Below, one piece after another: positions 1 to 64,000 of a DNA stretch of 64,000 nt. This DNA is from a virus. Position 1 is the first letter of the stretch, and each line of letters starts with the position of its first letter. The DNA lies in the IMG/VR virus record IMGVR_UViG_3300008117_000445, positions 1-64,000 of that record. One strand, 5' to 3'. Position numbers and translations under genes: made by a program. The notes under the pieces were generated by a model. The model saw nothing but the letters and a program-made list of their open reading frames with translations, did not search any database and was not told where the DNA came from.

Positions 1-13
1 ATTTAATCAAAAA

Positions 14-45
14 AATTTGACACTTTTTATAATATCAATATATTT
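14..45 (+). promoter_or_regulatory. Bacteroidetes-type sigmaA promoter (TTTG -33 / TAtaTTTA -7)
   Basis: TTTGacactttttataatatcaaTATATTTA; same architecture repeated at 410-445, 590-632, 735-776. Confidence 0.35.
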
Positions 46-76
46 ATATATTATAAATAATAAATCAAAAAAAACG

Positions 77-406
77 ATGAAAAAAATAGTTAGACTAACT
101 GAAAGAGATTTAACAAGAATTGTTAAACGAGTAATTAAAGAAAGTAACCTTAGCCCATATAGTGATGAAGATATGGCCGAAGACGAAAGACTTGACAGAA
201 TATCAAATGAATGGCGAGATTCATTTTATGATGCTTTTGATTTTGACTTTGAAGGTGCATTTCCAGAATACAATAAAGAATCAGATAAATTTGATGATAA
301 TTTAAATGATTTTATTGTTGATATGATGGGTGAAGACCCAGAACATGCTGTTAGAGTGTTACGTAAAGAACCTTGGTTTAGACCATATGTAAAATATCTT
401 AGATAA
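77..406 (+). CDS. hypothetical protein; N-terminus MKKIVRLTERDLTRIVKRVIKE resembles the shared leader family
   Basis: ORF 17..406 in track; internal Met at aa21 follows promoter; acidic C-terminal half. Confidence 0.45.
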   Translation: MKKIVRLTERDLTRIVKRVIKESNLSPYSDEDMAEDERLDRISNEWRDSFYDAFDFDFEGAFPEYNKESDKFDDNLNDFIVDMMGEDPEHAVRVLRKEPWFRPYVKYLR

Positions 407-409
407 AAA

Positions 410-445
410 ACTTGACACTTTTAAAATTATTAGTATATTTATAAA
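410..445 (+). promoter_or_regulatory. Bacteroidetes-type promoter (TTG ... TAtaTTTA)
   Basis: cTTGacacttttaaaattattagTATATTTAtaaaac, near-duplicate of the promoter at 14-45. Confidence 0.35.
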
Positions 446-589
446 ACAAAATAAAAAACCGCAAATGAAAAATTTACACATATCATTGATAGGAGGCGAT
501 TTAGCTGAGGCAACTTTCAAGGAGAGGGTGTAAGATTTTATACATATATAAAGGTTCTTTGACATATTGGTTTGAATTAAAAAAAATTA

Positions 590-632
590 AAAAAAGATTT
601 GGTGGATTAAAAAATTCTACATATCTTTGTAA
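590..632 (+). promoter_or_regulatory. strong Bacteroidetes-type promoter with A-rich UP-like element
   Basis: aaaaattaaaaaaagaTTTGgtggattaaaaaattctacaTAtcTTTGtaag; 20-nt spacer between TTTG and TAnnTTTG. Confidence 0.45.
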
Positions 633-734
633 GACAAAACGGTTTAGAAGTTAATTGCCTGATTATACAGTAATCCTCCCATCCACAGGCAGAAAGGAGG
701 TAAACAACTAAACCAAAAAAAAATTAAAAAAAGA

Positions 735-776
735 TTTGGTAGATTCAAAAATATTTTATAATTTTGTAGAACAAAC
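735..776 (+). promoter_or_regulatory. strong Bacteroidetes-type promoter with A-rich UP-like element (tandem copy)
   Basis: aaaattaaaaaaagaTTTGgtagattcaaaaatattttaTAatTTTGtagaac; direct repeat of the 590-632 unit. Confidence 0.45.
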
Positions 777-779
777 AAC

Positions 780-815
780 GGAGGTGGAGATGTTAGGGAT
801 GGTAACTCCACCTCC
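780..815 (+). other. perfect 10-bp stem-loop (GGAGGTGGAG ... CTCCACCTCC) immediately downstream of promoter
   Basis: inverted repeat read directly; candidate 5' structure of a short transcript / sRNA. Confidence 0.4.
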
Positions 816-839
816 GGAGATAGGGAAAGTTCATTGACA

Positions 840-1240
840 TATTAAAATATTGTGGTTGTAAGAAAGGGGAAACTCGTTAAGTTCATCAACCAGTTGACTC
901 AAGATGGTGAAACGAGAGTGTGGGTCAACTACTGAATCACAAAAAAACATTATAATGCGAGGGGGAGGTATAGTATCTCATCGGTCTCATAAGTCGACTT
1001 AACTTGATGCGATTTCAAGCCTACGCAACTAATAGGATGGATAGGTGGAAGGGCCTTTCCTGAAAGACGGCTTGCTAGGCCCGTGTCCATCCTTAAAAAA
1101 TTGATAGTGATCACCTCTACAGTGGTTGTCGACAAACTACGTAGGTTGAGGGTAGATAACACCCACTGCCGGTGCACCATAAAACTTAGGAAGGCAGTTA
1201 AGATTGGAAATAGGAGGGTACACCAACACTATCAACATTA
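840..1240 (+). ncRNA. ORF-free, GC-enriched, highly structured RNA segment of unknown family
   Basis: nested inverted repeats (AACTCGTT/AACGAGAG; AGTTGAC/GTCAACT), no credible ORF, lies between promoters and tRNAs. Confidence 0.3.
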
Positions 1241-1243
1241 TTT

Positions 1244-1317
1244 ACTGATGTAGCTCAATCGGTGAGTACGAGGTGTTCATACCTCAAGGTTATGGGTTCA
1301 AGTCCCTTCATCAGTAC
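1244..1317 (+). tRNA. tRNA, anticodon uncertain (loop reads UGUUCAUA: 8 nt as transcribed; GTT or TCA possible)
   Basis: acceptor ACTGATG/CATCAGT perfect 7 bp, D-arm GCTC..GAGT, T-arm ATGGG-TTCAAGT-CCCTT. Confidence 0.55.
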
Positions 1318-1319
1318 TG

Positions 1320-1900
1320 GGAGTGTACACAGTAGAGTTCAGCTTGAGAACAGATGTAACACACACTTTAAAGGGGGTTACAAGGTGTTAAGCCGTTTAT
1401 CAGATTTGGTCGTTAAAATCTGCCGTTGTTGATGAGATAGGTTTAACGTATAAACTTTCCTCCGTGATGTTAGTGGGTTTGATCACCCCTTTCACGTAAA
1501 TGTGATGAAACGAAACCCAAAGGAGTAGTCACAACTTGCGGGTATAGCATAAAATTAATGCTTCGCCATCTATCCGCTCAAAATGAAACAACAGAAGACG
1601 AATTAGCGTCGTTGAAAGGAACCTTGGCTCTCACAAGATCGCAACTTTTACTGAGAGTTGGAATGCCCCAAGGTACTCTGTTCAGATCCCTGCTCTGATG
1701 TGCACGTCAACAGGTTATGGGGAACAAACCATAAGTAAAAATCGTAGAAATGTTTCATTCTTATTAAATGGGAAAGAGATGCCCGAAGTTTTTAAGTTTC
1801 CTTCATAAAAACTTAACGAGAGTGGTACTAACGCGTGAAAATAGTACTCATTGGGAATCGGTTTGGAATATCCTCCTCTCCCCCAAGTATAAGGATTGAC
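1320..1900 (+). ncRNA. ORF-free structured RNA segment (unknown; not tRNA)
   Basis: many local hairpins (e.g. GCGGGTA...TATCCGC mini-helix at ~1541-1583), no ORF, GC-enriched. Confidence 0.25.
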
Positions 1901-1902
1901 TT

Positions 1903-1978
1903 TTTTAAAGGGGATGCCCAGCAGGTTTTTGAAAAAGAAAAACCGATGTAACTACTCACCAGTAATCTCAAGGTGGGG
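1903..1978 (+). ncRNA. conserved ~75-nt element, copy 1 (GGGGATGCCCrGCAGGTTTTT...AAAAACCGAT.T.ACTACTC...)
   Basis: near-identical second copy at 8647-8722; contains GGTTTTT/AAAAACC hairpin. Confidence 0.4.
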
Positions 1979-1984
1979 AAATTT

Positions 1985-2061
1985 GGGGGTGTAGCTCAAT
2001 TGGCTGAGCGGCTCGTTTGCAACGAGAGGGTTTTATGTGGGTTCAAGTCCCACCTCCTCCA
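1985..2061 (+). tRNA. tRNA-Ala (anticodon UGC)
   Basis: acceptor GGGGGTG/CTCCTCC with G3:U70 Ala identity pair; D-arm GCTC-AATTGGCT-GAGC; anticodon loop TTTGCAA; T-arm GTGGG-TTCAAGT-CCCAC. Confidence 0.75.
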
Positions 2062-2156
2062 CAAAGTTCGGAGTAATTAACCGAACCTAACAAGAAGATG
2101 GGTCATATAGCCTAAGGAAATTTGGTACCACTAATTCCTGTCTGTCTTCTTGATTA

Positions 2157-2233
2157 ACTACTTATGGTGTAAATTGGATTGCACATCGGTCACTAAGGCC
2201 GAAGGGTTGTAGGTTCAAGTCCTATGGGTAGTT
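2157..2233 (+). tRNA. tRNA-like gene; anticodon loop reads CACUAAG (CUA in anticodon position: amber-suppressor-like), lacks U33
   Basis: acceptor CTACTTA/TGGGTAG (2 G:U), anticodon stem TCGGT/GCCGA, T-arm GTAGG-TTCAAGT-CCTAT. Confidence 0.4.
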
Positions 2234-2240
2234 CAAATAG

Positions 2241-2357
2241 TCAGGTGGCGAGAGGAACACGCCCCGAAAGTGGAGAGTAACAATACCAACGGGACTCACG
2301 GAGATACTGCGTCCACTGCTGATGGTATCTATCACCGGTTTAAATCCGGTCCTGACT
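2241..2357 (+). tRNA. atypical long (117 nt) tRNA-like gene, acceptor AGTCAGG/CCTGACT
   Basis: perfect 7-bp acceptor, D-arm GGCG-AGAGGAACA-CGCC, T-arm CCGG-TTTAAAT-CCGG, ~35 extra nt between D- and T-arms. Confidence 0.3.
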
Positions 2358-2524
2358 ACATGAAGGTAAAAATATGAAACTTGGTAGTTCTTGTGGATTA
2401 TGATTACCCTGAATGTTTTTACAACTTTCATTCAGAAACCAAAAAATAAATGTTGTTGCAGGTTTAATAAAGGAATGGAGGAAAGTCTAACTAACGAGTA
2501 CTTCATAACCTACTGTATAAAATA

Positions 2525-2609
2525 GTCAGGTGGCGGAATTGGAAGACGCTATCCATTGGAAAGGCTGAGTTAAAAACGGCATTCAAGGTTCAAATCCTTG
2601 CCTGACTAC
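2525..2609 (+). tRNA. 85-nt tRNA-like gene (type-II-sized), acceptor AGTCAGG/CCTGACT; loop TTGGAAA (GGA, Ser-like) but anticodon stem does not pair as read
   Basis: perfect acceptor and T-arm CAAGG-TTCAAAT-CCTTG; shares 5' 15 nt and 3' end with the 2241-2357 gene. Confidence 0.35.
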
Positions 2610-2708
2610 AATCAGTTGCTTGATTCCTGGTAGTAGAGTAACAACCATTGGGATATTCGGGAAAATTCCGTGAATGGTGGTGTAAGATATAAAAGGGAAA
2701 CTTACAAT

Positions 2709-2781
2709 GGTGGAGTACCAAAGACAAAGGAAACGAGACATATGGGTGATCATATGTTGGCGCAAATCTCCACCTTTTTAA
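2709..2781 (+). terminator. stem-loop plus T-run (rho-independent terminator-like)
   Basis: GGTGGAG...CATATGGGTGATCATATG...CTCCACC followed by TTTTTAAATT. Confidence 0.4.
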
Positions 2782-2792
2782 ATTAAAAAATT

Positions 2793-2981
2793 ATGACACT
2801 AAAAGAACAAATTAATGCCGACTTTATGTCCGCATTTAAGAACAAAGAAATGGATAAGAAAAACTTCCTTGGAGTTGTTAAAGGTGAAATCCAAAATGAA
2901 GAAGGAAGGAGTGGGACCGTAACTGATGAGGTTGTTTTGTCCATCTTAAAGAAAATAAACCACCCATCGGCTAAAGACCAA
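2793..2981 (+). pseudogene. yqeY: 5' fragment of yqeY-like (GatB/YqeY-domain) gene, truncated by the IS insertion
   Basis: MTLKEQINADFMSAFKNKEMDKKNFLGVVKGEIQNEEGRSGTVTDEVVLSILKKI matches the YqeY N-terminal consensus (M.LKE.I..D.K.A.KAKDK.....L..A.KNEEI..G..LTDEEVL.VIKK); ORF then runs into IS sequence. Confidence 0.5.
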
Positions 2982-4385
2982 TGGGTTTTGTAGGATTAAT
3001 CCTAACTGGGTGGTTTATAACACCGCTTACATCCGTAAGAGATAAATCTCCATCAGATTTACTTTTATATTTTCTTAATATATTACAAGCACCATTCACA
3101 TCAGCATTAATTAATTTACCTTTTTTTGTTCTAAATAAACCTCGTTTAATGCGTTTACCTAAATATTCTTCGTGTTTCTCTATTTTTTCCAAATCCAACG
3201 ACGAACATTTTGATGTGTATGATTCTTCCTGTAGAACATAATTAATTCCGTAATATTCACATTTTGTTTCTAATTTTCTTTTTAAAATACCAAATGGTAC
3301 CGAAACAAAGTTCTGATTATTTACTTTACCGATATTAATTTCATTTTTCATACCTTTAAAATCACCTATAACTATTGTACCAATATCGTTATTAATACAA
3401 TATTTAACTATTTTATTCACACTCTGATTAAAGTAGTTATTTATATAATTTTTTCTATATTCACTTAATTTAATAAATTTTTTTGTGTTTTTATCTTTTA
3501 ATTTATTTTTTTCATATTCACTTTGTAATCTAGCTTTTTCTTTATTGTAATGATGGTTTACAGATTTAAGTGGTTTACCATCTATAATAAATGATGATTT
3601 ATTTTTAGTGTTATAAGATGTCAAAAGATTATCCAATCCACAATCAATACTTAATATATTATTATGGTTTAATTTCTTTACATTATCTTCAGCAACATAT
3701 GTTATAATTAACTCATACTCTTTACCACCATAAATGGGTTTAATCTGTAATTGTTGTAATTTATTGGTTTTAATATTTTTCGGTAGGTTAAATATGATAT
3801 CACGTTTTAATACATTATATTCTTCTCTAAATTGTTTACTAAGACCCATATATATTTTACCATTTTTAACCCTAGAACTTCTACCGGCAACTAATACTGA
3901 CCACCCAGAATCCTTATCTAAATAAGATGGGACATTAACCGGATTAGAGTACTTACCTTTTTGTTTTAATTTAAGTAATGAGAAAAATGATTTAAAATTT
4001 CTATCAACTAACCTATGTGTTTGTTGTGCGGAGTCTGTTATAAGTAATTTATAGTTCACATCATCTTTAATTAAATGATATTGATCAACATAATTTAAAT
4101 AAGAATTATTATTAAAGTAATACTGTCTAATGTTATAAACACAACTATTATATAAACGAGCAGAATGATATGATAACTTATCTATAATAAATTTTTCATC
4201 TTCATTCAATTTAAGTTTATATTTTTGTGTTAACATCATAATCTCCTATATATAAATATAGGGAAAGTGTGAAAAAACTTGTTTTATATAAAAAAAATAT
4301 TATATTTTAATCATTAACTAAAACATAAAGAAGGAAAAGTGATTCGTTTCCTCCCACAAACTAAAGATTTGTGGGTTTCCACGAA
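2960..4385 (-). mobile_element. IS200/IS605-family element, TnpB-only (IS1341-like), no tnpA
   Basis: tnpB ORF plus subterminal imperfect hairpins: CCCACAAActaaagaTTTGTGGG at 4349-4371 (left end) and CCACCCA...TGGGTGG near 2960-3015 (right end); flanked by the two yqeY fragments. Confidence 0.6.
2971..4239 (-). CDS. tnpB: TnpB/OrfB RNA-guided endonuclease (IS605 family)
   Basis: RuvC-I ILSIDCGLDNLLT, RuvC-III NADVNGACNILRK (DxDxNAAxNI consensus), C-terminal Cys/His zinc-finger region, N-terminal QKYKLKLNEDEK typical of OrfB. Confidence 0.75.
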   Translation of the reverse strand: MMLTQKYKLKLNEDEKFIIDKLSYHSARLYNSCVYNIRQYYFNNNSYLNYVDQYHLIKDDVNYKLLITDSAQQTHRLVDRNFKSFFSLLKLKQKGKYSNPVNVPSYLDKDSGWSVLVAGRSSRVKNGKIYMGLSKQFREEYNVLKRDIIFNLPKNIKTNKLQQLQIKPIYGGKEYELIITYVAEDNVKKLNHNNILSIDCGLDNLLTSYNTKNKSSFIIDGKPLKSVNHHYNKEKARLQSEYEKNKLKDKNTKKFIKLSEYRKNYINNYFNQSVNKIVKYCINNDIGTIVIGDFKGMKNEINIGKVNNQNFVSVPFGILKRKLETKCEYYGINYVLQEESYTSKCSSLDLEKIEKHEEYLGKRIKRGLFRTKKGKLINADVNGACNILRKYKSKSDGDLSLTDVSGVINHPVRINPTKPIGL

Positions 4386-4496
4386 TTAAAAATTATGAAT
4401 AACATTGGTCAAATAATGGGTGAGTTCAACAAACATTACAAAGGTTTGGTTGATAACAAACTGGTGAGTCAAATAACAAAGGAGATTTTAAATTAA
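4360..4496 (+). pseudogene. yqeY: 3' fragment of yqeY-like gene (resumes right after IS left end)
   Basis: FVGFHELKIMNNIGQIMGEFNKHYKGLVDNKLVSQITKEILN matches YqeY C-terminus (..SMKDMGKVMG.LM.K.KG.ADGKLVNQLVKEKL); central ~50 aa of YqeY missing. Confidence 0.45.
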
Positions 4497-4518
4497 TATA
4501 TTGTTTTTGTTTAATTAA

Positions 4519-4551
4519 AAAAGGAGACCAAATTAATGATCTCCTTTTTTT
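4519..4551. terminator. bidirectional rho-independent terminator
   Basis: AAAAAAGGAGAccaaattaatgaTCTCCTTTTTTTTT between the convergent yqeY fragment and the tail-fibre gene. Confidence 0.6.
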
Positions 4552-4570
4552 TTGATATTAACTAAGTTGA

Positions 4571-7500
4571 TTAGTTTGTACCTTTTTCACCGTAAACAAG
4601 GATTTTATTTCCTGTTAATGGTGGAACTGTAAACGTAACAACTGTTCCGTCAAATGTATAGTCTTCAGTCTCTGTTTGACCAAGACCATTCAACATCACA
4701 AGTTCAGTTCCAATGATGATTTCATCATTCAAAGTGAACGCTGAGATTACACCATTTGGAGTTCCAGCATATCCAATTCTTTGGAATGAATTTGTATCCA
4801 GACCAGCAATCGCATCATCAACATATAGTTTTGTAACCAACGTTAAATCATCAAACTGAGTCAATCCAGATGGTTGAGCTGTCAATCTAATATTATCAGA
4901 CATTGTTAAACCTGTTGTATAGAACTCAGCAAGGTTTGATCTGTTGTTGTTATCAGCACCATTACCAATAATTGCAAGTTGAGTGTCACCAGATACGTTA
5001 AATGTTCCTTGAACGTGTTGTGCTCTACCTGCTGCAATTGTTCCTTCACCTTCAGCATGCGAATAATCGCTTGTCCTTCAGCGTGAGAATATAATCCAGA
5101 TGCGATTGTTGAAGCACCTTCAGCGTGAGAATATAATCCAGATGCCGTTGTATTATAACCTTCAGCGTGAGAATAATATCCAGATGCCGTTGTTAAATAT
5201 CCTTCAGCGTGAGAATAATTTCCTAATGCCGTTGTTGCATAACCTTCAGCGTGAGACATATCACCAACAGAAGTTGTATTAAATCCTTCAGCGTGAGAAC
5301 CAACACCAATTGCATAACCTCCAGCAAAATCATTAGCTTGATCTCCACCTTCTGCGTGAGAGTTAACACCTTCAGCTATTGTTTTGTATCCTTCAGCGTG
5401 AGAAGCATATCCTGATGCCGTTGTTGTATTACCTTCAGCGTGAGAAACATATCCGGACGCCGTTGTTGATCTACCTTCAGCGTGAGAATAATTTCCAGAT
5501 GCCGTTGTGTAATAACCTTCAGCGTGAGAACCTAAACCAACAGAAGTCGTCTGAATACCTTCAGCGTGAGAACCATACCCGGAGGCTGTTGTAGATGAAC
5601 CTTCAGCGTGAGAATAATTTCCAGATGCAGTTGTAGAATTACCTTCAGCGTGAGAACTTTGACCCAATGCCGTTGTGTAATTACCTTCAGCGTGAGAATA
5701 ATTTCCAGATGCCGTTGTCTGAATACCTTCGGCGTGAGAAGCACTACCTATAGCTACTGAGTAATTACCTTCAGCGTGAGAACCATTACCAACAGAAGTT
5801 GTCTGAATACCTTCAGCGTGTGAACTTTGACCCAATGCCGTTGTTCCAATACCTTCAGCATGAGAATAATATGCGGATGCTGTCGTTAAAGAACCTTCAA
5901 CGTGAGAATGATATCCAGATGCCGTTGTTAATCTACCCTCAGCGTGAGAATAATTTCCAGATGCCGTTGTTCCTTCACCTTCAGCGTGAGAATAATTTCC
6001 AGACGCAACGGTATTATAACCTGACGCAGTTGAATTTAAACCACTTGCCGTTGAACCAGTTGTTCCAAGAACGATTGAACCCTCAAATGTTCTGGTACCA
6101 CCACTATTTGCTGCAACAACTTGTTTTAACTCAAGTTTGTTATCACCATTTACAATTACGGTAACACCATCAGCATCAGCAAGACCATCAATTTCATTTT
6201 CTAATGATGTGTCAGCACTTGCTCTTACACTTTCTTCAGTTGAAACTCTTGAATCCAATGATCCTTCCGCACTTTCTGCTCTTGAAGTTTCAGAAGAAAC
6301 TTTTGAATCTAATGAGCCTTCAGCAGATTCTGCTCTTGAAGTTTCCGTAGAAACTTTTGAATCTAATGAACCTTCAGCTGACTCAGCTCTACTAACTTCT
6401 TGAGAAATTAAAGCTTCAAGTGAATCGTCACCTGATTCGTTACTTGAAATTCTCGCAGATAATGAATCTTCAGCTGACTCCGCTCTTGAAGTTTCTGTAG
6501 ATACTTTACTGTCTAAAGAACTATCAGCAGATTCTCTGTTTGAAACCTCAGTAGAAATATCAGATGAAATCTTAGAATCCAATGAACCTTCAACACTTTC
6601 AGCTCTTGACGTTTCGTTAGAAACTTTTGAATCTAATGAAGTTTCAGCTGAATCTCTTTTACTTTCTTCAGTTGAAATTCTGGACTCAAGCGAATCTTCA
6701 GTACTTTCCGCTCTTGATGTTTCTGTAGAAACTTTTGAATCCAAAGAACCTTCAGCGGATTCCGCTCTACTAACTTCTTGAGAAATTAAAGCTTCAAGTG
6801 AATCATCACCAGATTCGTTTTGAGAAATTCTAGCAGATAATGAATCTTCAGCAGATTCTGCTCTACTTGTTTCAGAAGATACTTTACTGTCTAATGAACC
6901 TTCAGCAGATTCTGCTCTTGAAATCTCGTTAGAAACTTTTGAATCCAATGAACCTTCAGTAGATTCTGCCCTTGAAGTCTCGTTAGAAACTTTTGAATCT
7001 AATGATCCTTCAGCACTTTCAGCTCTACTTGTTTCGTTAGAAACTTTTGAATCCAAAGAACTATCAGCAGATTCTCTGTTTGAAGTTTCAGAAGAAACTT
7101 TTGAATCCAAAGAACTATCAGCAGATGCTCTGTTACTTTCTTCAGTAGATACTCTAGAATCTAATGAACCTTCAGCAGATTCTGCTCTTGATGTTTCTTG
7201 AGAAATCAACGCTTCCAATGAATCATCACCTGATTCGTTACTTGAAATTCTTGCAGATAATGAATCTTCAGCAGACTCAGCTCTACTTGTTTCGTTAGAA
7301 ACTTTTGCATCCAATGAATCGTCACCAGAAACTCTGTTTGAAATCTCAGCAGAAATTTCAGAAGAAATTTTTGAATCTAATGATCCTTCAGCACTTTCAG
7401 CTCTTGAAGTTTCAGTTGAAACTTTTGCATCCAATGAATCGTCAGCAGATTCTCTTGTACTTTCTTCAACAGATACTCTGTCGGTTAATGAGCCTTCAGC

Positions 7501-7818
7501 CGATTCGGCTCTTGATACTTCAGACGATAAGTCTGCTTCAAGAGAATCATTACCTGATACTCTGTTTGAGATTTCAGTTGAAATCTCGGATGAAATTTTG
7601 TTATCCAATGAACCTTCAGCTGATGTTGCTCTGGACGTTTCATTTGATACTTTCGCATCCAATGAAGCATCACCAGAGATTCTGCTAGAATCCTGACTGG
7701 ATAAGGTTGAACTTAACTCCGCGATATCCGTAATTGTTAAACCGGATGGAGTTAAAATCGTTGCGTTCGTCAGCAATAAGTCGGACTGACGGTCTAATAC
7801 AATTTTAGTTTCTGCCAT
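4571..7818 (-). CDS. tail-fibre / adhesin-like repeat protein (~1080 aa if read through); frame broken at ~5055-5080 inside the repeat array
   Basis: N-terminal ~36 x 14-aa repeats (SRAESAEGSLDSKVSxET), then ~28 x 14-aa Hep_Hag/YadA-head-like repeats (TTASGNYSHAEGxx, 42-nt DNA period), then non-repetitive C-terminus in frame of ORF 4571..4903; one repeat unit is 26 nt instead of 42. Confidence 0.6.
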
Positions 7819-7894
7819 TTTTTAATTTTTAAAATGATAGTTTATTCTGTATCTCTTTATACAGCATGTTTTTCTGGATACGTATATACATACG

Positions 7895-7930
7895 GATATG
7901 TGATATGTGATATTGGATATGTGATATAGA
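7895..7930. repeat. short tandem GATATGT heptamer repeats upstream of tail-fibre gene
   Basis: GATATGTGATATGTGATATTGGATATGTGATATAGATA; adjacent inverted repeat CCGCAT...ATGCGG at 7941-7975. Confidence 0.4.
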
Positions 7931-8091
7931 TACTAGTTACCCGCATCCCTGCCGATACATTATATAAATATGCGGTACTTTACAAAAAGTCACTAATTGT
8001 TTAATTTTTTTTTAAAAAAAATAAAAAAATGAGTTTTTTGTTGTTAATATCATTTATTTCAATTATATTTGTTGTCAGAAAAAAGAAATAA

Positions 8092-8198
8092 GGTCAGAAG
8101 CGTAATGCGGGACGGTACCCAAACCCTCAAGACACCACGGTCCAAGAGCAATTTGGACGCGAGAAGTTATAAGGTTGCATATTGTTGGTTCAAATCCA
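8092..8198 (+). tRNA. atypical long (107 nt) tRNA-like gene, acceptor GGTCAGA/TCTGACC
   Basis: perfect 7-bp acceptor, T-arm GTTGG-TTCAAAT-CCAAC; internal arms not resolvable by eye. Confidence 0.3.
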
Positions 8199-8226
8199 AC
8201 TCTGACCTCAAAAAAATTAAAATAAG

Positions 8227-8511
8227 ATGAAAGAAAAACATCAAGAAGCCATTGATGAAATTATGGATTGGTTTGACTTTGAAAGAGTTGTCAAAGTAAT
8301 GGAGTTTTTAAACTGGAAGTGGATTACCGCCGAAGAAGGTGTACCCAGTATTGGTGAAATCAAAAAAACGGCCAGACGATTATTAAAAGAAGCGATTAAA
8401 AAGAAAACATCAATTGCAACCGGAGGATTCAAGGTGACTTATTTACCAAAAGAAGATTTTTTACATCTTGAATTTGTTATTAGTGAGTTTGATGCTGTAA
8501 TCAAAAAGTAA
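8227..8511 (+). CDS. hypothetical protein
   Basis: 94-aa ORF between two tRNA-like genes. Confidence 0.45.
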   Translation: MKEKHQEAIDEIMDWFDFERVVKVMEFLNWKWITAEEGVPSIGEIKKTARRLLKEAIKKKTSIATGGFKVTYLPKEDFLHLEFVISEFDAVIKK

Positions 8512-8553
8512 CCACTTGACTTATTAAATATTGTTTGTTATAATTATATAGAA

Positions 8554-8632
8554 AGTCAGTTAGCTCAACTGGTAGAGCAATCCCCAACCCTAAGAAGGGG
8601 ACGTGCCGTAGGTTCAAGTCCTTCACTGACTT
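8554..8632 (+). tRNA. tRNA; anticodon arm TCCCC-AACCCTAAGAA-GGGGA (11-nt loop, or 7-nt CCCUAAG closed by A.A pairs: CUA, amber-suppressor-like)
   Basis: acceptor AGTCAGT/ACTGACT perfect, D-arm GCTC-AACTGGTA-GAGC canonical, T-arm GTAGG-TTCAAGT-CCTTC. Confidence 0.5.
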
Positions 8633-8646
8633 CACTTTTTCAATAA

Positions 8647-8722
8647 GGGGATGCCCGGCAGGTTTTTCAACTGGAAAAAACCGATATGACTACTCCTCGT
8701 TATCTTTAAGAGGGGGTGATAT
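8647..8722 (+). ncRNA. conserved ~75-nt element, copy 2
   Basis: GGGGATGCCCGGCAGGTTTTTcaactggAAAAAACCGATATGACTACTC... aligns with 1903-1978. Confidence 0.4.
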
Positions 8723-8732
8723 AGATACAAAA

Positions 8733-8760
8733 AAAGGGACTTTATTGTCCCTTTTTTTTG
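8733..8760. terminator. bidirectional rho-independent terminator
   Basis: AAAAAAAGGGACtttattGTCCCTTTTTTTT. Confidence 0.65.
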
Positions 8761-9690
8761 TTAGATACTTAATAACATATCCATTAATTCTTGTTGTGGA
8801 AACATATCCACCTTGTCACGTCTTGTATTTGTGTGGGTATACATTCCCTTAACTCTACCATAATAAGCATTCTCATTAAATTCAAAACCACCAGCACCAT
8901 TCTTTCTTATTTCCTCAATCAACCCCTTTCTTACATCAATGTTATCTCTATTTGCAATAAATAAGATAAGATCTTTTAATACTTCCAACTGAGTGTCAGA
9001 ATATCTATGCCAGGTTTTATGACCTCTAAATGGTTTATCCAATGTGGTAACGTGAGATTCAATTACTTCACCACCACCGTAGTTATAGAATTTATTGGCA
9101 TCTTTTGCTACCCAGGTTTTTCCCTTTCTATAACCACCTTTAGTTACATAACCATAATTACATACTTCAATACCAACGGAACATTTGTGCATATGCATTG
9201 AACCGTTATCACCCAAATGCCAACCATAACCACCATCCGGTATACATTTAACTATTTCACCATCATATTGGTCGTTCTTTCCGTTACAAGCAGGACCACC
9301 CAATACAAACTCAGTTGCGATTCTACCTCTGGTGTCCTTTGCCCACATATCAACCACTTGGTATGGGTTTGGTCCACCGGCCGTGTGATGCAAGAACAAA
9401 TATTCTTTATCTGTTGGTCCGGCCAAATATTCATCCTTTGGTAAAAAATATTGTTTGAATGACAATGTTTCGTTGTCTGAATTAAATTGTTCATTTAGAT
9501 CAGTTGTTGCAAGTCCCATCGCTTCCCAAGTTTTTGGTCCAACAATTCCATCATCTTTTAACTTATTTTCTTTTTGCCATTTTTTAACGGCCGCTTCGGT
9601 TTTTGGTCCAAAGTCACCATCATCACTAAGTTTTAAAAATCTTTGCAAGATTTTCACATTTTCTCCTTTACTTCCAAGTTTTAAAATCAT
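8761..9690 (-). CDS. endolysin: N-terminal peptidoglycan-binding repeats + N-acetylmuramoyl-L-alanine amidase (Amidase_2/PGRP-like)
   Basis: two PG_binding_1-like repeats (LKLSDDGDFGPKTEAAVKKWQ; LKDDGIVGPKTWEAMG); HHTAGG... and H/C-rich catalytic region. Confidence 0.6.
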   Translation of the reverse strand: MILKLGSKGENVKILQRFLKLSDDGDFGPKTEAAVKKWQKENKLKDDGIVGPKTWEAMGLATTDLNEQFNSDNETLSFKQYFLPKDEYLAGPTDKEYLFLHHTAGGPNPYQVVDMWAKDTRGRIATEFVLGGPACNGKNDQYDGEIVKCIPDGGYGWHLGDNGSMHMHKCSVGIEVCNYGYVTKGGYRKGKTWVAKDANKFYNYGGGEVIESHVTTLDKPFRGHKTWHRYSDTQLEVLKDLILFIANRDNIDVRKGLIEEIRKNGAGGFEFNENAYYGRVKGMYTHTNTRRDKVDMFPQQELMDMLLSI

Positions 9691-9766
9691 CTTATTTGTT
9701 TTTTTGTTTTTTATTTTCTAAATAAATATATATTTATATGTAAATAAACTTTTAAAATTTAGAATT

Positions 9767-9934
9767 ATGAATTTTACAAGAGAGCAAGTTTTGGGTATTG
9801 TTAGACACGTATTAACCTTCGCTGGTGGTATTGTAGTAGCCAAAGGAATTGCAGATGAAGCAACTGTAACTGAAGTTATCGGTGGTGTGATTACATTAAT
9901 CGGTGCTATTTGGTCAATCGTTGCAAAAAAATAA
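9767..9934 (+). CDS. small two-TM membrane protein (holin-like candidate), divergent from endolysin
   Basis: MNFTREQVLGIVRHVLTFAGGIVVAKGIADEATVTEVIGGVITLIGAIWSIVAKK; below the 60-aa track cutoff, read by hand. Confidence 0.35.
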   Translation: MNFTREQVLGIVRHVLTFAGGIVVAKGIADEATVTEVIGGVITLIGAIWSIVAKK

Positions 9935-9954
9935 TTTTATTTAATTTTTTTAAA

Positions 9955-9985
9955 TTTCCCCTTCTTAACCGGAGGGGTTTTTAAT
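9955..9985 (+). terminator. rho-independent terminator
   Basis: CCCCTtcttaaccggAGGGGTTTTT. Confidence 0.55.
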
Positions 9986-10017
9986 TTAACAGATATTTAT
10001 TAATTAAAACAAAAATT

Positions 10018-10629
10018 ATGGGAGATTACGTGGGAATTGTTGTTGCTTTTATTACTGGTGTTTTGGGTCCGTTATCAGTAATTTATTTAAAAAACTATTT
10101 GGACAAAAGAAAAAAGAAACCAGATATGGTTCACGACACATTAAGAGTTAGTGAATTAATTAATCAAAAAATTGAACATATCAAAGAGGAGTTTGATGCT
10201 GATAGGGTGTGGGTAACACAATTTCACAACGGAGGTAACTTCTACCCAACCGGAAAATCAATGGCGAAATTCTCAATTATGTATGAAACTGTAACTGCCG
10301 GAGTTAATTCAGTACAATCAAACTTTCATAATATTCCGGTAAATTTATTCTCAAAATCAATTAATGAACTATTGCAAAATGATGTCATTGAAATTGCGGA
10401 TTTTAAAGATGATTCAATTGCGACCTTTGGTTTAAAGTATATCGCCGAAGAATCAGGTTGTCAATCAGGTTATTTATTTGCAATTAAAACAATTGATGAA
10501 AGATTCATCGGTACCTTGGGACTTGATTATACAAAGAAAAAAATAAAACTTGACATTGAATCAATTAATCATTTAATGGTTCACGCTTCTTCAATCGGTG
10601 GTGTTTTAATTTCACACTTGGAACAATGA
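10018..10629 (+). CDS. membrane-anchored protein, possible GAF-like small-molecule-binding fold (weak)
   Basis: N-terminal TM helix; remainder resembles GAF-type sensor domains loosely. Confidence 0.45.
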   Translation: MGDYVGIVVAFITGVLGPLSVIYLKNYLDKRKKKPDMVHDTLRVSELINQKIEHIKEEFDADRVWVTQFHNGGNFYPTGKSMAKFSIMYETVTAGVNSVQSNFHNIPVNLFSKSINELLQNDVIEIADFKDDSIATFGLKYIAEESGCQSGYLFAIKTIDERFIGTLGLDYTKKKIKLDIESINHLMVHASSIGGVLISHLEQ

Positions 10630-11270
10630 GAAAAAGTCTAATTATTGAACGACTTATTAAAAAAATCAAAAACAAATTAATTTCTGAAAGAAAATCAGAT
10701 CAACTATCATTATATATCTCAAGATTAATTATTAATCAATTTAAAAAGAAAGAAGATTTTCAACTTGAGGATCTTGAGTTTGAGAGGGGTGATGAATATG
10801 CCTTATTTAATTTATATTGTTATTTTATTGAAGATGAAAATCTAAACGAACCGTTCTCAATCAGAGCTGAGGCCGATATGGAAACAATGGAAATTGAAAT
10901 AACATTCAACCCAAGTTATTTTCCGGATGTTATGCAAGATTTGGTTGGTGAAGTCAAGGAAACGGTTGAACATGAACTTGAACATATTGAACAACAAAAC
11001 TTTGAGGATGTTGAATTGGCGGATAAAAGTACCGGTGAAGATTTTGTTGAATATTTAACATCAGACAAAGAAGTCCCAGCGTTTGTTAGAGGATTAATCA
11101 AAAGGGCAAAAACCAAAAAGATTTCATTGAACAAAGCAATGAACGAATGGTTTAATGAAAATTTCAGACAATTTAACGACCCTTCAACTGAATGGCCAAT
11201 GGTTAAAGATGTGTGGATGGAATATGCCACCGAAATGCGAGAAAAAGAAAAAATCAAAAAATTTAATTAA
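10626..11270 (+). CDS. hypothetical acidic protein
   Basis: 214-aa ORF, 4-nt overlap with upstream gene. Confidence 0.45.
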   Translation: MRKSLIIERLIKKIKNKLISERKSDQLSLYISRLIINQFKKKEDFQLEDLEFERGDEYALFNLYCYFIEDENLNEPFSIRAEADMETMEIEITFNPSYFPDVMQDLVGEVKETVEHELEHIEQQNFEDVELADKSTGEDFVEYLTSDKEVPAFVRGLIKRAKTKKISLNKAMNEWFNENFRQFNDPSTEWPMVKDVWMEYATEMREKEKIKKFN

Positions 11271-11326
11271 TTATTTTTTTAATTGAAAAAAAGTTCTTAT
11301 ATTTGTCCTTATATATAAATAAGGAT

Positions 11327-11764
11327 ATGACAAAGTTTGAATTGTGGCTCAAACGCCAATACAAGAGATTAAAGGTTAAATATTATATTTGGGAAAGAGG
11401 AAAGAGTTGGTTTAAAGCACCGGAGGATAAAACCGGTTATGAAAAAATAACTTGTTCAATTGTTAGACAATTGGTTAACCACCCAGATTCCAAATTCACA
11501 ATGGCACCATTGTCCGGAAAAAGATATATTGTCAACAAAACCCTTGATATCTTTTTAATCATTGAAGGAAGCAAAGTTGAAATCACAAACCATGTTTATC
11601 ATTATGTGACAACATTGGGTGAGAGGGACATTGAAAAAATCACCACACATTATGATAGGAAAGTTGAAAATCAACGAATCAGTCACGAAGAACAAATTAA
11701 ATCACAAATATCCAATACCCTACAATCAATTTATGACAAAATCACAATCCAATCTGAAAATTAA
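11327..11764 (+). CDS. hypothetical protein
   Basis: track ORF 11303..11764 begins at TTG inside the TATATTTG promoter box; first ATG (MTKFELW) at 11327. Confidence 0.45.
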   Translation: MTKFELWLKRQYKRLKVKYYIWERGKSWFKAPEDKTGYEKITCSIVRQLVNHPDSKFTMAPLSGKRYIVNKTLDIFLIIEGSKVEITNHVYHYVTTLGERDIEKITTHYDRKVENQRISHEEQIKSQISNTLQSIYDKITIQSEN

Positions 11765-11948
11765 AACATCAAAGGGTTTCGGTCAATTACATAATATATA
11801 TGTTTCCGAACTTGGATTTTTGATGGTGAAAATTGAATATGACAACGGAACTTTTGTTGGTTATAACCTGGGCAAGTTTGACCCAGAAAATAATATAATA
11901 ACAAACGAATTATTCAAAGATGAACTCATTGGATCTCCACGGGATTAA
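11733..11948 (+). CDS. hypothetical protein (overlaps neighbours in alternate frames)
   Basis: internal Met of track ORF 11619..11948. Confidence 0.3.
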   Translation: MTKSQSNLKIKTSKGFGQLHNIYVSELGFLMVKIEYDNGTFVGYNLGKFDPENNIITNELFKDELIGSPRD

Positions 11949-12141
11949 ACATATTGAAGTTCAAAAACTTGTTGACAATTTTATTTGGGAAAATATGCAA
12001 AAAAAGATAAATGAGGTTGAAATCATAACCGGAATATCGGACCAGATGAAAGATATTGTTAAACAAACCGTTGAGGATTATAAAATGGAATGTACGGTGG
12101 ATCCATTGAATGTTGGTAAATTAATTATAAAATTAAAATGA
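11920..12141 (+). CDS. Smr-domain-like small protein
   Basis: LDLHGIKHIEV ... EVEIITGIS resembles Smr LDLHG / ITGKG motifs. Confidence 0.4.
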   Translation: MNSLDLHGIKHIEVQKLVDNFIWENMQKKINEVEIITGISDQMKDIVKQTVEDYKMECTVDPLNVGKLIIKLK

Positions 12142-12401
12142 AAGAACTAAACGAAGAACAATTATTGAAATTATGTGAGATTGAACTCAAAAAAATGAAA
12201 AACCATAACATATCTTGTTTAATTTTTTCAATTATAATATTCGTCCAAGCTTTTTTGTTGTTGTTTGGTTATTTACCAATCACAATCTATCTTATAATAC
12301 TTGGAATTATTATGTTGTTATATTATTTCCACGATTGGAAATTCAAAAAAGCTGACAAAAAACTTAAAGAAATTTTGGAAGAATTGGACAATAGAGTTTG
12401 A
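12138..12401 (+). CDS. small membrane protein
   Basis: two hydrophobic helices. Confidence 0.45.
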   Translation: MKELNEEQLLKLCEIELKKMKNHNISCLIFSIIIFVQAFLLLFGYLPITIYLIILGIIMLLYYFHDWKFKKADKKLKEILEELDNRV

Positions 12402-12444
12402 TTATTAAAAAATGATTTTGTAACTTTGTTTTAAAATATAAAAA

Positions 12445-12693
12445 ATGACAGAAAGAGAATTAATATTATTGGGTTTCCAAAAGGAAGAAATTAATGAATT
12501 TGAAGGCGACGATTCCTATTATTATGTATTGGACATCGCAAATGGACTGACCTTCATTACACCAACAAATGAAGAAATTAAAGATGAGAATTGGTATGTT
12601 GAGGCGTTTAACACGGATCCATTGATTAGATTTTACGAGTTCGGTGAAGTCCAAGCGTTGATTAACACACTAACAAAAGCGATAGTAAAATGA
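12445..12693 (+). CDS. hypothetical protein
   Basis: 82-aa ORF. Confidence 0.45.
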   Translation: MTERELILLGFQKEEINEFEGDDSYYYVLDIANGLTFITPTNEEIKDENWYVEAFNTDPLIRFYEFGEVQALINTLTKAIVK

Positions 12694-12789
12694 TATATAA
12701 TTTTTTTAGAATGTTTGTTCTGTTGACTATTGGTGCATTTTTCATTATAGTTGCTGGTACATATTCATTAACCGAAATAATAAAACCAA

Positions 12790-12966
12790 ATGGAAAGTAA
12801 AAAAGTAATGTATGAGAGTCTATTAAACCAACATAGGCAAGTCTCAAACCAAATCAGTGAAATCAAAGCAAGGAATTTTGAACCAACGGAACAAGATAAA
12901 AAAGAAATCCAAGCTCTTGAATTAAGATTAATCAGTATTATGAACCAAATGCAAAGTTTGTTTTAA
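12790..12966 (+). CDS. hypothetical small protein (58 aa)
   Basis: hand-read ORF MESKKVMYESLLNQHRQVSNQISEIKARNFEPTEQDKKEIQALELRLISIMNQMQSLF filling an otherwise empty gap. Confidence 0.3.
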   Translation: MESKKVMYESLLNQHRQVSNQISEIKARNFEPTEQDKKEIQALELRLISIMNQMQSLF

Positions 12967-12967
12967 G

Positions 12968-13336
12968 ATGAACAAAATACCAACACATGATCCTTACACC
13001 GGTGAACTTAATCCTTATTATGAGGAATTAACCGGTGAAAGAAATCCTTTATCGCCAGAAATTGAAGAAACCTCACCAACGTTTGATTTAAAACAGTTGG
13101 TTGGAAAGGAATTTAGATATAATGGTAAATACGGACTATCAACTTGGACGGATGTTGTTAAAAACATTGAGGTCATTCACGGTATTGAAACAAACCTCCA
13201 ACTTCCAATTAAACCATTGAAGGATGGTGAAGGACAAAAACCATTTAAGCTATACGGATATAAGTATTATTTGCAAGTTAGGTCAACCAGGGGTAATCAT
13301 TTGTATGACTTCAGTGATTGTGTTTTTTTAGATTAG
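12968..13336 (+). CDS. hypothetical protein
   Basis: 122-aa ORF. Confidence 0.45.
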   Translation: MNKIPTHDPYTGELNPYYEELTGERNPLSPEIEETSPTFDLKQLVGKEFRYNGKYGLSTWTDVVKNIEVIHGIETNLQLPIKPLKDGEGQKPFKLYGYKYYLQVRSTRGNHLYDFSDCVFLD

Positions 13337-13356
13337 TAACCAAATAAAAACAATAT

Positions 13357-13539
13357 ATGGAATATTTTAAATTATTTTTGAAGTGGCTCGGGTTAATAAC
13401 GATGATTTCACTTTTTGCGGATTATGTTATAAGTAGAGAAGTTAACGGGTTCATCCAACTTTTAGGTATCGTCGGGTTGGTTGGGATCTTTATGTATTTA
13501 GCAGGCGAAACATTAAATAAATTAACAAACAAAAAATGA
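13357..13539 (+). CDS. small membrane protein (possible NfeD-like partner of the SPFH protein)
   Basis: 60 aa, two TM helices, 4-nt overlap with the SPFH gene. Confidence 0.4.
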   Translation: MEYFKLFLKWLGLITMISLFADYVISREVNGFIQLLGIVGLVGIFMYLAGETLNKLTNKK

Positions 13540-14480
13540 TTGGAACATTAATCGTCCTAGCAGGACTAGTAATCGCCGGTTTTACGGCATTTAAAACAAG
13601 TGGTAATATGTATGAGGTTACTGAAAGTATGTATGGTACACGTAAAAGATTAAATGGTGCGTGGCTCGTTAAACCGATTGGGATTTTTATCCTATCACTT
13701 ATCATTGCCGCAGTTCAACCATTTGCAATTGAGAAGATTGATGCCGGAAACAAAGGGTTGAAAATCAATTTGGTTGGAAATCAGAGAGGTGTTGCAAGTT
13801 ACCAATATAAAACAGGTTGGGTTATGTATAACGCTTGGACTGAACAAGTATTGGAGTTTCCAATTTACCAACAACATATTGAATATGATGACCAGAGTGT
13901 AATCTTAAAAGGTGGATTCTCGGCAACCATTAAACCAACATTTAATTATTCATTACGTGAAGATGCGATTGGTGATATGTTTGTGAACTTGAGACGACCA
14001 ATTGCCGATGTGGAACATGGATGGTTAAAGAACGCAATTATTGGTGCCGTTAATGACGTATCTAATACCTGGGAAGTGGATAGTATCTTTAATCACCGAC
14101 AAGCCTTTGAAGCTGCCATCGTTGCCGAATGTAATTTGAGATTATCAAAGTGGTTTAATGTATCACAATTAAGAACAAATATTACACCACCAGAAGCACT
14201 ACAAGAATCAATCATATCAAAGACAAAAGCAATCCAACAAGCCGAGGCTTCTCGTCAACAAGCAATTGCGGCAAAAGCCGATGGTGAAAGAAAGGTAGCC
14301 GTTGCAAGGGCCGATAGTGCTGAGACGGTAATTAATGCCGCAGCAAAAGCGAAAGCAATGGAACTTACACAACAAAAATTAACACCTTTGTATGTTGAGT
14401 TTAAAAAAGTTGAAAAATGGAATGGGGTTTTGCCTACAACAGTTACAAGTGGTTCTGGAACATTTTTAAATATTAAATAA
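13536..14480 (+). CDS. SPFH / band-7 (stomatin/prohibitin/HflK-like) membrane protein
   Basis: N-terminal TM, SPFH core, C-terminal Ala/Gln-rich coiled coil QQAEASRQQAIAAKADGERKVAVARADSAETVINAAAKAKA. Confidence 0.6.
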   Translation: MIGTLIVLAGLVIAGFTAFKTSGNMYEVTESMYGTRKRLNGAWLVKPIGIFILSLIIAAVQPFAIEKIDAGNKGLKINLVGNQRGVASYQYKTGWVMYNAWTEQVLEFPIYQQHIEYDDQSVILKGGFSATIKPTFNYSLREDAIGDMFVNLRRPIADVEHGWLKNAIIGAVNDVSNTWEVDSIFNHRQAFEAAIVAECNLRLSKWFNVSQLRTNITPPEALQESIISKTKAIQQAEASRQQAIAAKADGERKVAVARADSAETVINAAAKAKAMELTQQKLTPLYVEFKKVEKWNGVLPTTVTSGSGTFLNIK

Positions 14481-14481
14481 G

Positions 14482-14733
14482 ATGATAAGAAATTTTGGAA
14501 CAGTATATTTTGTAATTATTTTAAGTGGTTTAATATACGGTGGAATTATGTATATGGCGTTTAATAAAAACAATACGTGTGATAAATTAGTAAGGTTTAA
14601 TGACGGGACACAAATTGAGGTTAAAGATGTTAGTTCAGATGATAACGGAATGACAGTGATTAAAACCTGTACCGACGATATTTTAAGGACACCGACACTT
14701 AATATAAAAATGGTTGAAGAACTAAATAAATAA
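14482..14733 (+). CDS. small membrane protein
   Basis: 83-aa ORF with N-terminal TM. Confidence 0.4.
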   Translation: MIRNFGTVYFVIILSGLIYGGIMYMAFNKNNTCDKLVRFNDGTQIEVKDVSSDDNGMTVIKTCTDDILRTPTLNIKMVEELNK

Positions 14734-14740
14734 AATTAAA

Positions 14741-14775
14741 TCCCCATCTTAGTAGTGGGGATTTGTTTTTTTAAA
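14741..14775 (+). terminator. rho-independent terminator
   Basis: CCCCAtcttagtagTGGGGATTTGTTTTTTT. Confidence 0.6.
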
Positions 14776-14827
14776 ATAATATTATTAATTTTGGGGTTAT
14801 GAAAGGGGCTTCCAAAAAGCACTTGAG

Positions 14828-15046
14828 TTGATGGGTCATAAGATGTTTAGTGAGGAACAATTAAGAGAAGCGTTTTTCCATGTACAAAATGAACCCACTT
14901 TTGATGTTTTTAAACAATCACTACAACAAACTGAATGGGATGTTGAGATTGAGACTGTTCCGGCACTTTCAAATAATGGTAATGTTTATTATGGTGATAT
15001 TCCAAAACTTGATGAAGATGGTTGTTTAATTTTAAAAAGAATATAA
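14828..15046 (+). CDS. hypothetical protein
   Basis: 72-aa ORF. Confidence 0.4.
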   Translation: MMGHKMFSEEQLREAFFHVQNEPTFDVFKQSLQQTEWDVEIETVPALSNNGNVYYGDIPKLDEDGCLILKRI

Positions 15047-15288
15047 AAATGGATAAAAGAAGTACACACTACGGAGACGTAGCAAAATGGATAGAAAAGG
15101 TAATTGACTCTTGTGAGACATACCAACAGACATTTGCCGTTAAAACATTAATTAGTAATTTTAGAAAACAACTAATGAGAACTACACCTAACAAATATTG
15201 GAGAGATTATCAGTATAGTGTTATTTGGCCACTTGAAGCAAGGGTAACATCTAAAAGGCAGTCATTTATAAATAAGATTGAGGAATAA
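15022..15288 (+). CDS. hypothetical protein
   Basis: 88-aa ORF. Confidence 0.4.
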   Translation: MFNFKKNIKMDKRSTHYGDVAKWIEKVIDSCETYQQTFAVKTLISNFRKQLMRTTPNKYWRDYQYSVIWPLEARVTSKRQSFINKIEE

Positions 15289-15602
15289 TGGAAAACAGAA
15301 AATACCCAGTAGGTGGATTTGCACCTGGAAACTATATGTGTGAGTGTGTCACCTGTAAACACGATTTCTTAGGTGATAAATTAGCAGTACAATGCGAAAC
15401 TTGTGCTATTGAAATGGTTAAAACAAAAATTGAGGTTGCCGAAAATGGTGGTATTGAAATAGTACATGACTATTTACCGGGGTTTATAGAACAATTTGGT
15501 GACGGACCTCTTGGTGAACTAGACCCAAATGAATGGACCGCACTTGATTTTTTGGAATGGTTAAAAATTAATAATTTTAAAATAATAAAAGATGTCAGAT
15601 AA
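15288..15602 (+). CDS. zinc-ribbon protein
   Basis: CECVTCKH ... CETCAI. Confidence 0.45.
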   Translation: MENRKYPVGGFAPGNYMCECVTCKHDFLGDKLAVQCETCAIEMVKTKIEVAENGGIEIVHDYLPGFIEQFGDGPLGELDPNEWTALDFLEWLKINNFKIIKDVR

Positions 15603-15822
15603 TTTTAAAACAAAAAAGTGGATTGAAAAAGTAATTAAATCCTGTCAAAATTGGGAACAACTAACAACTTGTGAAAAACTGATATCCAATTTCAAAAACC
15701 AAATGATTAACAAAGGTTACGACAATATGTTGGCCTTACCATTCATATCGGATTTGGATTATAAAGTTAAATTAAAAAGAAACGAACTTATTGAATCAAA
15801 AAACTTGATTTTAAACAATTAA
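15592..15822 (+). CDS. hypothetical protein (paralog-like of 15022..15288: both contain KWIEKVI.SC...LISNF)
   Basis: shared motif KWIEKVIDSCETYQQTFAVKTLISNFRKQ / KWIEKVIKSCQNWEQLTTCEKLISNFKNQ. Confidence 0.45.
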   Translation: MSDNFKTKKWIEKVIKSCQNWEQLTTCEKLISNFKNQMINKGYDNMLALPFISDLDYKVKLKRNELIESKNLILNN

Positions 15823-15824
15823 AA

Positions 15825-16424
15825 ATGATTGACAACCTTGAACTTATTAAACCTTTATTAAATTTCTCAGAACCCGGAGATTTCTATTACTGTCTTATTT
15901 TAAAAAGAAAGAAAGATCAACCAGAAGGAGAACGAGATAATCACCAATCAGTAAGAACAATTAAAACTTATTGTATTGAATCCGTTGAATATCTTGAAAA
16001 ACGTTATGAAGAAATCAAACAACTTTGTGAGTTTTTTAAAGCCAGAGCTTATGTTCAGGTTCAAAAACAAAACCACAAAGATGTGTCATTAAATATGATG
16101 GTCGCATTAGCTCAGAGAATTCAGGACGGAAGTCATAAACAAGATGGTTTGTTTAGTTCGGTTGTTGGACAAATAAAAACACACGAAAAAAGGTGGGTAA
16201 TTGATATTGATGAAAAAACTCCGGAATTGGTTAATCAAGTTATTGATTTCATTGATTCACTTGAACCGGTTGGTCCCAAAATTGAAACGTGTTTACCAAC
16301 CAAAGATGGTTATCATCTTATAACCAAAAGGTTTGACAACAAAACGTTTGGTGAGAAATATCCAGAAATTACAGTACAAAAAAAGAACCCAACTTTACTT
16401 TTTTTACCAAAATCACTAAATTAA
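15825..16424 (+). CDS. hypothetical protein
   Basis: 199-aa ORF. Confidence 0.45.
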   Translation: MIDNLELIKPLLNFSEPGDFYYCLILKRKKDQPEGERDNHQSVRTIKTYCIESVEYLEKRYEEIKQLCEFFKARAYVQVQKQNHKDVSLNMMVALAQRIQDGSHKQDGLFSSVVGQIKTHEKRWVIDIDEKTPELVNQVIDFIDSLEPVGPKIETCLPTKDGYHLITKRFDNKTFGEKYPEITVQKKNPTLLFLPKSLN

Positions 16425-16429
16425 AAATT

Positions 16430-16612
16430 ATGAATAATATGTTTGATCCCAATACGTTAAAGAACCTTCAACAGATGATGAATGGTTTAACAAACTTTAC
16501 ACAACAACCGGCAATTGATTTTAAAACAATCAAAAAATTAATCCTAATAGTTGTGTTATCATTATTTTTATCCGGATTTGGTGTTGGTTTATTAATTGGG
16601 TTATTATTTTAA
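16430..16612 (+). CDS. small membrane protein
   Basis: C-terminal TM. Confidence 0.4.
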   Translation: MNNMFDPNTLKNLQQMMNGLTNFTQQPAIDFKTIKKLILIVVLSLFLSGFGVGLLIGLLF

Positions 16613-16720
16613 TATTATGTTGAAATTATTATTAATTGGTTGGACTATTAGTTCATTATTTGTTATTAATTTAACAATCCAATATTTTTACGACGAATAT
16701 AAAAACAGAAAAAAATAGAT

Positions 16721-16954
16721 ATGACAGAATACATCCATTACCCTTTACCGGGAGAAAAGTACCAACACTATAAAGGAGGTACATATGAGGTGATTTGTTT
16801 GGCAAATCACACAGATAATAATGAAGCATTGGTAATTTACAAATCATTATCTTTTGGTAGTACACACGCTAGACCATTAAAAGAGTGGATTGAAATTATT
16901 GGAAATGAAAAAGCGGGAACAACGTACCCATTACCAAGATTTACAAAAATATGA
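16721..16954 (+). CDS. hypothetical protein
   Basis: 77-aa ORF. Confidence 0.4.
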   Translation: MTEYIHYPLPGEKYQHYKGGTYEVICLANHTDNNEALVIYKSLSFGSTHARPLKEWIEIIGNEKAGTTYPLPRFTKI

Positions 16955-17200
16955 AAAAAGTAATTTACTACAGTTTAAGAGGTTTGTCGTTGGTTTTGGC
17001 AATTCCTTCGTTGGTTATCGGATTACCGGCCTTTATGGTAATGTTGGTTGCCGATTATATTGAAGATCCATATAATATGTCCGAAGATGTTAAAGAGAAT
17101 TAATAGATGGTTTGAACTCAACTGGGGTTGGTTCTTCATCAACGGTAGGAAACAAGCCGAATGGGCTGATTATTTAAGAAACAAATGTAAAAAATAAAAA

Positions 17201-17599
17201 ATGAAAAAAATAATTTTAAGTTTAGCACTTTTGTGTGGTAAAACAAGTTTCGCACAATTAGATTACGTCAAGAATTTCAAAAAAAATGAATATGGACTTT
17301 ATGAGTTGAGTTTCAAAGATCCTATCCAGGCTATACATGAATACAATAATGTTCTAGATAAAAATGGTTCCGACACGCTTAACGTTGTTTATAATATAAC
17401 TAAAAACCCAATTGATTTTGGTTTTTTTAGTAACGACCCAAATAGTGATAACATTATCGTTAGTATATTTTTAAGAGAAAATAACAAATACAAAATAATG
17501 TTTGGTGAAATTGACGGAACTATTGATAAGTATTTTTTTGAAGTAATTGACCAAAATGGTGTTATTACTGATTTATATTATAGGACACATAAAAAATAA
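17201..17599 (+). CDS. secreted protein, paralog A (signal peptide MKKIILSLALLCGKTSFAQ)
   Basis: signal peptide; paralogous to 17603..17992. Confidence 0.5.
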   Translation: MKKIILSLALLCGKTSFAQLDYVKNFKKNEYGLYELSFKDPIQAIHEYNNVLDKNGSDTLNVVYNITKNPIDFGFFSNDPNSDNIIVSIFLRENNKYKIMFGEIDGTIDKYFFEVIDQNGVITDLYYRTHKK

Positions 17600-17602
17600 A
17601 AT

Positions 17603-17992
17603 ATGAAAAAAATAATTTTAACAGTTGCGTTATTTTGTACTACAACCATAAATGGTCAAGTGAAACATTTAGATGGTTTTGAAAAAACAAAATTAGGTCA
17701 CATCAGAACTGTATTTACAGAAGATGAGGCCATTAAAACATTCAGTTATGTGATGGATATGAATGGAATTGACACTGTACAATCTAAATACACAAGAGGA
17801 GACAATCCGGTAGCGTTTAGTTTTTTTAAAACGGATGAAAAATCAAAGAAAGTTAATGTTGCCGCAATCATTCACTATGATGGTGTTTATGATGTTTTAT
17901 TTATGACCATCAAAGACCAAAATACAGTTTTATTTAATGTTAAAGATAAGAATGGTGAAATAATTGAATTAATATACGAAAAACCAGAATAA
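17603..17992 (+). CDS. secreted protein, paralog B (signal peptide MKKIILTVALFCTTTINGQ)
   Basis: same length and architecture as 17201..17599. Confidence 0.5.
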   Translation: MKKIILTVALFCTTTINGQVKHLDGFEKTKLGHIRTVFTEDEAIKTFSYVMDMNGIDTVQSKYTRGDNPVAFSFFKTDEKSKKVNVAAIIHYDGVYDVLFMTIKDQNTVLFNVKDKNGEIIELIYEKPE

Positions 17993-18258
17993 TGAAAAAA
18001 ATTGAAGTTAATTTAGGAATTGGGATGAATATGTTTTTTCCTGAACCAGTGGTAATTGAAATACCAGATAATGGAATCTTTGTTGAAGAACTTGTAAAGT
18101 CATATCAAAAATATCTTGAGTTTTGTAAAACTCTGGAACAACCAAATTATGATTACTTGGTTGACGACCCAAAGGAAAATAAAGTAAGAGAATTTACATT
18201 GGAAGAGTTTGTTAATGTTTGGGAAAGTAATGACGAGTTCCAAGGAAAGTTTAATTAA
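17992..18258 (+). CDS. hypothetical protein
   Basis: 88-aa ORF. Confidence 0.4.
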   Translation: MKKIEVNLGIGMNMFFPEPVVIEIPDNGIFVEELVKSYQKYLEFCKTLEQPNYDYLVDDPKENKVREFTLEEFVNVWESNDEFQGKFN

Positions 18259-18305
18259 TTTGTAAATTCAAAAAATGATTATTATATTTGTAAAAAAATA
18301 ATCAT

Positions 18306-18584
18306 ATGAAAAAAATATTAATCTTCAGTTTAATTTTAACATCTTGTAAAACTCAAGATATTGTTCAGTACGAAAAAAACAAATCAGTAGTCGTGAGTTG
18401 GGAAACCAATAGTCAAACTTTTGATGTTTATAGATCTGATTCGTTGGTAGTACAGAAAATACCTTGTGATGGCATCAATCAATTAACCTTACATAATTAT
18501 GACCAAGGTGACTATAAATTCATTTTCAAAAATGATGGTGTTGTTACTGAAGAAAAACTAATTAAAATTGTTGATAAAAAATAA
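18306..18584 (+). CDS. lipoprotein (lipobox LTSC)
   Basis: MKKILIFSLILTSCKT. Confidence 0.5.
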   Translation: MKKILIFSLILTSCKTQDIVQYEKNKSVVVSWETNSQTFDVYRSDSLVVQKIPCDGINQLTLHNYDQGDYKFIFKNDGVVTEEKLIKIVDKK

Positions 18585-18585
18585 T

Positions 18586-18846
18586 ATGGAAATAGAAAAA
18601 TTTGAAGAAGCAAAAAAAATCAAGGAAGAACTTGATAGGTTTGAAATACAAAAACGTAAATTGGAAGAAGCTTTTAAATCTTGTTCTTTGGGTGTGACAA
18701 TTGGTTATTCATATGGTGGAACCTTCCCAAGAAAAGGTGAGGTAAGTCTTTATAATAAAGACGCAATTAAAGAAATGATTTGTAGAGAACTACGAAGTTT
18801 AGAAGAGCAAATTGATTTAGTAAAAGAAGAATTTGAAAAATTATAG
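18586..18846 (+). CDS. hypothetical coiled-coil protein
   Basis: internal Met of track ORF 18568..18846. Confidence 0.4.
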   Translation: MEIEKFEEAKKIKEELDRFEIQKRKLEEAFKSCSLGVTIGYSYGGTFPRKGEVSLYNKDAIKEMICRELRSLEEQIDLVKEEFEKL

Positions 18847-18847
18847 T

Positions 18848-19027
18848 ATGGAACAGAACCCTATAGAATTTATTAAGGAAAAAATTGAACTTGATGGAGA
18901 CACCGATTTTTTACATATTAATTGGGACAAGTTTTATGATATTATAGAACAAGCCTATTTGATGGATATAAAAAGAATGGAATCCCTTAAAGATTTTGAT
19001 ACTTGGAAAGAATGGAAAAACTCATAA
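18848..19027 (+). CDS. hypothetical protein
   Basis: track ORF 18833..19027, internal Met. Confidence 0.35.
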   Translation: MEQNPIEFIKEKIELDGDTDFLHINWDKFYDIIEQAYLMDIKRMESLKDFDTWKEWKNS

Positions 19028-19031
19028 TGAT

Positions 19032-19307
19032 ATGTATAGAATTAAAATAGAAGAAAGTAACAACGGAGAAAAACGTTATATACCACAAGTTGGAACAAAT
19101 AAATTGAGAACTGGTAGGGTTGTTTGGTTGGGTACCAAATGGGAGAATATAATTACACATCACAATCGTTATACAACATCAAATGGTATAACAGAATTAC
19201 ATAATACCGAACAAGAAGCTCTTAATGTAATTGAATCGTTTAAGAAAAGTGTTTTAGAAGAAGATGGTAACAAAGTTAAATTCACAACATATAAAATGAT
19301 TGATTGA
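19032..19307 (+). CDS. hypothetical protein
   Basis: track ORF 18996..19307, internal Met MYRIKIEE. Confidence 0.4.
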   Translation: MYRIKIEESNNGEKRYIPQVGTNKLRTGRVVWLGTKWENIITHHNRYTTSNGITELHNTEQEALNVIESFKKSVLEEDGNKVKFTTYKMID

Positions 19308-19308
19308 T

Positions 19309-19569
19309 ATGAGTTATAAAGTAAAACATATAGGTGAAGGTAAATTTGAAGCAACACTTGATAATGGTGAAACAAAAGAAGTTGGAAAGAATATTATAGG
19401 GATGATTAGATATACTTATTTTGCAGATTTTAAATTACCACCAGTTAATTGGGAAATCACACAAAAACAATTATTGGAGGACTATCAGCCAAAAGTAATG
19501 AAAGACATTATGGAAGGTAAAATACTATATGGTAAACACGAATTTGGACAAACAGATTGGATTGAATAA
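19309..19569 (+). CDS. hypothetical protein
   Basis: track ORF 19300..19569. Confidence 0.4.
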   Translation: MSYKVKHIGEGKFEATLDNGETKEVGKNIIGMIRYTYFADFKLPPVNWEITQKQLLEDYQPKVMKDIMEGKILYGKHEFGQTDWIE

Positions 19570-19580
19570 AATTAAATAAT

Positions 19581-19799
19581 ATGAACGCACAAGAAGCAAG
19601 AAAGATGGCCGAGGAGTTTGAGTGGACTCCTGAGATAGACGAAACCATAGAGTTGATTAAGAAATCCGCAAACAGAGGAGAGTTCTCAACAACAACAAAT
19701 AGAATGAAACCATCAACACAGAGGTATCTTGAAAGAGTGGGGTATAAAGTTCGGTGGCATGATGTTCAAAGAGACGGTTATTGGGAAGTAAGTTGGTAA
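19581..19799 (+). CDS. hypothetical protein
   Basis: 72-aa ORF. Confidence 0.4.
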   Translation: MNAQEARKMAEEFEWTPEIDETIELIKKSANRGEFSTTTNRMKPSTQRYLERVGYKVRWHDVQRDGYWEVSW

Positions 19800-19809
19800 A
19801 AAAAAGATT

Positions 19810-20037
19810 ATGAGTGAACAAATTAAAATAGAAATTTCCTTTACTATGGAGGAAATGGAGAACTTCCTTTTATACAACTACCCAACAAATTATCACTGGA
19901 AAGATAGGGTTAAGAAAGATGTAATGGTGTACGGTAACGATATTGTTGTTGAAGACATAAAAGAAGAGTTTGTTAAGTGTTTCAAGGAAACATTATTGAG
20001 TCAAAGACTTAATTCAAGACCATCAATATACAAATAA
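19810..20037 (+). CDS. hypothetical protein
   Basis: 75-aa ORF. Confidence 0.4.
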   Translation: MSEQIKIEISFTMEEMENFLLYNYPTNYHWKDRVKKDVMVYGNDIVVEDIKEEFVKCFKETLLSQRLNSRPSIYK

Positions 20038-20103
20038 AATAAAAGATGAATAAAGAAACAAAATTTAAAGTGGGAGACAAGGCTCACAAACCAACAAGAA
20101 TTA

Positions 20104-20439
20104 TTGGACGAATGTTATAAAAACTATTGGGGGAAAGTGTCTGTTAATAATGAAGAAGATTGTTTAGTTAAACAAGAAGAAGGATCACTTCTAAAAGAAG
20201 TAAGAGTTCTTTATCAACAAGAATTTATCAACAAATGTAAAACTGATATTGAGTTCTCTGAAAAGTGGGGATTAAAGATTGAAGAACGAGAGCTGAGTTT
20301 GGAAGAGAGATGTGGTATTCAAATAAACAGAAATGATTATCAATCATACTACACAAAAGATGAGTTAGATGAAAATAACATTCCAACCAAACTAATCACA
20401 GTTAATTATAAAAACGAAAAAATAGAAGTTTATGAGTAA
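20104..20439 (+). CDS. hypothetical protein
   Basis: 111-aa ORF. Confidence 0.4.
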   Translation: MDECYKNYWGKVSVNNEEDCLVKQEEGSLLKEVRVLYQQEFINKCKTDIEFSEKWGLKIEERELSLEERCGIQINRNDYQSYYTKDELDENNIPTKLITVNYKNEKIEVYE

Positions 20440-20710
20440 AACAAGAGAAAAATTATTGAATGCAAATAAGTATTGTCACATCTATGTGGATGATGACGGG
20501 ATAACTAATTATCACGATACTGAAACAAATGAGACTTATAGGGTTATACCTGACAAAGGAGCATTAGGTTTTTATTTGGAATATTTTAAAGATGGTGTAT
20601 TAAAAGCAAGAAATTCACTTGAATTTAAAGAACTTAAAATACTTGCAAATCTTGCTGGGAGTAATTATTTACTGAATAATTTAATTGGTGGAGAACTTAA
20701 ATCAGAGTAA
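20432..20710 (+). CDS. hypothetical protein
   Basis: 92-aa ORF. Confidence 0.4.
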   Translation: MSKTREKLLNANKYCHIYVDDDGITNYHDTETNETYRVIPDKGALGFYLEYFKDGVLKARNSLEFKELKILANLAGSNYLLNNLIGGELKSE

Positions 20711-20711
20711 T

Positions 20712-20894
20712 ATGAGTTGGAAGAAAACAATTAAAGAAGTAAAAGTAGGTGATTCTGTGGAGAATAACCGAAATGGTAAAGGTATGGTAATTGCAAAAAC
20801 CGCAAGAACTGTTACGGTATTATTTGAAAATGGTAACAAAGTTAAAAACAGTTATAAATACTCTGATGATTATTTCTGGGAAACAGATTTTTAA
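20712..20894 (+). CDS. hypothetical protein
   Basis: track ORF 20685..20894, internal Met MSWKK. Confidence 0.4.
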   Translation: MSWKKTIKEVKVGDSVENNRNGKGMVIAKTARTVTVLFENGNKVKNSYKYSDDYFWETDF

Positions 20895-20922
20895 ACAAAA
20901 ACAAAGATTAAAAAATTAAAAG

Positions 20923-21144
20923 ATGAATAAAGAAACAAAATTTAAAGTGGGAGACAAGGCTCACAAACCAAAAGGTTATAAATTTCCTTGTACAATTGTG
21001 GGTGTATTTGAAACAATTGCTGGTGAAGTCCGGGTGATTGGTGAAATGGATGAATACGGATTATTACATATTTTTAACGAAGACCAATTGGAAAAAGTTC
21101 CACAACAAACAAATGGTGAAGTTAAAACAAAGTGGGATTTATGA
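20923..21144 (+). CDS. hypothetical protein (5' 50 nt duplicated at ~20045)
   Basis: MNKETKFKVGDKAHKPKGYKF... Confidence 0.45.
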   Translation: MNKETKFKVGDKAHKPKGYKFPCTIVGVFETIAGEVRVIGEMDEYGLLHIFNEDQLEKVPQQTNGEVKTKWDL

Positions 21145-21971
21145 GTAAAGCCGACAAATATTATATTCAAAACATCCAAAAAATTATGGAAGAAGGTTCT
21201 TGGGATGAAAATCCAAGACCAAAATACGAGGATGGAACACCGGCAAACTCAAAATTTATTACAGGAGTTTTTGAAGAGTATGACATATCAAAAGAAGAGT
21301 TTCCAATTCCGACATTAAGAAATACCGCAATTAAAACCGGTATTAAAGAAATTTTATGGATATATCAAAAACAAACTTCATCATTGAGAGTTGCTCGTGA
21401 AATGGGTATTAACTGGTGGGAAGAATGGAATATTGGTGACGATACAATCGGACAAAGATATGGTGCAACAATTGGAAGATACAATCTAATTGATAGATTA
21501 TTAGTAGGTTTAATTGATGATCCGTTTGGTAGAAGACATATCATCAATATGTTTCAGTATCAAGATTTATTTGAAACAAAAGGTTTATTTCCTTGCGCAT
21601 ACGAAATACTATTCTCGGTAAGAAAAAATAACGGAGAATTAACTCTTGATATGACACTAATCCAACGCAGCAACGATTATTTAGTTGCTGGTTATATTAA
21701 CAAAATTCAATATACAGCACTTTTAATGATGGTTGCGGGACATTGTGACTATAAAGTTGGTAAGTTTTGTCATTTGGTTCAGAACCTACATATATACGAT
21801 AGACATTTTGTTGGTGTTTCAGAATTATTAAACAAGGAACCATTAGACACACAACCAAAGTTAATTTTAAAAGAGAATAAAAACTTCTACGACTACACAA
21901 TTGATGATTTTGAGATTACCGGAATTGACAGTATAACTAAAATAAATTCAAAATTAGAGTTGGCAATTTAG
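21132..21971 (+). CDS. thyA: thymidylate synthase (ThyA family; dUMP-specific Asn retained)
   Basis: GRRHIINMFQY, FPCAYEILF (PCA rather than PCH), LIQRSNDYLVAGYINKIQY, NLHIYDRHF; GTG start. Confidence 0.8.
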   Translation: MGFMSKADKYYIQNIQKIMEEGSWDENPRPKYEDGTPANSKFITGVFEEYDISKEEFPIPTLRNTAIKTGIKEILWIYQKQTSSLRVAREMGINWWEEWNIGDDTIGQRYGATIGRYNLIDRLLVGLIDDPFGRRHIINMFQYQDLFETKGLFPCAYEILFSVRKNNGELTLDMTLIQRSNDYLVAGYINKIQYTALLMMVAGHCDYKVGKFCHLVQNLHIYDRHFVGVSELLNKEPLDTQPKLILKENKNFYDYTIDDFEITGIDSITKINSKLELAI

Positions 21972-22035
21972 GTTTTTTTAGGACTACCATTTAACTTTTT
22001 ATCTTTTGTAGATATTTATATTAAAAGGTAGTCCT

Positions 22036-22770
22036 ATGGTTGGTATTTATAGAATAAAAAATTTGGTAAATGGAAAGATTTATTATGGTTCGTCAAAAGA
22101 CATTAAAAAAAGATGGAGAACACATAAAAATAAATTAAACAATGGAAAACATCATAATTCACCATTGCTTAACGCTTGGAACAAATACGGGGAAGAAAAT
22201 TTTATTTTTGAAATTATTGAACTGTGTGATGAAAAAATTTTACTTGAAAGAGAACAACATTATTTAGATTTAAAACCAGAATATAATATCGGAATTAAAT
22301 CTAGTGGTGGTGACAACATAACAAAAAATCCAAATAAAAAAGATATTATTCGTAGAATTACAGAATCAATTAAAAAAAGATACAAATTGATGACAGACGA
22401 AGAAAAAAAAGAAATGTTTTCATTACCTATGGATAAGAATCCTAATTGGAAAGGTGGTATTAGTTATAAATATTGCGAATGTGGTGTAAAAATTAAACCA
22501 ATAAATGATACTTGTTATAAATGTAGACCCAGAAGTGAAGATAAAAATCCATTTTTTGGTAAACAACACTCCGAGGAAACAAAAAAGAAATTAAGTGAAG
22601 GTAAGAAAGGAAAATATCACGGAGAACAAAATATACCTATAATAATTGATGATGTTGAATACAGATCGGCTGGTGAAGCATCCAAAACACTTAATATCCC
22701 AATGGTTACGATAAGGTGGAGAGTAATTAGTAAAAACAAAAAGTTTGAAAATTACAAATATAAAGAGTAA
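22036..22770 (+). CDS. GIY-YIG homing endonuclease (I-TevI/Seg-like) with C-terminal Zn-finger/DNA-binding region
   Basis: VGIYRIKNLVNGKIYYGSSKDIKKRWRTHKN..N (GIY-YIG, R, H, N), CECGVKIKPINDTCYKC. Confidence 0.8.
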   Translation: MVGIYRIKNLVNGKIYYGSSKDIKKRWRTHKNKLNNGKHHNSPLLNAWNKYGEENFIFEIIELCDEKILLEREQHYLDLKPEYNIGIKSSGGDNITKNPNKKDIIRRITESIKKRYKLMTDEEKKEMFSLPMDKNPNWKGGISYKYCECGVKIKPINDTCYKCRPRSEDKNPFFGKQHSEETKKKLSEGKKGKYHGEQNIPIIIDDVEYRSAGEASKTLNIPMVTIRWRVISKNKKFENYKYKE

Positions 22771-22857
22771 GGGTTTACCCCCAATTTAACCAGAAGGTCT
22801 TTTCAAATCAAAATAGATTGTTTAAGTTTGTATAAGAAATTTAAAAAAAAGTAGAAT

Positions 22858-23145
22858 ATGAAAACAACAGTAGAATGGTTTGTAATAGAATTAAGAAAAC
22901 TAATTAAAGAATCAGAACTTAGTGATATGAGACCAAGTGAGTTTGATGCTAAAGAAGTGATGCTTATAGAACAAGCCAAAGAAATGGAAGAACAAGAACA
23001 AAAATCATTGTTAGAATGGATTAGAGATAATGCAGTTGAAGTAAGAGAAGGGTGGCATTGTGTAGGGCAGTATCCAGATAAAACATATACTGACGAAGAG
23101 ATAATTGAAGTGTATCAAAAACAAAAAACCTTTAAATCAGAATAG
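22858..23145 (+). CDS. hypothetical protein
   Basis: 95-aa ORF. Confidence 0.4.
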   Translation: MKTTVEWFVIELRKLIKESELSDMRPSEFDAKEVMLIEQAKEMEEQEQKSLLEWIRDNAVEVREGWHCVGQYPDKTYTDEEIIEVYQKQKTFKSE

Positions 23146-23146
23146 A

Positions 23147-23461
23147 ATGGAAGGAAAATACTTAATAACAACAGACAAGTGGTTTACTGCGCCAGACGGT
23201 TTTTCGTATCAAGCAGTTTGGGGTGATGTTAAAATCGTGGAGGATTCGGTCCTTGGAGTTAAGACCAACAGAAATAGTGCCAATTGGTATGCTGTTGTTG
23301 GTGGAAATGGTAAAGAAATTATAATTGCAGGATGTCAAATACATTATGCCGTTAAATCTGAATATAAACCATACACTGGTAGAGTAAGGGATTGGCATAC
23401 AGCAGACAACGGAAGTGTTGTTGAGAATGAAAGACCAACAAAAATTTATATTGCCGAATAA
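23147..23461 (+). CDS. hypothetical protein
   Basis: track ORF 23105..23461, internal Met MEGKYL. Confidence 0.4.
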   Translation: MEGKYLITTDKWFTAPDGFSYQAVWGDVKIVEDSVLGVKTNRNSANWYAVVGGNGKEIIIAGCQIHYAVKSEYKPYTGRVRDWHTADNGSVVENERPTKIYIAE

Positions 23462-23857
23462 TATGGAAGAAGATTATACATTTAAATCAATAAAACCCCC
23501 CACATATGCTGGAGGTTATAGATTAGGTAAACTTGAAACTAACTATACTCAATTTAATATGACCCATAAACCAAATTGGTTTCACAGACAAATGATGAGA
23601 ATATTTTTTGGTTGGTATTGGTTTGATAATGGTGTAAAATAGTTTTAACAAAAACAGATAAAATTGTAAAAAGTAATTAAAGTTATGGACATAAAAAACT
23701 TACCACCAACAGAACTCATCGCCCTTAAAAAATACTTTGAAAGTAGGTATGAAAAATTGGACCCAAAATATTGGGATAAACAAAAAGATGCGATAGAGGT
23801 TGTCAAAAAAATTGAGACAATATTAGATAAAATGGGTAAAAGAATAATAACTGATTT

Positions 23858-24139
23858 ATGAAATTAGGAAAACAAACATTAATTGACAATGACTATTGGG
23901 AAAGTGGCGAATGGAAACAACCGCCGGTAAAAATAAAACACGGAGATTTGGTGGACATTAAATGCGAAAACTACCCAATTATGCTTGGAAGATATATTGG
24001 TAAAGGTATGGGTGTCGTAGAATTACATAATTATTCAACTGGAACTAGTTACCATATCGGTAAAGTTGTATCAAGAGGTTTAGACAGAAATCCACGTCTA
24101 ATATCGGATGAAAAATTATTTGAATTTATAAAAGATTAA
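23858..24139 (+). CDS. hypothetical protein
   Basis: 93-aa ORF. Confidence 0.4.
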   Translation: MKLGKQTLIDNDYWESGEWKQPPVKIKHGDLVDIKCENYPIMLGRYIGKGMGVVELHNYSTGTSYHIGKVVSRGLDRNPRLISDEKLFEFIKD

Positions 24140-24151
24140 AAATTATTAAAA

Positions 24152-24463
24152 ATGAAATTAGGAGAATTCATAGAAAAATTTAGTCATAATAATTTGATTA
24201 GATTACATTACAAGGAAAAAGGTGGAAACCGACTTGTATTGGAAGATTGGAATGATGTGTCAATGGACTGGGAAGTTAATAAACAAAAAGGAAAGTTCAG
24301 ACATTATGTAAATAATGAAGTATTGAGCCTTGCCAGTATTTACTTTCCACCAGGAATGAACCATCGTTATCCGGAAGCAATCAATATTGTAATTGAAGAA
24401 TTGGAAAATCAACCTATGATTGATGAGGTTGAAGATGAAATAAATTATGAATCAGCAGGATAA
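24152..24463 (+). CDS. hypothetical protein
   Basis: 103-aa ORF. Confidence 0.4.
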   Translation: MKLGEFIEKFSHNNLIRLHYKEKGGNRLVLEDWNDVSMDWEVNKQKGKFRHYVNNEVLSLASIYFPPGMNHRYPEAINIVIEELENQPMIDEVEDEINYESAG

Positions 24464-25020
24464 TGAAAGACATAGGTTTAGAAATAACAAAAGAAGAGAT
24501 CCAAGAAATTGAAAGATTAACCGGAGGAAAAATTGGGACACACACATTTGGACCAAACAACGAATACACATTAGAAAATTCATTCTTATCACTTGATGGG
24601 ACATACATTGGTAGTATGGACGAAGCAAGATGGTACGTGAAAAACAAAATGATGGTAGATGAAAAATACCCACATGGAGTTGCCGCAGTTATTACCGAAG
24701 AAACATATGGAACCGATAAACCTGTTATTGAAGGAATGTATGGGTATACGCATAGAGGAGGAAATCTATTTAAAATTGGTGATAGGTTGTTTGATGAAAA
24801 ATACAAACCAACCAAAGAAGATTATCCTAAAGATGAATGGAATGAATATGAAACCAGATTTAAAGAACTTTATGAGTCAGAAGATGAACTTGGAAAAAGA
24901 TGGATGGATGCTGACGGAATATCATATGTGATACCTTATAAATTAAGAGGTTCAAGAATCATTGAAACAATGGAAGATGCGTTTGAAGCAGCCAAAAATA
25001 TGTCAAATTATTTAAGTTAA
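24463..25020 (+). CDS. hypothetical protein
   Basis: 185-aa ORF. Confidence 0.45.
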   Translation: MKDIGLEITKEEIQEIERLTGGKIGTHTFGPNNEYTLENSFLSLDGTYIGSMDEARWYVKNKMMVDEKYPHGVAAVITEETYGTDKPVIEGMYGYTHRGGNLFKIGDRLFDEKYKPTKEDYPKDEWNEYETRFKELYESEDELGKRWMDADGISYVIPYKLRGSRIIETMEDAFEAAKNMSNYLS

Positions 25021-25024
25021 TATT

Positions 25025-25531
25025 ATGAACGAAAAACAAACTTACGACTACGGATGTGTAATGTTATATTTTGATTTCCCTGAGATCAAAAACCTACATT
25101 CACTAATTGATGAAGAAGACATCTACACCGAAGATGGTGATAGAAGTTTTGGTTTAGAAGACGAACCACACACCACATTACTCTATGGATTGCATGATGA
25201 TGTTACTGAAGGTGATGTTGCAGATGTGATAAACAACTTTGATTATGGAACTTGTAGAATTACAAATCCATCTTTATTTGAAAATGAAAAATATGATGTT
25301 TTGAAGTTTGATACTAGTGGACCAAACTTACATGAAACAAATAAAGAGTTATCAAATTATCCACACACAACATCATTTCCTGACTACCACCCCCATTTAA
25401 CAATCGGTTATTTAAAATCAGGAATGGGTAAGAAATATGCAAATAAATTAAAAGGAATCCAATTCAAATTGGAACCAACCCATGTTGTATATTCTATGGC
25501 AAATGGAGATAAAATAAATTATAACATATAA
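25025..25531 (+). CDS. 2H phosphoesterase superfamily (LigT / 2',3'-cyclic phosphodiesterase-like)
   Basis: two H-x-T-x motifs: EPHTTLLYGL and HPHLTIGY. Confidence 0.55.
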   Translation: MNEKQTYDYGCVMLYFDFPEIKNLHSLIDEEDIYTEDGDRSFGLEDEPHTTLLYGLHDDVTEGDVADVINNFDYGTCRITNPSLFENEKYDVLKFDTSGPNLHETNKELSNYPHTTSFPDYHPHLTIGYLKSGMGKKYANKLKGIQFKLEPTHVVYSMANGDKINYNI

Positions 25532-25546
25532 TTAAATAATTAAAAT

Positions 25547-26230
25547 ATGTTAGGACTAAAAAAGGTTGAACCCGGTAGATGGAAAAATGATTGGATGGAA
25601 TTTTATCCCGGATTTCACAAGTGGAACTTTAGGTACCTACCAAGTAATGGGTTAAATTGGAAATTGGATTTTTGTTTTATTTGGGGGCAATTTTATATGA
25701 CGTTCAAAACAAACAAACCACCAAAATATAAAGATGAAAGACCAACATATGGATTTTATTTTTATTCTGTAAGTAATTGGTTTCCTGATTCATTATGGTT
25801 CCACAGAGGAACTAAAAAAATAAAATGTATAGATTTACCTTGGCAATATGATTGGGTTAGAACTTCCGTATTTTTAAAGGATGGAACTTGGACTCACGAT
25901 ACTAAAAAAAATAAAACGGACTTTTATGACCCAAAGTTTAAAAATAAAATACATACAGAAAAACATACCTATTATTATATCCACGATGGTATTTTTCAAG
26001 AAACCGAAGCCATTTGTACACTAGAAGAACGAGAATGGAGACCCAAATGTTTTAAATGGACTGGTTTGTTTAAAAAAGTAAGAACAACTATTGACGTTGA
26101 ATTTACAAATCCCATCGGTAGTGGTGTTAACACATATAAAGGTGGTACTTACGGTGCCGGACATGATATTAAAAAAGGTGAAACAATTAGGGATTGTCTA
26201 ATAAGGATGATGGACGAAAGAAAGTTTTAA
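25547..26230 (+). CDS. hypothetical protein (Trp/Tyr-rich)
   Basis: 227-aa ORF. Confidence 0.45.
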   Translation: MLGLKKVEPGRWKNDWMEFYPGFHKWNFRYLPSNGLNWKLDFCFIWGQFYMTFKTNKPPKYKDERPTYGFYFYSVSNWFPDSLWFHRGTKKIKCIDLPWQYDWVRTSVFLKDGTWTHDTKKNKTDFYDPKFKNKIHTEKHTYYYIHDGIFQETEAICTLEEREWRPKCFKWTGLFKKVRTTIDVEFTNPIGSGVNTYKGGTYGAGHDIKKGETIRDCLIRMMDERKF

Positions 26231-26232
26231 AC

Positions 26233-26862
26233 TTATTTTATAACCACTTTTTCACCACCCCCCCTTATTAACCCATTAACCGATTTTAGATCCGAAATTA
26301 TAATTTTCCCATCCAAGTTTGAACCAACCCAAACGTATTTCTTTTTTCCAATGAACAAAACTTTAAAAAACTTGGATGGTATTGGAATTTTACTACCACC
26401 CATATAGTTAACACCATCATAAATAACACCAGTTATAATAACCACATCTTTTTTGTATTTGGAAACAGAATCCTCAACTGATCTCTCCAACCTCATCCAA
26501 GAACCCCTATTAAATTTTGGTAACTGAGGTACCGAATTAAACAAACTAAACGATCTATAATTAAGTTCATTGTCATATGATGTGATGTGTGATGGTGTTA
26601 AATGTCCCATATCATATCCGGATTTGTAGTAGTATTTTGTGTCGTACTTATCAACAAATACGTCCTGAAACCAGTTGTCACTTCTTTCTTTGTCAAGTTT
26701 TAAAAAATCAACATATTTTAGTTTGTGTATGGATATAAAAGTACACGTATCTTTTGTTAATATGAGTGTCATATCACCGTGGTTGATTTTTATATTGTTT
26801 GTTTTAATTGTTTGACAAAAATAGTTAAGTGATATTAGTAGGAAGAATAATAATGTTCGCAT
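26233..26862 (-). CDS. secreted DNA/RNA non-specific endonuclease (Endonuclease_NS-like)
   Basis: signal peptide MRTLLFFLLISLNYFCQ; GYDMGHLTPSH resembles the DRGH active-site motif. Confidence 0.5.
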   Translation of the reverse strand: MRTLLFFLLISLNYFCQTIKTNNIKINHGDMTLILTKDTCTFISIHKLKYVDFLKLDKERSDNWFQDVFVDKYDTKYYYKSGYDMGHLTPSHITSYDNELNYRSFSLFNSVPQLPKFNRGSWMRLERSVEDSVSKYKKDVVIITGVIYDGVNYMGGSKIPIPSKFFKVLFIGKKKYVWVGSNLDGKIIISDLKSVNGLIRGGGEKVVIK

Positions 26863-26983
26863 AATGAATCTTTAAAAATAAATATTAATCTTTAGTAAAG
26901 AAATAGTCGTTGGCTGTAAATATATGTCAAAATGTTTGGTCAGATTAAATATTATCATTATATTTGTTCATATTTATTAATTG

Positions 26984-28453
26984 ATGAAGTATTTACTTTC
27001 CATATTGACACTTATTGTAACTTTTTTTACTGTAGCACAAATTACAGCAAACGGAAATTCTGGAGTTAGACCAACGGTTTATACAAACGGATCACCAAAC
27101 AATTCAATCTTTATTTGGTGTGGTGTAGGAAATAATGGCTCATTGACTTATACACCAACTTCCGGAACGGCACCTTATACATTCAACTGGTTCTCATATT
27201 CCAATACAACTTTTTCTTGGAATACATTAACCACCCAAAACGGCGCAACATCTACTTTAAATAATTTGTCTAACGGTGGTTATAGAATTGAGGTTTATTC
27301 ATCAAACGGTACATTGGTTGGTTGTGATATTGCTTGGGTTTGGAATGTAAATAATCAAGTTACAGCCTCAAACACACAAGTTAGTTGTGGGTCAACAAAC
27401 TTAATTGGAACCAATACAGTTACACCAACATCGTTTACTTATTATAATCCACCACCACCACAATCAATAATAAACACCAACACAACAATTAAAGTTTGTT
27501 TTACCGGAAATCACACTTGGGTTTCAGATTTGGGATTCTATTTAATTGGACCGGCTTCTTGTGGTAGCCCAGTGATTACCTTATCACCAAATCCAGGATC
27601 CAATAGTCAAGGTAGTATTTGTAATGGTGGAAACAACTTCAATAACCTTTGTTTTACAAATGCGGCAAGTCCCAATTTAAATGTATGTTCATCACCAACA
27701 CCATTAACTGGAACTTATGATTCGTATGGACCAACTCCGGGAACCAATATTAATTTTTCACCACTTATTGGTTGTAACGCGGCACAAGGTGGTTGGAGAG
27801 TTCAGGTGTTTGATTGTATTTCATCCGATGTTGGTAAGTTAACTAATGCAAACATAACTTTTTCAAATTTAACATCCATTTGTGGTTCACCAACAACCAT
27901 AACTTATAGTTCAGGAACAATAAATTCAAACATAAATGATAATTCATGTTCACAAGCGACGGCATCCGTTTATCAGGTACCACCACCGACAAATTTAACA
28001 ACACCAATAACAATAAATGGTACCACCACAATTCAATGGACAAGTAATCCATCGGCAACAATTGCAAATTCAACAAACCTTAATACAACGACAACAAACG
28101 TGACACAACAAACAACATTTACTTTAACTTCAACATTCAGTGTAGGTGGAACAAATGTTTGTGTTTCAACAGCTCAAACAACCTTTACACCAACACCATT
28201 AACCGCCAACTTTACGTTTGTTAATCCATCTTGCTTTGGTTTGTGTGACGGTTCGGCAACCGCAACGCCAACATCAGGAACTTTACCTTATATATATGTT
28301 TGGACACCAAGTGGTTCCACACAAACAATATCTAATTTATGTTCCGGAACATATAATGTAACGGTCACTGACGCTAATGGTTGTACTGTAAGTGGAAGTG
28401 TAACCTTAACGGACCCAAATCAGTTAATATTAACCCCAATAAACCATAATTAA
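26984..28453 (+). CDS. secreted SprB-repeat / Ig-like-domain protein (Thr/Asn/Gly-rich)
   Basis: signal peptide; repeated ..[10 protein letters not shown].., ..[27 protein letters not shown].. SprB-like repeats. Confidence 0.5.
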
Positions 28454-28464
28454 ATCTAAACACC

Positions 28465-29040
28465 ATGAAAAAAGTAATTTTAATTTTAGCTCTTTTAGTA
28501 TCAAGCTCTTTGTTCTCACAACTTGTAACAACAAACCCTGATACGGTCTGTTTCCAATCAACAACACTATCCACTTATACAGTACAAAATATCGGTTCGG
28601 GGACCTATACGTGGACAATACCAGGTTCAGCAACCCTAGTTTCTGGACAAGGAACAAACTCAATCCAAGTGGATTGGTCAGCAACACCAGCCGGTCTTAT
28701 AAATAACGCCATATCTGTAACATATACTTCGGGTTCTGGATGTCAAGCTCAACCGGTAACATTAAACGTGTTGATCTACCAATTCACACCAACTATTGCT
28801 GCTTTAGGTCCATTTTGTGAATCTGATCCTTGTGTTACTTTGGTTGGTTCACCGGTTGGTGGTACTTGGTCTGGAACCGGAGTCTCTGGAAATCAATTTT
28901 GTCCAGATAACGTGGCAAACGGAACGAACGCAATTTCCAATGTGACATATACTGTAACAAATGGTGGATGTACGTTCTCAACTTCAACAACAGTACCAGT
29001 ATTTGGTACACCAACTTTATCACCAATTCAACATAACTAA
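28465..29040 (+). CDS. secreted Ig-like repeat protein
   Basis: signal peptide MKKVILILALLVSSSLFSQ; C-terminus TLSPIQHN parallels LTPINHN of upstream gene. Confidence 0.5.
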   Translation: MKKVILILALLVSSSLFSQLVTTNPDTVCFQSTTLSTYTVQNIGSGTYTWTIPGSATLVSGQGTNSIQVDWSATPAGLINNAISVTYTSGSGCQAQPVTLNVLIYQFTPTIAALGPFCESDPCVTLVGSPVGGTWSGTGVSGNQFCPDNVANGTNAISNVTYTVTNGGCTFSTSTTVPVFGTPTLSPIQHN

Positions 29041-29043
29041 AAT

Positions 29044-29610
29044 ATGAAATTTATTTCATCCATATTGGTTTTAATCATATGTTTTGTTTCTTCAGCACAA
29101 GATACACTTGAGATCTGTGCTGGGGAACCCAAAACGGTTAGCTATTTTGCCTCATCAACGAGTGATGGTGAAAATACCTGGAAGGTCAATGGTGAAACAT
29201 TTATTGGTGATGAATTAACTTATACTTATACTCAAGGTGGTTTATACAATATAACTGTACGTAGAGAAAATTGGTTATGTTATGTTGAACAAACACTCCA
29301 AGTTTTTGTAAGTGAATGTCCAGGTGTTACTTTTTGGGTACCAAACACATTTACACCAGATGGTGACGAATTTAATCAATATTTTGGCCCAGTAATGAAT
29401 GAAGGATTTGATGTTGATGGTTATTCGTTTTTGATTTTTAACAGATGGGGTGAAACCATATTTAGTTCATCTGACCCAAATGGAAAGTGGGATGGTATGT
29501 ACAATAACGTTTTATGTCAATACGGAACTTATAGTTGGGTGTTAAGGTTTAATGTTAAAGGTGATGATGGTGTCATTCAAAAATCAGGTAATGTTAATTT
29601 ACTTCGTTGA
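29044..29610 (+). CDS. protein with T9SS type-B C-terminal sorting domain (gliding motility-associated CTD)
   Basis: signal peptide + C-terminal VPNTFTPDGDEFNQYFGP...FNRWGETIF...DPNGKWDGMYNNVLCQYGTYSWVL. Confidence 0.6.
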   Translation: MKFISSILVLIICFVSSAQDTLEICAGEPKTVSYFASSTSDGENTWKVNGETFIGDELTYTYTQGGLYNITVRRENWLCYVEQTLQVFVSECPGVTFWVPNTFTPDGDEFNQYFGPVMNEGFDVDGYSFLIFNRWGETIFSSSDPNGKWDGMYNNVLCQYGTYSWVLRFNVKGDDGVIQKSGNVNLLR

Positions 29611-29613
29611 TTG

Positions 29614-30231
29614 TTAGTCCCACCACCATCTCATTCTTTCTTTTAAAATTTTAAACAATAAATTATGCGCTTTTTCTTGATTATGTTTTGAAACATAATG
29701 ACATAAATCTCTTTTATTTAGATTGGGATTTTCTTTTAATATTTTACGGACACTTGATGGGTATTTTTTTAAAAAATCATCATAAGTCTCACTTGAAACC
29801 TCTATATCTGCGGACCTAAGATTTTCATTACCTTCAACCGGTTTAAATACAACATCAGAGTCTTCATAATCAAGATATTCAGTGTTGTAGTATTCGTCTT
29901 TAACTCTTTCAATTAGGTTTAAAACAATAGTCATATCACGATTATCTCTATCAACCTCCATATGACGATTTGCATAGATAATTTCTTTTCTTTGAAATTC
30001 TATTTTCTTTTGAAGGATTGTAAAAATATACCAGTCATCCCAATCCTTATCTTTATATAAAGTTGGTATCCATCTAAAGATATTTTTTATACCTCCGATA
30101 AAGTATCTTATTCTCCAATTTGTGTTTCGCCATATGAATGGAAATACCCCCTTTCTATTCCAAGCGGATTCTTCAGGTATTGTTAGTTTCTTGTAATTTT
30201 TCATTGTATTGTAAATATAACGAAAAAACAA
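29614..30231 (-). CDS. hypothetical protein (possibly continuous with the overlapping TM ORF 30173..30376 via frameshift)
   Basis: 205-aa ORF; upstream overlapping ORF encodes hydrophobic helices. Confidence 0.4.
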   Translation of the reverse strand: MFFRYIYNTMKNYKKLTIPEESAWNRKGVFPFIWRNTNWRIRYFIGGIKNIFRWIPTLYKDKDWDDWYIFTILQKKIEFQRKEIIYANRHMEVDRDNRDMTIVLNLIERVKDEYYNTEYLDYEDSDVVFKPVEGNENLRSADIEVSSETYDDFLKKYPSSVRKILKENPNLNKRDLCHYVSKHNQEKAHNLLFKILKERMRWWWD

Positions 30232-30388
30232 CCAAAAAGTTAATAGTTAAACTCAAAAAAATCTCAAATAAATAATGCCAATTTGTTTGTGTTAAGGAAA
30301 CGTGGGTTCCAAACCACATAAATGAACCATATTTGTTCATAACTTCAATTAGTAGATATTTCAAAAAGTTTTTCATATATTTATAATT

Positions 30389-30661
30389 ATGGCGAAGGAC
30401 TTAAATACACCAAACCCAAAACTAGAGGTTGGTGATAGAATTGTTTTAATTCACATGGATGGTGAAGAAGTTCCGATTGGATCAAAAGGTAAAGTTGTTG
30501 GAATAAATAACCAACCAAGGTATAGACCGACAGACTCTGGTATGGGGTATTGGGTTGAGTTTTATGACTCAGATACCGATGAATTTATTTCCAAACTGAC
30601 TTTGATTCCGGAAGATGATATTTGGTTGTATGACAAAGATTATTATCAAAGTTTGGGTTGA
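30389..30661 (+). CDS. hypothetical protein
   Basis: 90-aa ORF. Confidence 0.4.
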   Translation: MAKDLNTPNPKLEVGDRIVLIHMDGEEVPIGSKGKVVGINNQPRYRPTDSGMGYWVEFYDSDTDEFISKLTLIPEDDIWLYDKDYYQSLG

Positions 30662-30705
30662 TATCCTTAATTTTTTTTTCTATTATTTGTTGTAAACAAA
30701 AAATT

Positions 30706-31026
30706 ATGGAAAAAAACGACATCTTAAAATACGGAGAAATTCAATATCTAAAAGGACGACTTGATGAATTATTTAAGTCATTTTATGTCATCACAGATTT
30801 ACACGAAAGTAGATTAATAGACCAGCGAATTGAAAAATATTTAAATAAGTTGAAACATGTGGATGAGGTTTCATACTACCTATATGAGGTTGAATTAACA
30901 TCAAGAAGAAAATCAAAAGAAAGATCCAAAAAAGAAGTTAAAACATTGTTGGAAAATGTTTTGAATGAGGAAAATATTTCAGAAGAACTTATTGAAAAAA
31001 TTAAAAAACAAATTGATAAATATTAA
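30706..31026 (+). CDS. hypothetical coiled-coil protein
   Basis: track ORF 30658..31026, internal Met MEKNDIL. Confidence 0.4.
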   Translation: MEKNDILKYGEIQYLKGRLDELFKSFYVITDLHESRLIDQRIEKYLNKLKHVDEVSYYLYEVELTSRRKSKERSKKEVKTLLENVLNEENISEELIEKIKKQIDKY

Positions 31027-31037
31027 TTAATTTTTGT

Positions 31038-31049
31038 TATATTTGTATC
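31038..31049 (+). promoter_or_regulatory. TATATTTGTA -7 box abutting the ATG (leaderless-type promoter)
   Basis: ttgtTATATTTGTAtcATG; same box before the genes at 35622, 38360, 40004, 46787. Confidence 0.4.
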
Positions 31050-31538
31050 ATGAAAAAGAGGTTAACATTTATATCGGATACACATACAAAACACAATTTG
31101 TTGGATGGGTTTTTACCTGGTGGTGATATATTGTTGTGTGCTGGAGACATATCCAGTCGTGGTTATGTTACCGAATTAGAGAATTTCTTTGGATGGTATG
31201 ATAAAATAGATAACTACGACACAAAAGTTTTTATCGCAGGTAATCATGATTTTGGGTTCCAGGATGATCCAGAAAAAATAAAAGGTTTGCTCACCGGTTA
31301 TAAAACAATAGACTACCTTCAAGATGATTGGATGTTGGTTGGTGAGGATTATGATAAATTGGTTAAAATCTGGGGTAGTCCATGGCAACCTGAATTTCAT
31401 AATTGGGCATTTAATTTACCTCGTGGTGAAAAACTAATGGATAAGTGGAACTTGATACCAAAAGATGTTGATATACTTGTAACTCACGGACCCGCTTTTG
31501 GTAAATTAGATTTTGTTCCATATGACAGAAACAAATGA
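31050..31538 (+). CDS. metallophosphoesterase (calcineurin-like)
   Basis: DTHTKHN, GDISSRG, GNHD motifs. Confidence 0.6.
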   Translation: MKKRLTFISDTHTKHNLLDGFLPGGDILLCAGDISSRGYVTELENFFGWYDKIDNYDTKVFIAGNHDFGFQDDPEKIKGLLTGYKTIDYLQDDWMLVGEDYDKLVKIWGSPWQPEFHNWAFNLPRGEKLMDKWNLIPKDVDILVTHGPAFGKLDFVPYDRNK

Positions 31539-31572
31539 AATTGAGTTTGTTGAAAATTAATGGTTGGATCTG

Positions 31573-33153
31573 TTATTGATAAACAGGTCCAATCTTTATA
31601 ACGTCAGCACCAAAACCTTTGTTTTTTAATGTGATTTCTTTTTCGTGTGGGTAAAGGATATTATTTTTAATTGATTCATAAAAGTCAATTAATTGTTTTT
31701 GAACTTCAACTTCAATCAAGAATCCTTTTGTTCCGTGTGTTTTATCTTTTGGTGACCTATAATGGTTTTTGATTAATTGTTTCTTGTTCATTGAGTAGTG
31801 ACTTCCAGGGTATTGTGTATCAATCGCATCTTCACTTTCAGCAAACACAACCCGATATAGTTTTAATGTTTCCGGTAGATTGTCATAATATTCCGTTAAG
31901 TCGTTTAATTCAAATATGGCATTATCATTTTCATAACCCATCTCATACAAACAACCAAGTAAGTTATCCGTATTATTTGCCGTTAATCTAACAAAACCTT
32001 CATTTAAATTATTTTCCTTATCTCGGTTCACTTTTTTGATTTCCAAAGGTGGATCCAATAGATATTTTTCATTCAACCAATGTCTCAATTCATTCTCAAC
32101 AAAAAACTCCGGAACTTCTTCATTGTCTGGTTTTTCTGAGGCGACTTCGGCAATGTGCCTGGCAAATTTAACTTTTAATTTATCATCCAACATGGTCATT
32201 AATCCATCGGAAATAAAAAAGATTTTGGACAATGGATCAGAAACACCCAACTCACCCTCAACAAGGTCAAACACCTTCATAATGGTTTTACCCCACCATG
32301 TTTTATATCCGGTAGTTTCTTCAAGTCCGGGTCTGAATATTTTATTAAACGCTCTAATAATTGAACCAGAAAAACCAGCCAGAGCAAGTTGGGGGAAGAA
32401 CCAAGGTAAAAGTCTCAATGTCGCCTTATAACCTCCTTCACCCACATGTAATAATAATCTATTTGTTTTTGCTTCTTCAACCAGTTCTTTTAATTGACCA
32501 AATGTGATTTTACCTTGAGCCTTACAGAATTTTTTGGCATCACAAATGTTTTTGATTGCTTTTGAGGATGGTGTTATATCTTCAGATATGGTGACAAACC
32601 CTTCATTCATTTTATTTTTTGTTTTCTTCAACAAACTTTTAATAAAAAACACAATTCCACTTAAAACGACTCCACTCAATAAAACCTGAATGTTATCCAT
32701 GGTTATACTTCTATCATTTATGATTGTATTAATAAGTTTCATAACCGGGTTCAATAAAAAAGCAAACCCCAATATTTCACTTAATGAATATGAAATACCC
32801 AACACGCTTTTTATAACGGTTCTTATGATGTCCAGGGTGTTCTTGATTAAATTTTTAACACCCTCAAGCGGTTTTGTTAGGTCAAGTTCTTTAATTTTAT
32901 TTAATAGTGAATCCTTATTTTTGTCATTAATTAAAAGTGCAACTGATGTTATAATTAAAAGAACAATTTCATTTTCATTTAATGAGAATCCAGAACCGGT
33001 TAATAACCTTTCCACTGGACCCATAAACGCACCCATTCCGGTACCAAAGGTAAATAAGATTCCGGTATTTATTTTAAGATCATTTAAGGTGTCCTTAAAT
33101 AAATTCTCATTTATTAATTCTAAATATTGTTCTTCTGTTAAAATTACTTTCAT
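31573..33153 (-). CDS. large membrane protein with shared N-terminal leader (MKVILTEEQYLELINEN)
   Basis: 526 aa, several TM segments (GILFTFGTGMGAFMG, VLLIITSVALLI, LLSGVVLSGIVFFI). Confidence 0.55.
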   Translation of the reverse strand: MKVILTEEQYLELINENLFKDTLNDLKINTGILFTFGTGMGAFMGPVERLLTGSGFSLNENEIVLLIITSVALLINDKNKDSLLNKIKELDLTKPLEGVKNLIKNTLDIIRTVIKSVLGISYSLSEILGFAFLLNPVMKLINTIINDRSITMDNIQVLLSGVVLSGIVFFIKSLLKKTKNKMNEGFVTISEDITPSSKAIKNICDAKKFCKAQGKITFGQLKELVEEAKTNRLLLHVGEGGYKATLRLLPWFFPQLALAGFSGSIIRAFNKIFRPGLEETTGYKTWWGKTIMKVFDLVEGELGVSDPLSKIFFISDGLMTMLDDKLKVKFARHIAEVASEKPDNEEVPEFFVENELRHWLNEKYLLDPPLEIKKVNRDKENNLNEGFVRLTANNTDNLLGCLYEMGYENDNAIFELNDLTEYYDNLPETLKLYRVVFAESEDAIDTQYPGSHYSMNKKQLIKNHYRSPKDKTHGTKGFLIEVEVQKQLIDFYESIKNNILYPHEKEITLKNKGFGADVIKIGPVYQ

Positions 33154-33156
33154 TTT

Positions 33157-33615
33157 TTATAATTTAAAACTATCTAATTTTTGATATAACCCCGAGTCCT
33201 TATATACATCAACATCTTCTACATTAAATTCAGGAAACATTTTTATCAATTCTTTAATAAAATCTCTTCTTACGTTTCTATATATTTCAACCATATCATC
33301 ACCTAATTTGATAAGAATTCTTTGTTCAATACCACTATTATAAACAATTAACGGTAACCCCCAAGATGATTTATTTTCTAATATATGAAGATGGTTATCA
33401 CGTAAAATGATATCACCACCCCTTTTTATTACATTTAAATCAGTAAAACAGGACATCAATATATCAATTATATTTTCTTCACCAATTATACTAAAAAGAT
33501 TTTTGAAACCACCAACCATTTCGGCAGTGTCAGCATAACCGTACTCTTCAATTGAATTAATTAAAGTTTGTTTTAATGACTCCTCTTTTAATATTTTTCT
33601 AATTAGTTGTTTCAT
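33157..33615 (-). CDS. leader-family protein (MKQLIRKILKEESLKQT)
   Basis: 152-aa ORF. Confidence 0.5.
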   Translation of the reverse strand: MKQLIRKILKEESLKQTLINSIEEYGYADTAEMVGGFKNLFSIIGEENIIDILMSCFTDLNVIKRGGDIILRDNHLHILENKSSWGLPLIVYNSGIEQRILIKLGDDMVEIYRNVRRDFIKELIKMFPEFNVEDVDVYKDSGLYQKLDSFKL

Positions 33616-33618
33616 AAA

Positions 33619-34005
33619 TTAAAAATTAACCCAAGCCTGCACCTTAAATTTTAAATCAATAGGTGAACCATAAGTGTACAGATCAAAAGAAAAATAATTT
33701 TTAAAAATATCTTCAATATCACTTCTTAATGGACGACTATTTTTTATTTCTTGATCTGTTAATTTAAATTTTAATGTGAATACCATTCTATCAACAACAG
33801 GATTCTCCATACCCAATTTTACGGATCCTAATTTAACTTTTTTCATACTTGTTTCAACTTCAAGTAAATTAGGAAATTCAGAATGAAGGTAATCAATTAT
33901 TTGGTCCTTCATACTTTCTAACCTACCCAACTCCTTATAGTAATGATCAATAAATTCTTGACCCTGAAGTTCCTCATTTAATATTTTTCTAATTAATTTC
34001 TCCAT
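33619..34005 (-). CDS. leader-family protein (MEKLIRKILNEELQGQE)
   Basis: track ORF 33619..34035, internal Met. Confidence 0.45.
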   Translation of the reverse strand: MEKLIRKILNEELQGQEFIDHYYKELGRLESMKDQIIDYLHSEFPNLLEVETSMKKVKLGSVKLGMENPVVDRMVFTLKFKLTDQEIKNSRPLRSDIEDIFKNYFSFDLYTYGSPIDLKFKVQAWVNF

Positions 34006-34058
34006 TATATCATAATAAATAGTTTGATATTTCAAAATAAATTATATATCTTTGTCCC

Positions 34059-35600
34059 ATGGAATTAAATGAAAAACTGGCAAAATTAATCTTTCAAGAG
34101 TTTGAAGACTCAATTAAAGGTACCGACATCTATAATCACGAAGGTTCCATGTGGTTAATTTTTACAGAAGAAAGAAAATGGGTTGTTGAATTTACAAAAC
34201 AAAAAACCTTATGGTATAATTATAAACATTTTAATGACATACTGGTTTTATTTGGCATGGAACTAAGTGAAGGTGCCGAATATATCAAAAAATGGTATGA
34301 AGACAAATTCATTTTTAATACGGTAAAACAAAATGCTTCAACATTACTATACGTTGATAATGTTATTGATAATGGTGTGAAAGAGACAGATAAATCATAC
34401 TCCAATTATCGTTTGTGTGTTGAAAACACCATTCAAAATGGGGTGAAACACATCTGTCGGGGATCTTATGAGAATACCCCTCTTGCTGAAGACATCATTA
34501 AAAATGGAGTTAAAAAAGTTGATGACTCAATTAAGGAAAGATTATTTTTTGTTGAAGACACCATTCAAAATGGGGTGAAGATTATGGATATTGATAGAGG
34601 TTCTTATTTAAGTTTTGTTGAAAATACTATTAAAAATGGCGTAAAAAATATCGTTTACGCAGGACCTGATCAAACATTTTGTGTTGAAGAAGCCATTCAA
34701 AATGGAGTGAAGGACACCCAATGGAATGATTTTGCTCGTTGGAATATTATTGACTACACCATTCAAAATGGGGTGAAGGACACAAATTGTAAATTTGAAT
34801 TCACTTCACAAGGAATTAACGACGCAATTAAAATTGGATTTAAAGATACCGACCCAAAAACCTACCAACCAAATGATAGGATTGAAGATGTAGTTGAAAA
34901 TGGGGTAAATGTTATTAGTTGGGCTCATCCCACCGCAAATTTCACAAATCAGGTTGAAGGTATTATTCAAAATGGGGTGAAGAACATATATTGTGGTTGC
35001 AACGAAACCTTACCGACTATAGAAGACACAATTAAAAATGGGGTAAAAGATATGTGGTGTATTGAAAGAACTAACACCTTTGATGTTGAAGATACCATTC
35101 AAAATGGGATTAAAAATACCCAATCGTTTGATGGTAAATCTTTGAAATTGGTTAATAAGATAATAAGCGATGGCGTAAAACGTACTGAATGGAACGGTTC
35201 TGATTTACCAACAGGTAAAGTTGAAGACACAATTCAAAATGGAGTTAAACACGCACAATTTGATAATGATTACACCAAAGAGTATGTTGGTAACATAATT
35301 CAAAATGGAGTTAAAGATGTGAAAGAAATATATGAACATACTTTAAACAGTGGTTTATTTGAGATTAATTGTAAAAAGGCAATAAAAAAAGGTGTTAAGT
35401 ATGTTTTTGAGGGAAAAGTGCAAGCATATTTAGTAAATGATGTTATTGAGGATGGTGTTAAAGAAGTTGAATATTATGATGGAGATGCCGAAGTTTTAGT
35501 TAATGAAGCAATTGAAAATGGTGTTAAATATATGATGTCAGGAAGTGAATTTAAAAATAATCAAGTAGAAGATGTTATTAAATATAGTGTTAAATTATAA
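34059..35600 (+). CDS. novel repeat protein: ~19 x 23-aa repeats with core (V/I)(E/D)(D/N)TIQNGVK
   Basis: NGVK recurs every ~23 residues from aa ~110 to C-terminus; promoter TAtcTTTG 5 nt upstream of ATG. Confidence 0.55.
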   Translation: MELNEKLAKLIFQEFEDSIKGTDIYNHEGSMWLIFTEERKWVVEFTKQKTLWYNYKHFNDILVLFGMELSEGAEYIKKWYEDKFIFNTVKQNASTLLYVDNVIDNGVKETDKSYSNYRLCVENTIQNGVKHICRGSYENTPLAEDIIKNGVKKVDDSIKERLFFVEDTIQNGVKIMDIDRGSYLSFVENTIKNGVKNIVYAGPDQTFCVEEAIQNGVKDTQWNDFARWNIIDYTIQNGVKDTNCKFEFTSQGINDAIKIGFKDTDPKTYQPNDRIEDVVENGVNVISWAHPTANFTNQVEGIIQNGVKNIYCGCNETLPTIEDTIKNGVKDMWCIERTNTFDVEDTIQNGIKNTQSFDGKSLKLVNKIISDGVKRTEWNGSDLPTGKVEDTIQNGVKHAQFDNDYTKEYVGNIIQNGVKDVKEIYEHTLNSGLFEINCKKAIKKGVKYVFEGKVQAYLVNDVIEDGVKEVEYYDGDAEVLVNEAIENGVKYMMSGSEFKNNQVEDVIKYSVKL

Positions 35601-35621
35601 AATTAGTTGTATATTTGTATT

Positions 35622-36014
35622 ATGGAAAAAAAACTTGTGATATGTCGCGGAATTTGTGGTGCTGGAAAATCAACATTTGCTAAAACATTGGGTGGAAAAC
35701 ATTATGAAGCCGATATGTATTTTATTAATCCAACTACCGGTGAATATAAATTTGATGGGACAAAAATTAAAAACGCCCACGCTTGGTGTTTAGATAGGGT
35801 TAAAACAGATATGGCTGTTGGTAGAGATAAAATAGTCGTTTCAAATACCTTCACACAAGAATGGGAGTTCCAACCATACTTTGAACTAGCAAAACAGTAT
35901 GGATATAAAGTGTTTTCAATAATTGTTGAAAATCGTCACGAAGGAATAAACCAACACGGAGTTCCAGAAGATAAAATAGAACAAATGAAAAACAGATTCA
36001 GTATAAAGTTATGA
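35622..36014 (+). CDS. P-loop NTPase, polynucleotide-kinase-like
   Basis: Walker A ICRGICGAGKSTFAK; track ORF starts at TTG inside promoter box, first ATG MEKKLVI. Confidence 0.55.
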   Translation: MEKKLVICRGICGAGKSTFAKTLGGKHYEADMYFINPTTGEYKFDGTKIKNAHAWCLDRVKTDMAVGRDKIVVSNTFTQEWEFQPYFELAKQYGYKVFSIIVENRHEGINQHGVPEDKIEQMKNRFSIKL

Positions 36015-36664
36015 AATTCAAAACATTAGAAACAACAGGAAAAGTCTGGATTAGTTCGGATACGCATTTCGGTCACAAAAATTTGTGTCGTGGAGTAACA
36101 AATTGGAGAACCCAGGACGGTGAAATTCCAATTGAATCAACAAGAGATTTTCAAACCATTGAACAAATGAATGAAAGGATAGTTGATGGTATTAACTTTA
36201 TGGTAGGTCAAGATGATACATTAATTATGTTGGGTGATGTTTCATTTGGTGGTTTTGAGAATATCGGAATATTCCTTGATAGATTGGTTTGCAAAAATAT
36301 TCATTTAATACTTGGAAATCATGATACACACATCGAAAAAAATAGAGAAGAAATTCAAAATAGATTTTTGAGTGTACAACATTATCTGGAGGTTAGAATC
36401 AACGATAAAGATTTTGTTTTGTGTCACTATCCACTACAAAGTTGGCACGGTCTAAATAAGGGTGTAATCCAATTACATGGGCACGTACACCTTAGTCCAG
36501 ATAAGAAATTTGGTAATGGAAAAAAAATGGATGTTGGTATGGATGGAAACGGATTGAATCCGTATAGTATTGATGAAATAATCAAAATTATGGATAAAAG
36601 ACCAGTTGGGTCCGATATGTCCGGAGATCACCACCTGGATGATTTGGTTGGAGTTGTTGGGTAA
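36011..36664 (+). CDS. calcineurin-type metallophosphoesterase (Pnkp-phosphatase-like), co-transcribed with the kinase
   Basis: SSDTHFGH, GDVSFGG, GNHD, HGHVH motifs; 4-nt overlap with kinase gene. Confidence 0.65.
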   Translation: MKFKTLETTGKVWISSDTHFGHKNLCRGVTNWRTQDGEIPIESTRDFQTIEQMNERIVDGINFMVGQDDTLIMLGDVSFGGFENIGIFLDRLVCKNIHLILGNHDTHIEKNREEIQNRFLSVQHYLEVRINDKDFVLCHYPLQSWHGLNKGVIQLHGHVHLSPDKKFGNGKKMDVGMDGNGLNPYSIDEIIKIMDKRPVGSDMSGDHHLDDLVGVVG

Positions 36665-36691
36665 AACCATAACTCCAACATATTTATATGT

Positions 36692-37903
36692 ATGAAAATC
36701 ATTATAACTGAATCTCAATTAAAACTTATTAAAGAAGCGGTTGGCGTTCCGGAAGGAATATTAAAAGCCGGTGAAGAACTATTTAAAATTGTTGCTTCCA
36801 ATCTAAAAAAAATCAACAATAAAGATAATAAACACGAATTCCACATAACTGAGGAAGAATTACAAATTTCTGATGTTACAATTGATTTCATTAAAATTAC
36901 AGTATCAGTTGAAGAAATTGAAGGTTATGATGGTAAGCCTGTTATCGCATCAATGGGTGTAAATAACGCATTTAGGTTTGATAAAGGAATAATGATGCAA
37001 GTAAGCAAAGTTGATAAGGTAATTGAATTGGAAATTAATTTCATTGTACCAAAAGAATGGGAACCGCAAGACTTATATGAAACATTCATATCAGACGAAA
37101 CACATAATGAATCAGTTATGGCCCACGAAATAATGCACAAATTTCATCGTACAAAAAAAACAAAAGGGTTTGTTGGCGACATTGCCGATTATCAAGCATA
37201 TTCATCTGGGAAAATAAGATTCAATATTCCGGTTCTTGATGATTTTATGCTATATAGTTATTATATCCAAGCTGCCGAAAATACTGTTAGACCAACTGAG
37301 GTTGCCTCAAGGATGATTAAAAAAGGAATAACAAAAGATCAATTTAAAGATTTTCTTAAAGAAGATGAGACATTTAAACAATTAAAACAAATCCAGAATT
37401 TTACTTATGATTATTTGATAAGTAGTTTACGTAAACAAATGGACAGAATTGATGGGTTAATAAAACATATTGGTGATGATCCGAGCAAAATGTCCGTAGA
37501 TTACAAAATTGAGTTTATTTTAAAAATAGCATATGTCAATCTCGTTAATTTAAAGATTGAAATATTTGATAACTATTTTTATGATAATGCGGAGAAGTTC
37601 CTTCAATCTATGGGTGGTTTGTTTGGTAAAGTGAGTAAAGAAAAAGAAGATGTTAGAAAAAAGTTCGTTAATCACGTTGTAAAATATGAAAATAAAGAAA
37701 TGGACTTTTTCAAAGACGAATGTGAACGGTTTAATTATGTTGCAACAAAACTTATGAAAAAAATATCAAAAATCTATGCACTCCTTCCTGATGAAAAGGA
37801 ACAAACAAATGAATCAATATTGGATTGGGAATTACACCAAAAACTTATGGAAAAGAAGTATGGTGAAAGACCAATTCAAAAATCTTATAATTTCAAAAAA
37901 TAA
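36692..37903 (+). CDS. putative HExxH zinc metallopeptidase with shared N-terminal leader (MKIIITESQLKLIKEAV)
   Basis: MAHEIMHKFH zincin motif. Confidence 0.45.
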   Translation: MKIIITESQLKLIKEAVGVPEGILKAGEELFKIVASNLKKINNKDNKHEFHITEEELQISDVTIDFIKITVSVEEIEGYDGKPVIASMGVNNAFRFDKGIMMQVSKVDKVIELEINFIVPKEWEPQDLYETFISDETHNESVMAHEIMHKFHRTKKTKGFVGDIADYQAYSSGKIRFNIPVLDDFMLYSYYIQAAENTVRPTEVASRMIKKGITKDQFKDFLKEDETFKQLKQIQNFTYDYLISSLRKQMDRIDGLIKHIGDDPSKMSVDYKIEFILKIAYVNLVNLKIEIFDNYFYDNAEKFLQSMGGLFGKVSKEKEDVRKKFVNHVVKYENKEMDFFKDECERFNYVATKLMKKISKIYALLPDEKEQTNESILDWELHQKLMEKKYGERPIQKSYNFKK

Positions 37904-38087
37904 TTTGTTTTATTAAAAAACATTCTTTACCTTTGTAAGGTGAAAAAACCATGTAAAGAATGTCCACATCTTATTCGTAATCGTCATAATGATATGATTG
38001 TGGAGTTCGGTGAGAGAACGGGAAAGAAACATAATTGTCATATGACGGAAGGAAAAAAAGATTTGTGGAATGTAACGGATAAGAAAC

Positions 38088-38285
38088 TTGAATGTTATGG
38101 AAGTAGAAATGTCTAAAGAAATGGATGAGTTCATCAACAAGTTGGATTCGTTATGTTGGGAATATCACATTGAAATAAAACCCACACATCCAGTGCCTGA
38201 TGATGAATACCCAACTATATCCATTATAAATGGTGATGAAGTTGTAAAATTAATTTATATTGATGGTGATGGAAGAGGTAAATAA
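38088..38285 (+). CDS. hypothetical protein
   Basis: 65-aa ORF. Confidence 0.35.
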   Translation: MNVMEVEMSKEMDEFINKLDSLCWEYHIEIKPTHPVPDDEYPTISIINGDEVVKLIYIDGDGRGK

Positions 38286-38359
38286 CGTCCGATGATAAAC
38301 AATCGTTTTAATGTTGTTGATCATTTGTTATATTAAAAAATAATTCTTATATTTGTCAA

Positions 38360-38668
38360 ATGAAAGTAGAATCAAAATTTGGAACATATACAATGGAAAC
38401 AATAAGTAGTACAAAAATAAGTACAGACAAACTCGCAGTGTTTGTTGAACGACTTAAAAAAATAGGAATTGATGTAAAACTATCAGGAAACTTTCCTTGG
38501 GTTTATATTAGTGAAATCAATGGTATAAGAGTTAAAGAAAATTTCCAAGCAAACCACGGATTTACTGTAATGTTTCTTCCAGGAAGAAATGATTCACCAC
38601 CATCTGAATTTACAGACATCAAAGAAATTTTTAATTTAATAAGAAAATATAAAAATGAAAAACGATAA
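38360..38668 (+). CDS. hypothetical protein
   Basis: 102-aa ORF, TATATTTG box upstream. Confidence 0.45.
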   Translation: MKVESKFGTYTMETISSTKISTDKLAVFVERLKKIGIDVKLSGNFPWVYISEINGIRVKENFQANHGFTVMFLPGRNDSPPSEFTDIKEIFNLIRKYKNEKR

Positions 38669-39077
38669 GTTATTTTTAGACGACCTTAGAATACCAAAGG
38701 ATGCTATAGGTTTGGTCCCTGATAAACATAATAAGTTTTATTGGGAAAATGATTGGGATATTGTAAGAAACTACGATGAGTTTGTTCAATATACTGAGGT
38801 TAATGGTGTTCCAGAGTTTGTTTCATTCGACCACGACTTGGCTGATTTTCATTACGACTTAAAACCTGAAGATTATGAAAATATGTCCGAAGATGAAATG
38901 GTTATGAAATTCGGTAGTATGGAAAAAACAGGACTTGATTGTGCAAAGTTCCTTGTTGAATATTGTGCAGATGAAAACCAACCATTACCTAAATACTTGG
39001 TACATTCAGCAAATCCTGCAGGAAAAGAAAATATTGAGAAATTTTTAGAAAACGCAAAAAAACATTTAAATATATAA
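38655..39077 (+). CDS. hypothetical protein
   Basis: 140-aa ORF. Confidence 0.45.
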   Translation: MKNDKLFLDDLRIPKDAIGLVPDKHNKFYWENDWDIVRNYDEFVQYTEVNGVPEFVSFDHDLADFHYDLKPEDYENMSEDEMVMKFGSMEKTGLDCAKFLVEYCADENQPLPKYLVHSANPAGKENIEKFLENAKKHLNI

Positions 39078-39078
39078 T

Positions 39079-39447
39079 ATGGTCCTTACAAAAATAACAA
39101 TGGACGATAAATATAAAAAAATAGACGAAAAATCAAAAATAATTACAGATAGACTTGGTTGTAAGATTGATGATGGTATTAGAGAATTAATAGTTTTACT
39201 AAACTATAACAATATTGGGACAACACAATCTTGTTGGGGACATAAAAACTGGGGTGAAAAATTTCCTTGGTTTGATATTGATGGTAAATACTATGATGAT
39301 ATAAAATCAATTATTTTTGATTTGGAAATTGGGTTTGAAAAGTATGATGTTAATACCATACGTTTTTATCCTAAATGTAAAACACTAATAAAGGGTAGAA
39401 GAGAATTTAATAAATTGAAAGATAAATTAAAACAAACTAATAATTGA
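39079..39447 (+). CDS. hypothetical protein (N-terminus MVLTKITMDDK paralogous to next gene)
   Basis: 122-aa ORF. Confidence 0.45.
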   Translation: MVLTKITMDDKYKKIDEKSKIITDRLGCKIDDGIRELIVLLNYNNIGTTQSCWGHKNWGEKFPWFDIDGKYYDDIKSIIFDLEIGFEKYDVNTIRFYPKCKTLIKGRREFNKLKDKLKQTNN

Positions 39448-39454
39448 ATATAAT

Positions 39455-39976
39455 ATGGACCTTACTAAACTAACAATGGACGAACTTATTTCTTTGAAAA
39501 ATAAAATTGAGGGACTTATTCATTCATATGAAGATGGATATTTGTATATCTGTTCTGTTCGTCAGTTCGGTAGTGTGTGGGAAGAAAGACCCACGAGTCT
39601 ATATTCATTAAAAGAACTTTGTGGTGAATACAATGGTGACAACGGTATTGTTGATGTTTATACTAACAACCCAAATTTAGAATTTCCTGAAATGGAGTTT
39701 TATAATTATGGTGATGTTATGTATATCAAATCAGAAGATGATTATAGAGAGTGGATTAAACACACTAAAAGAAAAAACCTTATTGAAGATGTAACACAAC
39801 GACTTGATGAATGGGAAAGTAGAGAAAATGTACCGTTTCAATATAGACCTTCTTTTGCTCCAATATGGACAAGAGAAGATGTTAGTGAATGGGTTACAGA
39901 ATTTGAAAGTAATAAGTGGGATTTTGTTGAACCAGTTTCAATGAAGAAAAATTATTTTGAAGAAAATGATGATTAA
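39455..39976 (+). CDS. hypothetical protein (N-terminus MDLTKLTMDEL)
   Basis: 173-aa ORF. Confidence 0.45.
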   Translation: MDLTKLTMDELISLKNKIEGLIHSYEDGYLYICSVRQFGSVWEERPTSLYSLKELCGEYNGDNGIVDVYTNNPNLEFPEMEFYNYGDVMYIKSEDDYREWIKHTKRKNLIEDVTQRLDEWESRENVPFQYRPSFAPIWTREDVSEWVTEFESNKWDFVEPVSMKKNYFEENDD

Positions 39977-40003
39977 TTAAAAAATTATTTGTATATTTGT
40001 ATT

Positions 40004-40156
40004 ATGAAAAATTTATCTATTAGCTTAATTTACTTAGGGTTTTTCGCCCTTATCGGAACCGCAACTTACATTACTAATAATGGTAATTGTTTGTGGGCCT
40101 TGTTATTAACACCAAGTTTAACTTATAAACAAGAAGATGATGGAGAATCAGAATAG
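40004..40156 (+). CDS. small hydrophobic upstream ORF (50 aa) overlapping the start of the RNA ligase gene
   Basis: MKNLSISLIYLGFFALIGTATYITNNGNCLWALLLTPSLTYKQEDDGESE; directly after TATATTTGTAttATG. Confidence 0.3.
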   Translation: MKNLSISLIYLGFFALIGTATYITNNGNCLWALLLTPSLTYKQEDDGESE

Positions 40157-41255
40157 TGTTGCGTATGTAGGAAAAATAGGTTCAGTATCTGAAATACCAG
40201 GTGCTGACAATATAGAATTAGTAACTGTTGGTGGATGGAACGCCATAACCAAAAAAGGAGAATATAAGGTTGATGATTTAGTGGTTGTCGCAACTACTGA
40301 CGCTGTTATACCACAAAAATTGTCAGATGGTTTAGGTGTTACTAACTACCTTCGTAAAGGGCAAAGGGTTAGAACTGTAAAACTTCGTGGTGTTTATTCT
40401 GAATGTTTGTTAATACCGGTTACTTTCGTACCTGAAAAATATCGTTATGAAGGTTCCGATTGTATGGAATTACTTGAAATATTCAAGTTTGAACCACCAG
40501 TTAAAACAATAACTTTATCATCTGGTGGACGTAAAGTAAAGTACCACCAAAATCCAAACTTCCACATATACTACAAGTTTCCAAACCAAAAGAATGTTCC
40601 GGATATGTTTAATGAGGAAGATATGGTTGTTATAACCAGAAAATTACATGGAACAAATTCCAGATTTGGTATAATAAGAAAGAAAAAACTTACTATATGG
40701 GACCGAGTTAAAATGTTCTTTGGTGACAAATGGGCTGGATTTGATTACATAGTAGGTAGTCATAATGTTGAGAAAGGATCTGACTCACAAGGATTTTATG
40801 ATACCAATGTTTGGGAAGAAATATCCATAAAGTATAACATAAGAGAAAAATTGTGGCAACACGTAAAAGATACTTATGAATATCTTGAAACTGGATTCAT
40901 AATATATGGTGAAATATATGGTGCCGGTATACAGAAGAACTACGACTACTGTTTAACTGATATAAAGTTTGCTGGGTTTGATGTTGAGGTGGACGGTAAA
41001 TACGAAAGTTATCCGGCTGAAGTTACACACTTTGACGTAATGGATTTACCAAAGGTTGAACTTTTACATTGGGGTCATTGGGACAAAGAAAAACAAGATA
41101 GTTTTGTTTATGATAACTTTATAGAAGGAACCAAAGTTCCACACGAAGGTGTTATAGTAAAACACGAATCTGGTGATCGTAAAAAAATATCAAAATGTAT
41201 AAATCCTGGATATTTAATCGCAAGTGAAAAACATAATTATGGTGATTCACATTGA
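40137..41255 (+). CDS. RNA ligase, Rnl2 family
   Basis: nucleotidyltransferase motif I KLHGTN (T4 Rnl2 KIHGTN), downstream motifs consistent with the ligase fold. Confidence 0.6.
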   Translation: MMENQNSVAYVGKIGSVSEIPGADNIELVTVGGWNAITKKGEYKVDDLVVVATTDAVIPQKLSDGLGVTNYLRKGQRVRTVKLRGVYSECLLIPVTFVPEKYRYEGSDCMELLEIFKFEPPVKTITLSSGGRKVKYHQNPNFHIYYKFPNQKNVPDMFNEEDMVVITRKLHGTNSRFGIIRKKKLTIWDRVKMFFGDKWAGFDYIVGSHNVEKGSDSQGFYDTNVWEEISIKYNIREKLWQHVKDTYEYLETGFIIYGEIYGAGIQKNYDYCLTDIKFAGFDVEVDGKYESYPAEVTHFDVMDLPKVELLHWGHWDKEKQDSFVYDNFIEGTKVPHEGVIVKHESGDRKKISKCINPGYLIASEKHNYGDSH

Positions 41256-41295
41256 TGGAATCAATTTTTTTCTTAACTTTGTAAAAAATTAAAAT

Positions 41296-41562
41296 ATGCC
41301 TTACATTAGATTACATGTGGATTTAGATGAAATCTACGACGATATGGATAGAAGTGATAAAAGAGAAATGGCCGAATGGTTATTTGATGACGGTGTTTTG
41401 GGTTCACATCCTAATCCAGAAATTAGAAAATTAGTTAGAGGTGATGAAGATTCAATAGGAGAAAAAGAGTTTAAAGACACTCTTGAGAAGTTATGGAGTG
41501 CTTATCACCGACTATCCAATGAAGATGAATTATTAATTAAACAAATCGCAGATAAAATATGA
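41296..41562 (+). CDS. hypothetical protein
   Basis: 88-aa ORF. Confidence 0.4.
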   Translation: MPYIRLHVDLDEIYDDMDRSDKREMAEWLFDDGVLGSHPNPEIRKLVRGDEDSIGEKEFKDTLEKLWSAYHRLSNEDELLIKQIADKI

Positions 41563-41792
41563 CAAGAGAAATAATATTTGGTGTTTGTGATAAAACAGAC
41601 AAATGTAATTCGTATTTCGGGTTTTTCAAACACGAGGATGATGCCAAAAAAGAAATCAGAATCCAAGCTGAAAGAATGAAAGATGAACTTGGAATGATGG
41701 ATTTGGTTGTCAAGGACGACCGTGCCGTTATTTTGAGAGACGATAGAGTTGAAGAAATTGTTTTGGTAATTCATCGGTATGTACTTAGGTAA
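41559..41792 (+). CDS. hypothetical protein
   Basis: 77-aa ORF. Confidence 0.4.
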   Translation: MTREIIFGVCDKTDKCNSYFGFFKHEDDAKKEIRIQAERMKDELGMMDLVVKDDRAVILRDDRVEEIVLVIHRYVLR

Positions 41793-41984
41793 AGAAGAAA
41801 AACCATTCGGTTTAAAAGTTATTCATTTTCTTGTCACCAACACTTTCTGGTATTTGATATTTTCTTTTATTTATCTTAATTTTGACATTAGAGAATGGTG
41901 GTTAATCCAGAATAGTTTCGGTAGATTCATTTTATTATTTTTGGAATTAACAATGTTTTACTCGGCGTTTAAAAAAGATTAAAT

Positions 41985-42185
41985 ATGGAAAAAATTGAAA
42001 TATATGTAAGGTTCGCAAACGAAGGTGTTTATTATGACAAAATAAAGTTAGATCCTTCAAAAATAAGTAATCCAAGGATTTTTACTCAAGAAGTATTTTT
42101 TGATATTGACGGGATTACAGTGGCTACAAGAAAAGAAGATTGGCAAAAGATAGAACAATGGAAAGAAACTGGCAAAAAGAATTAA
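41985..42185 (+). CDS. hypothetical protein
   Basis: 66-aa ORF. Confidence 0.35.
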   Translation: MEKIEIYVRFANEGVYYDKIKLDPSKISNPRIFTQEVFFDIDGITVATRKEDWQKIEQWKETGKKN

Positions 42186-43219
42186 GAGAAATTTTAAAAA
42201 GAAATAATATGAGTGAAGAGTATATTGAAAAAACGGTAGAGTATGGTGATACAATACCTGAAGTAGAAACAACATATGATGAATATCCAGGAATTGAAGA
42301 ACCAGTTATTGGTAGAATAATGGATTCTGAAGAAGATAGAAAAATTGATGCTGACGTACCTTCTTGTTGGAGTAATTTAAAAAATAATGAATATGCGCCC
42401 GCATATGTTACAGTACCAAAGGTTCCTGCCGGTGTTTATGAAATAGGTTGGAATGGTAATTTACAAACTTATACCGTTAAAAAACAACCATTCAAGTCTG
42501 ATGAGTTATACCATCTACCGTCATATGAAATTACAGACATCTTAAAAGATATTGATAATTTTTGGAATAGAGCCGACAATTATAAAAAATACAACTATAT
42601 CCACAAAAGAGGCATTTTAATGTATGGTGAACCAGGTTGTGGTAAGTCAGGTATAATCCAATTAATATCACAACAACTAATTGAAAAAGATGGTATTGTA
42701 ATTAATATCAAAGATGAAGAAGATGTTGAAAGGTTCACATCATTTATTGGAACGTTTAGAAAAGTTGAACCAAAAAGACCATTGATTGTTTTATTGGAGG
42801 ATATTGATTCACTTGCTGGTGAAGGTAGAAGTCAAACTGCTAGATTATTAAACATACTAGATGGTGTTAAACAAATTGAAGGTGTTGTATATATTGCAAC
42901 AACAAACTACCCGGAGAAGTTACAGGAAAGAATCACCAACCGTCCGTCCCGTTTTGATAGAAGATATAAAGTGGAACTTCCAAATGAAGATATTAGAAGG
43001 GCTTATATTGAACATAAATTAAGTGAAGAAGATTTAAAAGGTATTGATATTGAGGAATGGATCAAAAAAACTGAAGGGATGTCATTGTCACACTTAAAAG
43101 AAGTTGTAATTTCGGTTATTGTTATGGGTAGAACTTTTGAAGAAACAATTGAAAATCTTGAAGGGTTGAAAAAAACACCAACAATTAAAGGTTCTGGTAA
43201 GATGGGGTTTGGAAAATAA
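42140..43219 (+). CDS. classic AAA ATPase
   Basis: Walker A GEPGCGKSG, Walker B LLEDIDS, second region of homology ATTNYPEKLQERITNRPSRFDRR. Confidence 0.8.
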   Translation: MAKDRTMERNWQKELREILKRNNMSEEYIEKTVEYGDTIPEVETTYDEYPGIEEPVIGRIMDSEEDRKIDADVPSCWSNLKNNEYAPAYVTVPKVPAGVYEIGWNGNLQTYTVKKQPFKSDELYHLPSYEITDILKDIDNFWNRADNYKKYNYIHKRGILMYGEPGCGKSGIIQLISQQLIEKDGIVINIKDEEDVERFTSFIGTFRKVEPKRPLIVLLEDIDSLAGEGRSQTARLLNILDGVKQIEGVVYIATTNYPEKLQERITNRPSRFDRRYKVELPNEDIRRAYIEHKLSEEDLKGIDIEEWIKKTEGMSLSHLKEVVISVIVMGRTFEETIENLEGLKKTPTIKGSGKMGFGK

Positions 43220-43408
43220 TTAAAAATAACGGACAGGTTTATGAATAGTGCGATATAATACACTATATCGTTAAAATTAGGTTGAAATTGACTTAATTGA
43301 TATTAATAGTGAATTATACTACACTTTAAACATTACTCATATATTATGTCGTAAAAGAAAAATTTAATTAGATTTAAAAATTAATTACTATATTTGTAAA
43401 AAAAAGAT

Positions 43409-43573
43409 ATGGGAACAAGTCAGATTATAATGTTAGTGTTGTTGGGGTCAAATTTATTGTTTGGTGCTCATTTTCACGGGAAAGAAAGAACAGGGAATTA
43501 CAGTTTTTGGATTACATTTTTAAGTGTTGGAATTTATTTTACATTATTAATGACTGGTGGTTATTTTAATTAA
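43409..43573 (+). CDS. small two-TM membrane protein (54 aa)
   Basis: hand-read ORF MGTSQIIMLVLLGSNLLFGAHFHGKERTGNYSFWITFLSVGIYFTLLMTGGYFN after TATTTGTA box. Confidence 0.35.
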   Translation: MGTSQIIMLVLLGSNLLFGAHFHGKERTGNYSFWITFLSVGIYFTLLMTGGYFN

Positions 43574-43574
43574 T

Positions 43575-43766
43575 ATGGAAAAACATAAAAAAGTAACTTG
43601 GGAATGTGTTAGTTGTGGAAACCAACACGAATCATATTCAAACCGAAGATGGGATATGCAAGTTTGTGAATGTGGAAAAAGTGGGCTTGATTTGGAGGAA
43701 TTTTATTCAAGAACAATGGGTGAAATAAAAATTGTCAAGGAAGAAACAATTGAATCCGAAAATTAA
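43575..43766 (+). CDS. zinc-ribbon protein
   Basis: WECVSCGNQHES ... CECGKSG. Confidence 0.4.
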   Translation: MEKHKKVTWECVSCGNQHESYSNRRWDMQVCECGKSGLDLEEFYSRTMGEIKIVKEETIESEN

Positions 43767-43769
43767 ATA

Positions 43770-43949
43770 ATGGAAACCACAACAAAATTCAATGAACTGA
43801 AGGTTGGTGATAGAGTGGAAACCAGACTATCCGGTAAAGCGATGGTTATTGAAACTGGTTGTTACAACGGTAAAATGGTCAAACTTAAATGTGACAAACC
43901 AAGGTGGTGTTGTCCTTATTTTTACGAATCAGAATTAAAATTAAAATGA
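43770..43949 (+). CDS. hypothetical small protein (59 aa)
   Basis: hand-read ORF METTTKFNELKVGDRVETRLSGKAMVIETGCYNGKMVKLKCDKPRWCCPYFYESELKLK. Confidence 0.3.
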   Translation: METTTKFNELKVGDRVETRLSGKAMVIETGCYNGKMVKLKCDKPRWCCPYFYESELKLK

Positions 43950-44368
43950 GATATCACGCGAATTTTTACACAAATAGACTGGTCAAGGAATGGTTAAGAA
44001 ATGGTAAGATTATAATTGGTTGTGATCTTGACGACACTATTATTCCTTACAACGAAGAAATCAAAGAGAATTGTCAAAAAATGGTTGATTTGATTTTGGA
44101 ATGTCAAAAGGAAGGGATATACTTTTTGATAAATACGGCAAGAAGTTTAGATAGGTTAGAGAATGCAAAAGAACAAGTTGAATCTTTGGGTATTGAAGTC
44201 CATGGGGTAAATGAAATGCATCCAGAATGGGATAGACCATATGGGATTAATGGAAAATTATATGCGAACATTTTCCTTGATGACCGTGGAGGTTTTTGGG
44301 GTGGTTACTGGACATTGTCAAACGCATTAACTATTGTTAGAAAAATAAGAAATGATGAGAAAGAATGA
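43946..44368 (+). CDS. HAD-superfamily hydrolase-like
   Basis: motif I IIIGCDLDDTII (DxDxT). Confidence 0.45.
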   Translation: MRYHANFYTNRLVKEWLRNGKIIIGCDLDDTIIPYNEEIKENCQKMVDLILECQKEGIYFLINTARSLDRLENAKEQVESLGIEVHGVNEMHPEWDRPYGINGKLYANIFLDDRGGFWGGYWTLSNALTIVRKIRNDEKE

Positions 44369-44909
44369 TAACTATAGAACTGACGCTGAGTTTGAAGATT
44401 TTTTAGTTAGTATCGGTGGTGTTGTTAATGGTCGTAGAACTAACGAACCTTTAATTTTTGAAAGAAAGCGTTTCACGGTAGGAAATGGTTGGCTCGGGAT
44501 TGTTCAACGATTGTTTGAAACATTAATCGCCCTTGGTTGGAATAAGAAATTTATTTTAGTTAAAGAAAAATTCGGTGGAATGAGTATATTTTTGGACGAC
44601 CTTCCAGAGAATGGTTTACATTTTGTAATTGAAGCAGATAAAGAAACATTTTCAGTTTGTGAGGTTTGTGGCGAATCAGCCGAACAACACAAAATAAACA
44701 ACTGGGTTTATACTTTATGTGATACACACCGGGATGAAAAACTATATGTTGAGGTTGATGGTAAAACTTATCTTAAAAAATTAAAAGATCCGATATTAAA
44801 AGGTGACATATACTTCAACGCACTAGATAATGAAATATTAACGTGTGATGTGGACAAGTTATTTGATCCATGGTCGTTAAAAGTGGTGGAGGTTAAGAAC
44901 AATGATTGA
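44352..44909 (+). CDS. hypothetical protein with Cys/His cluster
   Basis: CEVCGESAEQH ... CDTH. Confidence 0.4.
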   Translation: MMRKNDNYRTDAEFEDFLVSIGGVVNGRRTNEPLIFERKRFTVGNGWLGIVQRLFETLIALGWNKKFILVKEKFGGMSIFLDDLPENGLHFVIEADKETFSVCEVCGESAEQHKINNWVYTLCDTHRDEKLYVEVDGKTYLKKLKDPILKGDIYFNALDNEILTCDVDKLFDPWSLKVVEVKNND

Positions 44910-45357
44910 TTTTTCAACATACAAATTAAGAGGTGACGACCTTAAACTTATTAGGTTTGATTTCAACTTCAGATCATCAGATGCTTATGATGTGATATAT
45001 GACATATTAAACAATGATGAAAAGAGAAACGTTGGATTCATAACTACAAAATATCCAAATAGTACATCGGATTTAAATGATGAACAATATTGGGATATAT
45101 TATTATTGGACAACGAAGTTTTGTTTTACTTAGAGAATATGTTGGTTAAATATGGAATTGTTTATACAATCACTGATATTACGGACCAATATATTAAAAA
45201 ATCAAAAAAACTAGAAAAGGATTTCATTGAAGAAATTGACAATTATGTTGAAAAGTTATATGATGTTGATCAGATATTGGATAGGATTAATGAAGTTGGA
45301 CTTGACAAGATAAACAAATTTGAATTAAATTATTTACAAAAACAATCAAAAAAATGA
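44902..45357 (+). CDS. hypothetical protein
   Basis: 151-aa ORF. Confidence 0.45.
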   Translation: MIDFSTYKLRGDDLKLIRFDFNFRSSDAYDVIYDILNNDEKRNVGFITTKYPNSTSDLNDEQYWDILLLDNEVLFYLENMLVKYGIVYTITDITDQYIKKSKKLEKDFIEEIDNYVEKLYDVDQILDRINEVGLDKINKFELNYLQKQSKK

Positions 45358-46082
45358 ACTACGGAAAAGAATTTAGAAGTTTTGCAAAAAGTGAAGGAAT
45401 CAGTTCACTAACATTGGATCAGTTTGAATCATCACTAACACCATATATTTTGGAAGAAAGGGAATTAAGGGCAACCCAAATTGATATTTTCTCAAGATTA
45501 ATGGTTGATAGGATTATTTGGTTATCCGGACCCGTTGACCAACGAATGTCAGATATTGTCCAAGCCCAATTATTATTTTTGGATTCGGTTCAAAAAAAGG
45601 ATATTACACTTTATATTAATAGTCCTGGAGGTTCGGTTATGTGTGGGTTGGGAATTGTTGATTTGATGAATTATGTTTCTTCAGATGTGGTAACAACAAA
45701 CATTGGAATGTGTGCGTCAATGGGTTCCGTTTTATTATCATCCGGAACAAAAGGTAAAAGATCGGCTTTGGTTCATTCAAAAGTTATGACACATTTTGTT
45801 AGTCACGGAACAAAAGGAAATATCCAAGATACCAGAATTGACCAAATGGAAGGTGAAAAATATAACTACATATTATTTAAAATATTGGCCGAGAATTGTG
45901 GAAAAACATTTGATGAAATGTACGAAACATCCAGAAGAGATAAGTGGTTCAATTCTGACGAAGCCCTTAATTTTGGTTTGGTTGATGAGGTAATTGGTGT
46001 TGATAAGAACAAAACGATTACAAACTATTTGGAGGGATTTGACGACTATTACAAAAAAGAAGTTTTAAACTACAAAAAATAA
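45354..46082 (+). CDS. clpP: ClpP-family serine protease
   Basis: IDIFSRLMVDRIIWLSGPVDQ, INSPGGSV, active-site GMCASMGSVLL, full-length alignment to ClpP fold. Confidence 0.8.
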   Translation: MNYGKEFRSFAKSEGISSLTLDQFESSLTPYILEERELRATQIDIFSRLMVDRIIWLSGPVDQRMSDIVQAQLLFLDSVQKKDITLYINSPGGSVMCGLGIVDLMNYVSSDVVTTNIGMCASMGSVLLSSGTKGKRSALVHSKVMTHFVSHGTKGNIQDTRIDQMEGEKYNYILFKILAENCGKTFDEMYETSRRDKWFNSDEALNFGLVDEVIGVDKNKTITNYLEGFDDYYKKEVLNYKK

Positions 46083-46119
46083 TTTGACATTTTAAAAAAC
46101 AATCCATATAATTAACATT

Positions 46120-46551
46120 ATGAATATAAAACAAGCACTAAAACAGAAAAACAAGTTGATCAAAGAGATCACTGAAAAAATCAAGTTGATGCAACAGTAC
46201 AACTCGGTTGAGGAAGGTAATGAGAGACCTTATAGCATCAACGAACTTTACGTTGATGTTACAGAAAAGTCAAAAGAATTGTCAGAATTAAAAGCAAGAA
46301 TTCACAGAGCAAACGCTCCGGTTTTGGAAGATATCTTTTTAATGGCGGAAATGAAATCAACAATTCAAGCACTTAAAAAAATGGATTGCACTTCAGGAAA
46401 ATCAAATAGAGATAGATATTCGTCAGCTGAAATTATTTTGACAGTTGAGATGAATTTGGTTGAGAGAAATAACAAAATCAAGGATTTGGAAGATAGAATT
46501 GAACAAATTCAAGATGTCCTTGACGTGTTTAATTCCAATACCGAAATATAA
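46120..46551 (+). CDS. hypothetical coiled-coil protein
   Basis: 143-aa ORF. Confidence 0.45.
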   Translation: MNIKQALKQKNKLIKEITEKIKLMQQYNSVEEGNERPYSINELYVDVTEKSKELSELKARIHRANAPVLEDIFLMAEMKSTIQALKKMDCTSGKSNRDRYSSAEIILTVEMNLVERNNKIKDLEDRIEQIQDVLDVFNSNTEI

Positions 46552-46722
46552 TAGTTTGAGGTTAAGATTAAATAATAGGTTGTTCAACTATACGATCCGA
46601 CGTGACTGATAATAGATTTTGATACTGTAATAGTCCCAAATTCAAAAGTCAAATTGTCAACGATCATTTTTTTAACCCTTAAAACTCTTTACTTTACCTT
46701 TTTTAATCTTGAATCAAACTAT

Positions 46723-46757
46723 TTAGAACCCCCAGTATTTTTATTGGGGGTTTGTTT
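46723..46757 (+). terminator. rho-independent terminator
   Basis: AACCCCCAgtatttttatTGGGGGTTTGTTTTTT. Confidence 0.6.
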
Positions 46758-46786
46758 TTTATAAATAAATTTATTATATTTGTATT

Positions 46787-47365
46787 ATGAAAGTTATATT
46801 CTTAGATAACGACGGAGTTATATGTCTATCCAATAATTGGGGTGGACGATTAAAAAAATGGGCAAAATACCGTAGTGAAAATCCAGATAGTAGTAAAGAT
46901 AAAAAAGATGCACCAGTATTTGTTCGTTTTGATGATTTTGATAAAAAAGCAATTAAGGTTCTTAATGAAATTATTGAAGAAACGGGTTGTGAGATTGTAG
47001 TTTCTTCAGATTGGAAATTACATGCGACTCTTGAAGAACTTGGTGATTACTACGAAAGTCAAGGGATTATCAAACGACCAATTGCATTAACACCAAATAT
47101 ACAGAACTGTAAGGATTACGACAGTAATTTTATTTGGTCACCACGATGGGAATCAGAACAAATACGAACTATTGAAATTAAACAATATCTTCACGACCAT
47201 CCTGAAATAACACATTGGGTTGCGGTTGATGATTTGAATATGGGAAAAATTGGTGAACCGTGGAAAGATGAATGGGCAATTGATAATTTTGTTTTAACAC
47301 CAAAACAAAACGAAGGAATAAAACAATTGGGTGTAAAAGAAAAAATATTAAATTATTTAATGTGA
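46787..47365 (+). CDS. HAD-superfamily phosphatase / nucleotidase-like
   Basis: motif I VIFLDNDGVI (DxDG). Confidence 0.5.
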   Translation: MKVIFLDNDGVICLSNNWGGRLKKWAKYRSENPDSSKDKKDAPVFVRFDDFDKKAIKVLNEIIEETGCEIVVSSDWKLHATLEELGDYYESQGIIKRPIALTPNIQNCKDYDSNFIWSPRWESEQIRTIEIKQYLHDHPEITHWVAVDDLNMGKIGEPWKDEWAIDNFVLTPKQNEGIKQLGVKEKILNYLM

Positions 47366-47676
47366 AAAGTATAAGTCAATTATTCAAAGGGAACGAACAT
47401 TTAATGGATTTAAGTCCTGTTGAAGAACTTATTGAATATACTCAAGAACTTGAAGGACAAGTGATGGAAAAAAAAATTGAAGATAACTATAATAAAGAAC
47501 ATATGTTAAAATCAATGTTGTCTGATATTCTTAATAGTTGTAGAGAATATGAAGAAAATAAAATACTTCAAGATCGGTACCCAGAATTATATAAAAATAT
47601 AGATGCCGACACTTTAGTTAAGAATTTAATGGCTTATATTCTATCTATGAATATAAAAAATAATCTTAACATATGA
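47362..47676 (+). CDS. hypothetical protein
   Basis: 104-aa ORF, GTG start. Confidence 0.4.
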   Translation: MKSISQLFKGNEHLMDLSPVEELIEYTQELEGQVMEKKIEDNYNKEHMLKSMLSDILNSCREYEENKILQDRYPELYKNIDADTLVKNLMAYILSMNIKNNLNI

Positions 47677-48074
47677 AAAAACGGGTTTATCTTTTTGACA
47701 TCGATGGAACTATTTGTACCGATATAAAAAATGAGGATTCACACCTTTATGAAAGTGCGGAACCAATTGATGGTGCAAAGGAAGAAATTAACAGATTATA
47801 TGATGAAGGCAACAAAATTGTTTTTTTCACCGCCAGAGAATATAAAGATAAAGGAATTACTTTAAAATGGTTATGGAATCACGGATTTAAATTTCACGAC
47901 CTAATAACTGACAAACCAAGATGTATTGAGGATGACTGCGAATATGTTTGGGTTGATAACAGACCGGTAAGAGGGATAACGTTCAAAGGGGATTGGAGTC
48001 CGATTGTTGAATTAAAAAACCAAGAAATTGAAACGCTATTAACATTTAAAAAACAAGATGGAACAAACATTTAA
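47673..48074 (+). CDS. HAD-superfamily phosphatase
   Basis: motif I VYLFDIDGTI (DxDGT). Confidence 0.5.
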   Translation: MKKRVYLFDIDGTICTDIKNEDSHLYESAEPIDGAKEEINRLYDEGNKIVFFTAREYKDKGITLKWLWNHGFKFHDLITDKPRCIEDDCEYVWVDNRPVRGITFKGDWSPIVELKNQEIETLLTFKKQDGTNI

Positions 48075-48369
48075 ACTATTTTTGGTTGATAACAAACCAT
48101 ACCTCACCATTGATGAAGATGTTAAAATCGGAGATAAGGTAATTGTAACAATGGGTAATTTATATCCAACACTTGTTGATTGTATACACGATGATCAGAT
48201 TAATTTGTTTCAAAAACCAAAAACAACAATGACAAAACGACATAAAGTTGTGATGTTACCAGATAAAATAAATTTGGATGAAACAACATTGGACACATTA
48301 AATAAAAACGAAGGACCATTGGTTGTCACATATAAAGATAACCAAATCAAAATTATATCCGATATGTAA
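48058..48369 (+). CDS. hypothetical protein
   Basis: 103-aa ORF. Confidence 0.4.
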   Translation: MEQTFKLFLVDNKPYLTIDEDVKIGDKVIVTMGNLYPTLVDCIHDDQINLFQKPKTTMTKRHKVVMLPDKINLDETTLDTLNKNEGPLVVTYKDNQIKIISDM

Positions 48370-48382
48370 GATAATTATAATT

Positions 48383-48736
48383 ATGGGAATTTCAAACGCC
48401 ATAAAGGTATATGTCAAAGAGTTCTACACAATAAGATATAATCCAAGGAAAAAACAAATATATCTTCACGACTTATCTGAAACTACCGGCCATAACATTA
48501 TTGACATCGGAAGGGTTGGAAGGGTAAAAATATCATTAATTTGGGGAACAATTGAAGAAGTTACCGGAATTCAATATCATCATAAAGAATTTCAATCGGA
48601 ATTATCAAAATTTTTTGTAAATTTGATAACCGAAAAAAAATCAAAAGAGTTTTTTAAATTATTGTTGGAAGAAAATCTGGATGTTAGTTTTAGATTAAAC
48701 GAAATAACAGATGAGTTTCCGGTTTTAAATGATTAA
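48383..48736 (+). CDS. hypothetical protein
   Basis: track ORF 48323..48736, internal Met. Confidence 0.4.
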   Translation: MGISNAIKVYVKEFYTIRYNPRKKQIYLHDLSETTGHNIIDIGRVGRVKISLIWGTIEEVTGIQYHHKEFQSELSKFFVNLITEKKSKEFFKLLLEENLDVSFRLNEITDEFPVLND

Positions 48737-48742
48737 CTATTT

Positions 48743-49105
48743 ATGGATATGACACGAATTATTTTAACCGAAGAAGAAAAAGGTGATTTGTTAAGTAAAC
48801 ACGAAGAAATTGATAGAAAGATTATGAACTTTTTATTAAGAAGATATAGTGTTGAAGAAAAAACAATCGGAGAAGATGATGACGCAATTAAGTGGGTTGA
48901 GGTTAATTTTGTTGATTTTCCAATGTACGGTTTCAACACTTTTATGAACCGAAAGGATATGGAATGGAGAATCCTTAATATGTTGGAAGATGCCGAAAAA
49001 CTAAACGCTGACGAATTTAGGTACAATAGACAATTGGACAAAAACAAACAAAAAACAATTAAAACAATCCGAGCTTTTTTAAATTTTGTATTACCTGTAA
49101 AATGA
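48743..49105 (+). CDS. hypothetical protein
   Basis: 120-aa ORF. Confidence 0.45.
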   Translation: MDMTRIILTEEEKGDLLSKHEEIDRKIMNFLLRRYSVEEKTIGEDDDAIKWVEVNFVDFPMYGFNTFMNRKDMEWRILNMLEDAEKLNADEFRYNRQLDKNKQKTIKTIRAFLNFVLPVK

Positions 49106-49446
49106 AAATAGAAGAAAATATCAAAATAAAAAACCTTCTTAAAGGTTTATTTGAAAACCAAGAGTTTGAAACAACATTCCAAGATAATGTGACTTCATGG
49201 AATGATGAAGAGGAAATTTATGAAGAATATACTTTCAAATATTACATGGAGGTCGGTAAAGTTTTAGGTGAAGGAACAAAGACAGTCGCTTCTATTAATG
49301 TTATTATAACTGAATTTACCAATGATGGAGAAGATAAGATGTTTGTTTGGAAAGAAGAAGGTTATGATGGATACACTTGGTATATTATATCATTAGAAAA
49401 TTTGGTTGGACGAGACGAAGAGCTGGTATGGACATTCTTATCATAG
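49102..49446 (+). CDS. hypothetical protein
   Basis: 114-aa ORF. Confidence 0.45.
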   Translation: MKIEENIKIKNLLKGLFENQEFETTFQDNVTSWNDEEEIYEEYTFKYYMEVGKVLGEGTKTVASINVIITEFTNDGEDKMFVWKEEGYDGYTWYIISLENLVGRDEELVWTFLS

Positions 49447-49675
49447 AATGTGGAGACATCACTCAGAAGGAATATTTGAGATGGAACAAAGGTTTGGTCC
49501 TGAGTTTAAAAATAGTGACGGCAAAACCGTTTATACTCGTTATGTTGGTGAGCAACACGTAAGAGAAGATTGTGATGGTTACATACCATCCGCAAAAGAA
49601 TGGTTCATGATTGTTGAAAATAAACAACGACCTATATGGGCAACTAAAACTCAAAAGTTAGAGTTTGAAGATTAA
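49406..49675 (+). CDS. hypothetical protein
   Basis: 89-aa ORF. Confidence 0.4.
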   Translation: MDETKSWYGHSYHRMWRHHSEGIFEMEQRFGPEFKNSDGKTVYTRYVGEQHVREDCDGYIPSAKEWFMIVENKQRPIWATKTQKLEFED

Positions 49676-49689
49676 GAGTATTTATTAAT

Positions 49690-50439
49690 ATGAATTCACT
49701 TGAGGATATTTTACAATCAAAATTAACGGATGAGTTAAAGAGAGAGTTTAGAAAGTTTTGTTTGTTACTTCAAGCACTTTCAGACGATAACTCTTGGGTG
49801 TATGAATGTGATTTTTATTTAACTGATTCTATATTCTGGGGAGTACCAGCTTTTTATGGTGGGGGTTCAGAAGAATTAATGTCAGAACCAATAAAAAACT
49901 ATTTCCAAAAAATAATCCAAAAATATATTACAGTTGATAATTTGTGGGGTTACATTGATGAAGAATATGAAGATAGGTTAACTGAAACTGGTTGGTTGTA
50001 TTTTACTCTATATCCTAAAATGAATAAATTAAACATTGAATTACATTATGATTATGGAGTTGATGACTATACACCATACGAAGATGAAATATCAACCATT
50101 GTTGAATTATACTCCAGAGGAAATGAGGATGATGTAAAAAAACAATTAAATGAATGGAAACAAAATAATGCAAAGTTTGAAGTGTATTATCAAGGATCCA
50201 ATTTTAATAGTTATGTTGATGACACTTGTAAAAGTAATATCGGTGTTACTAAGATACCGGATGTTATTGAAGTTTTATCTGAAATACTAATTAATATTTA
50301 TGAAAGAGGTTATCATTTGGAAAGAGATGGTGGTGAAGGAACCATTAATTTTGATTTTGGTAAAAACTATTTATTAATGGAACATAGACAATATAATACC
50401 AGACACCAAGAAGTTGATTTGGGAACTTTAAATTTTTAA
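49690..50439 (+). CDS. hypothetical protein
   Basis: 249-aa ORF. Confidence 0.45.
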   Translation: MNSLEDILQSKLTDELKREFRKFCLLLQALSDDNSWVYECDFYLTDSIFWGVPAFYGGGSEELMSEPIKNYFQKIIQKYITVDNLWGYIDEEYEDRLTETGWLYFTLYPKMNKLNIELHYDYGVDDYTPYEDEISTIVELYSRGNEDDVKKQLNEWKQNNAKFEVYYQGSNFNSYVDDTCKSNIGVTKIPDVIEVLSEILINIYERGYHLERDGGEGTINFDFGKNYLLMEHRQYNTRHQEVDLGTLNF

Positions 50440-50442
50440 ATT

Positions 50443-50787
50443 ATGGACGTAACAGAATTAGAGGACGGAGTATTAATTAGAATACTAGAAGCAATACAAG
50501 AAAGAATTGATGATGGAGAGGCCGATTTAGATGAAGACCCTTTTGACTCAACAAATATGGAAATGTTAGACAATGTTTGTGAGTATTTCGGTATGGTACT
50601 AGATGATTTTGTTGAAAGATCATTTTTTGTAAAACTATATAAAGATAACCCAAATTTTCAAACAGAACCGTTAAAAAGACCAACACTTGAAACGTATGAT
50701 GTGGTTCATGAAGAAGACGTTAGAGAAATTAAAACTAATTATTATAATACAAGAATTGATAGTTATTATCCTATAAAAAGAAAATGA
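50443..50787 (+). CDS. hypothetical acidic protein
   Basis: 114-aa ORF. Confidence 0.45.
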   Translation: MDVTELEDGVLIRILEAIQERIDDGEADLDEDPFDSTNMEMLDNVCEYFGMVLDDFVERSFFVKLYKDNPNFQTEPLKRPTLETYDVVHEEDVREIKTNYYNTRIDSYYPIKRK

Positions 50788-51551
50788 AAACAATAAAACT
50801 TACAGACGATCAAAAAAAGAACTTACACAAACCAAACCTGTATTTACAAGCGGTTTTTTCTGAAGGCATTGAATGGAATCGTTGGGTTGAATCAGAAGAA
50901 GGGTATGATTATCATGAAACTTATGGACCAACACCATCCGGACCTAGTGGTTACGATAGAAAAAATGAGTTGGATCCAATATTTAATGATGTGGGATTGG
51001 AAATACTTAACATAATGGCCGAAAATATTATTAATGATAGTGAAGATGAAGTATATGCTAATTTGGATTGTTACGATTGTAGTGGTGGAGGTCATATATA
51101 CGTTAATTACCAACCGGAAGATCAAACGTTCACTTTATTACTTGACAAATATTTAACTTTAACCAATGAAGAATATTTTTCCAAAACATTTAATGAATGG
51201 GCGAATGTTGAACCACAATATGAATGGCACCGAATCCCAAAAGACATAAAAAAATTGTTGGATCCAGATTTTATTGAAAAATATAAAAATGAAGGTGAAA
51301 ATGGGATTTTTGAAATCACATATAATGGTTATGGTGATAGTGGTGAAATTGAAACACCAGTAGATTTACCAGATGAAATTGAATATTTGGGTTATGCGAT
51401 AATAGATGTTTATTTCAGTGGTTGGGAAAATAATCAAGGAGCTGACGGTGAAATCATAATTGATTTCAACAAACAAACAATTTCCATAAGACATGACCAA
51501 CGTTACGAAGAAACCGAAAGAGTTGAGCTTAAAAAAATACAATTAGTTTAA
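50784..51551 (+). CDS. hypothetical acidic protein
   Basis: 255-aa ORF. Confidence 0.45.
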   Translation: MKTIKLTDDQKKNLHKPNLYLQAVFSEGIEWNRWVESEEGYDYHETYGPTPSGPSGYDRKNELDPIFNDVGLEILNIMAENIINDSEDEVYANLDCYDCSGGGHIYVNYQPEDQTFTLLLDKYLTLTNEEYFSKTFNEWANVEPQYEWHRIPKDIKKLLDPDFIEKYKNEGENGIFEITYNGYGDSGEIETPVDLPDEIEYLGYAIIDVYFSGWENNQGADGEIIIDFNKQTISIRHDQRYEETERVELKKIQLV

Positions 51552-52375
51552 TGGAAAAACTACAAGAAAATATTGTTAGAATTAAAAAATTAATGTTGGT
51601 TGAGAATGAAACATCAATTAACAAATACATTGACATTGTTGATTCGGAAGATAATAATCCAAATAATCTGGAAATTGAGTTTATTCAGAAAAACAGACGA
51701 TTTGCCAAAATGTTAAACACAATCTTATTTGAGTTATATAAAGATAATCTGGATTGGAATGAAGATAAAAGTAAGTTTGGCATTGTCGGAGTTTACACAT
51801 TAAATGATTTTACCAATTGGTCCATTTTAAATTATTTTGGTGGACACAAATTCGTAAAAAACAGATTATTAGATAACTTCAAAAAATCAAATCAAGGTGA
51901 TACACCAAAAGATTTTTATCAGTGGATAATTGATAACAAAGAAACATTATTAAAGGATGGTCCATTATTAAAAGAACTCATTAGGGCAAATATGAATACC
52001 TACAACAAGGGATGTATTACAGAAAAATATGTTATTGAAAAATTAAAAAATAAGGGTTTCAACATTAAATATTATCCTCCAGGTTCAACACAAGATAGAG
52101 ATCAAGGAATTGATATTGAAGTTAACGGAAACTCATTCCAGGTAAAGGAATTTACTGGTATGTCAGAAAAAGATGGAAAAATTCTACTAAATACACCTTT
52201 TCCAAAAAACTATCTAGGTATGGACGTTCAACGAATTATGTTGGTTAATATTTCCAATGGTGATTTTGTCTCGTTTCCAAATAAAGATTACATAATTGAC
52301 ATTAAGGATAATTGTTACGTTTTGGATTTACAACTAAAAAGTCAAATCAAATCCGGAAATTTCAATAAATTATGA
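51551..52375 (+). CDS. leader-family protein (MEKLQENIVRIKKLMLVE)
   Basis: 274-aa ORF. Confidence 0.45.
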   Translation: MEKLQENIVRIKKLMLVENETSINKYIDIVDSEDNNPNNLEIEFIQKNRRFAKMLNTILFELYKDNLDWNEDKSKFGIVGVYTLNDFTNWSILNYFGGHKFVKNRLLDNFKKSNQGDTPKDFYQWIIDNKETLLKDGPLLKELIRANMNTYNKGCITEKYVIEKLKNKGFNIKYYPPGSTQDRDQGIDIEVNGNSFQVKEFTGMSEKDGKILLNTPFPKNYLGMDVQRIMLVNISNGDFVSFPNKDYIIDIKDNCYVLDLQLKSQIKSGNFNKL

Positions 52376-52387
52376 TATTTATGTTAA

Positions 52388-53416
52388 ATGAGTGAAGCAG
52401 CAAGAGAACTATTAGACGAATTTAATGACGGTAATTGGAATGAAGTTGGTTCGTATTTCAACGACGACTTTGAAACATTTTTAGATTATCTAGAAAAAAA
52501 TGGTTTAGAAGGTGAATTAGATTATGAAAATGTTGACGATGAATGGCAAAATATAATATTACTTCGTAAATTAGAAAAATATCCTCAAGAGACATTAAAC
52601 TACATTTGTGATAATATAATTACAGATGTTTATTATATGGAAGGTGGATATTATCTATATCTAAGAGAAAGAGAAGAACTGGCAATTCTATTTAGTAATT
52701 CAGGAAGAGACTTTAGTTCAAGAGATGCCGCTGAAAAAGTATTAAGTGAAGACTTTTGGGATCCTTATTGGGACACAACAGATGATGTTTATAGTGATGT
52801 GATTGATGAACTAAATGAGGAAAATAAAAATCATTTAGCAAACTATATTGTAAAAATTATGGGGAACCAAGAATTATCACTTAATGATTATGATGATGGA
52901 CTATTTGAACAATTCTCAGAAAAACAAGGAACCGAAGGGGTTTTTAAAATAGATAGTGAAAATGTAATGCAACTTATTGGTGACGAAATGGCAATGAAAG
53001 AATTGTTTAGTAAAGATCTTGATGAATTAAAAAGTGAATTATATTCTTTACATAATAACGCATATAACGGAGCATATACTGATGAAATATATGATAGTGT
53101 ATGGAGTGAACTTTCAGAATACTTTGAACCAAAATCATGGAAATATGAACAAAAAGATAGATACGATGGTAAAAAAATTCAACATGAATATATTAAAATA
53201 AAAGATTTTTATAATGATATTCATACCTTTTTAAGTGAAAATGAAGATAGACAGTGGTCAGATCAAAGTTTAGAGTATTGGGGTTCATATACTGGATTTG
53301 TTTCACATATGATGGATAACGGAGAAAGGAGTTGGTTAGATTTTAGAATACCAGACTATCCAGATTGGACATTAATCAAAAAGAACATAAATGATAATTT
53401 AGATTCGTATATCTAA
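52388..53416 (+). CDS. hypothetical acidic protein
   Basis: 342-aa ORF. Confidence 0.45.
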   Translation: MSEAARELLDEFNDGNWNEVGSYFNDDFETFLDYLEKNGLEGELDYENVDDEWQNIILLRKLEKYPQETLNYICDNIITDVYYMEGGYYLYLREREELAILFSNSGRDFSSRDAAEKVLSEDFWDPYWDTTDDVYSDVIDELNEENKNHLANYIVKIMGNQELSLNDYDDGLFEQFSEKQGTEGVFKIDSENVMQLIGDEMAMKELFSKDLDELKSELYSLHNNAYNGAYTDEIYDSVWSELSEYFEPKSWKYEQKDRYDGKKIQHEYIKIKDFYNDIHTFLSENEDRQWSDQSLEYWGSYTGFVSHMMDNGERSWLDFRIPDYPDWTLIKKNINDNLDSYI

Positions 53417-54351
53417 TGAAAGTAATAGTAACACAAAAACAACTTGAACAAATTAGAGAAAATGTATCTAAAAAATTTAGTTGTGAAAAATGTGATCATT
53501 CCTGGAAAATAGAAAAAGAAGATAAACATCCATATCTATGTCATATGTGTGGTTATGATTCTGCAAAAGAAAAACATAACTACGACGAACTTGAAAACTT
53601 TTGGAAGAACTATAAAAAAGAAGAAGAGGTTACAGAAAAATGGTCAGAGAAATATAAAAAAAGTATTAACTGTAGTAACCCTAAAAAAATATTATCAACG
53701 GTGATTGAATTTGCAACACCTGAAATAAAAAACATTCTTAATGATGAAAATATCACTATAACCTATGAAATAGAACCTCATAGATATTCAGAATTAGGTT
53801 TTTACACTATCATCACAACATTAAATATTTTAGATAAAAATAGTAACACAATAAAATTAAGTTTGACTGAGAAAGAAGACATTATTGATATTCTTTTTGA
53901 TTATTTAAGTTATATGGGGGAAGATCAACAAACCGAAACATATGACTATAGTTTTGATTTTAAAAAATATAAAATTTCTTATAACTTGAATGAAAATGAT
54001 CAAACACACTTGAGATTAAAAAAATATGGTTACGACATTGAAAAAATAAAACAAGCCCTTCAAATGCTATCTCAAGTTTCAGAATCGGTTGGTGAATTTG
54101 TTCCACTAGAATTTAAACTATATGGTTATCATTTAAGAAAGTTTAATACTGGGTTGCCTGTGTTAATACTTTTTATTGATGTAGATACAGAAGGTGGTGT
54201 TTATAATACTATGAGCGAAAATTGGCACGACATCGGAATGCAATTATTAGATATTTTTCAAATGTTGGGTATTAGAGACGAGAGATATATGAGACCTATG
54301 TATGATTTTAAATTTAATAAAAGATCATTAGATAACATCACAATTGTTTGA
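53416..54351 (+). CDS. leader-family protein (MKVIVTQKQLEQIRENV) with Zn-ribbon
   Basis: CEKCDHSW...CHMCGYD. Confidence 0.5.
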   Translation: MKVIVTQKQLEQIRENVSKKFSCEKCDHSWKIEKEDKHPYLCHMCGYDSAKEKHNYDELENFWKNYKKEEEVTEKWSEKYKKSINCSNPKKILSTVIEFATPEIKNILNDENITITYEIEPHRYSELGFYTIITTLNILDKNSNTIKLSLTEKEDIIDILFDYLSYMGEDQQTETYDYSFDFKKYKISYNLNENDQTHLRLKKYGYDIEKIKQALQMLSQVSESVGEFVPLEFKLYGYHLRKFNTGLPVLILFIDVDTEGGVYNTMSENWHDIGMQLLDIFQMLGIRDERYMRPMYDFKFNKRSLDNITIV

Positions 54352-54415
54352 TTATTCAAAATAATATTATTACATTTGTATCATTATAAATCTTTTAAAA
54401 AAATAAACAAAAATT

Positions 54416-54664
54416 ATGGGAACAAAAGCAGGACAAAAGGGTCGTTACATTTGTAAAGTTGGTTATTTGGATGTATATGCTAAAGACGCACACAAACCAA
54501 AAAAAGCAAGTAGATACAAGTTTACTGTTGCTGACGTGAAATCAACAGCGTATCAGATTTTACACGGTAAAAAAGTGGTTAAAGGTGATTTAAAAACAAA
54601 AGATGATGCGGTAAATGAGGCAATCACATTAATGGGTGATAAAGCCAAAATTTATGGACTTTAA
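54416..54664 (+). CDS. small basic protein
   Basis: 82 aa, Lys-rich. Confidence 0.45.
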   Translation: MGTKAGQKGRYICKVGYLDVYAKDAHKPKKASRYKFTVADVKSTAYQILHGKKVVKGDLKTKDDAVNEAITLMGDKAKIYGL

Positions 54665-54682
54665 AAAAATAAAATAAACTAC

Positions 54683-54712
54683 AGAAAGTCAGGGCAAACT
54701 CCTGACTTTTTT
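54683..54712 (+). terminator. rho-independent terminator
   Basis: AAAGTCAGGgcaaactCCTGACTTTTTTG. Confidence 0.6.
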
Positions 54713-54734
54713 GTTTGGTTCAATATTTATTAGT

Positions 54735-55640
54735 ATGTTATTCAAAAAACGTGATTTGGTTACTGAAGATACCAGTGAAGAAAGTGTCATTAAAAAAGTG
54801 ATATCAAAATTAAAAGATGTTAAACAAAGAGCAACATCCGAAATAAAGGAAACCAGGGCTCTTGTTAGGATTTTAACACACGCTGTAAAATCTTATAGTA
54901 AAAAAAGAGATTTTGACTTAAACGAACAAGATAAAAAATTTATTAAAGGACAATCAACTGATGTGATTAAAAACATCATAATTATGATTGTTGCCATTAT
55001 ACCTTTACCAATACCATTAACTCCATTTTTGGTGATATTTGGAAAAAAACTTGGAGTTGACTTTATACCTCAAGAACAAGAAATACCAGAAAAGGGAAAA
55101 TCCAAAAAAGAAAAAGTTGAGGAATCAAAAAAGTTAAATATTGTAATAACCAAAGAACAATATGAGTTATTAAATGAGATTAACAAAACAGATAAAAATA
55201 GACTTCAGAGACTTTGTACAAATCAAAAAGAAAATAAACCATTTTGTAGTTTACTACAAATGAGAGAAAAACTAACTGATATTGATCAAGTACAACTTGA
55301 TAAATCAGTTAATATATTGGACGATTATTTTAGATTCAGTAACGTTGGGATGTTTCCTCGTATTGTTGAATTAGCACTTAAAGATGAAGGGAGAACTATC
55401 AACTATTTAAAATTGATTTCAGACTTTATTGTGGACGATCAATTTGATGATACCAATACTAAAAAAATATTGGATAAACAACGTTTTTCAAAAGATGTTC
55501 CGGAAAATTTGGATGATATTTTAAAACAAGCCAGAACCTTGGAACATCAAAAATATGAAGAAAGTTTTGTTGGTTACTCAGGGAAGTTATTATTTAAAGG
55601 CCGATCTTGTAACAACAAAAGATTTAAAATACGAAGGTGA
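54735..55640 (+). CDS. membrane protein carrying an internal copy of the leader motif (LNIVITKEQYELLNEINK at ~aa 140)
   Basis: N-terminal TM segments (IIIMIVAIIPLPIPLTPFLVIFG); track ORF 54711..55640. Confidence 0.45.
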   Translation: MLFKKRDLVTEDTSEESVIKKVISKLKDVKQRATSEIKETRALVRILTHAVKSYSKKRDFDLNEQDKKFIKGQSTDVIKNIIIMIVAIIPLPIPLTPFLVIFGKKLGVDFIPQEQEIPEKGKSKKEKVEESKKLNIVITKEQYELLNEINKTDKNRLQRLCTNQKENKPFCSLLQMREKLTDIDQVQLDKSVNILDDYFRFSNVGMFPRIVELALKDEGRTINYLKLISDFIVDDQFDDTNTKKILDKQRFSKDVPENLDDILKQARTLEHQKYEESFVGYSGKLLFKGRSCNNKRFKIRR

Positions 55641-56088
55641 GGTTATATTTCCAACAGGGACTTATTTTGAAGTTAAAAAAATGGATCCATTCATTGACAG
55701 TTATTTATCTGAGTTCTTCTCAATATTTAAAGAAACCGAAAAAATTGTATTTAAAGGTGAATACGTTGAACTTTATAATGAATTAATCCAAAGGATTTTT
55801 GAATGGTTAAATAATAACGAAGATGCTGAGGAATATTTGGATAAAGTTAAGTCACAAATCGGTGGAATAATTTATGAATATCAAACAATAGTACCAAGTG
55901 AATTTATTGATCTTTATTGGTCAAACAAAGGTCAACGTGGTTGTGATGAAAAGAGACTATCAATTAGGTTTAGAATTAAACCGGGCGTAAGTGAAATAAA
56001 AACATTTAGATTTGTTGATAGTGAAGAACTTGAACCAGTGGTTAAAAAGGTACCATATAATCAAAATGAAAAAGTTATTTGTATATGA
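55555..56088 (+). CDS. hypothetical protein (start uncertain; overlaps previous gene by ~85 nt)
   Basis: 177-aa ORF. Confidence 0.35.
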   Translation: MKKVLLVTQGSYYLKADLVTTKDLKYEGEVIFPTGTYFEVKKMDPFIDSYLSEFFSIFKETEKIVFKGEYVELYNELIQRIFEWLNNNEDAEEYLDKVKSQIGGIIYEYQTIVPSEFIDLYWSNKGQRGCDEKRLSIRFRIKPGVSEIKTFRFVDSEELEPVVKKVPYNQNEKVICI

Positions 56089-56375
56089 AAATAATAGTAA
56101 CGGAAGAACAATTTAGGGGACTTTTAGAATCACAACAAGATGATGAACGCGTTGTAAGAAACGCACTATACAGCATTTGGCAAGATGAACTTGACTCAAT
56201 AGGAGAAATTGACTTTGACCCAAAGATTGCAAATTATATAGGTTACAAACAAATAGGACATGTTCACGAAATATATAGAGATTTTCTTGGTGGTTGGGAC
56301 AATATGGTTGAAAAATCATTTGAACTAATGGATAGAACTTTTGATACTATGGATTATAATTTTAGTGGTGGATAA
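56088..56375 (+). CDS. leader-family protein (MKIIVTEEQFRGLLESQ)
   Basis: first of four tandem leader-family genes. Confidence 0.5.
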   Translation, partial: KIIVTEEQFRGLLESQQDDERVVRNALYSIWQDELDSIGEIDFDPKIANYIGYKQIGHVHEIYRDFLGGWDNMVEKSFELMDRTFDTMDYNFSGG

Positions 56376-56428
56376 GTCACAAAGAAAACGGGAATATTAA
56401 TTGAAGTAAACAACTTTTGGATAAAATA

Positions 56429-56833
56429 ATGAAAATAATAATAACAGAAAGTCAGTACAAAATGTTATTGGAATCAAATACTGAATCTATGCAAAGTCTT
56501 ATTGACCTTGCGTTTGATGCTGTAAAAGAAAATTGTGAAAAAGGTTATTACGTAATGGCACACCATGATTATATATGTAACCCAATAGAAATGATTGAAG
56601 AAATTAAAGTTGTTGAGGTATCAAAAAAACAAGTAATGGATTACTTTGAAAAAGATAAAAATGATATAATCAATATAACTGTTGATTTTTATATTGACTC
56701 TATTCGTGAATATAATAATTTAGATAATTTTATTTACGAATTACAAGAAGAAGCGAGAAGTGTTGTTGGTGGTAAATTTATTACGATAAATTATGGAGAA
56801 GTGATTAATAAAAGAAAAAACTTTGATTGGTGA
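56429..56833 (+). CDS. leader-family protein (MKIIITESQYKMLLESN)
   Basis: second of tandem array. Confidence 0.5.
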   Translation: MKIIITESQYKMLLESNTESMQSLIDLAFDAVKENCEKGYYVMAHHDYICNPIEMIEEIKVVEVSKKQVMDYFEKDKNDIINITVDFYIDSIREYNNLDNFIYELQEEARSVVGGKFITINYGEVINKRKNFDW

Positions 56834-56835
56834 TG

Positions 56836-57657
56836 AAAATAATAGTAACGGAAGAACAATTAAACCATTTAGTTGAAAACGTGAGTCCTTGTCCTAAAGG
56901 GAAAAAAGAAGATAAATTAGTGACGTTAAATGACCTTAAAAGGGGTTCAATAATTGAAAAAGGTTATTGTAATTCCAATAGTGAATCGGCGATTGTTAAA
57001 ATACAAAAAATGTTACAAGATAAAGGACTTTTGGATAGAAGTAGTTATCCAGGTTATTATGGTGATAAAACACAAGAAGCCATAAAAAAGTTGTTTACTG
57101 GGATTAATGTAACCGGTCAAAAAATAGGCCCAAAAACTTTAACAAAGTTAGAAACACCAAAAAAATCAGAAACTGTAACCAAAAAAAGTGGACTCGTAAG
57201 TAAAGTTGAAGCTGAAAAATTATTTAATGGATTAAGTTATAGTGAAAAAGTTTTAGTTTGTACATTATTAGGTGAAGCCGGAGGTGAAAAAAATCCAAGA
57301 AACGCAATGACCGCAATAGCTAATGTTTTAAGAAATAGAGCTAAAAAAGGACATTTAAAAAAAACAACAATGGTTGACCAAGCCTTAGCACCATTTCAAT
57401 TCTCTATGTGGAATAATAAAAGTACCTCAACCGTTTTTAATGAACTTAAAAATCACGGACAAATGGCAACTGCAATTGATATAGTAAAAAATATTAATTC
57501 ATTATCCGACATTACAAATGGGGCACTATATTATTACGCAAATTACGTTTCACCAAATTGGGCAAAAAATACAGATACAACTATATGGAAGGAAACGGCG
57601 GAAATAGGTAAACATATATTTGGAAATGTGTTACCTAAACGAAAAAAAAGAAAATAA
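56836..57657 (+). CDS. leader-family cell-wall hydrolase: PG-binding domain + SleB-like Hydrolase_2
   Basis: MKIIVTEEQLNHLVENV leader; IVKIQKMLQDKGLL..YYGDKTQEAIKKLF (PG_binding_1); LVCTLLGEAGGE...NVLRNR...APFQFSMWN (cell wall hydrolase SleB family). Confidence 0.6.
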   Translation, partial: KIIVTEEQLNHLVENVSPCPKGKKEDKLVTLNDLKRGSIIEKGYCNSNSESAIVKIQKMLQDKGLLDRSSYPGYYGDKTQEAIKKLFTGINVTGQKIGPKTLTKLETPKKSETVTKKSGLVSKVEAEKLFNGLSYSEKVLVCTLLGEAGGEKNPRNAMTAIANVLRNRAKKGHLKKTTMVDQALAPFQFSMWNNKSTSTVFNELKNHGQMATAIDIVKNINSLSDITNGALYYYANYVSPNWAKNTDTTIWKETAEIGKHIFGNVLPKRKKRK

Positions 57658-57658
57658 A

Positions 57659-58225
57659 ATGAAAATAATAATCACTGAAAATCAATTCAATATACTGAGT
57701 GAACAAAATCTTAAAGAGTTTTTGTACAAATTCTGGGATAGTCAAAAGAGACAGGGTGAAGAACCATCACTGGATGATATTATATTTCAAGTCACAGATA
57801 TAACAAAAAATAACACAGAAGATCACCGATTAATAAGACCTATATGGTATGAATATAATGGTGGATATGATAAGTTATTAAAAAAAATAGATGAGGAGTT
57901 TTTAGATAAAAAGTTTTATTTGGAAGGTAGAGAAAATCTTAAAATGGATTTTAAAGTTAATAATATTGAATCTTATGGTGTTGATGTTTACGGTGGAATG
58001 GTTGACGTTGGTTGTCGTATATTAGGGGGTACTGTTGATGGGTATGTTTATAATGAAGAAACTGAAGAATCGGAAATGGTTCCTAATATGGATATTAGAG
58101 ATCAATACGCGGAATTAGAATATGATACTGGTGATTTTGACGATTTTTTAAAGTCTGAAATTTATAAATTTTTGGACAATAAATTTGAAATTTATGGTGT
58201 ACCTTTTTATATAGAAATTAATTAA
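57659..58225 (+). CDS. leader-family protein (MKIIITENQFNILSEQN)
   Basis: fourth of tandem array; internal Met of track ORF 57620..58225. Confidence 0.5.
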   Translation: MKIIITENQFNILSEQNLKEFLYKFWDSQKRQGEEPSLDDIIFQVTDITKNNTEDHRLIRPIWYEYNGGYDKLLKKIDEEFLDKKFYLEGRENLKMDFKVNNIESYGVDVYGGMVDVGCRILGGTVDGYVYNEETEESEMVPNMDIRDQYAELEYDTGDFDDFLKSEIYKFLDNKFEIYGVPFYIEIN

Positions 58226-58264
58226 ACAATTTTCTTTTTAAACAATCTAAACTATTATTACAAT

Positions 58265-58516
58265 ATGAAAACTTTTAGACAGAATTTAAATATTTGGCTT
58301 GAAGAACAAAAAAACGAATCCGGTAGTCCGGAAGTTAAAATTGTTTTGGAACAAGTACAAACATATATTAAAAGTCAGGAAAAAGAGGAAGAAAATATGG
58401 TAAATTCCGCATACGATAGAGGGTACTTTGATAAGGAATTAAAACACACAAAAAAAGGAAATTATTACCAACAGACATATAAATTACATGATAAACTTAA
58501 AAAAATGATAAAATAA
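58265..58516 (+). CDS. hypothetical protein
   Basis: 83-aa ORF. Confidence 0.4.
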   Translation: MKTFRQNLNIWLEEQKNESGSPEVKIVLEQVQTYIKSQEKEEENMVNSAYDRGYFDKELKHTKKGNYYQQTYKLHDKLKKMIK

Positions 58517-58517
58517 A

Positions 58518-58832
58518 ATGGAAATAACAGCTAAAGAATTACAAGAAAAAATCCAAAACGGTGATAAAATAATATTGAAATTAGGTGCCGAATGGTGCCA
58601 TCCATGTAATATCCTTAATCCAATTTTTGAAAGGGTTTCAAGTAACAATGAAACTGATGTACAACTATTTACAATGGATGTTGACAAAAATAGTGACTTT
58701 GTTAAGTCATTAGGTGTGAGAAGTGTACCGACAATTAAATTATTTAACAACGGTGAAGTGATTGAAACCAAAGTCGGAATTCAAACTGAAGAACAAATCA
58801 AAACTTTGGTTAGTAATTTAAACTCCAATTAA
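58518..58832 (+). CDS. trx: thioredoxin
   Basis: active site AEWCHPC, thioredoxin fold length and downstream VPT cis-Pro. Confidence 0.7.
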   Translation: MEITAKELQEKIQNGDKIILKLGAEWCHPCNILNPIFERVSSNNETDVQLFTMDVDKNSDFVKSLGVRSVPTIKLFNNGEVIETKVGIQTEEQIKTLVSNLNSN

Positions 58833-58837
58833 AAAAA

Positions 58838-59002
58838 ATGAAAAAAATAATTGTCATATTAATTTTGTTTTATATTTTTGTTTCCTGTAAAACAACAAAA
58901 ACAAAATGTGACGCATATGGAAACTCAAAACAAATTAATGAAAATAGAGATAACAGTTCAAGAAATTTGGGCAGCAACTCGTCCTATTATTCAAAAATCT
59001 AA
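58838..59002 (+). CDS. small lipoprotein (54 aa)
   Basis: hand-read ORF MKKIIVILILFYIFVSCKTTK... with lipobox. Confidence 0.3.
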   Translation: MKKIIVILILFYIFVSCKTTKTKCDAYGNSKQINENRDNSSRNLGSNSSYYSKI

Positions 59003-59058
59003 AAAACAATATTCACGTAAAGAAAAACATAAAAAAAGATTTTGATATAAATTAAAAA

Positions 59059-59085
59059 AGGAAGTGAATTACTTCCTTTTTGTTA
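59059..59085. terminator. bidirectional rho-independent terminator
   Basis: AAAAAAGGAAGTgaattACTTCCTTTTTG. Confidence 0.6.
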
Positions 59086-59367
59086 CATATTTTTTAAAAC
59101 CATTTCCAATGAATAAATTGATTCCTTATCCTGTTTCGTTTTAATATTTTTGGATTTCAGATAATTCAAGGTTTCAACCACTTCATCTTTTTTGGATTTT
59201 ACGGGAACCGTTTTGACAGACATATTACTCTCAACTTGAGAAGTAATAGGTACTTCAACATAAACGATTTCTTTTTGTGTGTGATACAAATGGTTATAGA
59301 TGTCAATTGCGGTTTTAGCGTGACGAGTTGTGCAACGAATCACAAGATATTTAAGTAGTTCTTTCAT
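59083..59367 (-). CDS. hypothetical protein
   Basis: 94-aa ORF on minus strand. Confidence 0.4.
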   Translation of the reverse strand: MKELLKYLVIRCTTRHAKTAIDIYNHLYHTQKEIVYVEVPITSQVESNMSVKTVPVKSKKDEVVETLNYLKSKNIKTKQDKESIYSLEMVLKNM

Positions 59368-59562
59368 ATAACAAAGATAAGGAAAATATTTCTATTGACC
59401 TAACTCTTTGTAATATTTTTGAAGAAGTTTGTTGTTATTTTCAATCAATCTTAAAGTTTTTTTGATGCTCTTTAACGATTTACCTTTTGTTCCTTGTTTT
59501 TTTGCTTTTGCCATTTTACTTTAGTTTAGTTATAAATATTATTAAAGTGATATTTATACTTT

Positions 59563-59976
59563 ATGAGACGGTTAATTAGAGAAAATCACAACAAACAAAA
59601 ACTAAGAGAAAATCTTGAAACCTTAATTTATATAATTGAGACAAATAAAAAAACAAATCTTATTGAATCAATTGAACTTACAGATGTAAACTATTATGAA
59701 AAATCAGGATCATTTGATGCTGAAATTAAAGTTAAAAGTTGGTTTGAAGAACATGATTTGACCGCGTTAGCTGATACATTAAAAGAAATTGATAGTGATA
59801 TATGGCAAACAATGGGACGTTATGAATTTGATAAAAATTTAAATATTAAAAAAATACCTATACACGGTTTTTCAAATTTAATGTGGGCAACAACTGCCGT
59901 TGATTGGGACATACAAACAAATCAAGATTTAAATATTAGATTCGCAATTATCCAAGATAAATTTAGAGATGAATAA
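59563..59976 (+). CDS. leader-family-like protein (MRRLIRENHNKQKLREN)
   Basis: 137-aa ORF. Confidence 0.45.
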   Translation: MRRLIRENHNKQKLRENLETLIYIIETNKKTNLIESIELTDVNYYEKSGSFDAEIKVKSWFEEHDLTALADTLKEIDSDIWQTMGRYEFDKNLNIKKIPIHGFSNLMWATTAVDWDIQTNQDLNIRFAIIQDKFRDE

Positions 59977-61861
59977 TTTAATTCAAAATATAATCAGAGA
60001 AGAAACGGATCAAAGTAAATTATATTTGAAGGGTATAGATATTACTGTATCAATCCTAAAAAAATATTATCCATTTATAATTGGTTGGGAGTTAAAAAAC
60101 GAATACACATCATTTTTTGAAATTGATGTGATATGTGATATTAATAAAACATCTGAATTTTATGATAGTCCGATACTTCCTGAGTTTTTTGAATATGGTT
60201 TCAGATCGGTTCCTTATCCGCACTGGTTACTTGATTTATGTAATAAATTAAATGAGGATGAAAATTTCGCTTTATACAGAGATATAAAGAATGAACTCAA
60301 CGAAATATACGATGAGATTCCTAATGAATTTAAAAAATTATTTGGTACCGCCAAAAATGTGTATTTAGACATTACAATTGATAGGTTCATATTCGTTAAT
60401 CCAGAAAAACTTGAAGAATCAAAAAGAGTTAACTTAAAAGAAAAATATAAAATACCCAAAGATGAATTTGTTGAATTATATAGGGATAATGATTTTATTT
60501 TGACAATACCATTAACACACGAAGCATCAAAGAAATATGGTTCTGACACCAAATGGTGTACGACAACCAAAGAGTGTTCAAAAAAGTTTGAGGATCACAC
60601 AAATTTAGGTGTTTTAGGTTATATTACAATAAGAGATAAAGAACTAAAAAATAAGTTAGAAAATAACGCCTTTGCTTTATATAGATTGTATGGTGACGAC
60701 GTAAATAGAACCATAGTTTTTGATGATCAAAACAATGAATATAGAAACGGAGAGCAATGGTTATCCAACAAGTTTGATAGAGTTGATAAGTTGTTTCAAT
60801 TTTACAAAATGTTTAGAAATTTCAATGAGTATTTTGAAAAACAAAATGTTAAAAAACAAATTAACGAATCTGAAGATAGACCAAATAAAGAGATTATTAA
60901 TAATGTAGTAAACGAATTAATATTACCAAATTATAAAGATGTTATTTGTGATATTGAATATATTGATAAAGACGAAAGATTAGATTTTTGGGGTGAACCA
61001 TCCTTTAATCAATCTAGAGTTACTATTACCTTTATTGGTGAAAAACCATTAAAAATTAAAGAACGGGACAAATATGATAATATAATGAATGAAATTTGGG
61101 ACACAATTCACGATTATGTGGGTATAAGTGTTGATCTTTATGCGAGGTATAGTGATAAGTGTGAAAAAGAAAATATAAATGAATCTAAAGACAGACCAAA
61201 CTATTTGGGTGTAATTGAAAAATTGGTTACCAGTTATAAAGATAGGGAATTTGTTTGTGATGTTGAGGTTTTATACGATGAAGAAGATGATTTTTATGTT
61301 GTAACATTATGGTTTGATCCAGAACAAATGGGTGAAAGACCTGATTTTTATGTTAAAAATTTAAGAAAAGAATTAACCACCGAAATTAAAAATTATCTAC
61401 CAATAGATAATATATATGTTGGTTCCGGTGGTAATGTTGGTTGTAGTAAGAAACGAATAACAGAAAATAAAATTCCATCATCAGATTATAATTCGTTAGA
61501 GAAGGTTATGAATCTGGTAATGGAAGAAAAATATGATTGGTGGAAAGATATAAAAATTAATAACATATTCAACTGGGGTGGACCCAATGATTATAATAAC
61601 TACACAAATATAGAAGCCGAAATAACAGTTGACGAAGATTGGGGCGGTAACCAATGGAATGAATATAATCCTCATATGGAATTTCCTGGAAATAAAGGGT
61701 GGGAAGATAATGAAGAATACGAACTAGTGAGTCTTGGTGACATAATTGGGTCAAACTTAGCTAACGAAATAAGAGAAACCATTTCGGAAGTTTTAAAATA
61801 TACATTAGGTATTGAAATAAACACAATGTCCTTTAGGAATTTAATGTTAATTTTTGAGTAA
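59969..61861 (+). CDS. large leader-family protein (MNNLIQNIIREETDQ) with internal domain duplication
   Basis: 630 aa; NESEDRPNKEIINNVVNEL... and NESKDRPNYLGVIEKLV... mark two copies of a ~100-aa module. Confidence 0.5.
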   Translation: MNNLIQNIIREETDQSKLYLKGIDITVSILKKYYPFIIGWELKNEYTSFFEIDVICDINKTSEFYDSPILPEFFEYGFRSVPYPHWLLDLCNKLNEDENFALYRDIKNELNEIYDEIPNEFKKLFGTAKNVYLDITIDRFIFVNPEKLEESKRVNLKEKYKIPKDEFVELYRDNDFILTIPLTHEASKKYGSDTKWCTTTKECSKKFEDHTNLGVLGYITIRDKELKNKLENNAFALYRLYGDDVNRTIVFDDQNNEYRNGEQWLSNKFDRVDKLFQFYKMFRNFNEYFEKQNVKKQINESEDRPNKEIINNVVNELILPNYKDVICDIEYIDKDERLDFWGEPSFNQSRVTITFIGEKPLKIKERDKYDNIMNEIWDTIHDYVGISVDLYARYSDKCEKENINESKDRPNYLGVIEKLVTSYKDREFVCDVEVLYDEEDDFYVVTLWFDPEQMGERPDFYVKNLRKELTTEIKNYLPIDNIYVGSGGNVGCSKKRITENKIPSSDYNSLEKVMNLVMEEKYDWWKDIKINNIFNWGGPNDYNNYTNIEAEITVDEDWGGNQWNEYNPHMEFPGNKGWEDNEEYELVSLGDIIGSNLANEIRETISEVLKYTLGIEINTMSFRNLMLIFE

Positions 61862-61863
61862 AA

Positions 61864-62559
61864 ATGAAACAACTAATTAGAAAAATATTAAAAGAAGAAA
61901 TTAACAAGAAGTTTACAAAACCTAATGAGAAATTAGATAGTCTTGTTTATAATTGGTTAGACAACTATTTTGAAGGTTCACAAATTTACAAAGAAGAATA
62001 TTGGAAATATTATGGTTTCACATACCAATTTTGTAAAAATAGTAGAGAAATTGCAGATTTAAGAATTGAATTTGATGACAGAAGCCCTGATTGGGGACCA
62101 AGTGATAAAAGACCAACAAGTGAAAGAAGTGTTAAAGAAGTAATGTTATACATTTATCCTATTATGGTAAATGAGTTAGTTACAGATATACCAATTAGAA
62201 AAAACTATTTATTATATCTTATTGAAGAATGGTTTGAAGATACAAAATTAGATGAAATCCAACAAGAGTTCAACAGAAATGATTTATCTTTAGATTATGT
62301 TTCCGTATTTGAAAGTAGAAAAAGAGGAGATATATGTGTTCCACCACCAACAAAACCTGAAGGTGTAACAATGCAAGAAATGATGGATTACATCAAAAAA
62401 AATACTTTGTTTTCTTACAAAGACATGGAAGAACATGAAGAAGATGAACCAGGTTGGATTGAAAAAACATATTTAGGAAAACTTCAAGGAAAAGAAAAAG
62501 AAAGAATTAATCAAGAAGATAGAGAAAATAATCCTGAACCATTTGATGATAGATATTAA
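61864..62559 (+). CDS. leader-family protein (MKQLIRKILKEEINKKF)
   Basis: 231-aa ORF. Confidence 0.5.
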   Translation: MKQLIRKILKEEINKKFTKPNEKLDSLVYNWLDNYFEGSQIYKEEYWKYYGFTYQFCKNSREIADLRIEFDDRSPDWGPSDKRPTSERSVKEVMLYIYPIMVNELVTDIPIRKNYLLYLIEEWFEDTKLDEIQQEFNRNDLSLDYVSVFESRKRGDICVPPPTKPEGVTMQEMMDYIKKNTLFSYKDMEEHEEDEPGWIEKTYLGKLQGKEKERINQEDRENNPEPFDDRY

Positions 62560-62564
62560 ATAAG

Positions 62565-62933
62565 ATGAATCTACAAGAAAACATAAGAAGAATATTAAAA
62601 GAAGAAACAGAAGGTATGTCACCACTAGAGCAGACAGTTGCTGATTTTATTAATATGAATCTATCTGAATATGATTTACCAGAAGACTTTGATAGAGTTG
62701 CCGTAGATATATTTGATAATGAATATGATAGAAAAGAGTGTGTAGTGACCATATTATTTGAGAAACCATTTAATTTAAAAGATTCAGATAGAATGCATGA
62801 TATAATGAATGAAATAAAAAAAGAAATCAAAAAATATTTTGGTGATACTTTTTGGTATATAAAATTAGGAACATCGACGGTAGATGTTTATAACAGTACC
62901 AAAGATTGGTACACCAAAAGAAAGAATAAATAA
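62565..62933 (+). CDS. leader-family protein (MNLQENIRRILKEETEG)
   Basis: 122-aa ORF. Confidence 0.5.
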   Translation: MNLQENIRRILKEETEGMSPLEQTVADFINMNLSEYDLPEDFDRVAVDIFDNEYDRKECVVTILFEKPFNLKDSDRMHDIMNEIKKEIKKYFGDTFWYIKLGTSTVDVYNSTKDWYTKRKNK

Positions 62934-63259
62934 TGGAAGACATTAAAATCCTTCACCTAAAAAGTAACGCACAAAAATTGGAAACTTGGGTTGCCATGTT
63001 AAATGGTGAAATAGTTGGACACATTTATTTGGAAAGGGAGGATAACAAAAAAATTAAATTCCTTGATGCTTGGGTTCATCACGACCATAGAAGAAAGGGA
63101 ATCTACCGAATGTTGTGGGACACAAGGTGGGAATATGTTCAAGAAAATTATAAAGGGTGGATTGCCTTTGCCTGGTGTAAACCATCATCACTACCATTAC
63201 TATTAGAAAAAGATTTCACAACCGGTGAAACTTGTACCTACGTTGAAAGAGAAATTTAA
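62933..63259 (+). CDS. GNAT-family N-acetyltransferase-like
   Basis: motif A-like VHHDHRRKGIYRMLW (R-x-x-G-x-G/A region). Confidence 0.45.
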   Translation: MEDIKILHLKSNAQKLETWVAMLNGEIVGHIYLEREDNKKIKFLDAWVHHDHRRKGIYRMLWDTRWEYVQENYKGWIAFAWCKPSSLPLLLEKDFTTGETCTYVEREI

Positions 63260-63307
63260 TCACAATTAATTTAGAAAAATCAAATATTTTTTTGTATATT
63301 TACCATT

Positions 63308-63577
63308 ATGGTTAGTGGTACTATTTTAGAATATTTTGAAGATATAATGAGGGGTGGTTTCAGAGAGGATGTGCAAAAATATTTAAGTTTTTTTAATGGT
63401 GATTGCGGACGTTTACTTATGACCGTCACAATTCCTTATGACTTACTTTCAAACATGAACAATAAACATTTTGATGATTATATGGTGCGGTTTACGAATT
63501 CAATAAATGAAAGAATGGTGAGGTATGGTTTTGAACTTAATAAAGATTACGTAATTGATGTAATAAGAACAGAATGA
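63308..63577 (+). CDS. hypothetical protein
   Basis: 89-aa ORF; TATATTTA box upstream. Confidence 0.4.
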   Translation: MVSGTILEYFEDIMRGGFREDVQKYLSFFNGDCGRLLMTVTIPYDLLSNMNNKHFDDYMVRFTNSINERMVRYGFELNKDYVIDVIRTE

Positions 63578-63837
63578 ACCCAAAGTTAGAATATATCGAA
63601 GAATTGGTTAGAAATAATATTAGTGATGAACTTAAACATACATTAAACTTCACACTAAATGAAAATAATGTAGTACTAATCAATGTTAAATATGAAACAT
63701 TAGATATGGTGCCTAGTGTATGGGGACAAATTATACGTAGAAGAATAGTTGAAACACTTTACTCATTTGGTATGAGAGTAAATGAAGATTACAAAATAGA
63801 AACAGAAATATCATGGAAAAACACCTTACGACAATAG
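63574..63837 (+). CDS. hypothetical protein
   Basis: 87-aa ORF. Confidence 0.4.
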   Translation: MNPKLEYIEELVRNNISDELKHTLNFTLNENNVVLINVKYETLDMVPSVWGQIIRRRIVETLYSFGMRVNEDYKIETEISWKNTLRQ

Positions 63838-64000
63838 AATACATCAAAGACATACTTGAAGAAGATGATTTAGATATTACTTTTAAAAAAGGCAAATACG
63901 TCATTAAATTTATAATTGACGCTAAAAATAGCATGACTATGGATGCCATTGCAAAACTTAGAGGTATTGGTAAAAAAACTATGACAGAATCAAAACTATT
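63813..64000 (+). CDS. hypothetical protein, 5' partial (runs off window)
   Basis: MEKHLTTIEYIKDILEEDDLDITFKKGKYVIKF... open to the window end. Confidence 0.35.
   Translation, partial: MEKHLTTIEYIKDILEEDDLDITFKKGKYVIKFIIDAKNSMTMDAIAKLRGIGKKTMTESKL

Follow-up and report, generated by a model that had tools for sequence, protein, structure and literature searches.

T9SS cargo encoded by phages of Bacteroidota is already on record, from Cryophage (Bellas et al. 2020, PMC7468147) as well as from gut phage contigs, where proteins with T9SS sorting domains were reported (de Jonge et al. 2019, PMC6949934). The genes lie in variable regions, and their products were suggested to exploit the secretion machinery of the host, acting at the surface, as secreted proteins or on superinfection (PMC7468147, PMC6949934). 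On the bacterial side, type B cargos use PorP/SprF shuttles, orphan substrates sharing a host shuttle (PMC12618676), and folded substrates pass through the SprA translocon, according to the literature. The phage cargo noted until now bears type A C-terminal sorting domains (CTDs), and a type B module that is split and tagged, like the one considered here, has not been noted before. It lies in a stretch of 64,000 nucleotides, referred to below as the window (positions 1 to 64,000 of IMG/VR virus record IMGVR_UViG_3300008117_000445).

The locus and its gene products

An ORF check recovered the four genes of the first-pass annotation exactly as described, namely a nuclease gene on the minus strand and three plus-strand genes, which we call head, stalk and anchor. 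The features of the region are as follows:

24463..25020, Tad6 (PF25188, 55.4 bits; cut-off 27)
25025..25531, Acb1-like (PF23474, 23.6 bits, below the cut-off of 27)
25547..26230, Acb3 (PF25187, 98.9 bits; cut-off 27)
26233..26862, minus strand, Endonuclease_NS nuclease gene (209 aa, beta-beta-alpha-Me, Sec signal, no T9SS CTD)
26863..26980, divergent intergenic region of 118 bp between nuclease and head, presumed promoter region
26981..28453, plus strand, head gene (490 aa; signal peptide, beta-sandwich domains, SprB-repeat region, C-terminal tag)
28436..28450, plus strand, head tag P-I-N-H-N, followed by a TAA stop (from conservation in head homologues)
28465..29040, plus strand, stalk gene (191 aa; signal peptide, PKD_6, second beta-sandwich, C-terminal tag)
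29023..29037, plus strand, stalk tag P-I-Q-H-N, followed by a TAA stop (from family conservation)
29044..29610, plus strand, anchor gene (188 aa; signal peptide, PKD-like N-domain, type B sorting domain)
29614..30376, minus strand, two-gene unit beyond the anchor (~196–205-aa protein and ~67-aa protein)

The window is phage-like: it carries Tad6, Acb3 and Acb1-like genes, a tRNA cluster and genes for an RNA ligase and an I-TevI-like homing endonuclease, the neighbours of the cassette are anti-defence and T4-like genes, and relatives of the cassette are found on viral contigs. GC content is slightly higher in the cassette region, where the GC skew is reversed. Gene callers start the head at the ATG at position 26984, which gives 489 instead of 490 residues. 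A sigma-70 style promoter scan of 26863..26980, with a tool that does not extend to Bacteroidota-type promoters, returned no excess of sites over chance.

That each plus-strand gene has its own signal peptide, as annotated, is borne out heuristically, by a crude script and by conservation in homologues. More specifically, all four proteins display an n-region, a hydrophobic core and a Gln at position +1 (..FC/Q, ..VA/Q, ..FS/Q and ..SA/Q, the slash preceding position +1), and a Sec signal with Gln at +1 is kept across the head, stalk and anchor homologues. The mature head, stalk and anchor contain 17, 6 and 4 cysteines, respectively, which fits export.

In the head, about four to five host-adhesin-like beta-sandwich domains are strung together and followed by one terminal SprB-repeat region. 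Its earlier description as a Thr/Asn-rich protein with SprB-like repeats holds for the composition (18% Thr, 12.5% Asn, 11.5% Ser) and for the repeat type, PF13573 scoring 36.4 bits (cut-off 28) on residues 411–444 plus a second stretch, near 411–480, but there is only one repeat region and no array. The AF2 model of the head (pLDDT 89) is all-beta, with the last 10 residues in coil (pLDDT 67), and Foldseek ranks Ig-like fibre fragments of GhpA, a T9SS substrate, as its best matches. The head aligns with the N-terminal part (about 400 residues) of P0130, a 723-aa CHU_C protein of Fluviicola taffensis, with 49% identity over 474 aligned residues, which marks the module as host-derived; many bacterial homologues of the head are 715–827 aa long and end in PKD and CHU_C domains. 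The stalk matches PKD_6 (PF19408, 38.7 bits; cut-off 25) and belongs to a family of 412 homologues, the best 120 of which are all 181–202 aa long; its model (pLDDT 86) ends in a coil tail (residues 181–191) with falling pLDDT.

The anchor was confirmed to carry a type B sorting domain, as previously proposed: PF13585 (CHU_C) scores 46.3 bits (cut-off 27) and TIGR04131 36.4 bits, 1.4 above its cut-off of 35, the latter match covering profile positions 3–83 of 85 and residues 99–186 of 188 (nucleotides 29338..29601). TIGR04131 is matched by 17 of the 17 anchor family members tested (best E 6e-11), and the CTD is 33% identical to that of P0130. The N-terminus of the anchor, MKFISSILVLIICFVSSA/Q (heuristic signal call), is conserved family-wide, with the sorting domain at the extreme C-terminus. 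In between, the PKD-like N-domain (roughly residues 20–95) is homologous to the stalk N-domain (hhalign probability 95.5%). The fold matches of the module models are generic tandem Ig domains and GhpA.

Neither the head nor the stalk matches CHU_C, TIGR04131 or Por_Secre_tail, and both end in P-I-x-H-N. The view that all three proteins are T9SS cargo is therefore not supported, the CTD being restricted to the anchor. Since they have no CTD, the head and the stalk would need another export route, most plausibly docking onto the anchor. No PorP/SprF-type shuttle gene was found beside the module in the window or in the related loci examined. A filter for signal peptides flagged seven ORFs of the window, of which only the head has the size of a shuttle barrel, so that export of the anchor would rely on a host shuttle. 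The three module genes are under purifying selection (dN/dS of 0.14 for the head, 0.16 for the stalk and 0.24 for the anchor).

The minus-strand gene does encode, as annotated, an Endonuclease_NS-like nuclease with a signal peptide (PF01223, 91.5 bits; cut-off 23), whose sequence matches in the PDB are Anabaena NucA, EndoG and Serratia nuclease. Metagenome gene callers start it at an internal Met, yielding a 179-aa form without signal peptide; the closest homologues align from residue 4–5 and keep the hydrophobic N-terminus and Gln17, which supports the 209-aa form. The DRGH motif reads DMGH (D[MILK]GH in the subfamily), while H87, N118 and E126 are kept; given the replacement of the motif Arg by Met, nuclease activity is plausible, not assured. 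Because the host is Gram-negative and the protein carries no CTD or other outer-membrane export signal, it would probably be periplasmic and degrade nucleic acid outside the cytoplasm. Together with Acb3, the nuclease accompanies the module only in near-identical contigs (L001–L004) and is absent from the other related loci, so the proposal that it forms one functional set with the three proteins is not supported. Being Sec-exported, devoid of CTD and absent from related loci, it is best regarded as an independent gene, a separate moron and not a conserved adhesin partner.

Relatives of the module and the C-terminal tag

More than 40 contigs of viral or metagenomic origin, the largest of 296 kb, carry the split module. 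The triad is present on 36 IMG/VR contigs and on metagenome contigs, in an invariant order and with gene gaps of −1 to 21 nt, and relatives of the cassette also occur in two deposited huge-phage genomes. In LR745206.1, a single 732-aa ORF contains the head, SprB repeat, stalk and anchor fused in the same order; its residues 403–547 match the stalk (45% identity, E 2e-26) and residues 545–732 the anchor (38% identity, E 1e-37). A fused 740-aa form is carried by another related locus, L048. Because these relatives encode the same parts in the same order in one protein of 732–740 aa, the three plus-strand genes can be taken to form one unit. The tagged heads fall into types of 197–199, 422–425, 488–490, 632 and 661 aa, and residues 176–331 of a 1670-aa adhesin (LR756502.1) match the 197-aa type (40% identity, E 1e-25). 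The head types exchanged are unrelated to one another and number at least five. Note that two loci (L052 and L055) carry a type A cargo next to the module.

The two-gene unit beyond the anchor comprises a ~67-aa single-TM protein (30173..30376) and a W/K/E-rich cytoplasmic protein (29614..30231) encoded convergently with the anchor; neither Pfam nor NCBIfam gave a match. By tblastn, about 32 of 44 loci, the fused locus L048 included, have a homologue of the 205-aa protein next to the module, with side and orientation varying. This association may reflect conserved backbone synteny rather than functional linkage.

The tag P-I-x-H-[N/D]-COOH was found 138 times at a C-terminus, never inside an adhesin and not once in bacterial-type adhesins totalling 64,000 residues; among 478 proteins, the only internal match is in a homologue of a nuclease, unrelated to the adhesins. 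It is kept in 19 of 20 phage-type head homologues and on five unrelated head types, and all of the best 120 stalk family members end in P-I-[QK]-H-[ND]. The last residue is Asn or Asp only and the penultimate His is invariant, the codons of the tag varying synonymously; in the AF2 models of the head and the stalk, the tag is a predicted free tail. N and D seemed to co-vary perfectly among stalk residue 101 and the tags of head and stalk in 34 loci, a pattern that was lost with more data: 11 of 120 stalks are mixed, and in locus L056 the head tag ends in N but the stalk tag in D, so that there is no co-evolution signal for a contact. An intein/HINT reading of the terminal His-Asn was rejected, since the upstream domains are SprB, Ig or other beta-sandwiches, which differ between tagged families, and the stop codon directly follows the Asn.

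From the conservation and position of the tag, we infer that it docks the head onto the stalk and the stalk onto the anchor, in which case the whole fibre would use the anchor CTD. More generally, the tag could be an undescribed docking or sorting tag by which CTD-less, Sec-exported proteins join end-to-end on a small universal CTD carrier and hitch-hike through the T9SS. Phages would in this way have evolved a plug-and-play display of interchangeable heads on Bacteroidota surfaces, in which the stalk might even polymerise in the manner of a pilus shaft; we put this forward tentatively, as possible rather than probable.

The first-pass assignment of the host to a T9SS-bearing Bacteroidetes lineage stands and can be narrowed. 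The identity of the head to the F. taffensis protein, the nearest cellular CTDs to that of the anchor (Crocinitomicaceae/Taishania) and the Gln+1 signal peptides indicate that the host is probably a Fluviicola-like member of the Crocinitomicaceae, so that the module would provide a concrete host assignment for an uncultured freshwater phage group.

A proposed split fibre and its alternatives

We consider it somewhat better than an even bet (about 0.55) that 26981..29610 is a phage-borne, host-derived T9SS type B surface-fibre module that has been fissioned in this phage lineage into three Sec-exported, co-transcribed pieces, which are re-joined and displayed on the surface. The head would be the distal variable part, a copy of a Fluviicola-type CHU_C adhesin head with one SprB repeat, the stalk a conserved two-domain middle piece, and the anchor a PKD-like domain followed by the type B CTD. 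In the periplasm, after signal-peptide cleavage, the tail of the head would dock on the PKD-like N-domain of the stalk, and the tail of the stalk on the homologous domain of the anchor, and the fibre would thereby be rebuilt non-covalently. The type B CTD of the anchor would then be recognised by SprA, the translocon of the host, and by a PorP/SprF-family shuttle, which would also have to come from the host because the phage encodes none; the shuttle would export the assembly and keep the fibre on the infected-cell surface. The split design would also permit head swapping by recombination. Such a fibre would most likely remodel the surface of the infected cell, either by sustaining or adding adhesion or by masking or mimicking a surface receptor against superinfection.

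If, instead, the proteins act separately, the anchor alone would be a T9SS substrate and the head and the stalk would be periplasmic or freed at lysis; the head could serve as a decoy or dominant-negative competitor interfering with the maturation or export of host CHU_C adhesins, which are possible phage receptors, and the tag, having nothing to do with the anchor, would signal retention, confer stability or bind a partner. This scheme fits the lack of any CTD on the head and the stalk, the mimicry of a host adhesin head, signal peptide region included, and the fact that T9SS and gliding surface components set flavobacterial phage susceptibility (10.1101/2020.10.02.323337, PMC9804748); moreover, we found in the literature no experimental case of CTD-less partners hitch-hiking through the T9SS. 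We nevertheless consider it unlikely, because related phages and all bacterial homologues have these parts in one protein with a CTD, which argues for the cell surface as the ancestral, and presumably retained, site of action of the head, and because it leaves unexplained the invariant order, the tight gene spacing and the presence of the same tag on two unrelated proteins at points where the fused protein runs into a PKD-like domain.

A covalent variant of the split fibre is more doubtful still. The terminal Asn/Asp, with the His, would be a handle for isopeptide, ester or transpeptidation linkage to the next subunit or to a surface acceptor, with an outcome like that of SpyTag or of sortase/PorU attachment. 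In its favour, Asn and Asp are the residues of known Lys-Asn and Lys-Asp isopeptide bonds, the last residue is restricted to these two, the penultimate His is invariant, and N and D appear interchangeable in nature (L056). However, no leaving group follows the Asn/Asp, so that transpeptidation would lack an energy source; neither a CnaB-type fold nor a catalytic triad was seen, and no ligase gene was found in the cassette.

That the Ig-like proteins are virion decoration or fibre proteins, like other phage Ig-like/BACON proteins, is very improbable, even though virions often bear Ig-like, PKD and BACON domains (PMC6949934), a virion chain of phage SU10 is among the weak Foldseek matches, and large ORFs lie a few kb away in one related locus (L006): cleavable Sec signals with Gln+1 on all three proteins and their many cysteines point to export, the sorting domain of the anchor serves an outer-membrane translocon, and virion assembly is cytoplasmic. 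Finally, we give practically no weight to a decaying captured host adhesin gene interrupted by stops, or to a bacterial contig, for which the single-ORF bacterial homologues and the base composition of the region might be quoted, as these readings are contradicted by the low dN/dS of all three genes, the gain of a signal peptide by each piece, lengths fixed over hundreds of homologues, the failure to find the stalk family in 185,579 species-representative cellular genomes (a pattern-limited search), and the anti-defence and T4-like neighbours and relatives among IMG/VR contigs and deposited phage genomes.

Relation to known systems

The recognition and anchoring of type B cargos are still being worked out. 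Should assembly and co-export really depend on the tag, the T9SS would have its first case of cargo being loaded piggy-back, or in modules, and a tag of 5–10 residues with a 169-residue carrier would make a simple surface-display tool for Bacteroidota. Abundant freshwater jumbo-type phages keep a host-like surface fibre under purifying selection while its heads are rapidly exchanged, which points to deliberate remodelling of the infected-cell surface (adhesion, aggregation, receptor masking or superinfection exclusion). To our knowledge, such manipulation of the host by phages has barely been explored outside prophage morons.

Regarding the nuclease, it shares with Serratia nuclease and Anabaena NucA the beta-beta-alpha-Me fold family, a signal peptide and the His/Asn/Glu residues with catalytic or metal roles; it differs from secreted Endonuclease_NS nucleases in that the Arg of DRGH is replaced throughout its subfamily. 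Unlike the hosts and genomes of prophage-encoded secreted streptococcal DNases, the host here is Gram-negative and the genome lytic-type and jumbo-phage-like.

The fibre proposed here resembles type V pili (FimA/Mfa1) in logic only: the distal subunit would provide a donor tail, the middle one an acceptor and a tail, and the basal one an acceptor only. The donor element is C-terminal in both cases, pili assembling by C-terminal strand exchange and the module, as predicted from sequence, by docking. The module proteins are not type V pilus subunits, since their fold matches are tandem Ig domains and GhpA, they carry type I signals (Gln+1) instead of lipoprotein signals, and they gave no FimA/Mfa Pfam match and no sign of an incomplete Ig fold; anchoring would be by the T9SS CTD, whereas pili are anchored by lipid.

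The fused adhesins of the huge uncultured phages LR745206.1 and LR756502.1 are likewise phage-encoded, have a signal peptide and no adjacent shuttle gene, and resemble the split form in the order of their domains, in their stalk and anchor parts and in a head type, these parts being homologous. They are, however, made as one polypeptide each, with neither signal peptides nor P-I-x-H-[N/D] in the interior, the linker at the first junction reading ..LIAPPIVSPPIV.. instead of the tag. Bacterial type B adhesins, such as SprB of Flavobacterium johnsoniae and P0130, have in common with the module a Sec signal, strings of Ig-like, PKD and SprB-repeat domains and a C-terminal type B domain; the module differs from them in being phage-encoded and made of three polypeptides, each with a signal peptide, and in the tag, which is absent from the bacterial proteins and present on the CTD-less phage pieces. 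With no porP/sprF-like gene adjacent to it, the module resembles the 'orphan' type B substrates of PMC12618676. Lastly, the phage cargo reported earlier (PMC7468147, PMC6949934) consists of single polypeptides in which type A (Por_Secre_tail) domains are carried by enzymes or PA14/BACON proteins, whereas the domain in the window is of type B (gliding-motility-associated) and its cargo is a host-adhesin copy, split and tagged.

The split adhesin module and its single-gene relatives

The first-pass annotation had read this region as one secreted nuclease gene and three separately exported, T9SS-related genes. All four ORFs are present with the boundaries it had assigned, and every domain call lies above the curated threshold, including those made with the TIGR04131, CHU_C and SprB models that it had named for a check. 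We refer to the plus-strand genes as head, stalk and anchor, and collectively as the module; only the anchor carries a C-terminal T9SS sorting domain (CTD), which is of type B (CHU_C/TIGR04131) and not of type A (Por_Secre_tail).

Genes of the nuclease/adhesin region
26233..26862, minus strand: nuclease, 209 aa; Endonuclease_NS, 91.5 bits (cut-off 23)
26981..28453, plus strand: head, 490 aa; SprB repeat, 36.4 bits (cut-off 28)
28465..29040, plus strand: stalk, 191 aa; PKD_6, 38.7 bits (cut-off 25)
29044..29610, plus strand: anchor, 188 aa; CHU_C, 46.3 bits (cut-off 27), and TIGR04131, 36.4 bits (cut-off 35)
29614..30231, minus strand: cytoplasmic protein of ~196–205 aa, preceded by a ~67-aa single-TM protein (pair, 29614..30376)

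The sorting domain spans residues 99–186 of the 188 residues of the anchor, and TIGR04131 matched 17/17 anchor family members tested. The head is rich in Thr (18%), Asn (12.5%) and Ser (11.5%), and the mature head, stalk and anchor contain 17, 6 and 4 cysteines, respectively. All four proteins studied, nuclease included, start with a basic n-region followed by a hydrophobic core and a Gln at +1, and these signal-peptide N-termini are kept in homologues; the Gln pattern, or 'Q-rule', is expected of Bacteroidota signal peptidase I substrates. A sigma-70-style promoter and terminator scan, whose models do not cover Bacteroidota-type promoters, gave counts at chance level.

Sequence comparisons point to a single adhesin as the ancestor of the module, the window phage lineage holding its fission product, because both fused phage relatives and full-length bacterial homologues exist. 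In LR745206.1, a deposited huge uncultured phage genome, one 732-aa ORF with one signal peptide comprises, in this order, a head domain, a SprB repeat, a stalk-like part and an anchor-like part; the last two share 45% identity with the window stalk (E 2e-26) and 38% with the window anchor (E 1e-37), respectively. A similar fused form of 740 aa is found on the related contig L048, and LR756502.1, a second deposited genome, encodes a 1670-aa SprB-repeat protein with CHU_C at its end. On the bacterial side, an alignment of 474 residues that takes in the signal peptide region pairs the window head with the N-terminus of a 723-aa protein from Fluviicola taffensis (49% identity) annotated as 'gliding motility-associated C-terminal domain', the gene of which lies within an array of CHU_C adhesin genes with no adjacent porP/sprF. 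Dozens of bacterial proteins of 715–827 aa that end with PKD and CHU_C domains show comparable identity to the head. A scan of 185,579 cellular genomes with two exact peptide patterns of the stalk family found no relative.

The split form is stable: the head–stalk–anchor order is found in every split locus examined, adjacent genes being separated by -1 to 21 nt, protein lengths are constant across hundreds of homologues, and the median pairwise dN/dS of the module genes is 0.14–0.24. The heads are variable (types of 197–199, 422–425, 488–490, 632 and 661 aa), whereas the stalk and anchor are constant; the 197-aa head type corresponds to residues 176–331 of the LR756502.1 adhesin. Read-through or recoding as the cause of the split was rejected, as both stops are TAA and the suppressor-like tRNA of the window reads TAG; moreover, head and stalk lie in different frames and all three pieces start with a separate signal peptide. 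At one related locus (L056, 4084..4368), an additional 94-aa ORF lies between stalk and anchor.

A C-terminal tag on the CTD-less proteins

The window head and stalk, which lack a CTD, end with TPINHN and SPIQHN, respectively. A terminal P-I-x-H-[N/D] tag is present in 19/20 phage-type head homologues and in 120/120 stalks (the best 120 of 412 homologues), and on every head type, whatever the fold. In a set of 478 retrieved proteins, 138 occurrences are C-terminal and a single one, in an unrelated protein, is internal; bacterial-type adhesins totalling 64,000 residues have none. Since the tag codons differ synonymously (the stop always being TAA), it is the peptide that is constrained.

AF2 models (pLDDT 89 for the head and 86 for the stalk), in which the final 10 residues form a coil of lowered confidence, indicate that the head and stalk tails would be free. 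In the fused proteins, the tag-equivalent positions are linkers entering a PKD-like domain, and the N-terminal domains of stalk and anchor are homologous (hhalign probability 95.5%). The simplest reading of these sequences and models is that each tail would dock on the PKD-like domain that came next in the fused ancestor; tag-mediated assembly and co-export is a well-motivated candidate mechanism. The N/D co-variation of head tag, stalk tag and stalk residue 101, perfect in 34 loci, had been taken as a sign of contact between the tags and residue 101. This was withdrawn after 11/120 stalks in a larger sample proved mixed and after L056, the one locus in which the two tags were seen to differ in type, was found to combine a head ending with INHN and a stalk ending with IQHD; because of these cases, Asn and Asp look interchangeable in the tag. 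Three other readings of the terminal His-Asn were set aside: an intein (no HINT domain), a PDZ ligand (the C-terminus is not hydrophobic) and an AEP-ligase substrate (the leaving group is absent).

Export, possible role and neighbouring genes

The head and stalk models are strings of beta-sandwich domains with no enzyme fold. Their best PDB structure matches are Ig-like segments from the fibre of GhpA, the grappling hook that Aureispira secretes through its T9SS; tandem domains of the fibronectin, cadherin and titin types come next. PDB sequence searches with head and anchor gave no significant match. Type B cargos are known or predicted adhesins requiring a shuttle of the PorP/SprF family, the gene of which usually lies immediately 3' of the cargo gene, orphan cargos sharing the host shuttle (PMC12618676; PMC9143113). 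There is no PorP/SprF shuttle near the module, nor, besides the head, any signal-peptide ORF of fitting size in the 64-kb window, so that the anchor must, as predicted from gene content, mimic a host CTD. The closest cellular CTDs (45–52% identity) are those of Crocinitomicaceae and Taishania.

Because T9SS/gliding surface components set the phage susceptibility of flavobacteria (10.1101/2020.10.02.323337; PMC9804748), a phage copy of a host adhesin could mask or replace a receptor. Alternatively, the module could keep up or add adhesion through a long infection.

The ~196–205-aa protein encoded downstream of the anchor is W/K/E-rich, ends with RWWWD and is more conserved than the adhesins; neither it nor its ~67-aa partner matches a known family. 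Its gene adjoins the module in about 32/44 loci, on either side and in either orientation, and also lies next to a fused form; it may mark a conserved backbone site of adhesin variant exchange. In relatives, genes for peptidoglycan hydrolases and for proteins with a type A CTD often lie near the module. Proteins with type A sorting domains or type A-like C-terminal ends are encoded directly beside the split type B module in L052 (3699..4829), L055 (1..1507) and L050 (88..1512), divergent phages in which T9SS cargo genes may form small islands. Another conserved neighbour is a ~118–121-aa protein, recognized by eye (..VDR[RK]I..S...G.SI..IQ.D...R..N..N..; L050 4298..4654, L055 4731..5087, L011 6434..6799); it is encoded 3' of the adhesin gene both in the split clade of D type and in the huge phage LR756502.1, there following the 1670-aa adhesin.

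The nuclease belongs to the Serratia/NucA/EndoG family and retains His87, Asn118 and Glu126, the DRGH arginine being substituted throughout its subfamily. Metagenome gene callers start it at an internal Met; the 209-aa form, predicted to be exported, is the better supported of the two, since the closest relatives align from residue 4–5 and retain both Gln17 and a signal peptide. It has no CTD, and with only ~35 residues after the nuclease domain it was rejected as a T9SS substrate. While the observations of the first-pass annotation stand, its interpretation holds only in part, as the nuclease, an ordinary enzyme, is unlinked to the adhesin genes: the two occur together in the near-identical contigs L001–L004 alone, and all other loci lack the nuclease, which is therefore an independent exported, probably periplasmic, enzyme. 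The genomic context of its nearest homologue was uninformative. In the window, it lies between the adhesin module and three consecutive genes, immediately 5' of the region in window coordinates, that look like an anti-defence island; the enzyme could plausibly attack foreign DNA entering the cell or serve to scavenge nucleotides.

Candidate anti-defence genes
within 24463..26230, plus strand: Tad6 family gene (Thoeris inhibitor), 55 bits
within 24463..26230, plus strand: 2H-phosphoesterase/Acb1-like gene, 23.6 bits, below cut-off
within 24463..26230, plus strand: Acb3 family gene (CBASS inhibitor), 99 bits

Phage setting and known phage-encoded T9SS cargo

The source genome is a phage, probably of jumbo size, as judged from its gene content and from relatives on viral contigs and in deposited phage genomes. 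The window has 28–36% GC and small, mostly plus-strand ORFs. At least five JGI metagenome contigs carry copies of the cassette that are 98–100% identical, an alignment-based scan of IMG/VR found stalk relatives on 36 viral contigs, the longest of 296 kb, and two deposited uncultured phage genomes (635 and 642 kb) contain further relatives; neither a pattern scan of IMG/VR with the anchor protein alone nor a DNA-level comparison of the region with 50,697 phage records gave a match. Annotation of the identical contig L002 assigns to window genes an I-TevI-like GIY-YIG homing endonuclease and a thymidylate synthase; an RNA ligase, a TnpB-like transposase and an endolysin-like gene lie elsewhere in the window.

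Translation-related feature
1244..2609, plus strand: tRNA cluster

This cluster includes an amber-suppressor-like tRNA with anticodon CTA (2157..2234; called tRNA-Pyl by ARAGORN) and two more calls with odd anticodon loops. TAG may be recoded in part of the phage genome, which is irrelevant to the adhesin cassette since its stops are TAA. An IS605/TnpB-like transposase gene lies at 2971..4239 (minus strand), and the near-identical L003 carries a Y1 transposase and an OrfB/Cas12f-like TnpB (9642..11234) a few kb from the cassette, which suggests that IS200/IS605 elements are active in this phage population. A 970-aa protein (4906..7818, minus strand) with YadA-head repeats (100 bits), matching PHROGs of unknown function, is possibly a structural protein, either a fibre or adhesin-like. 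Three small plus-strand ORFs with Bacteroidota-type signal peptides (17201..17599, 17603..17992 and 18306..18584), two paralogous (FA|Q, NG|Q) and one lipoprotein-like (LTSC), had no Pfam match; added to the four studied, they bring the exported proteins encoded in the window to at least seven. A Metallophos phosphoesterase ORF (31050..31538, plus strand) is 162 aa long versus 214–232 aa in L001–L003 and may be truncated or frameshifted.

Phage-encoded T9SS cargo is not new as a general idea, since two earlier reports mention it from annotation: in 'Cryophage', where enzymes and a PA14 protein carry type A sorting domains, termed a unique occurrence (PMC7468147), and in gut phage contigs encoding T9SS sorting-domain proteins (PMC6949934). 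The literature searched contained no report of a phage type B (gliding-associated) sorting domain, of phage T9SS cargo derived from a host adhesin, or of a gene split three ways in which heads are exchangeable and the terminal tag is universal. The module is a variant of known phage-encoded cargo, the anchor having a type B domain whereas the 'Cryophage' cargo has type A domains.

What the first reader, a model, noticed from the sequence alone, without database searches (positions are those of the whole stretch)
31573..62933. The leader defines a dispersed family of at least 15 proteins with two sequence variants, some with enzymatic cargo
Beyond the tandem array the same N-terminus occurs on:
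- 36692 (MKIIITESQLKLIKEAV; HExxH metalloprotease-like)
- 53416 (MKVIVTQKQLEQIRENV)
- the 526-aa membrane protein 31573..33153 on the minus strand (MKVILTEEQYLELINEN)

A second variant, MKQLIRKILKEE-type, occurs on:
- 33157..33615 (-)
- 33619..34005 (-)
- 61864, 62565, 59969, 59563 and 51551
- the first gene of the window (MKKIVRLTERDLTRIVKRVIKE)

Both variants are short amphipathic helices of pattern phi-phi-x-phi-phi-x-E-E. All share basic residue 2, a hydrophobic run, and a Glu at about positions 7-8 and 12-16. These are plausible phi-x-E protease sites.

The cargo is diverse: a hydrolase, a metalloprotease, a membrane protein and large acidic proteins. A leader-like segment also occurs internally in 54735..55640, so modules are being shuffled by recombination at the conserved DNA segment.

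This looks like a polymorphic, leader-addressed effector repertoire. Alternative reading: a shared N-degron or adaptor tag for the phage ClpP (45354..46082) plus AAA ATPase (42140..43219) pair.
Basis: partly seen in the sequence, partly recalled or inferred. Interest (0 to 1): 0.85.

Follow-up and report, generated by a model that had tools for sequence, protein, structure and literature searches.

The report
Shared N-terminal address tag on phage proteins
About one gene in ten in this uncultured giant-phage fragment starts with one of three related 11-22-residue tags. The same tags head more than 100 unrelated protein families in related T4-type phages, and most likely direct those proteins into the phage head for delivery into the host.

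Summary
Models trained only on leaders from other contigs find 12 leader-bearing genes among about 117 in the window:
- 7 of type A (MKIIITESQYKKLLEE)
- 4 of type B (MKQLIRKILKEE)
- 1 of type C (MKKIIRLTESDLTRIVKRVIKE)

Three more members are diverged, and one is an internal relic. None of 23,400 composition-matched shuffles reaches the scores of the members.

In that 1.09 Mb, 225 distinct leader proteins fall into 111 unrelated cargo clusters, and homologous cargo can carry different leader types. In 596 Gb of prokaryotic genomes the type A pattern is nearly absent.

Conservation is at the protein level. The tag is the most conserved segment of its proteins but the least confident part of both AlphaFold models. 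It ends in hydrophobic-x-Glu.

Leader-bearing contigs encode T4-type portal, capsid, sheath and a gp21-family prohead protease. In T4 that protease cuts after Leu/Ile-x-Glu.

Best reading (about 0.5): a capsid-targeting propeptide like that of the T4 internal proteins, used on a much larger scale. Packaging and cleavage are inferred, not shown. I found no Pfam, PHROG or NCBIfam model and no paper describing it.

The parts
56085..56375 (+). Type A leader gene, 96 aa (MKIIVTEEQFRGLLES). First gene of the tandem array. The cargo is a paralogue of 57659.
   Evidence: HMM A from non-window leaders gives 26.7 bits.
56429..56833 (+). Type A leader gene, 134 aa (MKIIITESQYKMLLES).
   Evidence: HMM A gives 34.1 bits. 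The cargo cluster has 7 members.
56833..57657 (+). Type A leader gene, 274 aa. The cargo is PG_binding_1 plus Hydrolase_2, a SleB-type cell-wall hydrolase.
   Evidence: HMM A gives 28.9 bits. Pfam gives Hydrolase_2 at 49.8 bits and a sub-threshold PG_binding_1 match (22.5 bits, cutoff 23). PHROG calls it endolysin-like.
57659..58225 (+). Type A leader gene, 188 aa. It belongs to the largest cargo cluster.
   Evidence: HMM A gives 29.2 bits. It has 159 homologues; all 120 listed carry the leader or a one-residue variant. In the AlphaFold2 model, mean pLDDT is 49 for residues 1-10 and 86 or more from residue 21. There is no PDB fold match.
36692..37903 (+). Type A leader gene, 403 aa, with an invariant HExxH. 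It is a widely conserved gene of this phage group.
53416..54351 (+). Type A leader gene, 311 aa (MKVIVTQKQLEQIRENV), followed by CxxC...CxxC.
   Evidence: HMM A gives 19.7 bits. The cargo cluster has 13 members.
31573..33153 (-). Type A leader gene, 526 aa, with three hydrophobic membrane-like segments at about residues 57-170. It is the last gene of a minus-strand B-B-A trio.
   Evidence: HMM A gives 23.6 bits.
33157..33615 (-). Type B leader gene, 152 aa (MKQLIRKILKEE).
   Evidence: HMM B gives 28.2 bits. It clusters with type A cargo. The in-register alignment to L019:5642-6157 is.
33619..34005 (-). Type B leader gene, 128 aa (MEKLIRKILNEE).
   Evidence: HMM B gives 12.0 bits. No shuffle reaches 10 bits.
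61864..62559 (+). Type B leader gene, 231 aa (MKQLIRKILKEE).
   Evidence: HMM B gives 23.9 bits. Its cargo cluster holds 4 B and 2 A members.
62565..62933 (+). Type B-like leader with a 6-residue N-terminal extension, 122 aa (MNLQENIRRILKEE).
   Evidence: HMM B gives 14.7 bits and 12.7 bits in the six-frame scan.
59969..61861 (+). Diverged type B leader, 630 aa (MNNLIQNIIREE).
   Evidence: HMM B gives only 5.1 bits. Homologues L014:8434 (MKQLIKQILKEE) and L014:8907 (MKNLIRHILKEE) carry canonical B leaders.
59563..59976 (+). Degenerate type B leader, 137 aa (MRRLIRENHNK).
   Evidence: Homologue L108:10787 (MKEIIRKVLKED) aligns from residue 1. The HMM does not support it on its own.
77..406 (+). 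Type C (long) leader gene, 109 aa (MKKIVRLTERDLTRIVKRVIKE).
   Evidence: HMM C gives 52.5 bits. In the representative search 28 of 32 matches start at residue 1 of the target. The identical protein is on 11 metagenome contigs.
55134..55178 (+). Internal relic of a type A leader (LNIVITKEQYELLNE) inside the 309-aa gene 54711-55640. It marks a gene fusion.
   Evidence: It aligns with residues 1-15 of the stand-alone leader protein L053:3508-4629, at 41% identity over 153 aa. The first codon is TTA. The fused form is conserved in L030, L099, L014 and L067.
51551..52375 (+). Possible further variant (MEKLQENIVRIKKLMLVENE), 274 aa. Membership is uncertain.
   Evidence: It is not detected by HMMs A, B or C. 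Homologues keep LQENIxRIK, which resembles 62565.
45354..46082 (+). ClpP-family protease. Listed as context only; no link to the leader was found.
   Evidence: Pfam CLP_protease at 180 bits.
42140..43219 (+). Classical AAA ATPase. Listed as context only.
   Evidence: Pfam AAA (PF00004) at 63 bits. The best phage hits are uncultured 460-595 kb phages at about 40% identity.

Best explanation
The three leaders are variants of one short N-terminal address tag. The shared core is a basic amphipathic helix ending in hydrophobic-x-Glu.

**Proposed mechanism**
1. The tag binds the scaffolding core of the assembling prohead. Any protein that carries it is therefore built into the capsid.
2. The phage's T4 gp21-type serine protease cuts after the terminal Glu.
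3. The freed cargo is injected with the DNA at the next infection.

[quoted passage not shown] Here it would be applied to roughly a tenth of the genes.

**Shown**
- The tag is a discrete module conserved at the protein level.
- It is N-terminal and interchangeable between variants.
- Two AlphaFold2 models predict it with low confidence, so it is not modelled as part of the cargo fold.
- It ends in hydrophobic-x-Glu.
- It occurs in phages with a T4-type head module and gp21-family protease.

**Inferred**
- Binding to the prohead core.
- Cleavage.
- Packaging and injection.
For: 1. **Discrete module.** The tag is 11-22 residues long, and conservation drops to background after it. The T4 CTS is 10-19 residues (PMC9026906).
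2. **Protein-level selection.** Synonymous codons vary much as in the gene bodies. Ser8 uses both TCN and AGY codons, and upstream DNA is not conserved.
3. **Many unrelated cargoes.** 225 distinct leader proteins fall into 111 cargo clusters. These include wall hydrolases, lysozymes, LysM, a sigma-70 factor, a pyrophosphatase, Zn-ribbon proteins and membrane proteins. T-even internal proteins are likewise diverse and share only the CTS (PMC3012670).
4. **Interchangeable types.** Homologous cargo carries A or B or C.
5. **Terminal motif.** All types end in hydrophobic-x-Glu. Type A does so in 78% of cases against 17% background, and type C in 30 of 30 against 14%. In the 36692 family, 15-residue and 21-residue leaders both end [LI]-x-E directly before invariant AVGVP, and E15 is invariant. 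T4 gp21 cleaves after Glu, and CTS residues 8 and 10 govern processing.
6. **T4-type head genes in contigs that carry the leader.** They encode Peptidase_S77 (80 and 76 bits), Gp23 capsid (247 bits), Portal_T4 (267 bits), and gp17, gp18 and gp25 homologues. One 287-kb contig holds both the protease and a leader locus.
7. **Position in structural modules.** In L041 and L025 a type C and a type A small protein lie downstream of the protease (seen in L041) and upstream of the scaffold-like gene and the capsid gene (seen in L025). In L036 a B and an A gene lie directly upstream of terminase and portal. In L019 leader genes are interleaved with gp25-like baseplate genes.
8. **Low-confidence tag in structure models.** In two unrelated families the tag is the most conserved segment but the least confident part of the AlphaFold2 model. 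Mean pLDDT is 49 and 39 for residues 1-10, against 85 or more from residue 21.
9. **A second wall hydrolase.** The window has a wall hydrolase without a leader (8761-9690, amidase) beside the fibre gene. The leader-bearing hydrolase 56833 is therefore not the only lysis candidate.
10. **Precedent for membrane cargo.** A processed ejection protein with a transmembrane segment is known in the giant phage SPN3US.
Against: - No experiment or proteome bears on these proteins.
- The window contains no head gene. Its link to contigs with T4-type genes is indirect: shared leaders, plus modest cargo homology to loci with sheath (L060) and gp25-like (L019) genes.
- Head-module neighbourhoods are poor in leader genes. 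There are 26 strong leader ORFs in 872 kb around the protease, against 12 in the 64-kb window. Adjacency in loci chosen for having a leader is partly expected by chance.
- The T4 late-promoter motif TATAAATA is not enriched upstream of leader genes: 5.5% against 6.0%.
- 22% of type A leaders lack hydrophobic-x-Glu in the boundary window. The motif could simply be the end of an amphipathic helix.
- The internal relic in 54711-55640 is still well conserved. A tag that needs a free N-terminus would not be expected to persist there.
- Some cargo, such as the sigma factor and the pyrophosphatase, could equally act only inside the producing cell.
Confidence: 0.5

Rival explanations
1. The tag is a docking peptide for some other common partner, not the prohead. 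Candidates are a phage chaperone or AAA+ translocase, an assembly site at the membrane, or a phage-made compartment. On this reading it sorts proteins within the infected cell.
For: - The tag is conserved but predicted with low confidence, and it is amphipathic and basic.
- It sits on cargo of every kind.
- The three variants could mark different destinations.
- Most leader genes lie outside structural modules, in arrays of small genes.
- The internal relic suggests the motif can persist without a free N-terminus.
- Iyer et al. proposed AAA+ translocases that load folded proteins into jumbo-phage heads (PMC7824862).
Against: - No candidate receptor was identified.
- The types are interchangeable on orthologous cargo, which argues against distinct destinations.
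- This reading does not explain the fixed hydrophobic-x-Glu end next to the cargo.
Confidence: 0.2
2. The tag is an N-terminal degron or adaptor signal. It hands these proteins to the phage ClpP, with a host or phage unfoldase, for timed removal.
For: - ClpP (45354-46082) and an AAA ATPase (42140-43219) are in the window.
- ClpP also lies near an orthologue of the 526-aa leader gene in L121.
- The tag is N-terminal and predicted with low confidence.
- From memory, unverified here: one class of ClpX N-terminal signals is Met-basic-hydrophobic x3.
Against: - The AAA protein is of the classical PF00004 type. Pfam reports no ClpX-type domain for it.
- The strictly conserved polar residues T6, E7 and Q9 are not features of that degron class as I recall it.
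- Type B lacks the hydrophobic run yet replaces type A on homologous cargo.
- Tagging a highly conserved 403-aa gene with 955 homologues, and genes inside head and baseplate modules, for destruction seems unlikely.
Confidence: 0.1
3. The conserved start acts at the level of expression, as a translation-initiation or nascent-peptide element. Alternatively it is only the inherited start of one rapidly diverging paralogue family, with no addressing role.
For: - The coding sequence is A/U-rich, with ATA somewhat over-used: 46-57% against 37% in gene bodies.
- No Shine-Dalgarno-like signal is visible upstream.
- Some array members are paralogues.
Against: - All synonymous codons occur, and Ser8 uses two codon families.
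- The leader is fused to established domains of independent origin: lysozyme, sigma-70, pyrophosphatase, Hydrolase_2.
- There are 111 cargo clusters with no detectable similarity.
- Conservation is sharply bounded.
Confidence: 0.07

Closest known systems
[quoted passage not shown]
   Same: - It is a short N-terminal propeptide: 10-19 aa in T4, 11-22 aa here.
- It begins Met-Lys and has spaced hydrophobic residues.
- It ends in hydrophobic-x-Glu.
- It is attached to otherwise unrelated, fast-changing proteins.
- The phages carry gp20, gp21 and gp23-type head genes.
- The T4 N-termini read here (gp24 MAKINELLRE, Alt MELITELFDE) show the same hydrophobic-hydrophobic-x-Glu ending.
   Different: - There is no demonstrable sequence homology. 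The resemblance is a pattern over about 10 residues.
- T4 uses the CTS on a handful of proteins. Here about 10% of genes and more than 100 families carry the tag, in three variants.
- The cargo includes sigma factors, wall hydrolases and membrane proteins.
- Packaging and cleavage are untested here.
Long propeptides of ejection and inner-body proteins of phiKZ-like giant phages (phiKZ, 201phi2-1, SPN3US)
   Same: - These are giant myoviruses with a gp21-related protease that cuts after Glu.
- They package about 50 head proteins, including enzymes and a protein with a membrane segment.
- Paralogues gp53 and gp54 share an identical 15-residue N-terminus (PMC5694885).
   Different: - Those propeptides are mostly longer than 100 residues.
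- They are cut at Ser/Ala/Gly-x-Glu or Ala-x-Glu.
- They are not shared across unrelated families. Here the position two before the Glu is Leu, Ile or Val.
Conserved N-terminal markers of secreted effector repertoires, such as oomycete RxLR and Plasmodium PEXEL (from general knowledge)
   Same: A short conserved N-terminal motif defines a large, diverse repertoire that can be predicted from sequence. In PEXEL the motif is also a protease site.
   Different: The organisms and machinery are entirely different. The comparison is an analogy of logic only.

Membership tests
T4-type capsid targeting sequence / gp21-processed propeptide | Short (about 10-20 aa) segment at the extreme N-terminus, separable from the mature protein | tested here: met
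   - Conservation is confined to residues 1-16 (A), 1-12 (B) and 1-22 (C).
- The segment is N-terminal in 233 cases and internal in 6.
- It has low pLDDT in two models.
T4-type capsid targeting sequence / gp21-processed propeptide | Ends in the gp21 cleavage motif Leu/Ile-x-Glu | tested here: met
   - Type A: 78% against 17% background.
- Type C: 30 of 30 against 14% background.
- Type B: 20 of 20, but partly by definition.
- The [LI]-x-E|AVGVP junction is invariant in the 36692 family.
T4-type capsid targeting sequence / gp21-processed propeptide | The phage encodes a gp21-family (Peptidase_S77) prohead protease and a T4-type core and head module | tested here: inconclusive
   - Met for other contigs that carry the leader (L041, L044, and contig 3300031787_000001).
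- The window has no head genes, and its own genome could not be extended.
T4-type capsid targeting sequence / gp21-processed propeptide | The same tag on unrelated cargo proteins | tested here: met
   111 cargo clusters and diverse Pfam domains.
T4-type capsid targeting sequence / gp21-processed propeptide | The tag is sufficient for packaging into the prohead and is removed by the protease | not testable with these tools
   This needs virion proteomics or reporter fusions.
T4-type capsid targeting sequence / gp21-processed propeptide | Sequence homology to the T4 CTS | tested here: inconclusive
   - Only a pattern resemblance is seen (Met-Lys, spaced hydrophobics, hydrophobic-hydrophobic-x-Glu).
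- The segment is too short for a significance test.
- tblastn of leader consensus sequences against GenBank phages found nothing.
phiKZ-type ejection-protein propeptides | Cleavage motif Ser/Ala/Gly-x-Glu and propeptides mostly longer than 100 residues | tested here: not met
   - The residue two before the terminal Glu is Leu or Ile in 93% of type A leaders.
- The leader is 11-22 residues long.
Sec, lipoprotein or Tat signal peptides | Hydrophobic core of about 10-20 residues after a basic N-terminus, or a twin-arginine motif | tested here: not met
   - Only 3-4 consecutive hydrophobic residues are followed by T-E-x-Q.
- No 19-residue window in the leader exceeds the hydropathy cut-off.
- Other window genes carry ordinary signal peptides, for example 17201 and 28465.
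Double-glycine (bacteriocin-type) leader peptides | The leader ends in Gly-Gly or Gly-Ala | tested here: not met
   Gly is rare at positions 14-20 of the leader, at most 10 of 143.
ClpXP N-terminal degradation signals | Recognition by ClpX or an adaptor, with degradation by ClpP | not testable with these tools
   - ClpP is present in the window.
- The only AAA protein found in the window is of the classical PF00004 type, and Pfam reports no ClpX-type domain for it.

The most novel reading that the evidence does not exclude
A large, uncultured clade of T4-type giant phages uses a three-variant address code. The code routes about one gene product in ten into the capsid for co-injection. The cargo spans more than 100 unrelated families, including sigma factors, wall hydrolases, membrane proteins and Zn-ribbon proteins. 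This would be by far the largest injected proteome of any virus that can be predicted from sequence.
Probability: 0.4. Interest if true: 0.85.

Novelty: new variant of a known kind. Interest (0 to 1): 0.7.

Why it matters
- **A readable injected proteome.** If the tag is a packaging signal, the proteins a phage carries into the cell could be listed directly from sequence. That would hold for a whole clade of abundant freshwater and marine giant phages with no cultured member. These proteins act before any phage gene is expressed.
- **New candidate functions.** Dozens of new families would become candidates for anti-defence and host-takeover roles. Injected sigma factors would be a new way to start a phage transcription programme.
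- **A possible tool.** It would supply a compact tag for loading foreign proteins into capsids, as the T4 CTS already does.
- **If the mechanism is different.** A 16-residue motif under strong selection on more than 100 unrelated families would still be an uncharacterised protein-sorting signal, and a handle for finding its receptor.

Tried and rejected
- **Known families.** Pfam, PHROGs and NCBIfam scans of leader proteins give no model covering the leader.
- **GenBank phages.** There is no megablast or tblastn match for the array, for two cargo proteins or for leader consensus peptides. The 22-23 aa queries lack statistical power.
- **Word-index protein search.** A 40-aa N-terminal alignment returned only 12 short fragments.
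- **Literature.** Motif strings and topic terms found nothing describing this leader.
- **DNA-level element.** Rejected. Upstream DNA is unconserved and synonymous sites vary.
- **Chance or compositional artefact.** Rejected by shuffles. It is also rejected by 596 Gb of prokaryotic genomes. Those gave 106 loci, mostly short spurious ORFs or two unrelated gene families, with about 10 genuine hits by my reading.
- **Stop-codon recoding as the cause of truncated orthologues.** Rejected. L121 shows a frameshift-like disruption with all three stop codons.
- **Internal start at the relic leader.** Rejected, because the codon is TTA.
- **Late-promoter test for timing.** No enrichment was found, so it is uninformative.
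- **Fold searches of two cargo models.** No significant match, so cargo function stays unknown and the metalloprotease label is unsupported.
- **Extending the window's own genome.** Only contigs of 18 kb or less carry the identical first gene.
- **Direct homology between window genes and protease-centred loci.** Only one weak link was found, from 59969.

Full report
**What the window is**

The window is AT-rich (about 30% G+C) and densely coding, mostly on the plus strand.
- It encodes a TnpB-like transposase, a 970-aa fibre with YadA-head repeats and a wall amidase.
- It also encodes thymidylate synthase with a neighbouring GIY-YIG gene, an RNA ligase, ClpP and a classical AAA ATPase.
- It encodes SprB- and PKD-repeat proteins with ordinary signal peptides. 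The SprB repeat suggests a Bacteroidota host; that reading rests on general knowledge of the family.
- There is no near match in GenBank phages.
- The AAA ATPase is closest, at about 40% identity, to uncultured phages of 460-595 kb.

A regular expression for the first variant hits only ORF N-termini in all six frames. An alignment of the gene starts shows no conservation upstream of the ATG.

To avoid circularity I built profile HMMs for three leader types only from sequences outside the window. I then scored the window with them.

| Type | Genes (start) | Score in bits |
|---|---|---|
| A | 56085, 56429, 56833, 57659, 36692, 53416, 33153(-) | 19.7-34.1 |
| B | 33615(-), 61864, 62565, 34005(-) | 12.0-28.2 |
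| C | 77 | 52.5 |

Among 23,400 composition-preserving shuffles of the window's own N-termini, none reaches 10 bits for A or B. The best shuffle for C is 14.6 bits. Twelve of about 117 genes therefore carry a leader.

The remaining candidates resolve as follows.
- 59969 and 59563 score poorly, but their homologues elsewhere carry canonical B leaders aligned from residue 1.
- 51551 has a different conserved start, and 48743 is not supported.
- The internal leader-like segment is real. Residues 142-156 of the 54711-55640 product (LNIVITKEQYELLNE) align with residues 1-15 of a stand-alone leader protein in L053. The first codon there is TTA, so this is a fusion relic and not an internal start.

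**The three types are related**

- Type C (MKKIIRLTESDLTRIVKRVIKE) overlaps type A in its first half (KIIITESQY) and type B in its second half (LIRKILKEE).
- Under the C model, most of the next-best window scores are A- and B-bearing genes.
- A B-bearing window protein aligns in register with an A-bearing homologue. KILKEE of B lies over KLIKEN of A.
- The shared core is a basic amphipathic stretch ending in hydrophobic-x-Glu.

**Distribution outside the window**

- 95.5% of the matches head ORFs of at least 50 aa, with a median of 191 aa. Nearly all are the first ATG after an in-frame stop.
- The contigs are about 30% G+C, and many are 100-320 kb.
- Tandem arrays are common, with up to 6 leader genes in 5.4 kb.

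The same pattern in 596 Gb of prokaryotic genomes gave only 106 loci.
- Most are short spurious ORFs or belong to two unrelated gene families.
- About ten look genuine by my reading. Most sit on small AT-rich contigs, and most of those are binned to Bacteroidota lineages.

In the 1.09 Mb of viral loci plus the window, N-terminal against internal occurrences are 181 to 5 (A), 32 to 1 (C) and 20 to 0 (B).

**Level of selection**

- Positions the search pattern did not constrain are still conserved: Ser/Asn/Glu at 8, Lys at 11, and Leu/Ile at 13 (93%).
- Information content falls to background after about residue 16.
- Every synonymous codon is used, at frequencies close to those in the gene bodies. 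Ser8 uses both TCN and AGY codons. Selection therefore acts on the peptide.

**Cargo**

- After removal of the first 22 residues, 225 distinct leader proteins fall into 111 clusters at BLASTP 1e-5.
- Most cargo matches no Pfam family. The matches include phage lysozyme, Hydrolase_2, LysM, PG_binding_1, sigma-70 regions 2 and 4, inorganic pyrophosphatase, cREC_REC and zinc fingers.
- Five multi-member clusters mix leader types, for example 17 A with 2 B, and 4 B with 2 A.
- In the 36692 family (955 homologues), all 120 listed members keep HExxH and a leader. The leader is either the 15-residue A form or a 21-residue C-like form. Both end [LI]-x-E directly before invariant AVGVP.
- In the 57659 family, all 120 listed homologues keep the leader or a one-residue variant of it.

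**Structure**

AlphaFold2 models with deep alignments were made for two unrelated families.
- The 57659 family model is confident (mean pLDDT 90.5) and the 36692 family model moderately so (76.7, pTM 0.53).
- The leader is the exception. Mean pLDDT is 49 and 39 for residues 1-10, and rises to 85 or more from residue 21.
- A segment that is the best conserved and the least confidently modelled behaves like a linear motif read by a partner. It does not behave like part of the fold.
- Neither cargo matches a solved structure.

**What kind of phage carries it**

Searching T4 proteins against the ORFs of the leader loci gave clear homologues.
- They cover gp21 protease, gp23 capsid, gp20 portal, gp17 terminase, gp18 sheath and gp25.
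- Pfam confirms Peptidase_S77 (80 and 76 bits; cut-off 27), Gp23 (247 bits) and Portal_T4 (267 bits).
- The protease has more than 567 relatives in the viral collection, on contigs up to 334 kb. One 287-kb contig holds both the protease and a leader locus.
- Its nearest cultured relatives are T4-type phages: Microcystis phage Mel-JY01 at 43% and KVP40 at 33%.

Leader genes occur inside structural modules.
- In L041 and L025 together, the order is protease, C-leader protein, A-leader protein, an 81-aa gene, a scaffold-like 437-aa gene, then the capsid gene. Each locus shows part of this order.
- In L036 a B and an A gene lie directly upstream of terminase and portal.
- In L019 leader genes are interleaved with gp25-like baseplate genes.

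**Interpretation**

In T4, the internal proteins, Alt and gp24 carry 10-19-residue N-terminal propeptides.
- These propeptides bind the scaffolding core, so the protein is enclosed in the prohead.
- gp21 then removes them by cutting after Glu.
- The first 10 residues of IPIII are sufficient. Residues 4 and 7 matter for targeting, and residues 8 and 10 for processing.
- The T-even internal proteins are otherwise highly diverse (PMC9026906, PMC3012670, PMC5694885).

The leaders here match this in several respects: position, length, detachment from the fold, diversity of cargo, the hydrophobic-x-Glu ending and the presence of the right protease family. I therefore favour a CTS-like packaging and processing signal, at about 0.5.

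**Caveats**

- Nothing here shows packaging or cleavage.
- The window has no head genes. Its link to contigs with T4-type genes is indirect.
- Protease-centred loci are poor in leader genes: 26 in 872 kb.
- No late-promoter signal distinguishes leader genes.
- 22% of type A leaders lack the motif in the boundary window.
- The fused internal relic is still well conserved.

**Rivals**

| Reading | Weight |
|---|---|
| Docking tag for another common partner or compartment | 0.2 |
| Degron for ClpP | 0.1 |
| Expression-level or purely historical explanation | 0.07 |

Ordinary secretion signals and double-glycine leaders are excluded by sequence.

**Novelty**

No Pfam, PHROG or NCBIfam model covers the leader, and the full-text searches found no description of it. 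If the favoured reading is right, this is a new and much expanded variant of a known mechanism. If it is wrong, the signal is an uncharacterised sorting motif.

Noticed in passing
window 1244-2609 and 8554-8632: tRNA cluster. ARAGORN calls four genes. These include one with anticodon CUA (2157-2234, an amber-suppressor type) and two with odd anticodon loops. Rfam confirms three of the four, not the CUA one, and adds a tRNA at 8554-8632. TAG is the rarest stop codon among the long ORFs (6 of 82).
   Followed up: partly
L123 8099-8440 and L124 8030-8440 (about 1.6 kb upstream of the window's first gene in sister contigs): A phage-encoded SmpB gene lies just upstream of the window's start in contigs that carry the identical first gene. 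An RNase H-like gene and an N6/N4 methyltransferase are beside it. No tmRNA was detected in the window.
   Followed up: no
window 2971-4239 (-): TnpB-like gene (OrfB_IS605 plus the Cas12f-like TNB domain) inside the phage fragment.
   Followed up: no
window 4906-7818 (-) and 8761-9690 (-): A 970-aa fibre-like protein with YadA-head repeats. Next to it is a leaderless PG_binding_1 plus Amidase_2 protein, the likelier endolysin or tail lysin.
   Followed up: no
window 21132-22770: Thymidylate synthase followed directly by a GIY-YIG endonuclease gene. This recalls the td/I-TevI arrangement in T4.
   Followed up: no
window 26233-29610: A block of genes with ordinary signal peptides and SprB or PKD repeats. 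It is embedded in the phage fragment and has reversed GC skew. It may be host-derived surface proteins.
   Followed up: no
window 52388-53416: A 342-aa protein of unknown function lies directly upstream of a leader gene. Homologues at 37-58% identity occur in at least 10 leader loci, next to leader arrays. It is a conserved neighbour and a possible functional partner.
   Followed up: partly
L193 (Aquirufa beregesia, 17-kb contig at 150x coverage) and L217 (Aquirufa aurantiipilula, 392-kb contig): A 35-aa ORF with a canonical type A start (MKVIITENQLERLLDS...) occurs in cultured freshwater Bacteroidota isolates. It may be a host clue or a prophage remnant.
   Followed up: no
L232 5062-5811, L295 6496-7248, L275 6504-7250: The 250-aa protein between portal and protease sits where T4 has gp67 and gp68. 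Near its N-terminus it contains a leader-like stretch (LTKLTESYSK...ILNLIKE). The tag might mimic a segment of a core protein.
   Followed up: no
upstream of leader genes in the window and loci (-60 to -1): GGGTTTT and GGTTTTT (terminator-like) and GTATTTA are 3-4.5 times more frequent upstream of leader genes than of other genes. This suggests many leader genes are separate transcription units with a shared promoter-like element.
   Followed up: partly
L128 and about 30 further Veillonella loci: A conserved 272-aa Veillonella parvula protein starts MKVIMTEEQY. This looks like a coincidental resemblance, because the similarity ends at residue 10.
   Followed up: no

Follow-up and report, generated by a model that had tools for sequence, protein, structure and literature searches.

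The leader gene array

The window, by which we mean the whole stretch of DNA analyzed here, comprises 64,000 nt of the IMG/VR record IMGVR_UViG_3300008117_000445 (positions 1 to 64,000). Four consecutive plus-strand genes within it, starting at positions 56085, 56429, 56833, and 57659, share an N-terminal leader with the consensus MKII[IV]TE.Q[FYL]..L.E. A first-pass annotation, made from the sequence alone, had recognized these genes and their common start, and both are confirmed, although the array begins at 56085 and not, as then given, 3 nt downstream at 56088. Gene 1 (56085 to 56375, 96 amino acids [aa], pI 4.3, with leader codons at 56085 to 56132) starts with MKIIVTEEQFRGLLESQ; gene 2 (56429 to 56833, 134 aa, pI 4.6), which is without a known domain, starts with MKIIITESQYKMLLESN; gene 3 (56833 to 57657, 274 aa, pI 9.7) starts with MKIIVTEEQLNHLVENV; and gene 4 (57659 to 58225, 188 aa, pI 4.3) starts with MKIIITENQFNILSEQN. 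The annotation had also described one member as a peptidoglycan-binding, SleB-like hydrolase and the others as small and acidic. This agrees with the leader, PG_binding_1, and Hydrolase_2 (SleB-like) architecture of gene 3 and with the pI values of 4.3 to 4.6 of genes 1, 2, and 4. The statement that the same DNA opens every gene is exact for genes 1 to 3 but not for gene 4, which differs at two bases (ATC ACT). The proteins downstream of the leader, or cargo, had been considered unrelated, and pairwise comparison found no similarity in any pair other than genes 1 and 4, which are distant paralogues.

Gene 1 is a truncated version of a gene that encodes 184 aa in sibling contigs, shortened to 96 aa by the deletion of about 210 bp. 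Homologues of gene 2 form 371 clusters at 90% identity in public metagenomes. A Foldseek search with the gene 4 model against the PDB and viral structures returned no annotated match, and phmmer comparison of two cargo proteins with PDB sequences gave insignificant matches only. A canonical lysis pair lacking the leader is located elsewhere in the window (8761 to 9934), consisting of an amidase endolysin (8761 to 9690, minus strand) and a holin (9767 to 9934, plus strand); the gene 3 hydrolase is therefore additional to the normal holin-endolysin pair.

Further tagged genes in the window

The leader DNA pattern ATGAAAATAATARTAACRGAA has eight matches in the window with three or fewer mismatches, against 0.11 expected by chance. 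Four of these copies lie beyond the array, at 53416 (plus strand), 36692 (plus strand), 33153 (minus strand), and, as an in-frame internal copy, 55134 (plus strand). The gene at 53416 to 54351 (plus strand) joins the leader to Zn-ribbon-like CxxC...CxxC cargo and encodes 311 aa, compared with 339 to 340 aa in sibling contigs. The plus-strand gene at 36692 to 37903 encodes 403 aa, and its orthologue in contig L079 has an HExxH motif (HEIMH), which was read in that orthologue only. The minus-strand gene at 31573 to 33153 encodes 526 aa, with several hydrophobic segments in its cargo. The internal copy, LNIVITKEQYELLNE (55134 to 55181), is found downstream of a hydrophobic and Lys-rich N-terminal module in a plus-strand gene (54711 to 56088) that encodes 511 aa in sibling contigs and is here divided into two pieces (54711 to 55640 and 55555 to 56088) because of a 158-bp deletion.

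Other genes carry a second N-terminal motif, ..IRKILKEE, which we call type B to distinguish it from the leader described above (type A). Two type B genes are situated at 61864 to 62933 on the plus strand (MKQLIRKILKEE... and MNLQENIRRILKEE...) and two more at 33157 to 34035 on the minus strand (MKQLIRKILKEES... and ..MEKLIRKILNEEL..). A plus-strand gene at 77 to 406, its start estimated from an internal Met in the open reading frame at 17 to 406, has a hybrid A/B N terminus (MKKIVRLTERDLTRIVKRVIKES). Altogether, the 64 kb hold at least eight type A and at least six type B genes.

Distribution and cargo

Leader DNA was found in at least 119 IMG/VR stretches. A hidden Markov model (HMM) search with the leaders, which the first-pass annotation had proposed, produced 337 matches in 1.06 Mb, 315 of them starting at an N-terminal Met preceded by fewer than 40 open codons, and the 220 unique leader proteins fall into 76 cargo clusters. 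Many of these clusters are ORFans, and four are peptidoglycan lytic (SleB type, M23, GH19, and T4-type lysozyme with LysM). None of the identifiable replication or nucleotide metabolism enzymes of the window, among the matches listed, has the leader. A profile search with 42-aa N termini against an index of 5.8 billion proteins gathered no more than 40 candidates and was uninformative. The bacterial and archaeal genomes searched, amounting to 596 Gb, contained a single leader match; the leader is virus specific.

Searches of GenBank phages found nothing, whether by blastn with the region or by tblastn, for which the queries were genes 2 and 4, one type B gene, and a leader sequence of 29 aa. 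The leader was likewise missing from a 40-kb region that includes the best ClpP homologue (in the 634-kb phage LR745206.1), from 150 kb of Tenacibaculum phage PTm1, and from 50 kb of Flavobacterium phage immuto; thus, the GenBank phage searches and the scanned phage regions revealed no cultured relative with the leader. No paper containing the leader strings turned up in a full-text literature search. The lineage consists of uncultured T4-like jumbo phages of about 230 to 320 kb, and the host of the leader-bearing phages is probably a member of the Bacteroidota.

The leader peptide

The conserved stretch spans 15 to 16 residues around an MKIIITE.Q core, in which Q9, L13, and an aromatic or Leu residue at position 10 are conserved, and conservation fades near residue 16. 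It begins at the ATG, the DNA upstream not being conserved. Amino acids are kept despite abundant synonymous change at every conserved codon, and the leader is thus under selection at the level of the peptide. Among Ile codons, ATA accounts for 51 to 65% at leader codons 3 to 5 versus 37% in gene bodies.

In two AlphaFold models, the bodies are confident (pLDDT of 90 for gene 4), while residues 1 to 10 have pLDDT values of 48 (gene 4) and 54 (second model), residues 1 to 6 being coil followed by a short helix. The leader had been thought open to the objection that it might belong to a folded domain common to all members; the models instead place it outside the fold, as a predicted flexible N-terminal tag. 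It is also modular: members of one cargo family may carry leader A, type B, a hybrid of the two, or none of these, so that the two motifs are interchangeable on that family.

In composition, about 3 to 5 aliphatic residues precede T-E-x-Q and an acidic amphipathic helix. A Sec, Tat, or lipoprotein signal peptide was ruled out on the basis of this short aliphatic run, which has no hydrophobic h-region, and a ribbon-helix-helix DNA-binding domain was ruled out since conservation ends at about residue 16 and the models have coil, with no strand, at residues 1 to 6.

Cassette exchange at the array

The variable array is anchored upstream by a conserved 82-aa gene (54416 to 54664, plus strand) and downstream by a conserved 83-aa gene and a thioredoxin gene (58265 to 58832, plus strand). 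Between these anchors, cassette content and order differ among near-identical strains and syntenic relatives, and the array is a conserved, strain-variable hot spot. The junctions of two independent deletions fall precisely within the leader DNA repeat; leader DNA is a crossover site for cassette loss. Whatever the mechanism by which the leader acts, these leader-to-leader junctions illustrate clearly how the exchange of cassettes at a phage hot spot is driven by a coding repeat.

T4-type head module and candidate cleavage motif

The window has no head module, and the module was read in related contigs. In the L032/L046 head module, Pfam matches included Portal_T4 (E = 4e-68), Peptidase_S77 (E = 4e-22), and Gp23 (E = 2.5e-74). 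A 272.6-kb contig whose array neighborhood is syntenic with the window combines an array containing the gene 4 family with a gp23 match and an S77 homologue, and a 152-kb contig has a gp23 match and the gene 4 family. The S77 gene is located at 7370 to 8098 in the 272.6-kb contig (L182) and at 7259 to 7984 in a 296-kb contig (L137), the latter with a scaffold gene at 8408 to 9934. By these profile matches, the lineage has a T4-type head core with a predicted gp21-type S77 prohead protease. The window also encodes a ClpP-like protein (PF00574, E = 5e-53, 45354 to 46082), a protease that the first-pass annotation had proposed to model with the leader. It was considered for the processing step but set aside, as its gene lies outside any head module and the lineage has the gp21-type S77 protease, and it is probably not the relevant enzyme.

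The gp21 protease of T4 cleaves after L/I-x-E (PMC9026906). T4 ipI is 95 aa long and its mature form 76 aa (PMC3012670), and the cut therefore follows ...STITE. The leader contains candidates for the same motif: 94% of leaders have I5-T6-E7, 47% have a hydrophobic-x-E triplet that ends at residue 15 (L/I-x-E15), and 72% have at least one hydrophobic-x-E within residues 11 to 20, versus 13 to 25% in control windows.

One family of leader genes is found within virion modules. In a single phage, its member separates gp20 from gp21, the only head module insertion among about 79 related phages; in several others, the family is flanked by the Baseplate_J gene and a gene encoding 1761 aa. The DNA upstream of gp23 at ten loci, examined for a T4-type late promoter motif, has a conserved stretch that may extend into the terminal part of the scaffold gene. 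A likeness between the leader and the N terminus of a conserved 238-aa head core protein (MKFGIIKSKIEKLFVES) has no statistical support, because the leader HMM missed this protein.

A possible role in capsid loading

The most likely interpretation of these sequences is that the leader marks tagged proteins for loading into the phage head. By analogy, we put at about one in two (0.5) the probability that it is a portable targeting peptide, a nonhomologous and greatly expanded analogue of the capsid-targeting sequence (CTS) and internal protein system of T4. Through the leader, the tagged protein would dock on the scaffolding core during prohead assembly, and the gp21-type S77 prohead protease would then cut after a leader Glu, at I-T-E7 and/or L-x-E15. 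The freed cargo would remain in the head and enter the next cell with the DNA by ejection, where cell wall hydrolases might aid entry, while small acidic proteins, putative metalloproteases, and other cargo would act on the host. We infer prohead core binding, cleavage, virion presence, and ejection from sequence.

The first-pass annotation had suggested a capsid-targeting or processing leader, and that suggestion is strengthened by the S77 protease, the L/I-x-E motif, the flexible tag, the hypervariable locus, and the extra hydrolase. All computational tests that were run are consistent with it, but the leader HMM scored below 0 bits on T4 ipI, ipII, and ipIII (AF158101), and there is no detectable similarity to the T4 CTS. 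Several further observations weigh against capsid loading. The L/I-x-E motif is very short, the proteins are rich in Glu, Ile, and Leu, and E15 is missing in about half of the leaders. Tagged genes are numerous in 64 kb, and most arrays are surrounded by accessory genes and far from the structural ones, with the gp20/gp21 insertion confined to the one phage mentioned above. Moreover, T4 shows neither cargo with several hydrophobic segments nor internal leaders, both of which occur here.

Alternative explanations

The leader might instead be a cytoplasmic recognition tag, a degron or adaptor-binding peptide that delivers accessory proteins to one hub, for example a ClpP-like protease with its AAA+ partner, and thereby limits their lifetime or localizes them. 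The window does encode the ClpP-like protein and an AAA ATPase (42140 to 43219), outside any head module, and most arrays are found among accessory and antidefense genes. The leader is N-terminal, exposed, and flexible, and its Met-basic-hydrophobic x3 beginning is one that we take to resemble a class of ClpX N-terminal signals. However, such a role offers no reason for tagging cell wall hydrolases, and it does not account for the leader genes within head and baseplate modules or for the L/I-x-E motifs in phages whose lineage has a gp21-type protease. The leader was also absent from the 40 kb surrounding the closest ClpP homologue. On balance, a degron appears unlikely.

Export is less probable still: the leader would be an envelope-targeting signal that directs hydrolases, together with proteins active on membranes, from inside the infected cell to its membrane or periplasm. 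Four peptidoglycan hydrolase clusters and the PG_binding and LysM domains among the cargo would fit this role, as would the hydrophobic segments of some cargo (e.g., the gene at 33153) and the internal leader that comes after a hydrophobic module. Against it, the leader has no hydrophobic core, its aliphatic residues giving way to an acidic amphipathic helix, and the cargo is mostly small, acidic, and soluble; a normal holin-endolysin pair is already present, and the matches listed for the window include no secretion machinery.

The deletion junctions in leader DNA, the shuffled cassette order of relatives, and the enrichment of ATA at codons 3 to 5 could also mean that the leader is kept mainly at the level of DNA or RNA, as a recombination site and/or an A-rich translation initiation region, with a peptide that has no function. 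We regard this as very improbable, because amino acid identity survives abundant synonymous change, the motif extends over 15 to 16 residues with Q9, aromatic/Leu 10, and L13, and type B leaders, which have different DNA, substitute for type A on the same cargo. Recombination does occur at the leader, but, given a peptide conserved through synonymous change and exchanged for type B, it more plausibly follows from the sequence that the copies share. Finally, the paralogy of genes 1 and 4 and the many ORFan clusters might point to the remnant of one ancient gene family, with bodies diverged beyond recognition and no shared present role, but this is scarcely credible when the cargo has unrelated defined folds (Hydrolase_2, M23, GH19, T4-type lysozyme with LysM, and others), the leader is outside the folds, and it has been gained, lost, or swapped inside one cargo family.

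Implications

Should the leader prove to be a tag for capsid loading, the injected protein repertoire of widespread environmental jumbo phages, comprising hundreds of candidate antidefense and entry effectors, could be recognized by a simple sequence rule. The strategy of the T4 internal proteins would then appear to be ancient, reinvented with a different peptide, and greatly scalable, and the leader would provide a new portable tag for loading foreign proteins into phage heads. We also propose, more tentatively, that an abundant lineage of T4-like jumbo phages packs and injects dozens of effector families by means of a two-flavor code, MKIIITE.QY..L.E and ..IRKILKEE, with the leader DNA doubling as a crossover site for cassettes. 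Such an arsenal would span several classes of cell wall hydrolases, putative metalloproteases, and many small acidic proteins, an effector repertoire far above that of any studied phage.

Comparison with known systems

The MIX and RIX motifs of type VI secretion effectors are conserved N-terminal markers on polymorphic effectors with unrelated C-terminal activities. They belong to bacterial secretion systems, whereas the leader described here is essentially absent from bacterial genomes. The encapsulation peptides of microcompartments and the cargo-loading peptides of encapsulins are short amphipathic helical tags that load unrelated cargo into a protein shell, and the type B motif (..IRRILKEE) presumably resembles a cargo helix of this kind. 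Those tags serve a shell of their own, the counterpart of which would here be the phage prohead, and no BMC or encapsulin family was present among the first 25 of the 27 Pfam families matched by open reading frames of the window.

In the jumbo phages phiKZ, 201phi2-1, and SPN3US, many head-loaded proteins are trimmed after Glu (S/A-x-E) by a gp21-related protease (PMC9026906). The propeptides of the phiKZ type are not one shared conserved leader, however, and the lineage studied here is T4-like (Gp23, Portal_T4, and S77). In the hyperplastic regions of T4-type phages, promoter-terminator cassettes known as PeSL undergo modular shuffling (PMC2839356, PMC4122927). In both cases, short conserved boundary sequences serve as crossovers for the gain and loss of accessory genes, but the repeat described here is a coding leader with unconserved upstream DNA, rather than an intergenic promoter/stem-loop.

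The closest parallel is with the internal proteins of T4 and the T-even phages (IpI, IpII, IpIII, and more than 30 variants), which carry a capsid-targeting sequence (PMC9026906, PMC12373910, PMC2839356, PMC3012670) and whose ip loci are likewise hot spots (PMC12373910, PMC2839356). In both systems, a short N-terminal peptide is the sole common part of otherwise unrelated, nonessential proteins, the genes occupy hypervariable hot spots, and the phage has a gp20/gp21/gp22/gp23 head core, with the gp21 cut motif L/I-x-E contained in the leader. The differences are equally plain. The T4 CTS is MKTYQEFIAE or MKTFKEF...ITE, whereas the leader described here has 15 to 16 residues with an MKIIITE.Q core. 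Unlike the T4 system, the one described here, known from its genes alone, includes internal leader copies and at least 76 cargo clusters, among them enzymes such as cell wall hydrolases, and its leader comes in two interchangeable flavors, A and B.

Leader genes in the window

The four consecutive plus-strand genes reported in the first-pass annotation are present, starting at positions 56085 (gene 1, MKIIVTEEQFRGLLESQ), 56429 (gene 2, MKIIITESQYKMLLESN), 56833 (gene 3, MKIIVTEEQLNHLVENV), and 57659 (gene 4, MKIIITENQFNILSEQN), and all begin with a common 16-residue peptide, here called leader A. The 21-nucleotide DNA pattern given for this leader is exact in genes 1 to 3 but has two differences in gene 4; when up to three mismatches are tolerated, the window contains 8 matches, versus 0.11 expected from shuffles. 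A protein-motif scan and a leader hidden Markov model (HMM) revealed four extra copies, located at 53416 (+; Zn-ribbon-like cargo, cargo being the protein downstream of the leader), 36692 (+; 403 aa, with an HExxH motif in its L079 orthologue), 33153 (−; 526 aa, several hydrophobic segments), and, internally and in frame, 55134 (+). DNA 5' of the leader-gene ATG is not conserved.

Gene 3 combines PG_binding_1 and Hydrolase_2 domains, bearing out the proposed wall hydrolase, and genes 1, 2, and 4 are acidic as described (pI 4.3 to 4.6). The description of the cargo as unrelated was only partly right: BLAST among the window leader proteins minus their first 20 residues found no similarity, but genes 1 and 4 fall into one cluster via intermediates and align weakly.

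The leader consensus is M1 K2 I3 I4 I5 T6 E7 x Q9 [Y/L/F]10 x x [L/I]13 x E15, with Q9 in about 100%, E7 in 94%, and E15 in 47% of leaders. AlphaFold models of gene 4 (mean pLDDT, 90.3; residues 1 to 10, 48) and gene 2 (mean, 75.8; residues 1 to 10, 54) predict coil for residues 1 to 6, then a short helix apart from the confident body. The models thus place the leader outside any common folded domain, in agreement with its earlier description as an N-terminal module. An exhaustive profile search gave 56 representative clusters of the gene-4 family. In this one family, some N termini carry leader A and others a second motif that we call type B (e.g., MLKEKYLKKIIRKVLSEN); hybrids (MRITENHIKKIVKKVLLEN) and leaderless members also occur.

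A strict type B pattern, ..I[RK][RK]IL[KR]EE, has six matches in the window, each within 4 to 15 residues of an N-terminal Met. Many other genes start with the motif (e.g., MNLQENIRRILKEE), and in the window it is seen at 61864-62933, 59969-61861, 33157-34035 (−), and 77-406; A/B hybrid N termini exist (MKKIVRLTERDLTRIVKRVIKES). These exchanges within one family, and the position of type B near the N-terminal Met, show that the leader comes in two flavours and is a module that can be separated from its cargo and exchanged. In a few conserved proteins, among them the 511-aa protein broken in the window by a deletion, the leader is internal and preceded by a hydrophobic, Lys-rich module.

Distribution and recombination of leader cassettes

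Among IMG/VR viral contigs, at least 119 stretches contain the leader DNA pattern. In bacterial and archaeal genomes (596 Gb), a longer version of the pattern matched just one contig, of 1.8 kb. In 1.06 Mb of leader-pattern loci plus the window, the HMM gave 337 matches, of which 315 lie at an N-terminal Met preceded by fewer than 40 open codons. The 220 distinct leader proteins formed 76 BLAST clusters (45 singletons). Pfam identifies few cargos, mostly cell-wall enzymes (PG_binding_1 in three clusters, Hydrolase_2, Peptidase_M23, Glyco_hydro_19, and Phage_lysozyme with LysM). Among 58 loci gathered through the gene-4 cargo rather than through the leader, all contained leaders (235 matches in 602 kb). 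No cultured phage carrying the leader was found, nor did a full-text search find a paper containing its strings. In L106 (1567-2922, −), three tandem 147-aa paralogues of a leader gene (MKIIITENQSDKINHRIKS...) adjoin a protein with Fe/Mn superoxide dismutase domains.

The array is a recombining hot spot. Synteny of its neighbourhood extends to jumbo contigs of 214 to 292 kb, and the cassette content of the array differs among near-identical strains between conserved anchors, an 82-aa gene upstream and an 83-aa gene plus thioredoxin downstream. Array gene lengths (in aa) are 511, 134, 274, and 188 in L121; 511, 184, 134, 274, and 188 in L123; 504, 287 (lysozyme plus LysM), 190, 183, 134, 274, and 188 in L122; and 503, 279 (hydrolase), 189, 185, 134, and 329 in a 280-kb metagenomic contig, a syntenic relative. 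L121 and L124 lack the gene-1 cassette, and both junctions lie exactly inside the leader repeat. The crossover point falls inside ATGAAAATAATA in L121 but follows ...GTAACGGA in L124; the losses are two independent leader-to-leader events.

Relative to near-identical contigs such as L123, the window has internal deletions of 84, 158, and 210 bp at 53685, 55574, and 56374, without long microhomology, which may be real variants or assembly artefacts; one divides the 511-aa gene into two open reading frames (ORFs), and another shortens gene 1.

Genomic setting and host

The window has 31% G+C and no DNA similarity to GenBank phages. SprB and CHU_C (type IX secretion) domains on its proteins suggest a Bacteroidota host. 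SprB repeat, PKD, and CHU_C sorting domains among the ORFs, along with signal-peptide-like N termini on products of several genes at 26981-29610 and 17201-18584, suggest phage-encoded cell-surface proteins.

The cluster at 1244-2609 comprises four tRNA-like genes. One, which ARAGORN calls tRNA-Pyl, has the amber-suppressor-type anticodon CTA; two have odd anticodon loops. A TnpB/IS605 OrfB-like gene (2971-4239, −; OrfB_IS605 plus Cas12f1-like TNB) adjoins the tail-fibre gene, and about 1.3 kb beyond this OrfB-like gene the sibling contig L128 carries a resolvase gene; the window encodes a YadA-like fibre. At 21132-22770, a free-standing GIY-YIG homing endonuclease (N terminus GIYRIKNLVNGKIYYGSS) comes immediately after thymidylate synthase, recalling T4 td/I-TevI. 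Homing endonucleases are present in the window, and Pfam also reports an I-TevI zinc finger and NUMOD3 among its ORFs. Thioredoxin is present, and Pfam matches to ORFs at about 10 to 53 kb, with no single ORF assigned, include the anti-defence homologues Acb3 (CBASS inhibitor) and Tad6 (Thoeris inhibitor) and an RNA-repair set of polynucleotide kinase, RNA ligases, a HAD "Swiss Army Knife" domain, and cREC_REC.

A full-length ClpP-like protein (45354-46082), 2 kb downstream of an AAA ATPase (42140-43219), is encoded outside any head module and is the product of a separate accessory gene; its closest relatives (60% identity) are in 634- to 642-kb uncultured phages and in Lak megaphages.

Head and baseplate modules

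Loci L032 and L046 have a 148-aa leader gene embedded in a T4-like head module, in the order large terminase; Portal_T4 (E = 4e-68) with an intein; a gene of 247 aa from a TTG start or 238 aa from the first ATG; the leader gene; a 155-aa gene; Peptidase_S77 of the T4 gp21 family (E = 4e-22); a 71-aa gene; a 508-aa gene at the scaffold position; and Gp23 (E = 2.5e-74). This insertion was found in one phage only: the other 78 gp23 loci had no leader-A match, and six of them, on inspection, show a gap of about 270 bp in its place. Type B N termini head conserved genes lying immediately downstream of gp23 and upstream of the terminase; near gp23 and the terminase, the motif is seen in L148, L156, L182, and L149. 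The 148-aa family is also found in the baseplate module of several contigs, where it follows the gp25 and Baseplate_J genes and precedes a 1761-aa gene; in one contig, two copies flank a GDSL, PG_binding, and tail-lysozyme protein.

The L032 portal gene (6059-9154, −) is interrupted by the intein (Intein_splicing, E = 2e-16). The 238-aa gene between portal and prohead protease recurs in L137 (5478-6194), with orthologues in L148, L149, L156, L182, and L204; its N terminus (MKFGIIKSKIEKLFVES) loosely resembles leader A (..K.L.ES) and has no leader HMM match.

At least 600 IMG/VR stretches, some of them on contigs of 229 to 321 kb, encode Gp23 of the L032/L046 type. Gene-4 homologues lie on two gp23-bearing contigs; on a 272.6-kb contig they sit within a leader array, with an S77 homologue (76% identity) on the same contig. 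This sharing of contigs places the window cargo families in T4-like jumbo phages that have a gp21-type protease.

Function of the leader

The best-supported explanation, to which we give a probability of about 0.5, is that the leader is a putative capsid-loading and processing tag, working like the capsid-targeting sequence (CTS) of T4 internal proteins and not homologous to it. A holin (9767-9934, +) and an adjoining amidase endolysin (8761-9690, −) both lack the leader, so the tagged SleB-like enzyme of gene 3 is a wall hydrolase beyond the normal lysis pair. Extra wall hydrolases of well-studied phages are typically associated with the virion. Of the metabolic and replication enzymes that could be identified in the window, none is tagged with the leader.

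That the leader is a cytoplasmic hub or degron tag seems unlikely, and an envelope-targeting signal is more doubtful still. Retention mainly for a DNA- or RNA-level function is improbable. Cassette recombination through the leader is a demonstrated side effect. Across 117 leader genes outside the DNA search pattern, synonymous codons vary at conserved residues (ATA/ATT/ATC, ACA/ACT/ACG/ACC, GAA/GAG, and CAA/CAG) while the residues are kept, and the excess of ATA is only moderate; selection therefore acts on the peptide. A relic of common descent is the least probable.

The capsid-loading tag invites comparison with T4, in which CTSs are N-terminal propeptides of 10 to 19 residues that direct internal proteins to the prohead core and are removed by gp21, cutting after L/I-x-E (PMC9026906). 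Ip1-3 are injected anti-restriction proteins whose sole common part is the leader and whose genes lie in genomic hot spots (PMC12373910), and more than 30 variants occupy two highly variable loci (PMC2839356). In the T4 genes, ipII and ipIII begin MKTYQEFIAE and ipI begins MKTFKEFTSTTTPVSTITE, each followed by A; the 76-residue mature IPI (PMC3012670) implies cleavage after I-T-E. I-T-E7 is nearly invariant in the leaders, 47% have a hydrophobic-x-E triplet ending at residue 15, and 72% have at least one such triplet within residues 11 to 20, versus 13 to 25% in control windows. The leader HMM matched none of ipI, ipII, and ipIII and so gives no evidence of homology, yet the functional logic fits, and the leader would represent a CTS-like loading tag that comes in two interchangeable forms and serves a far wider set of cargo.
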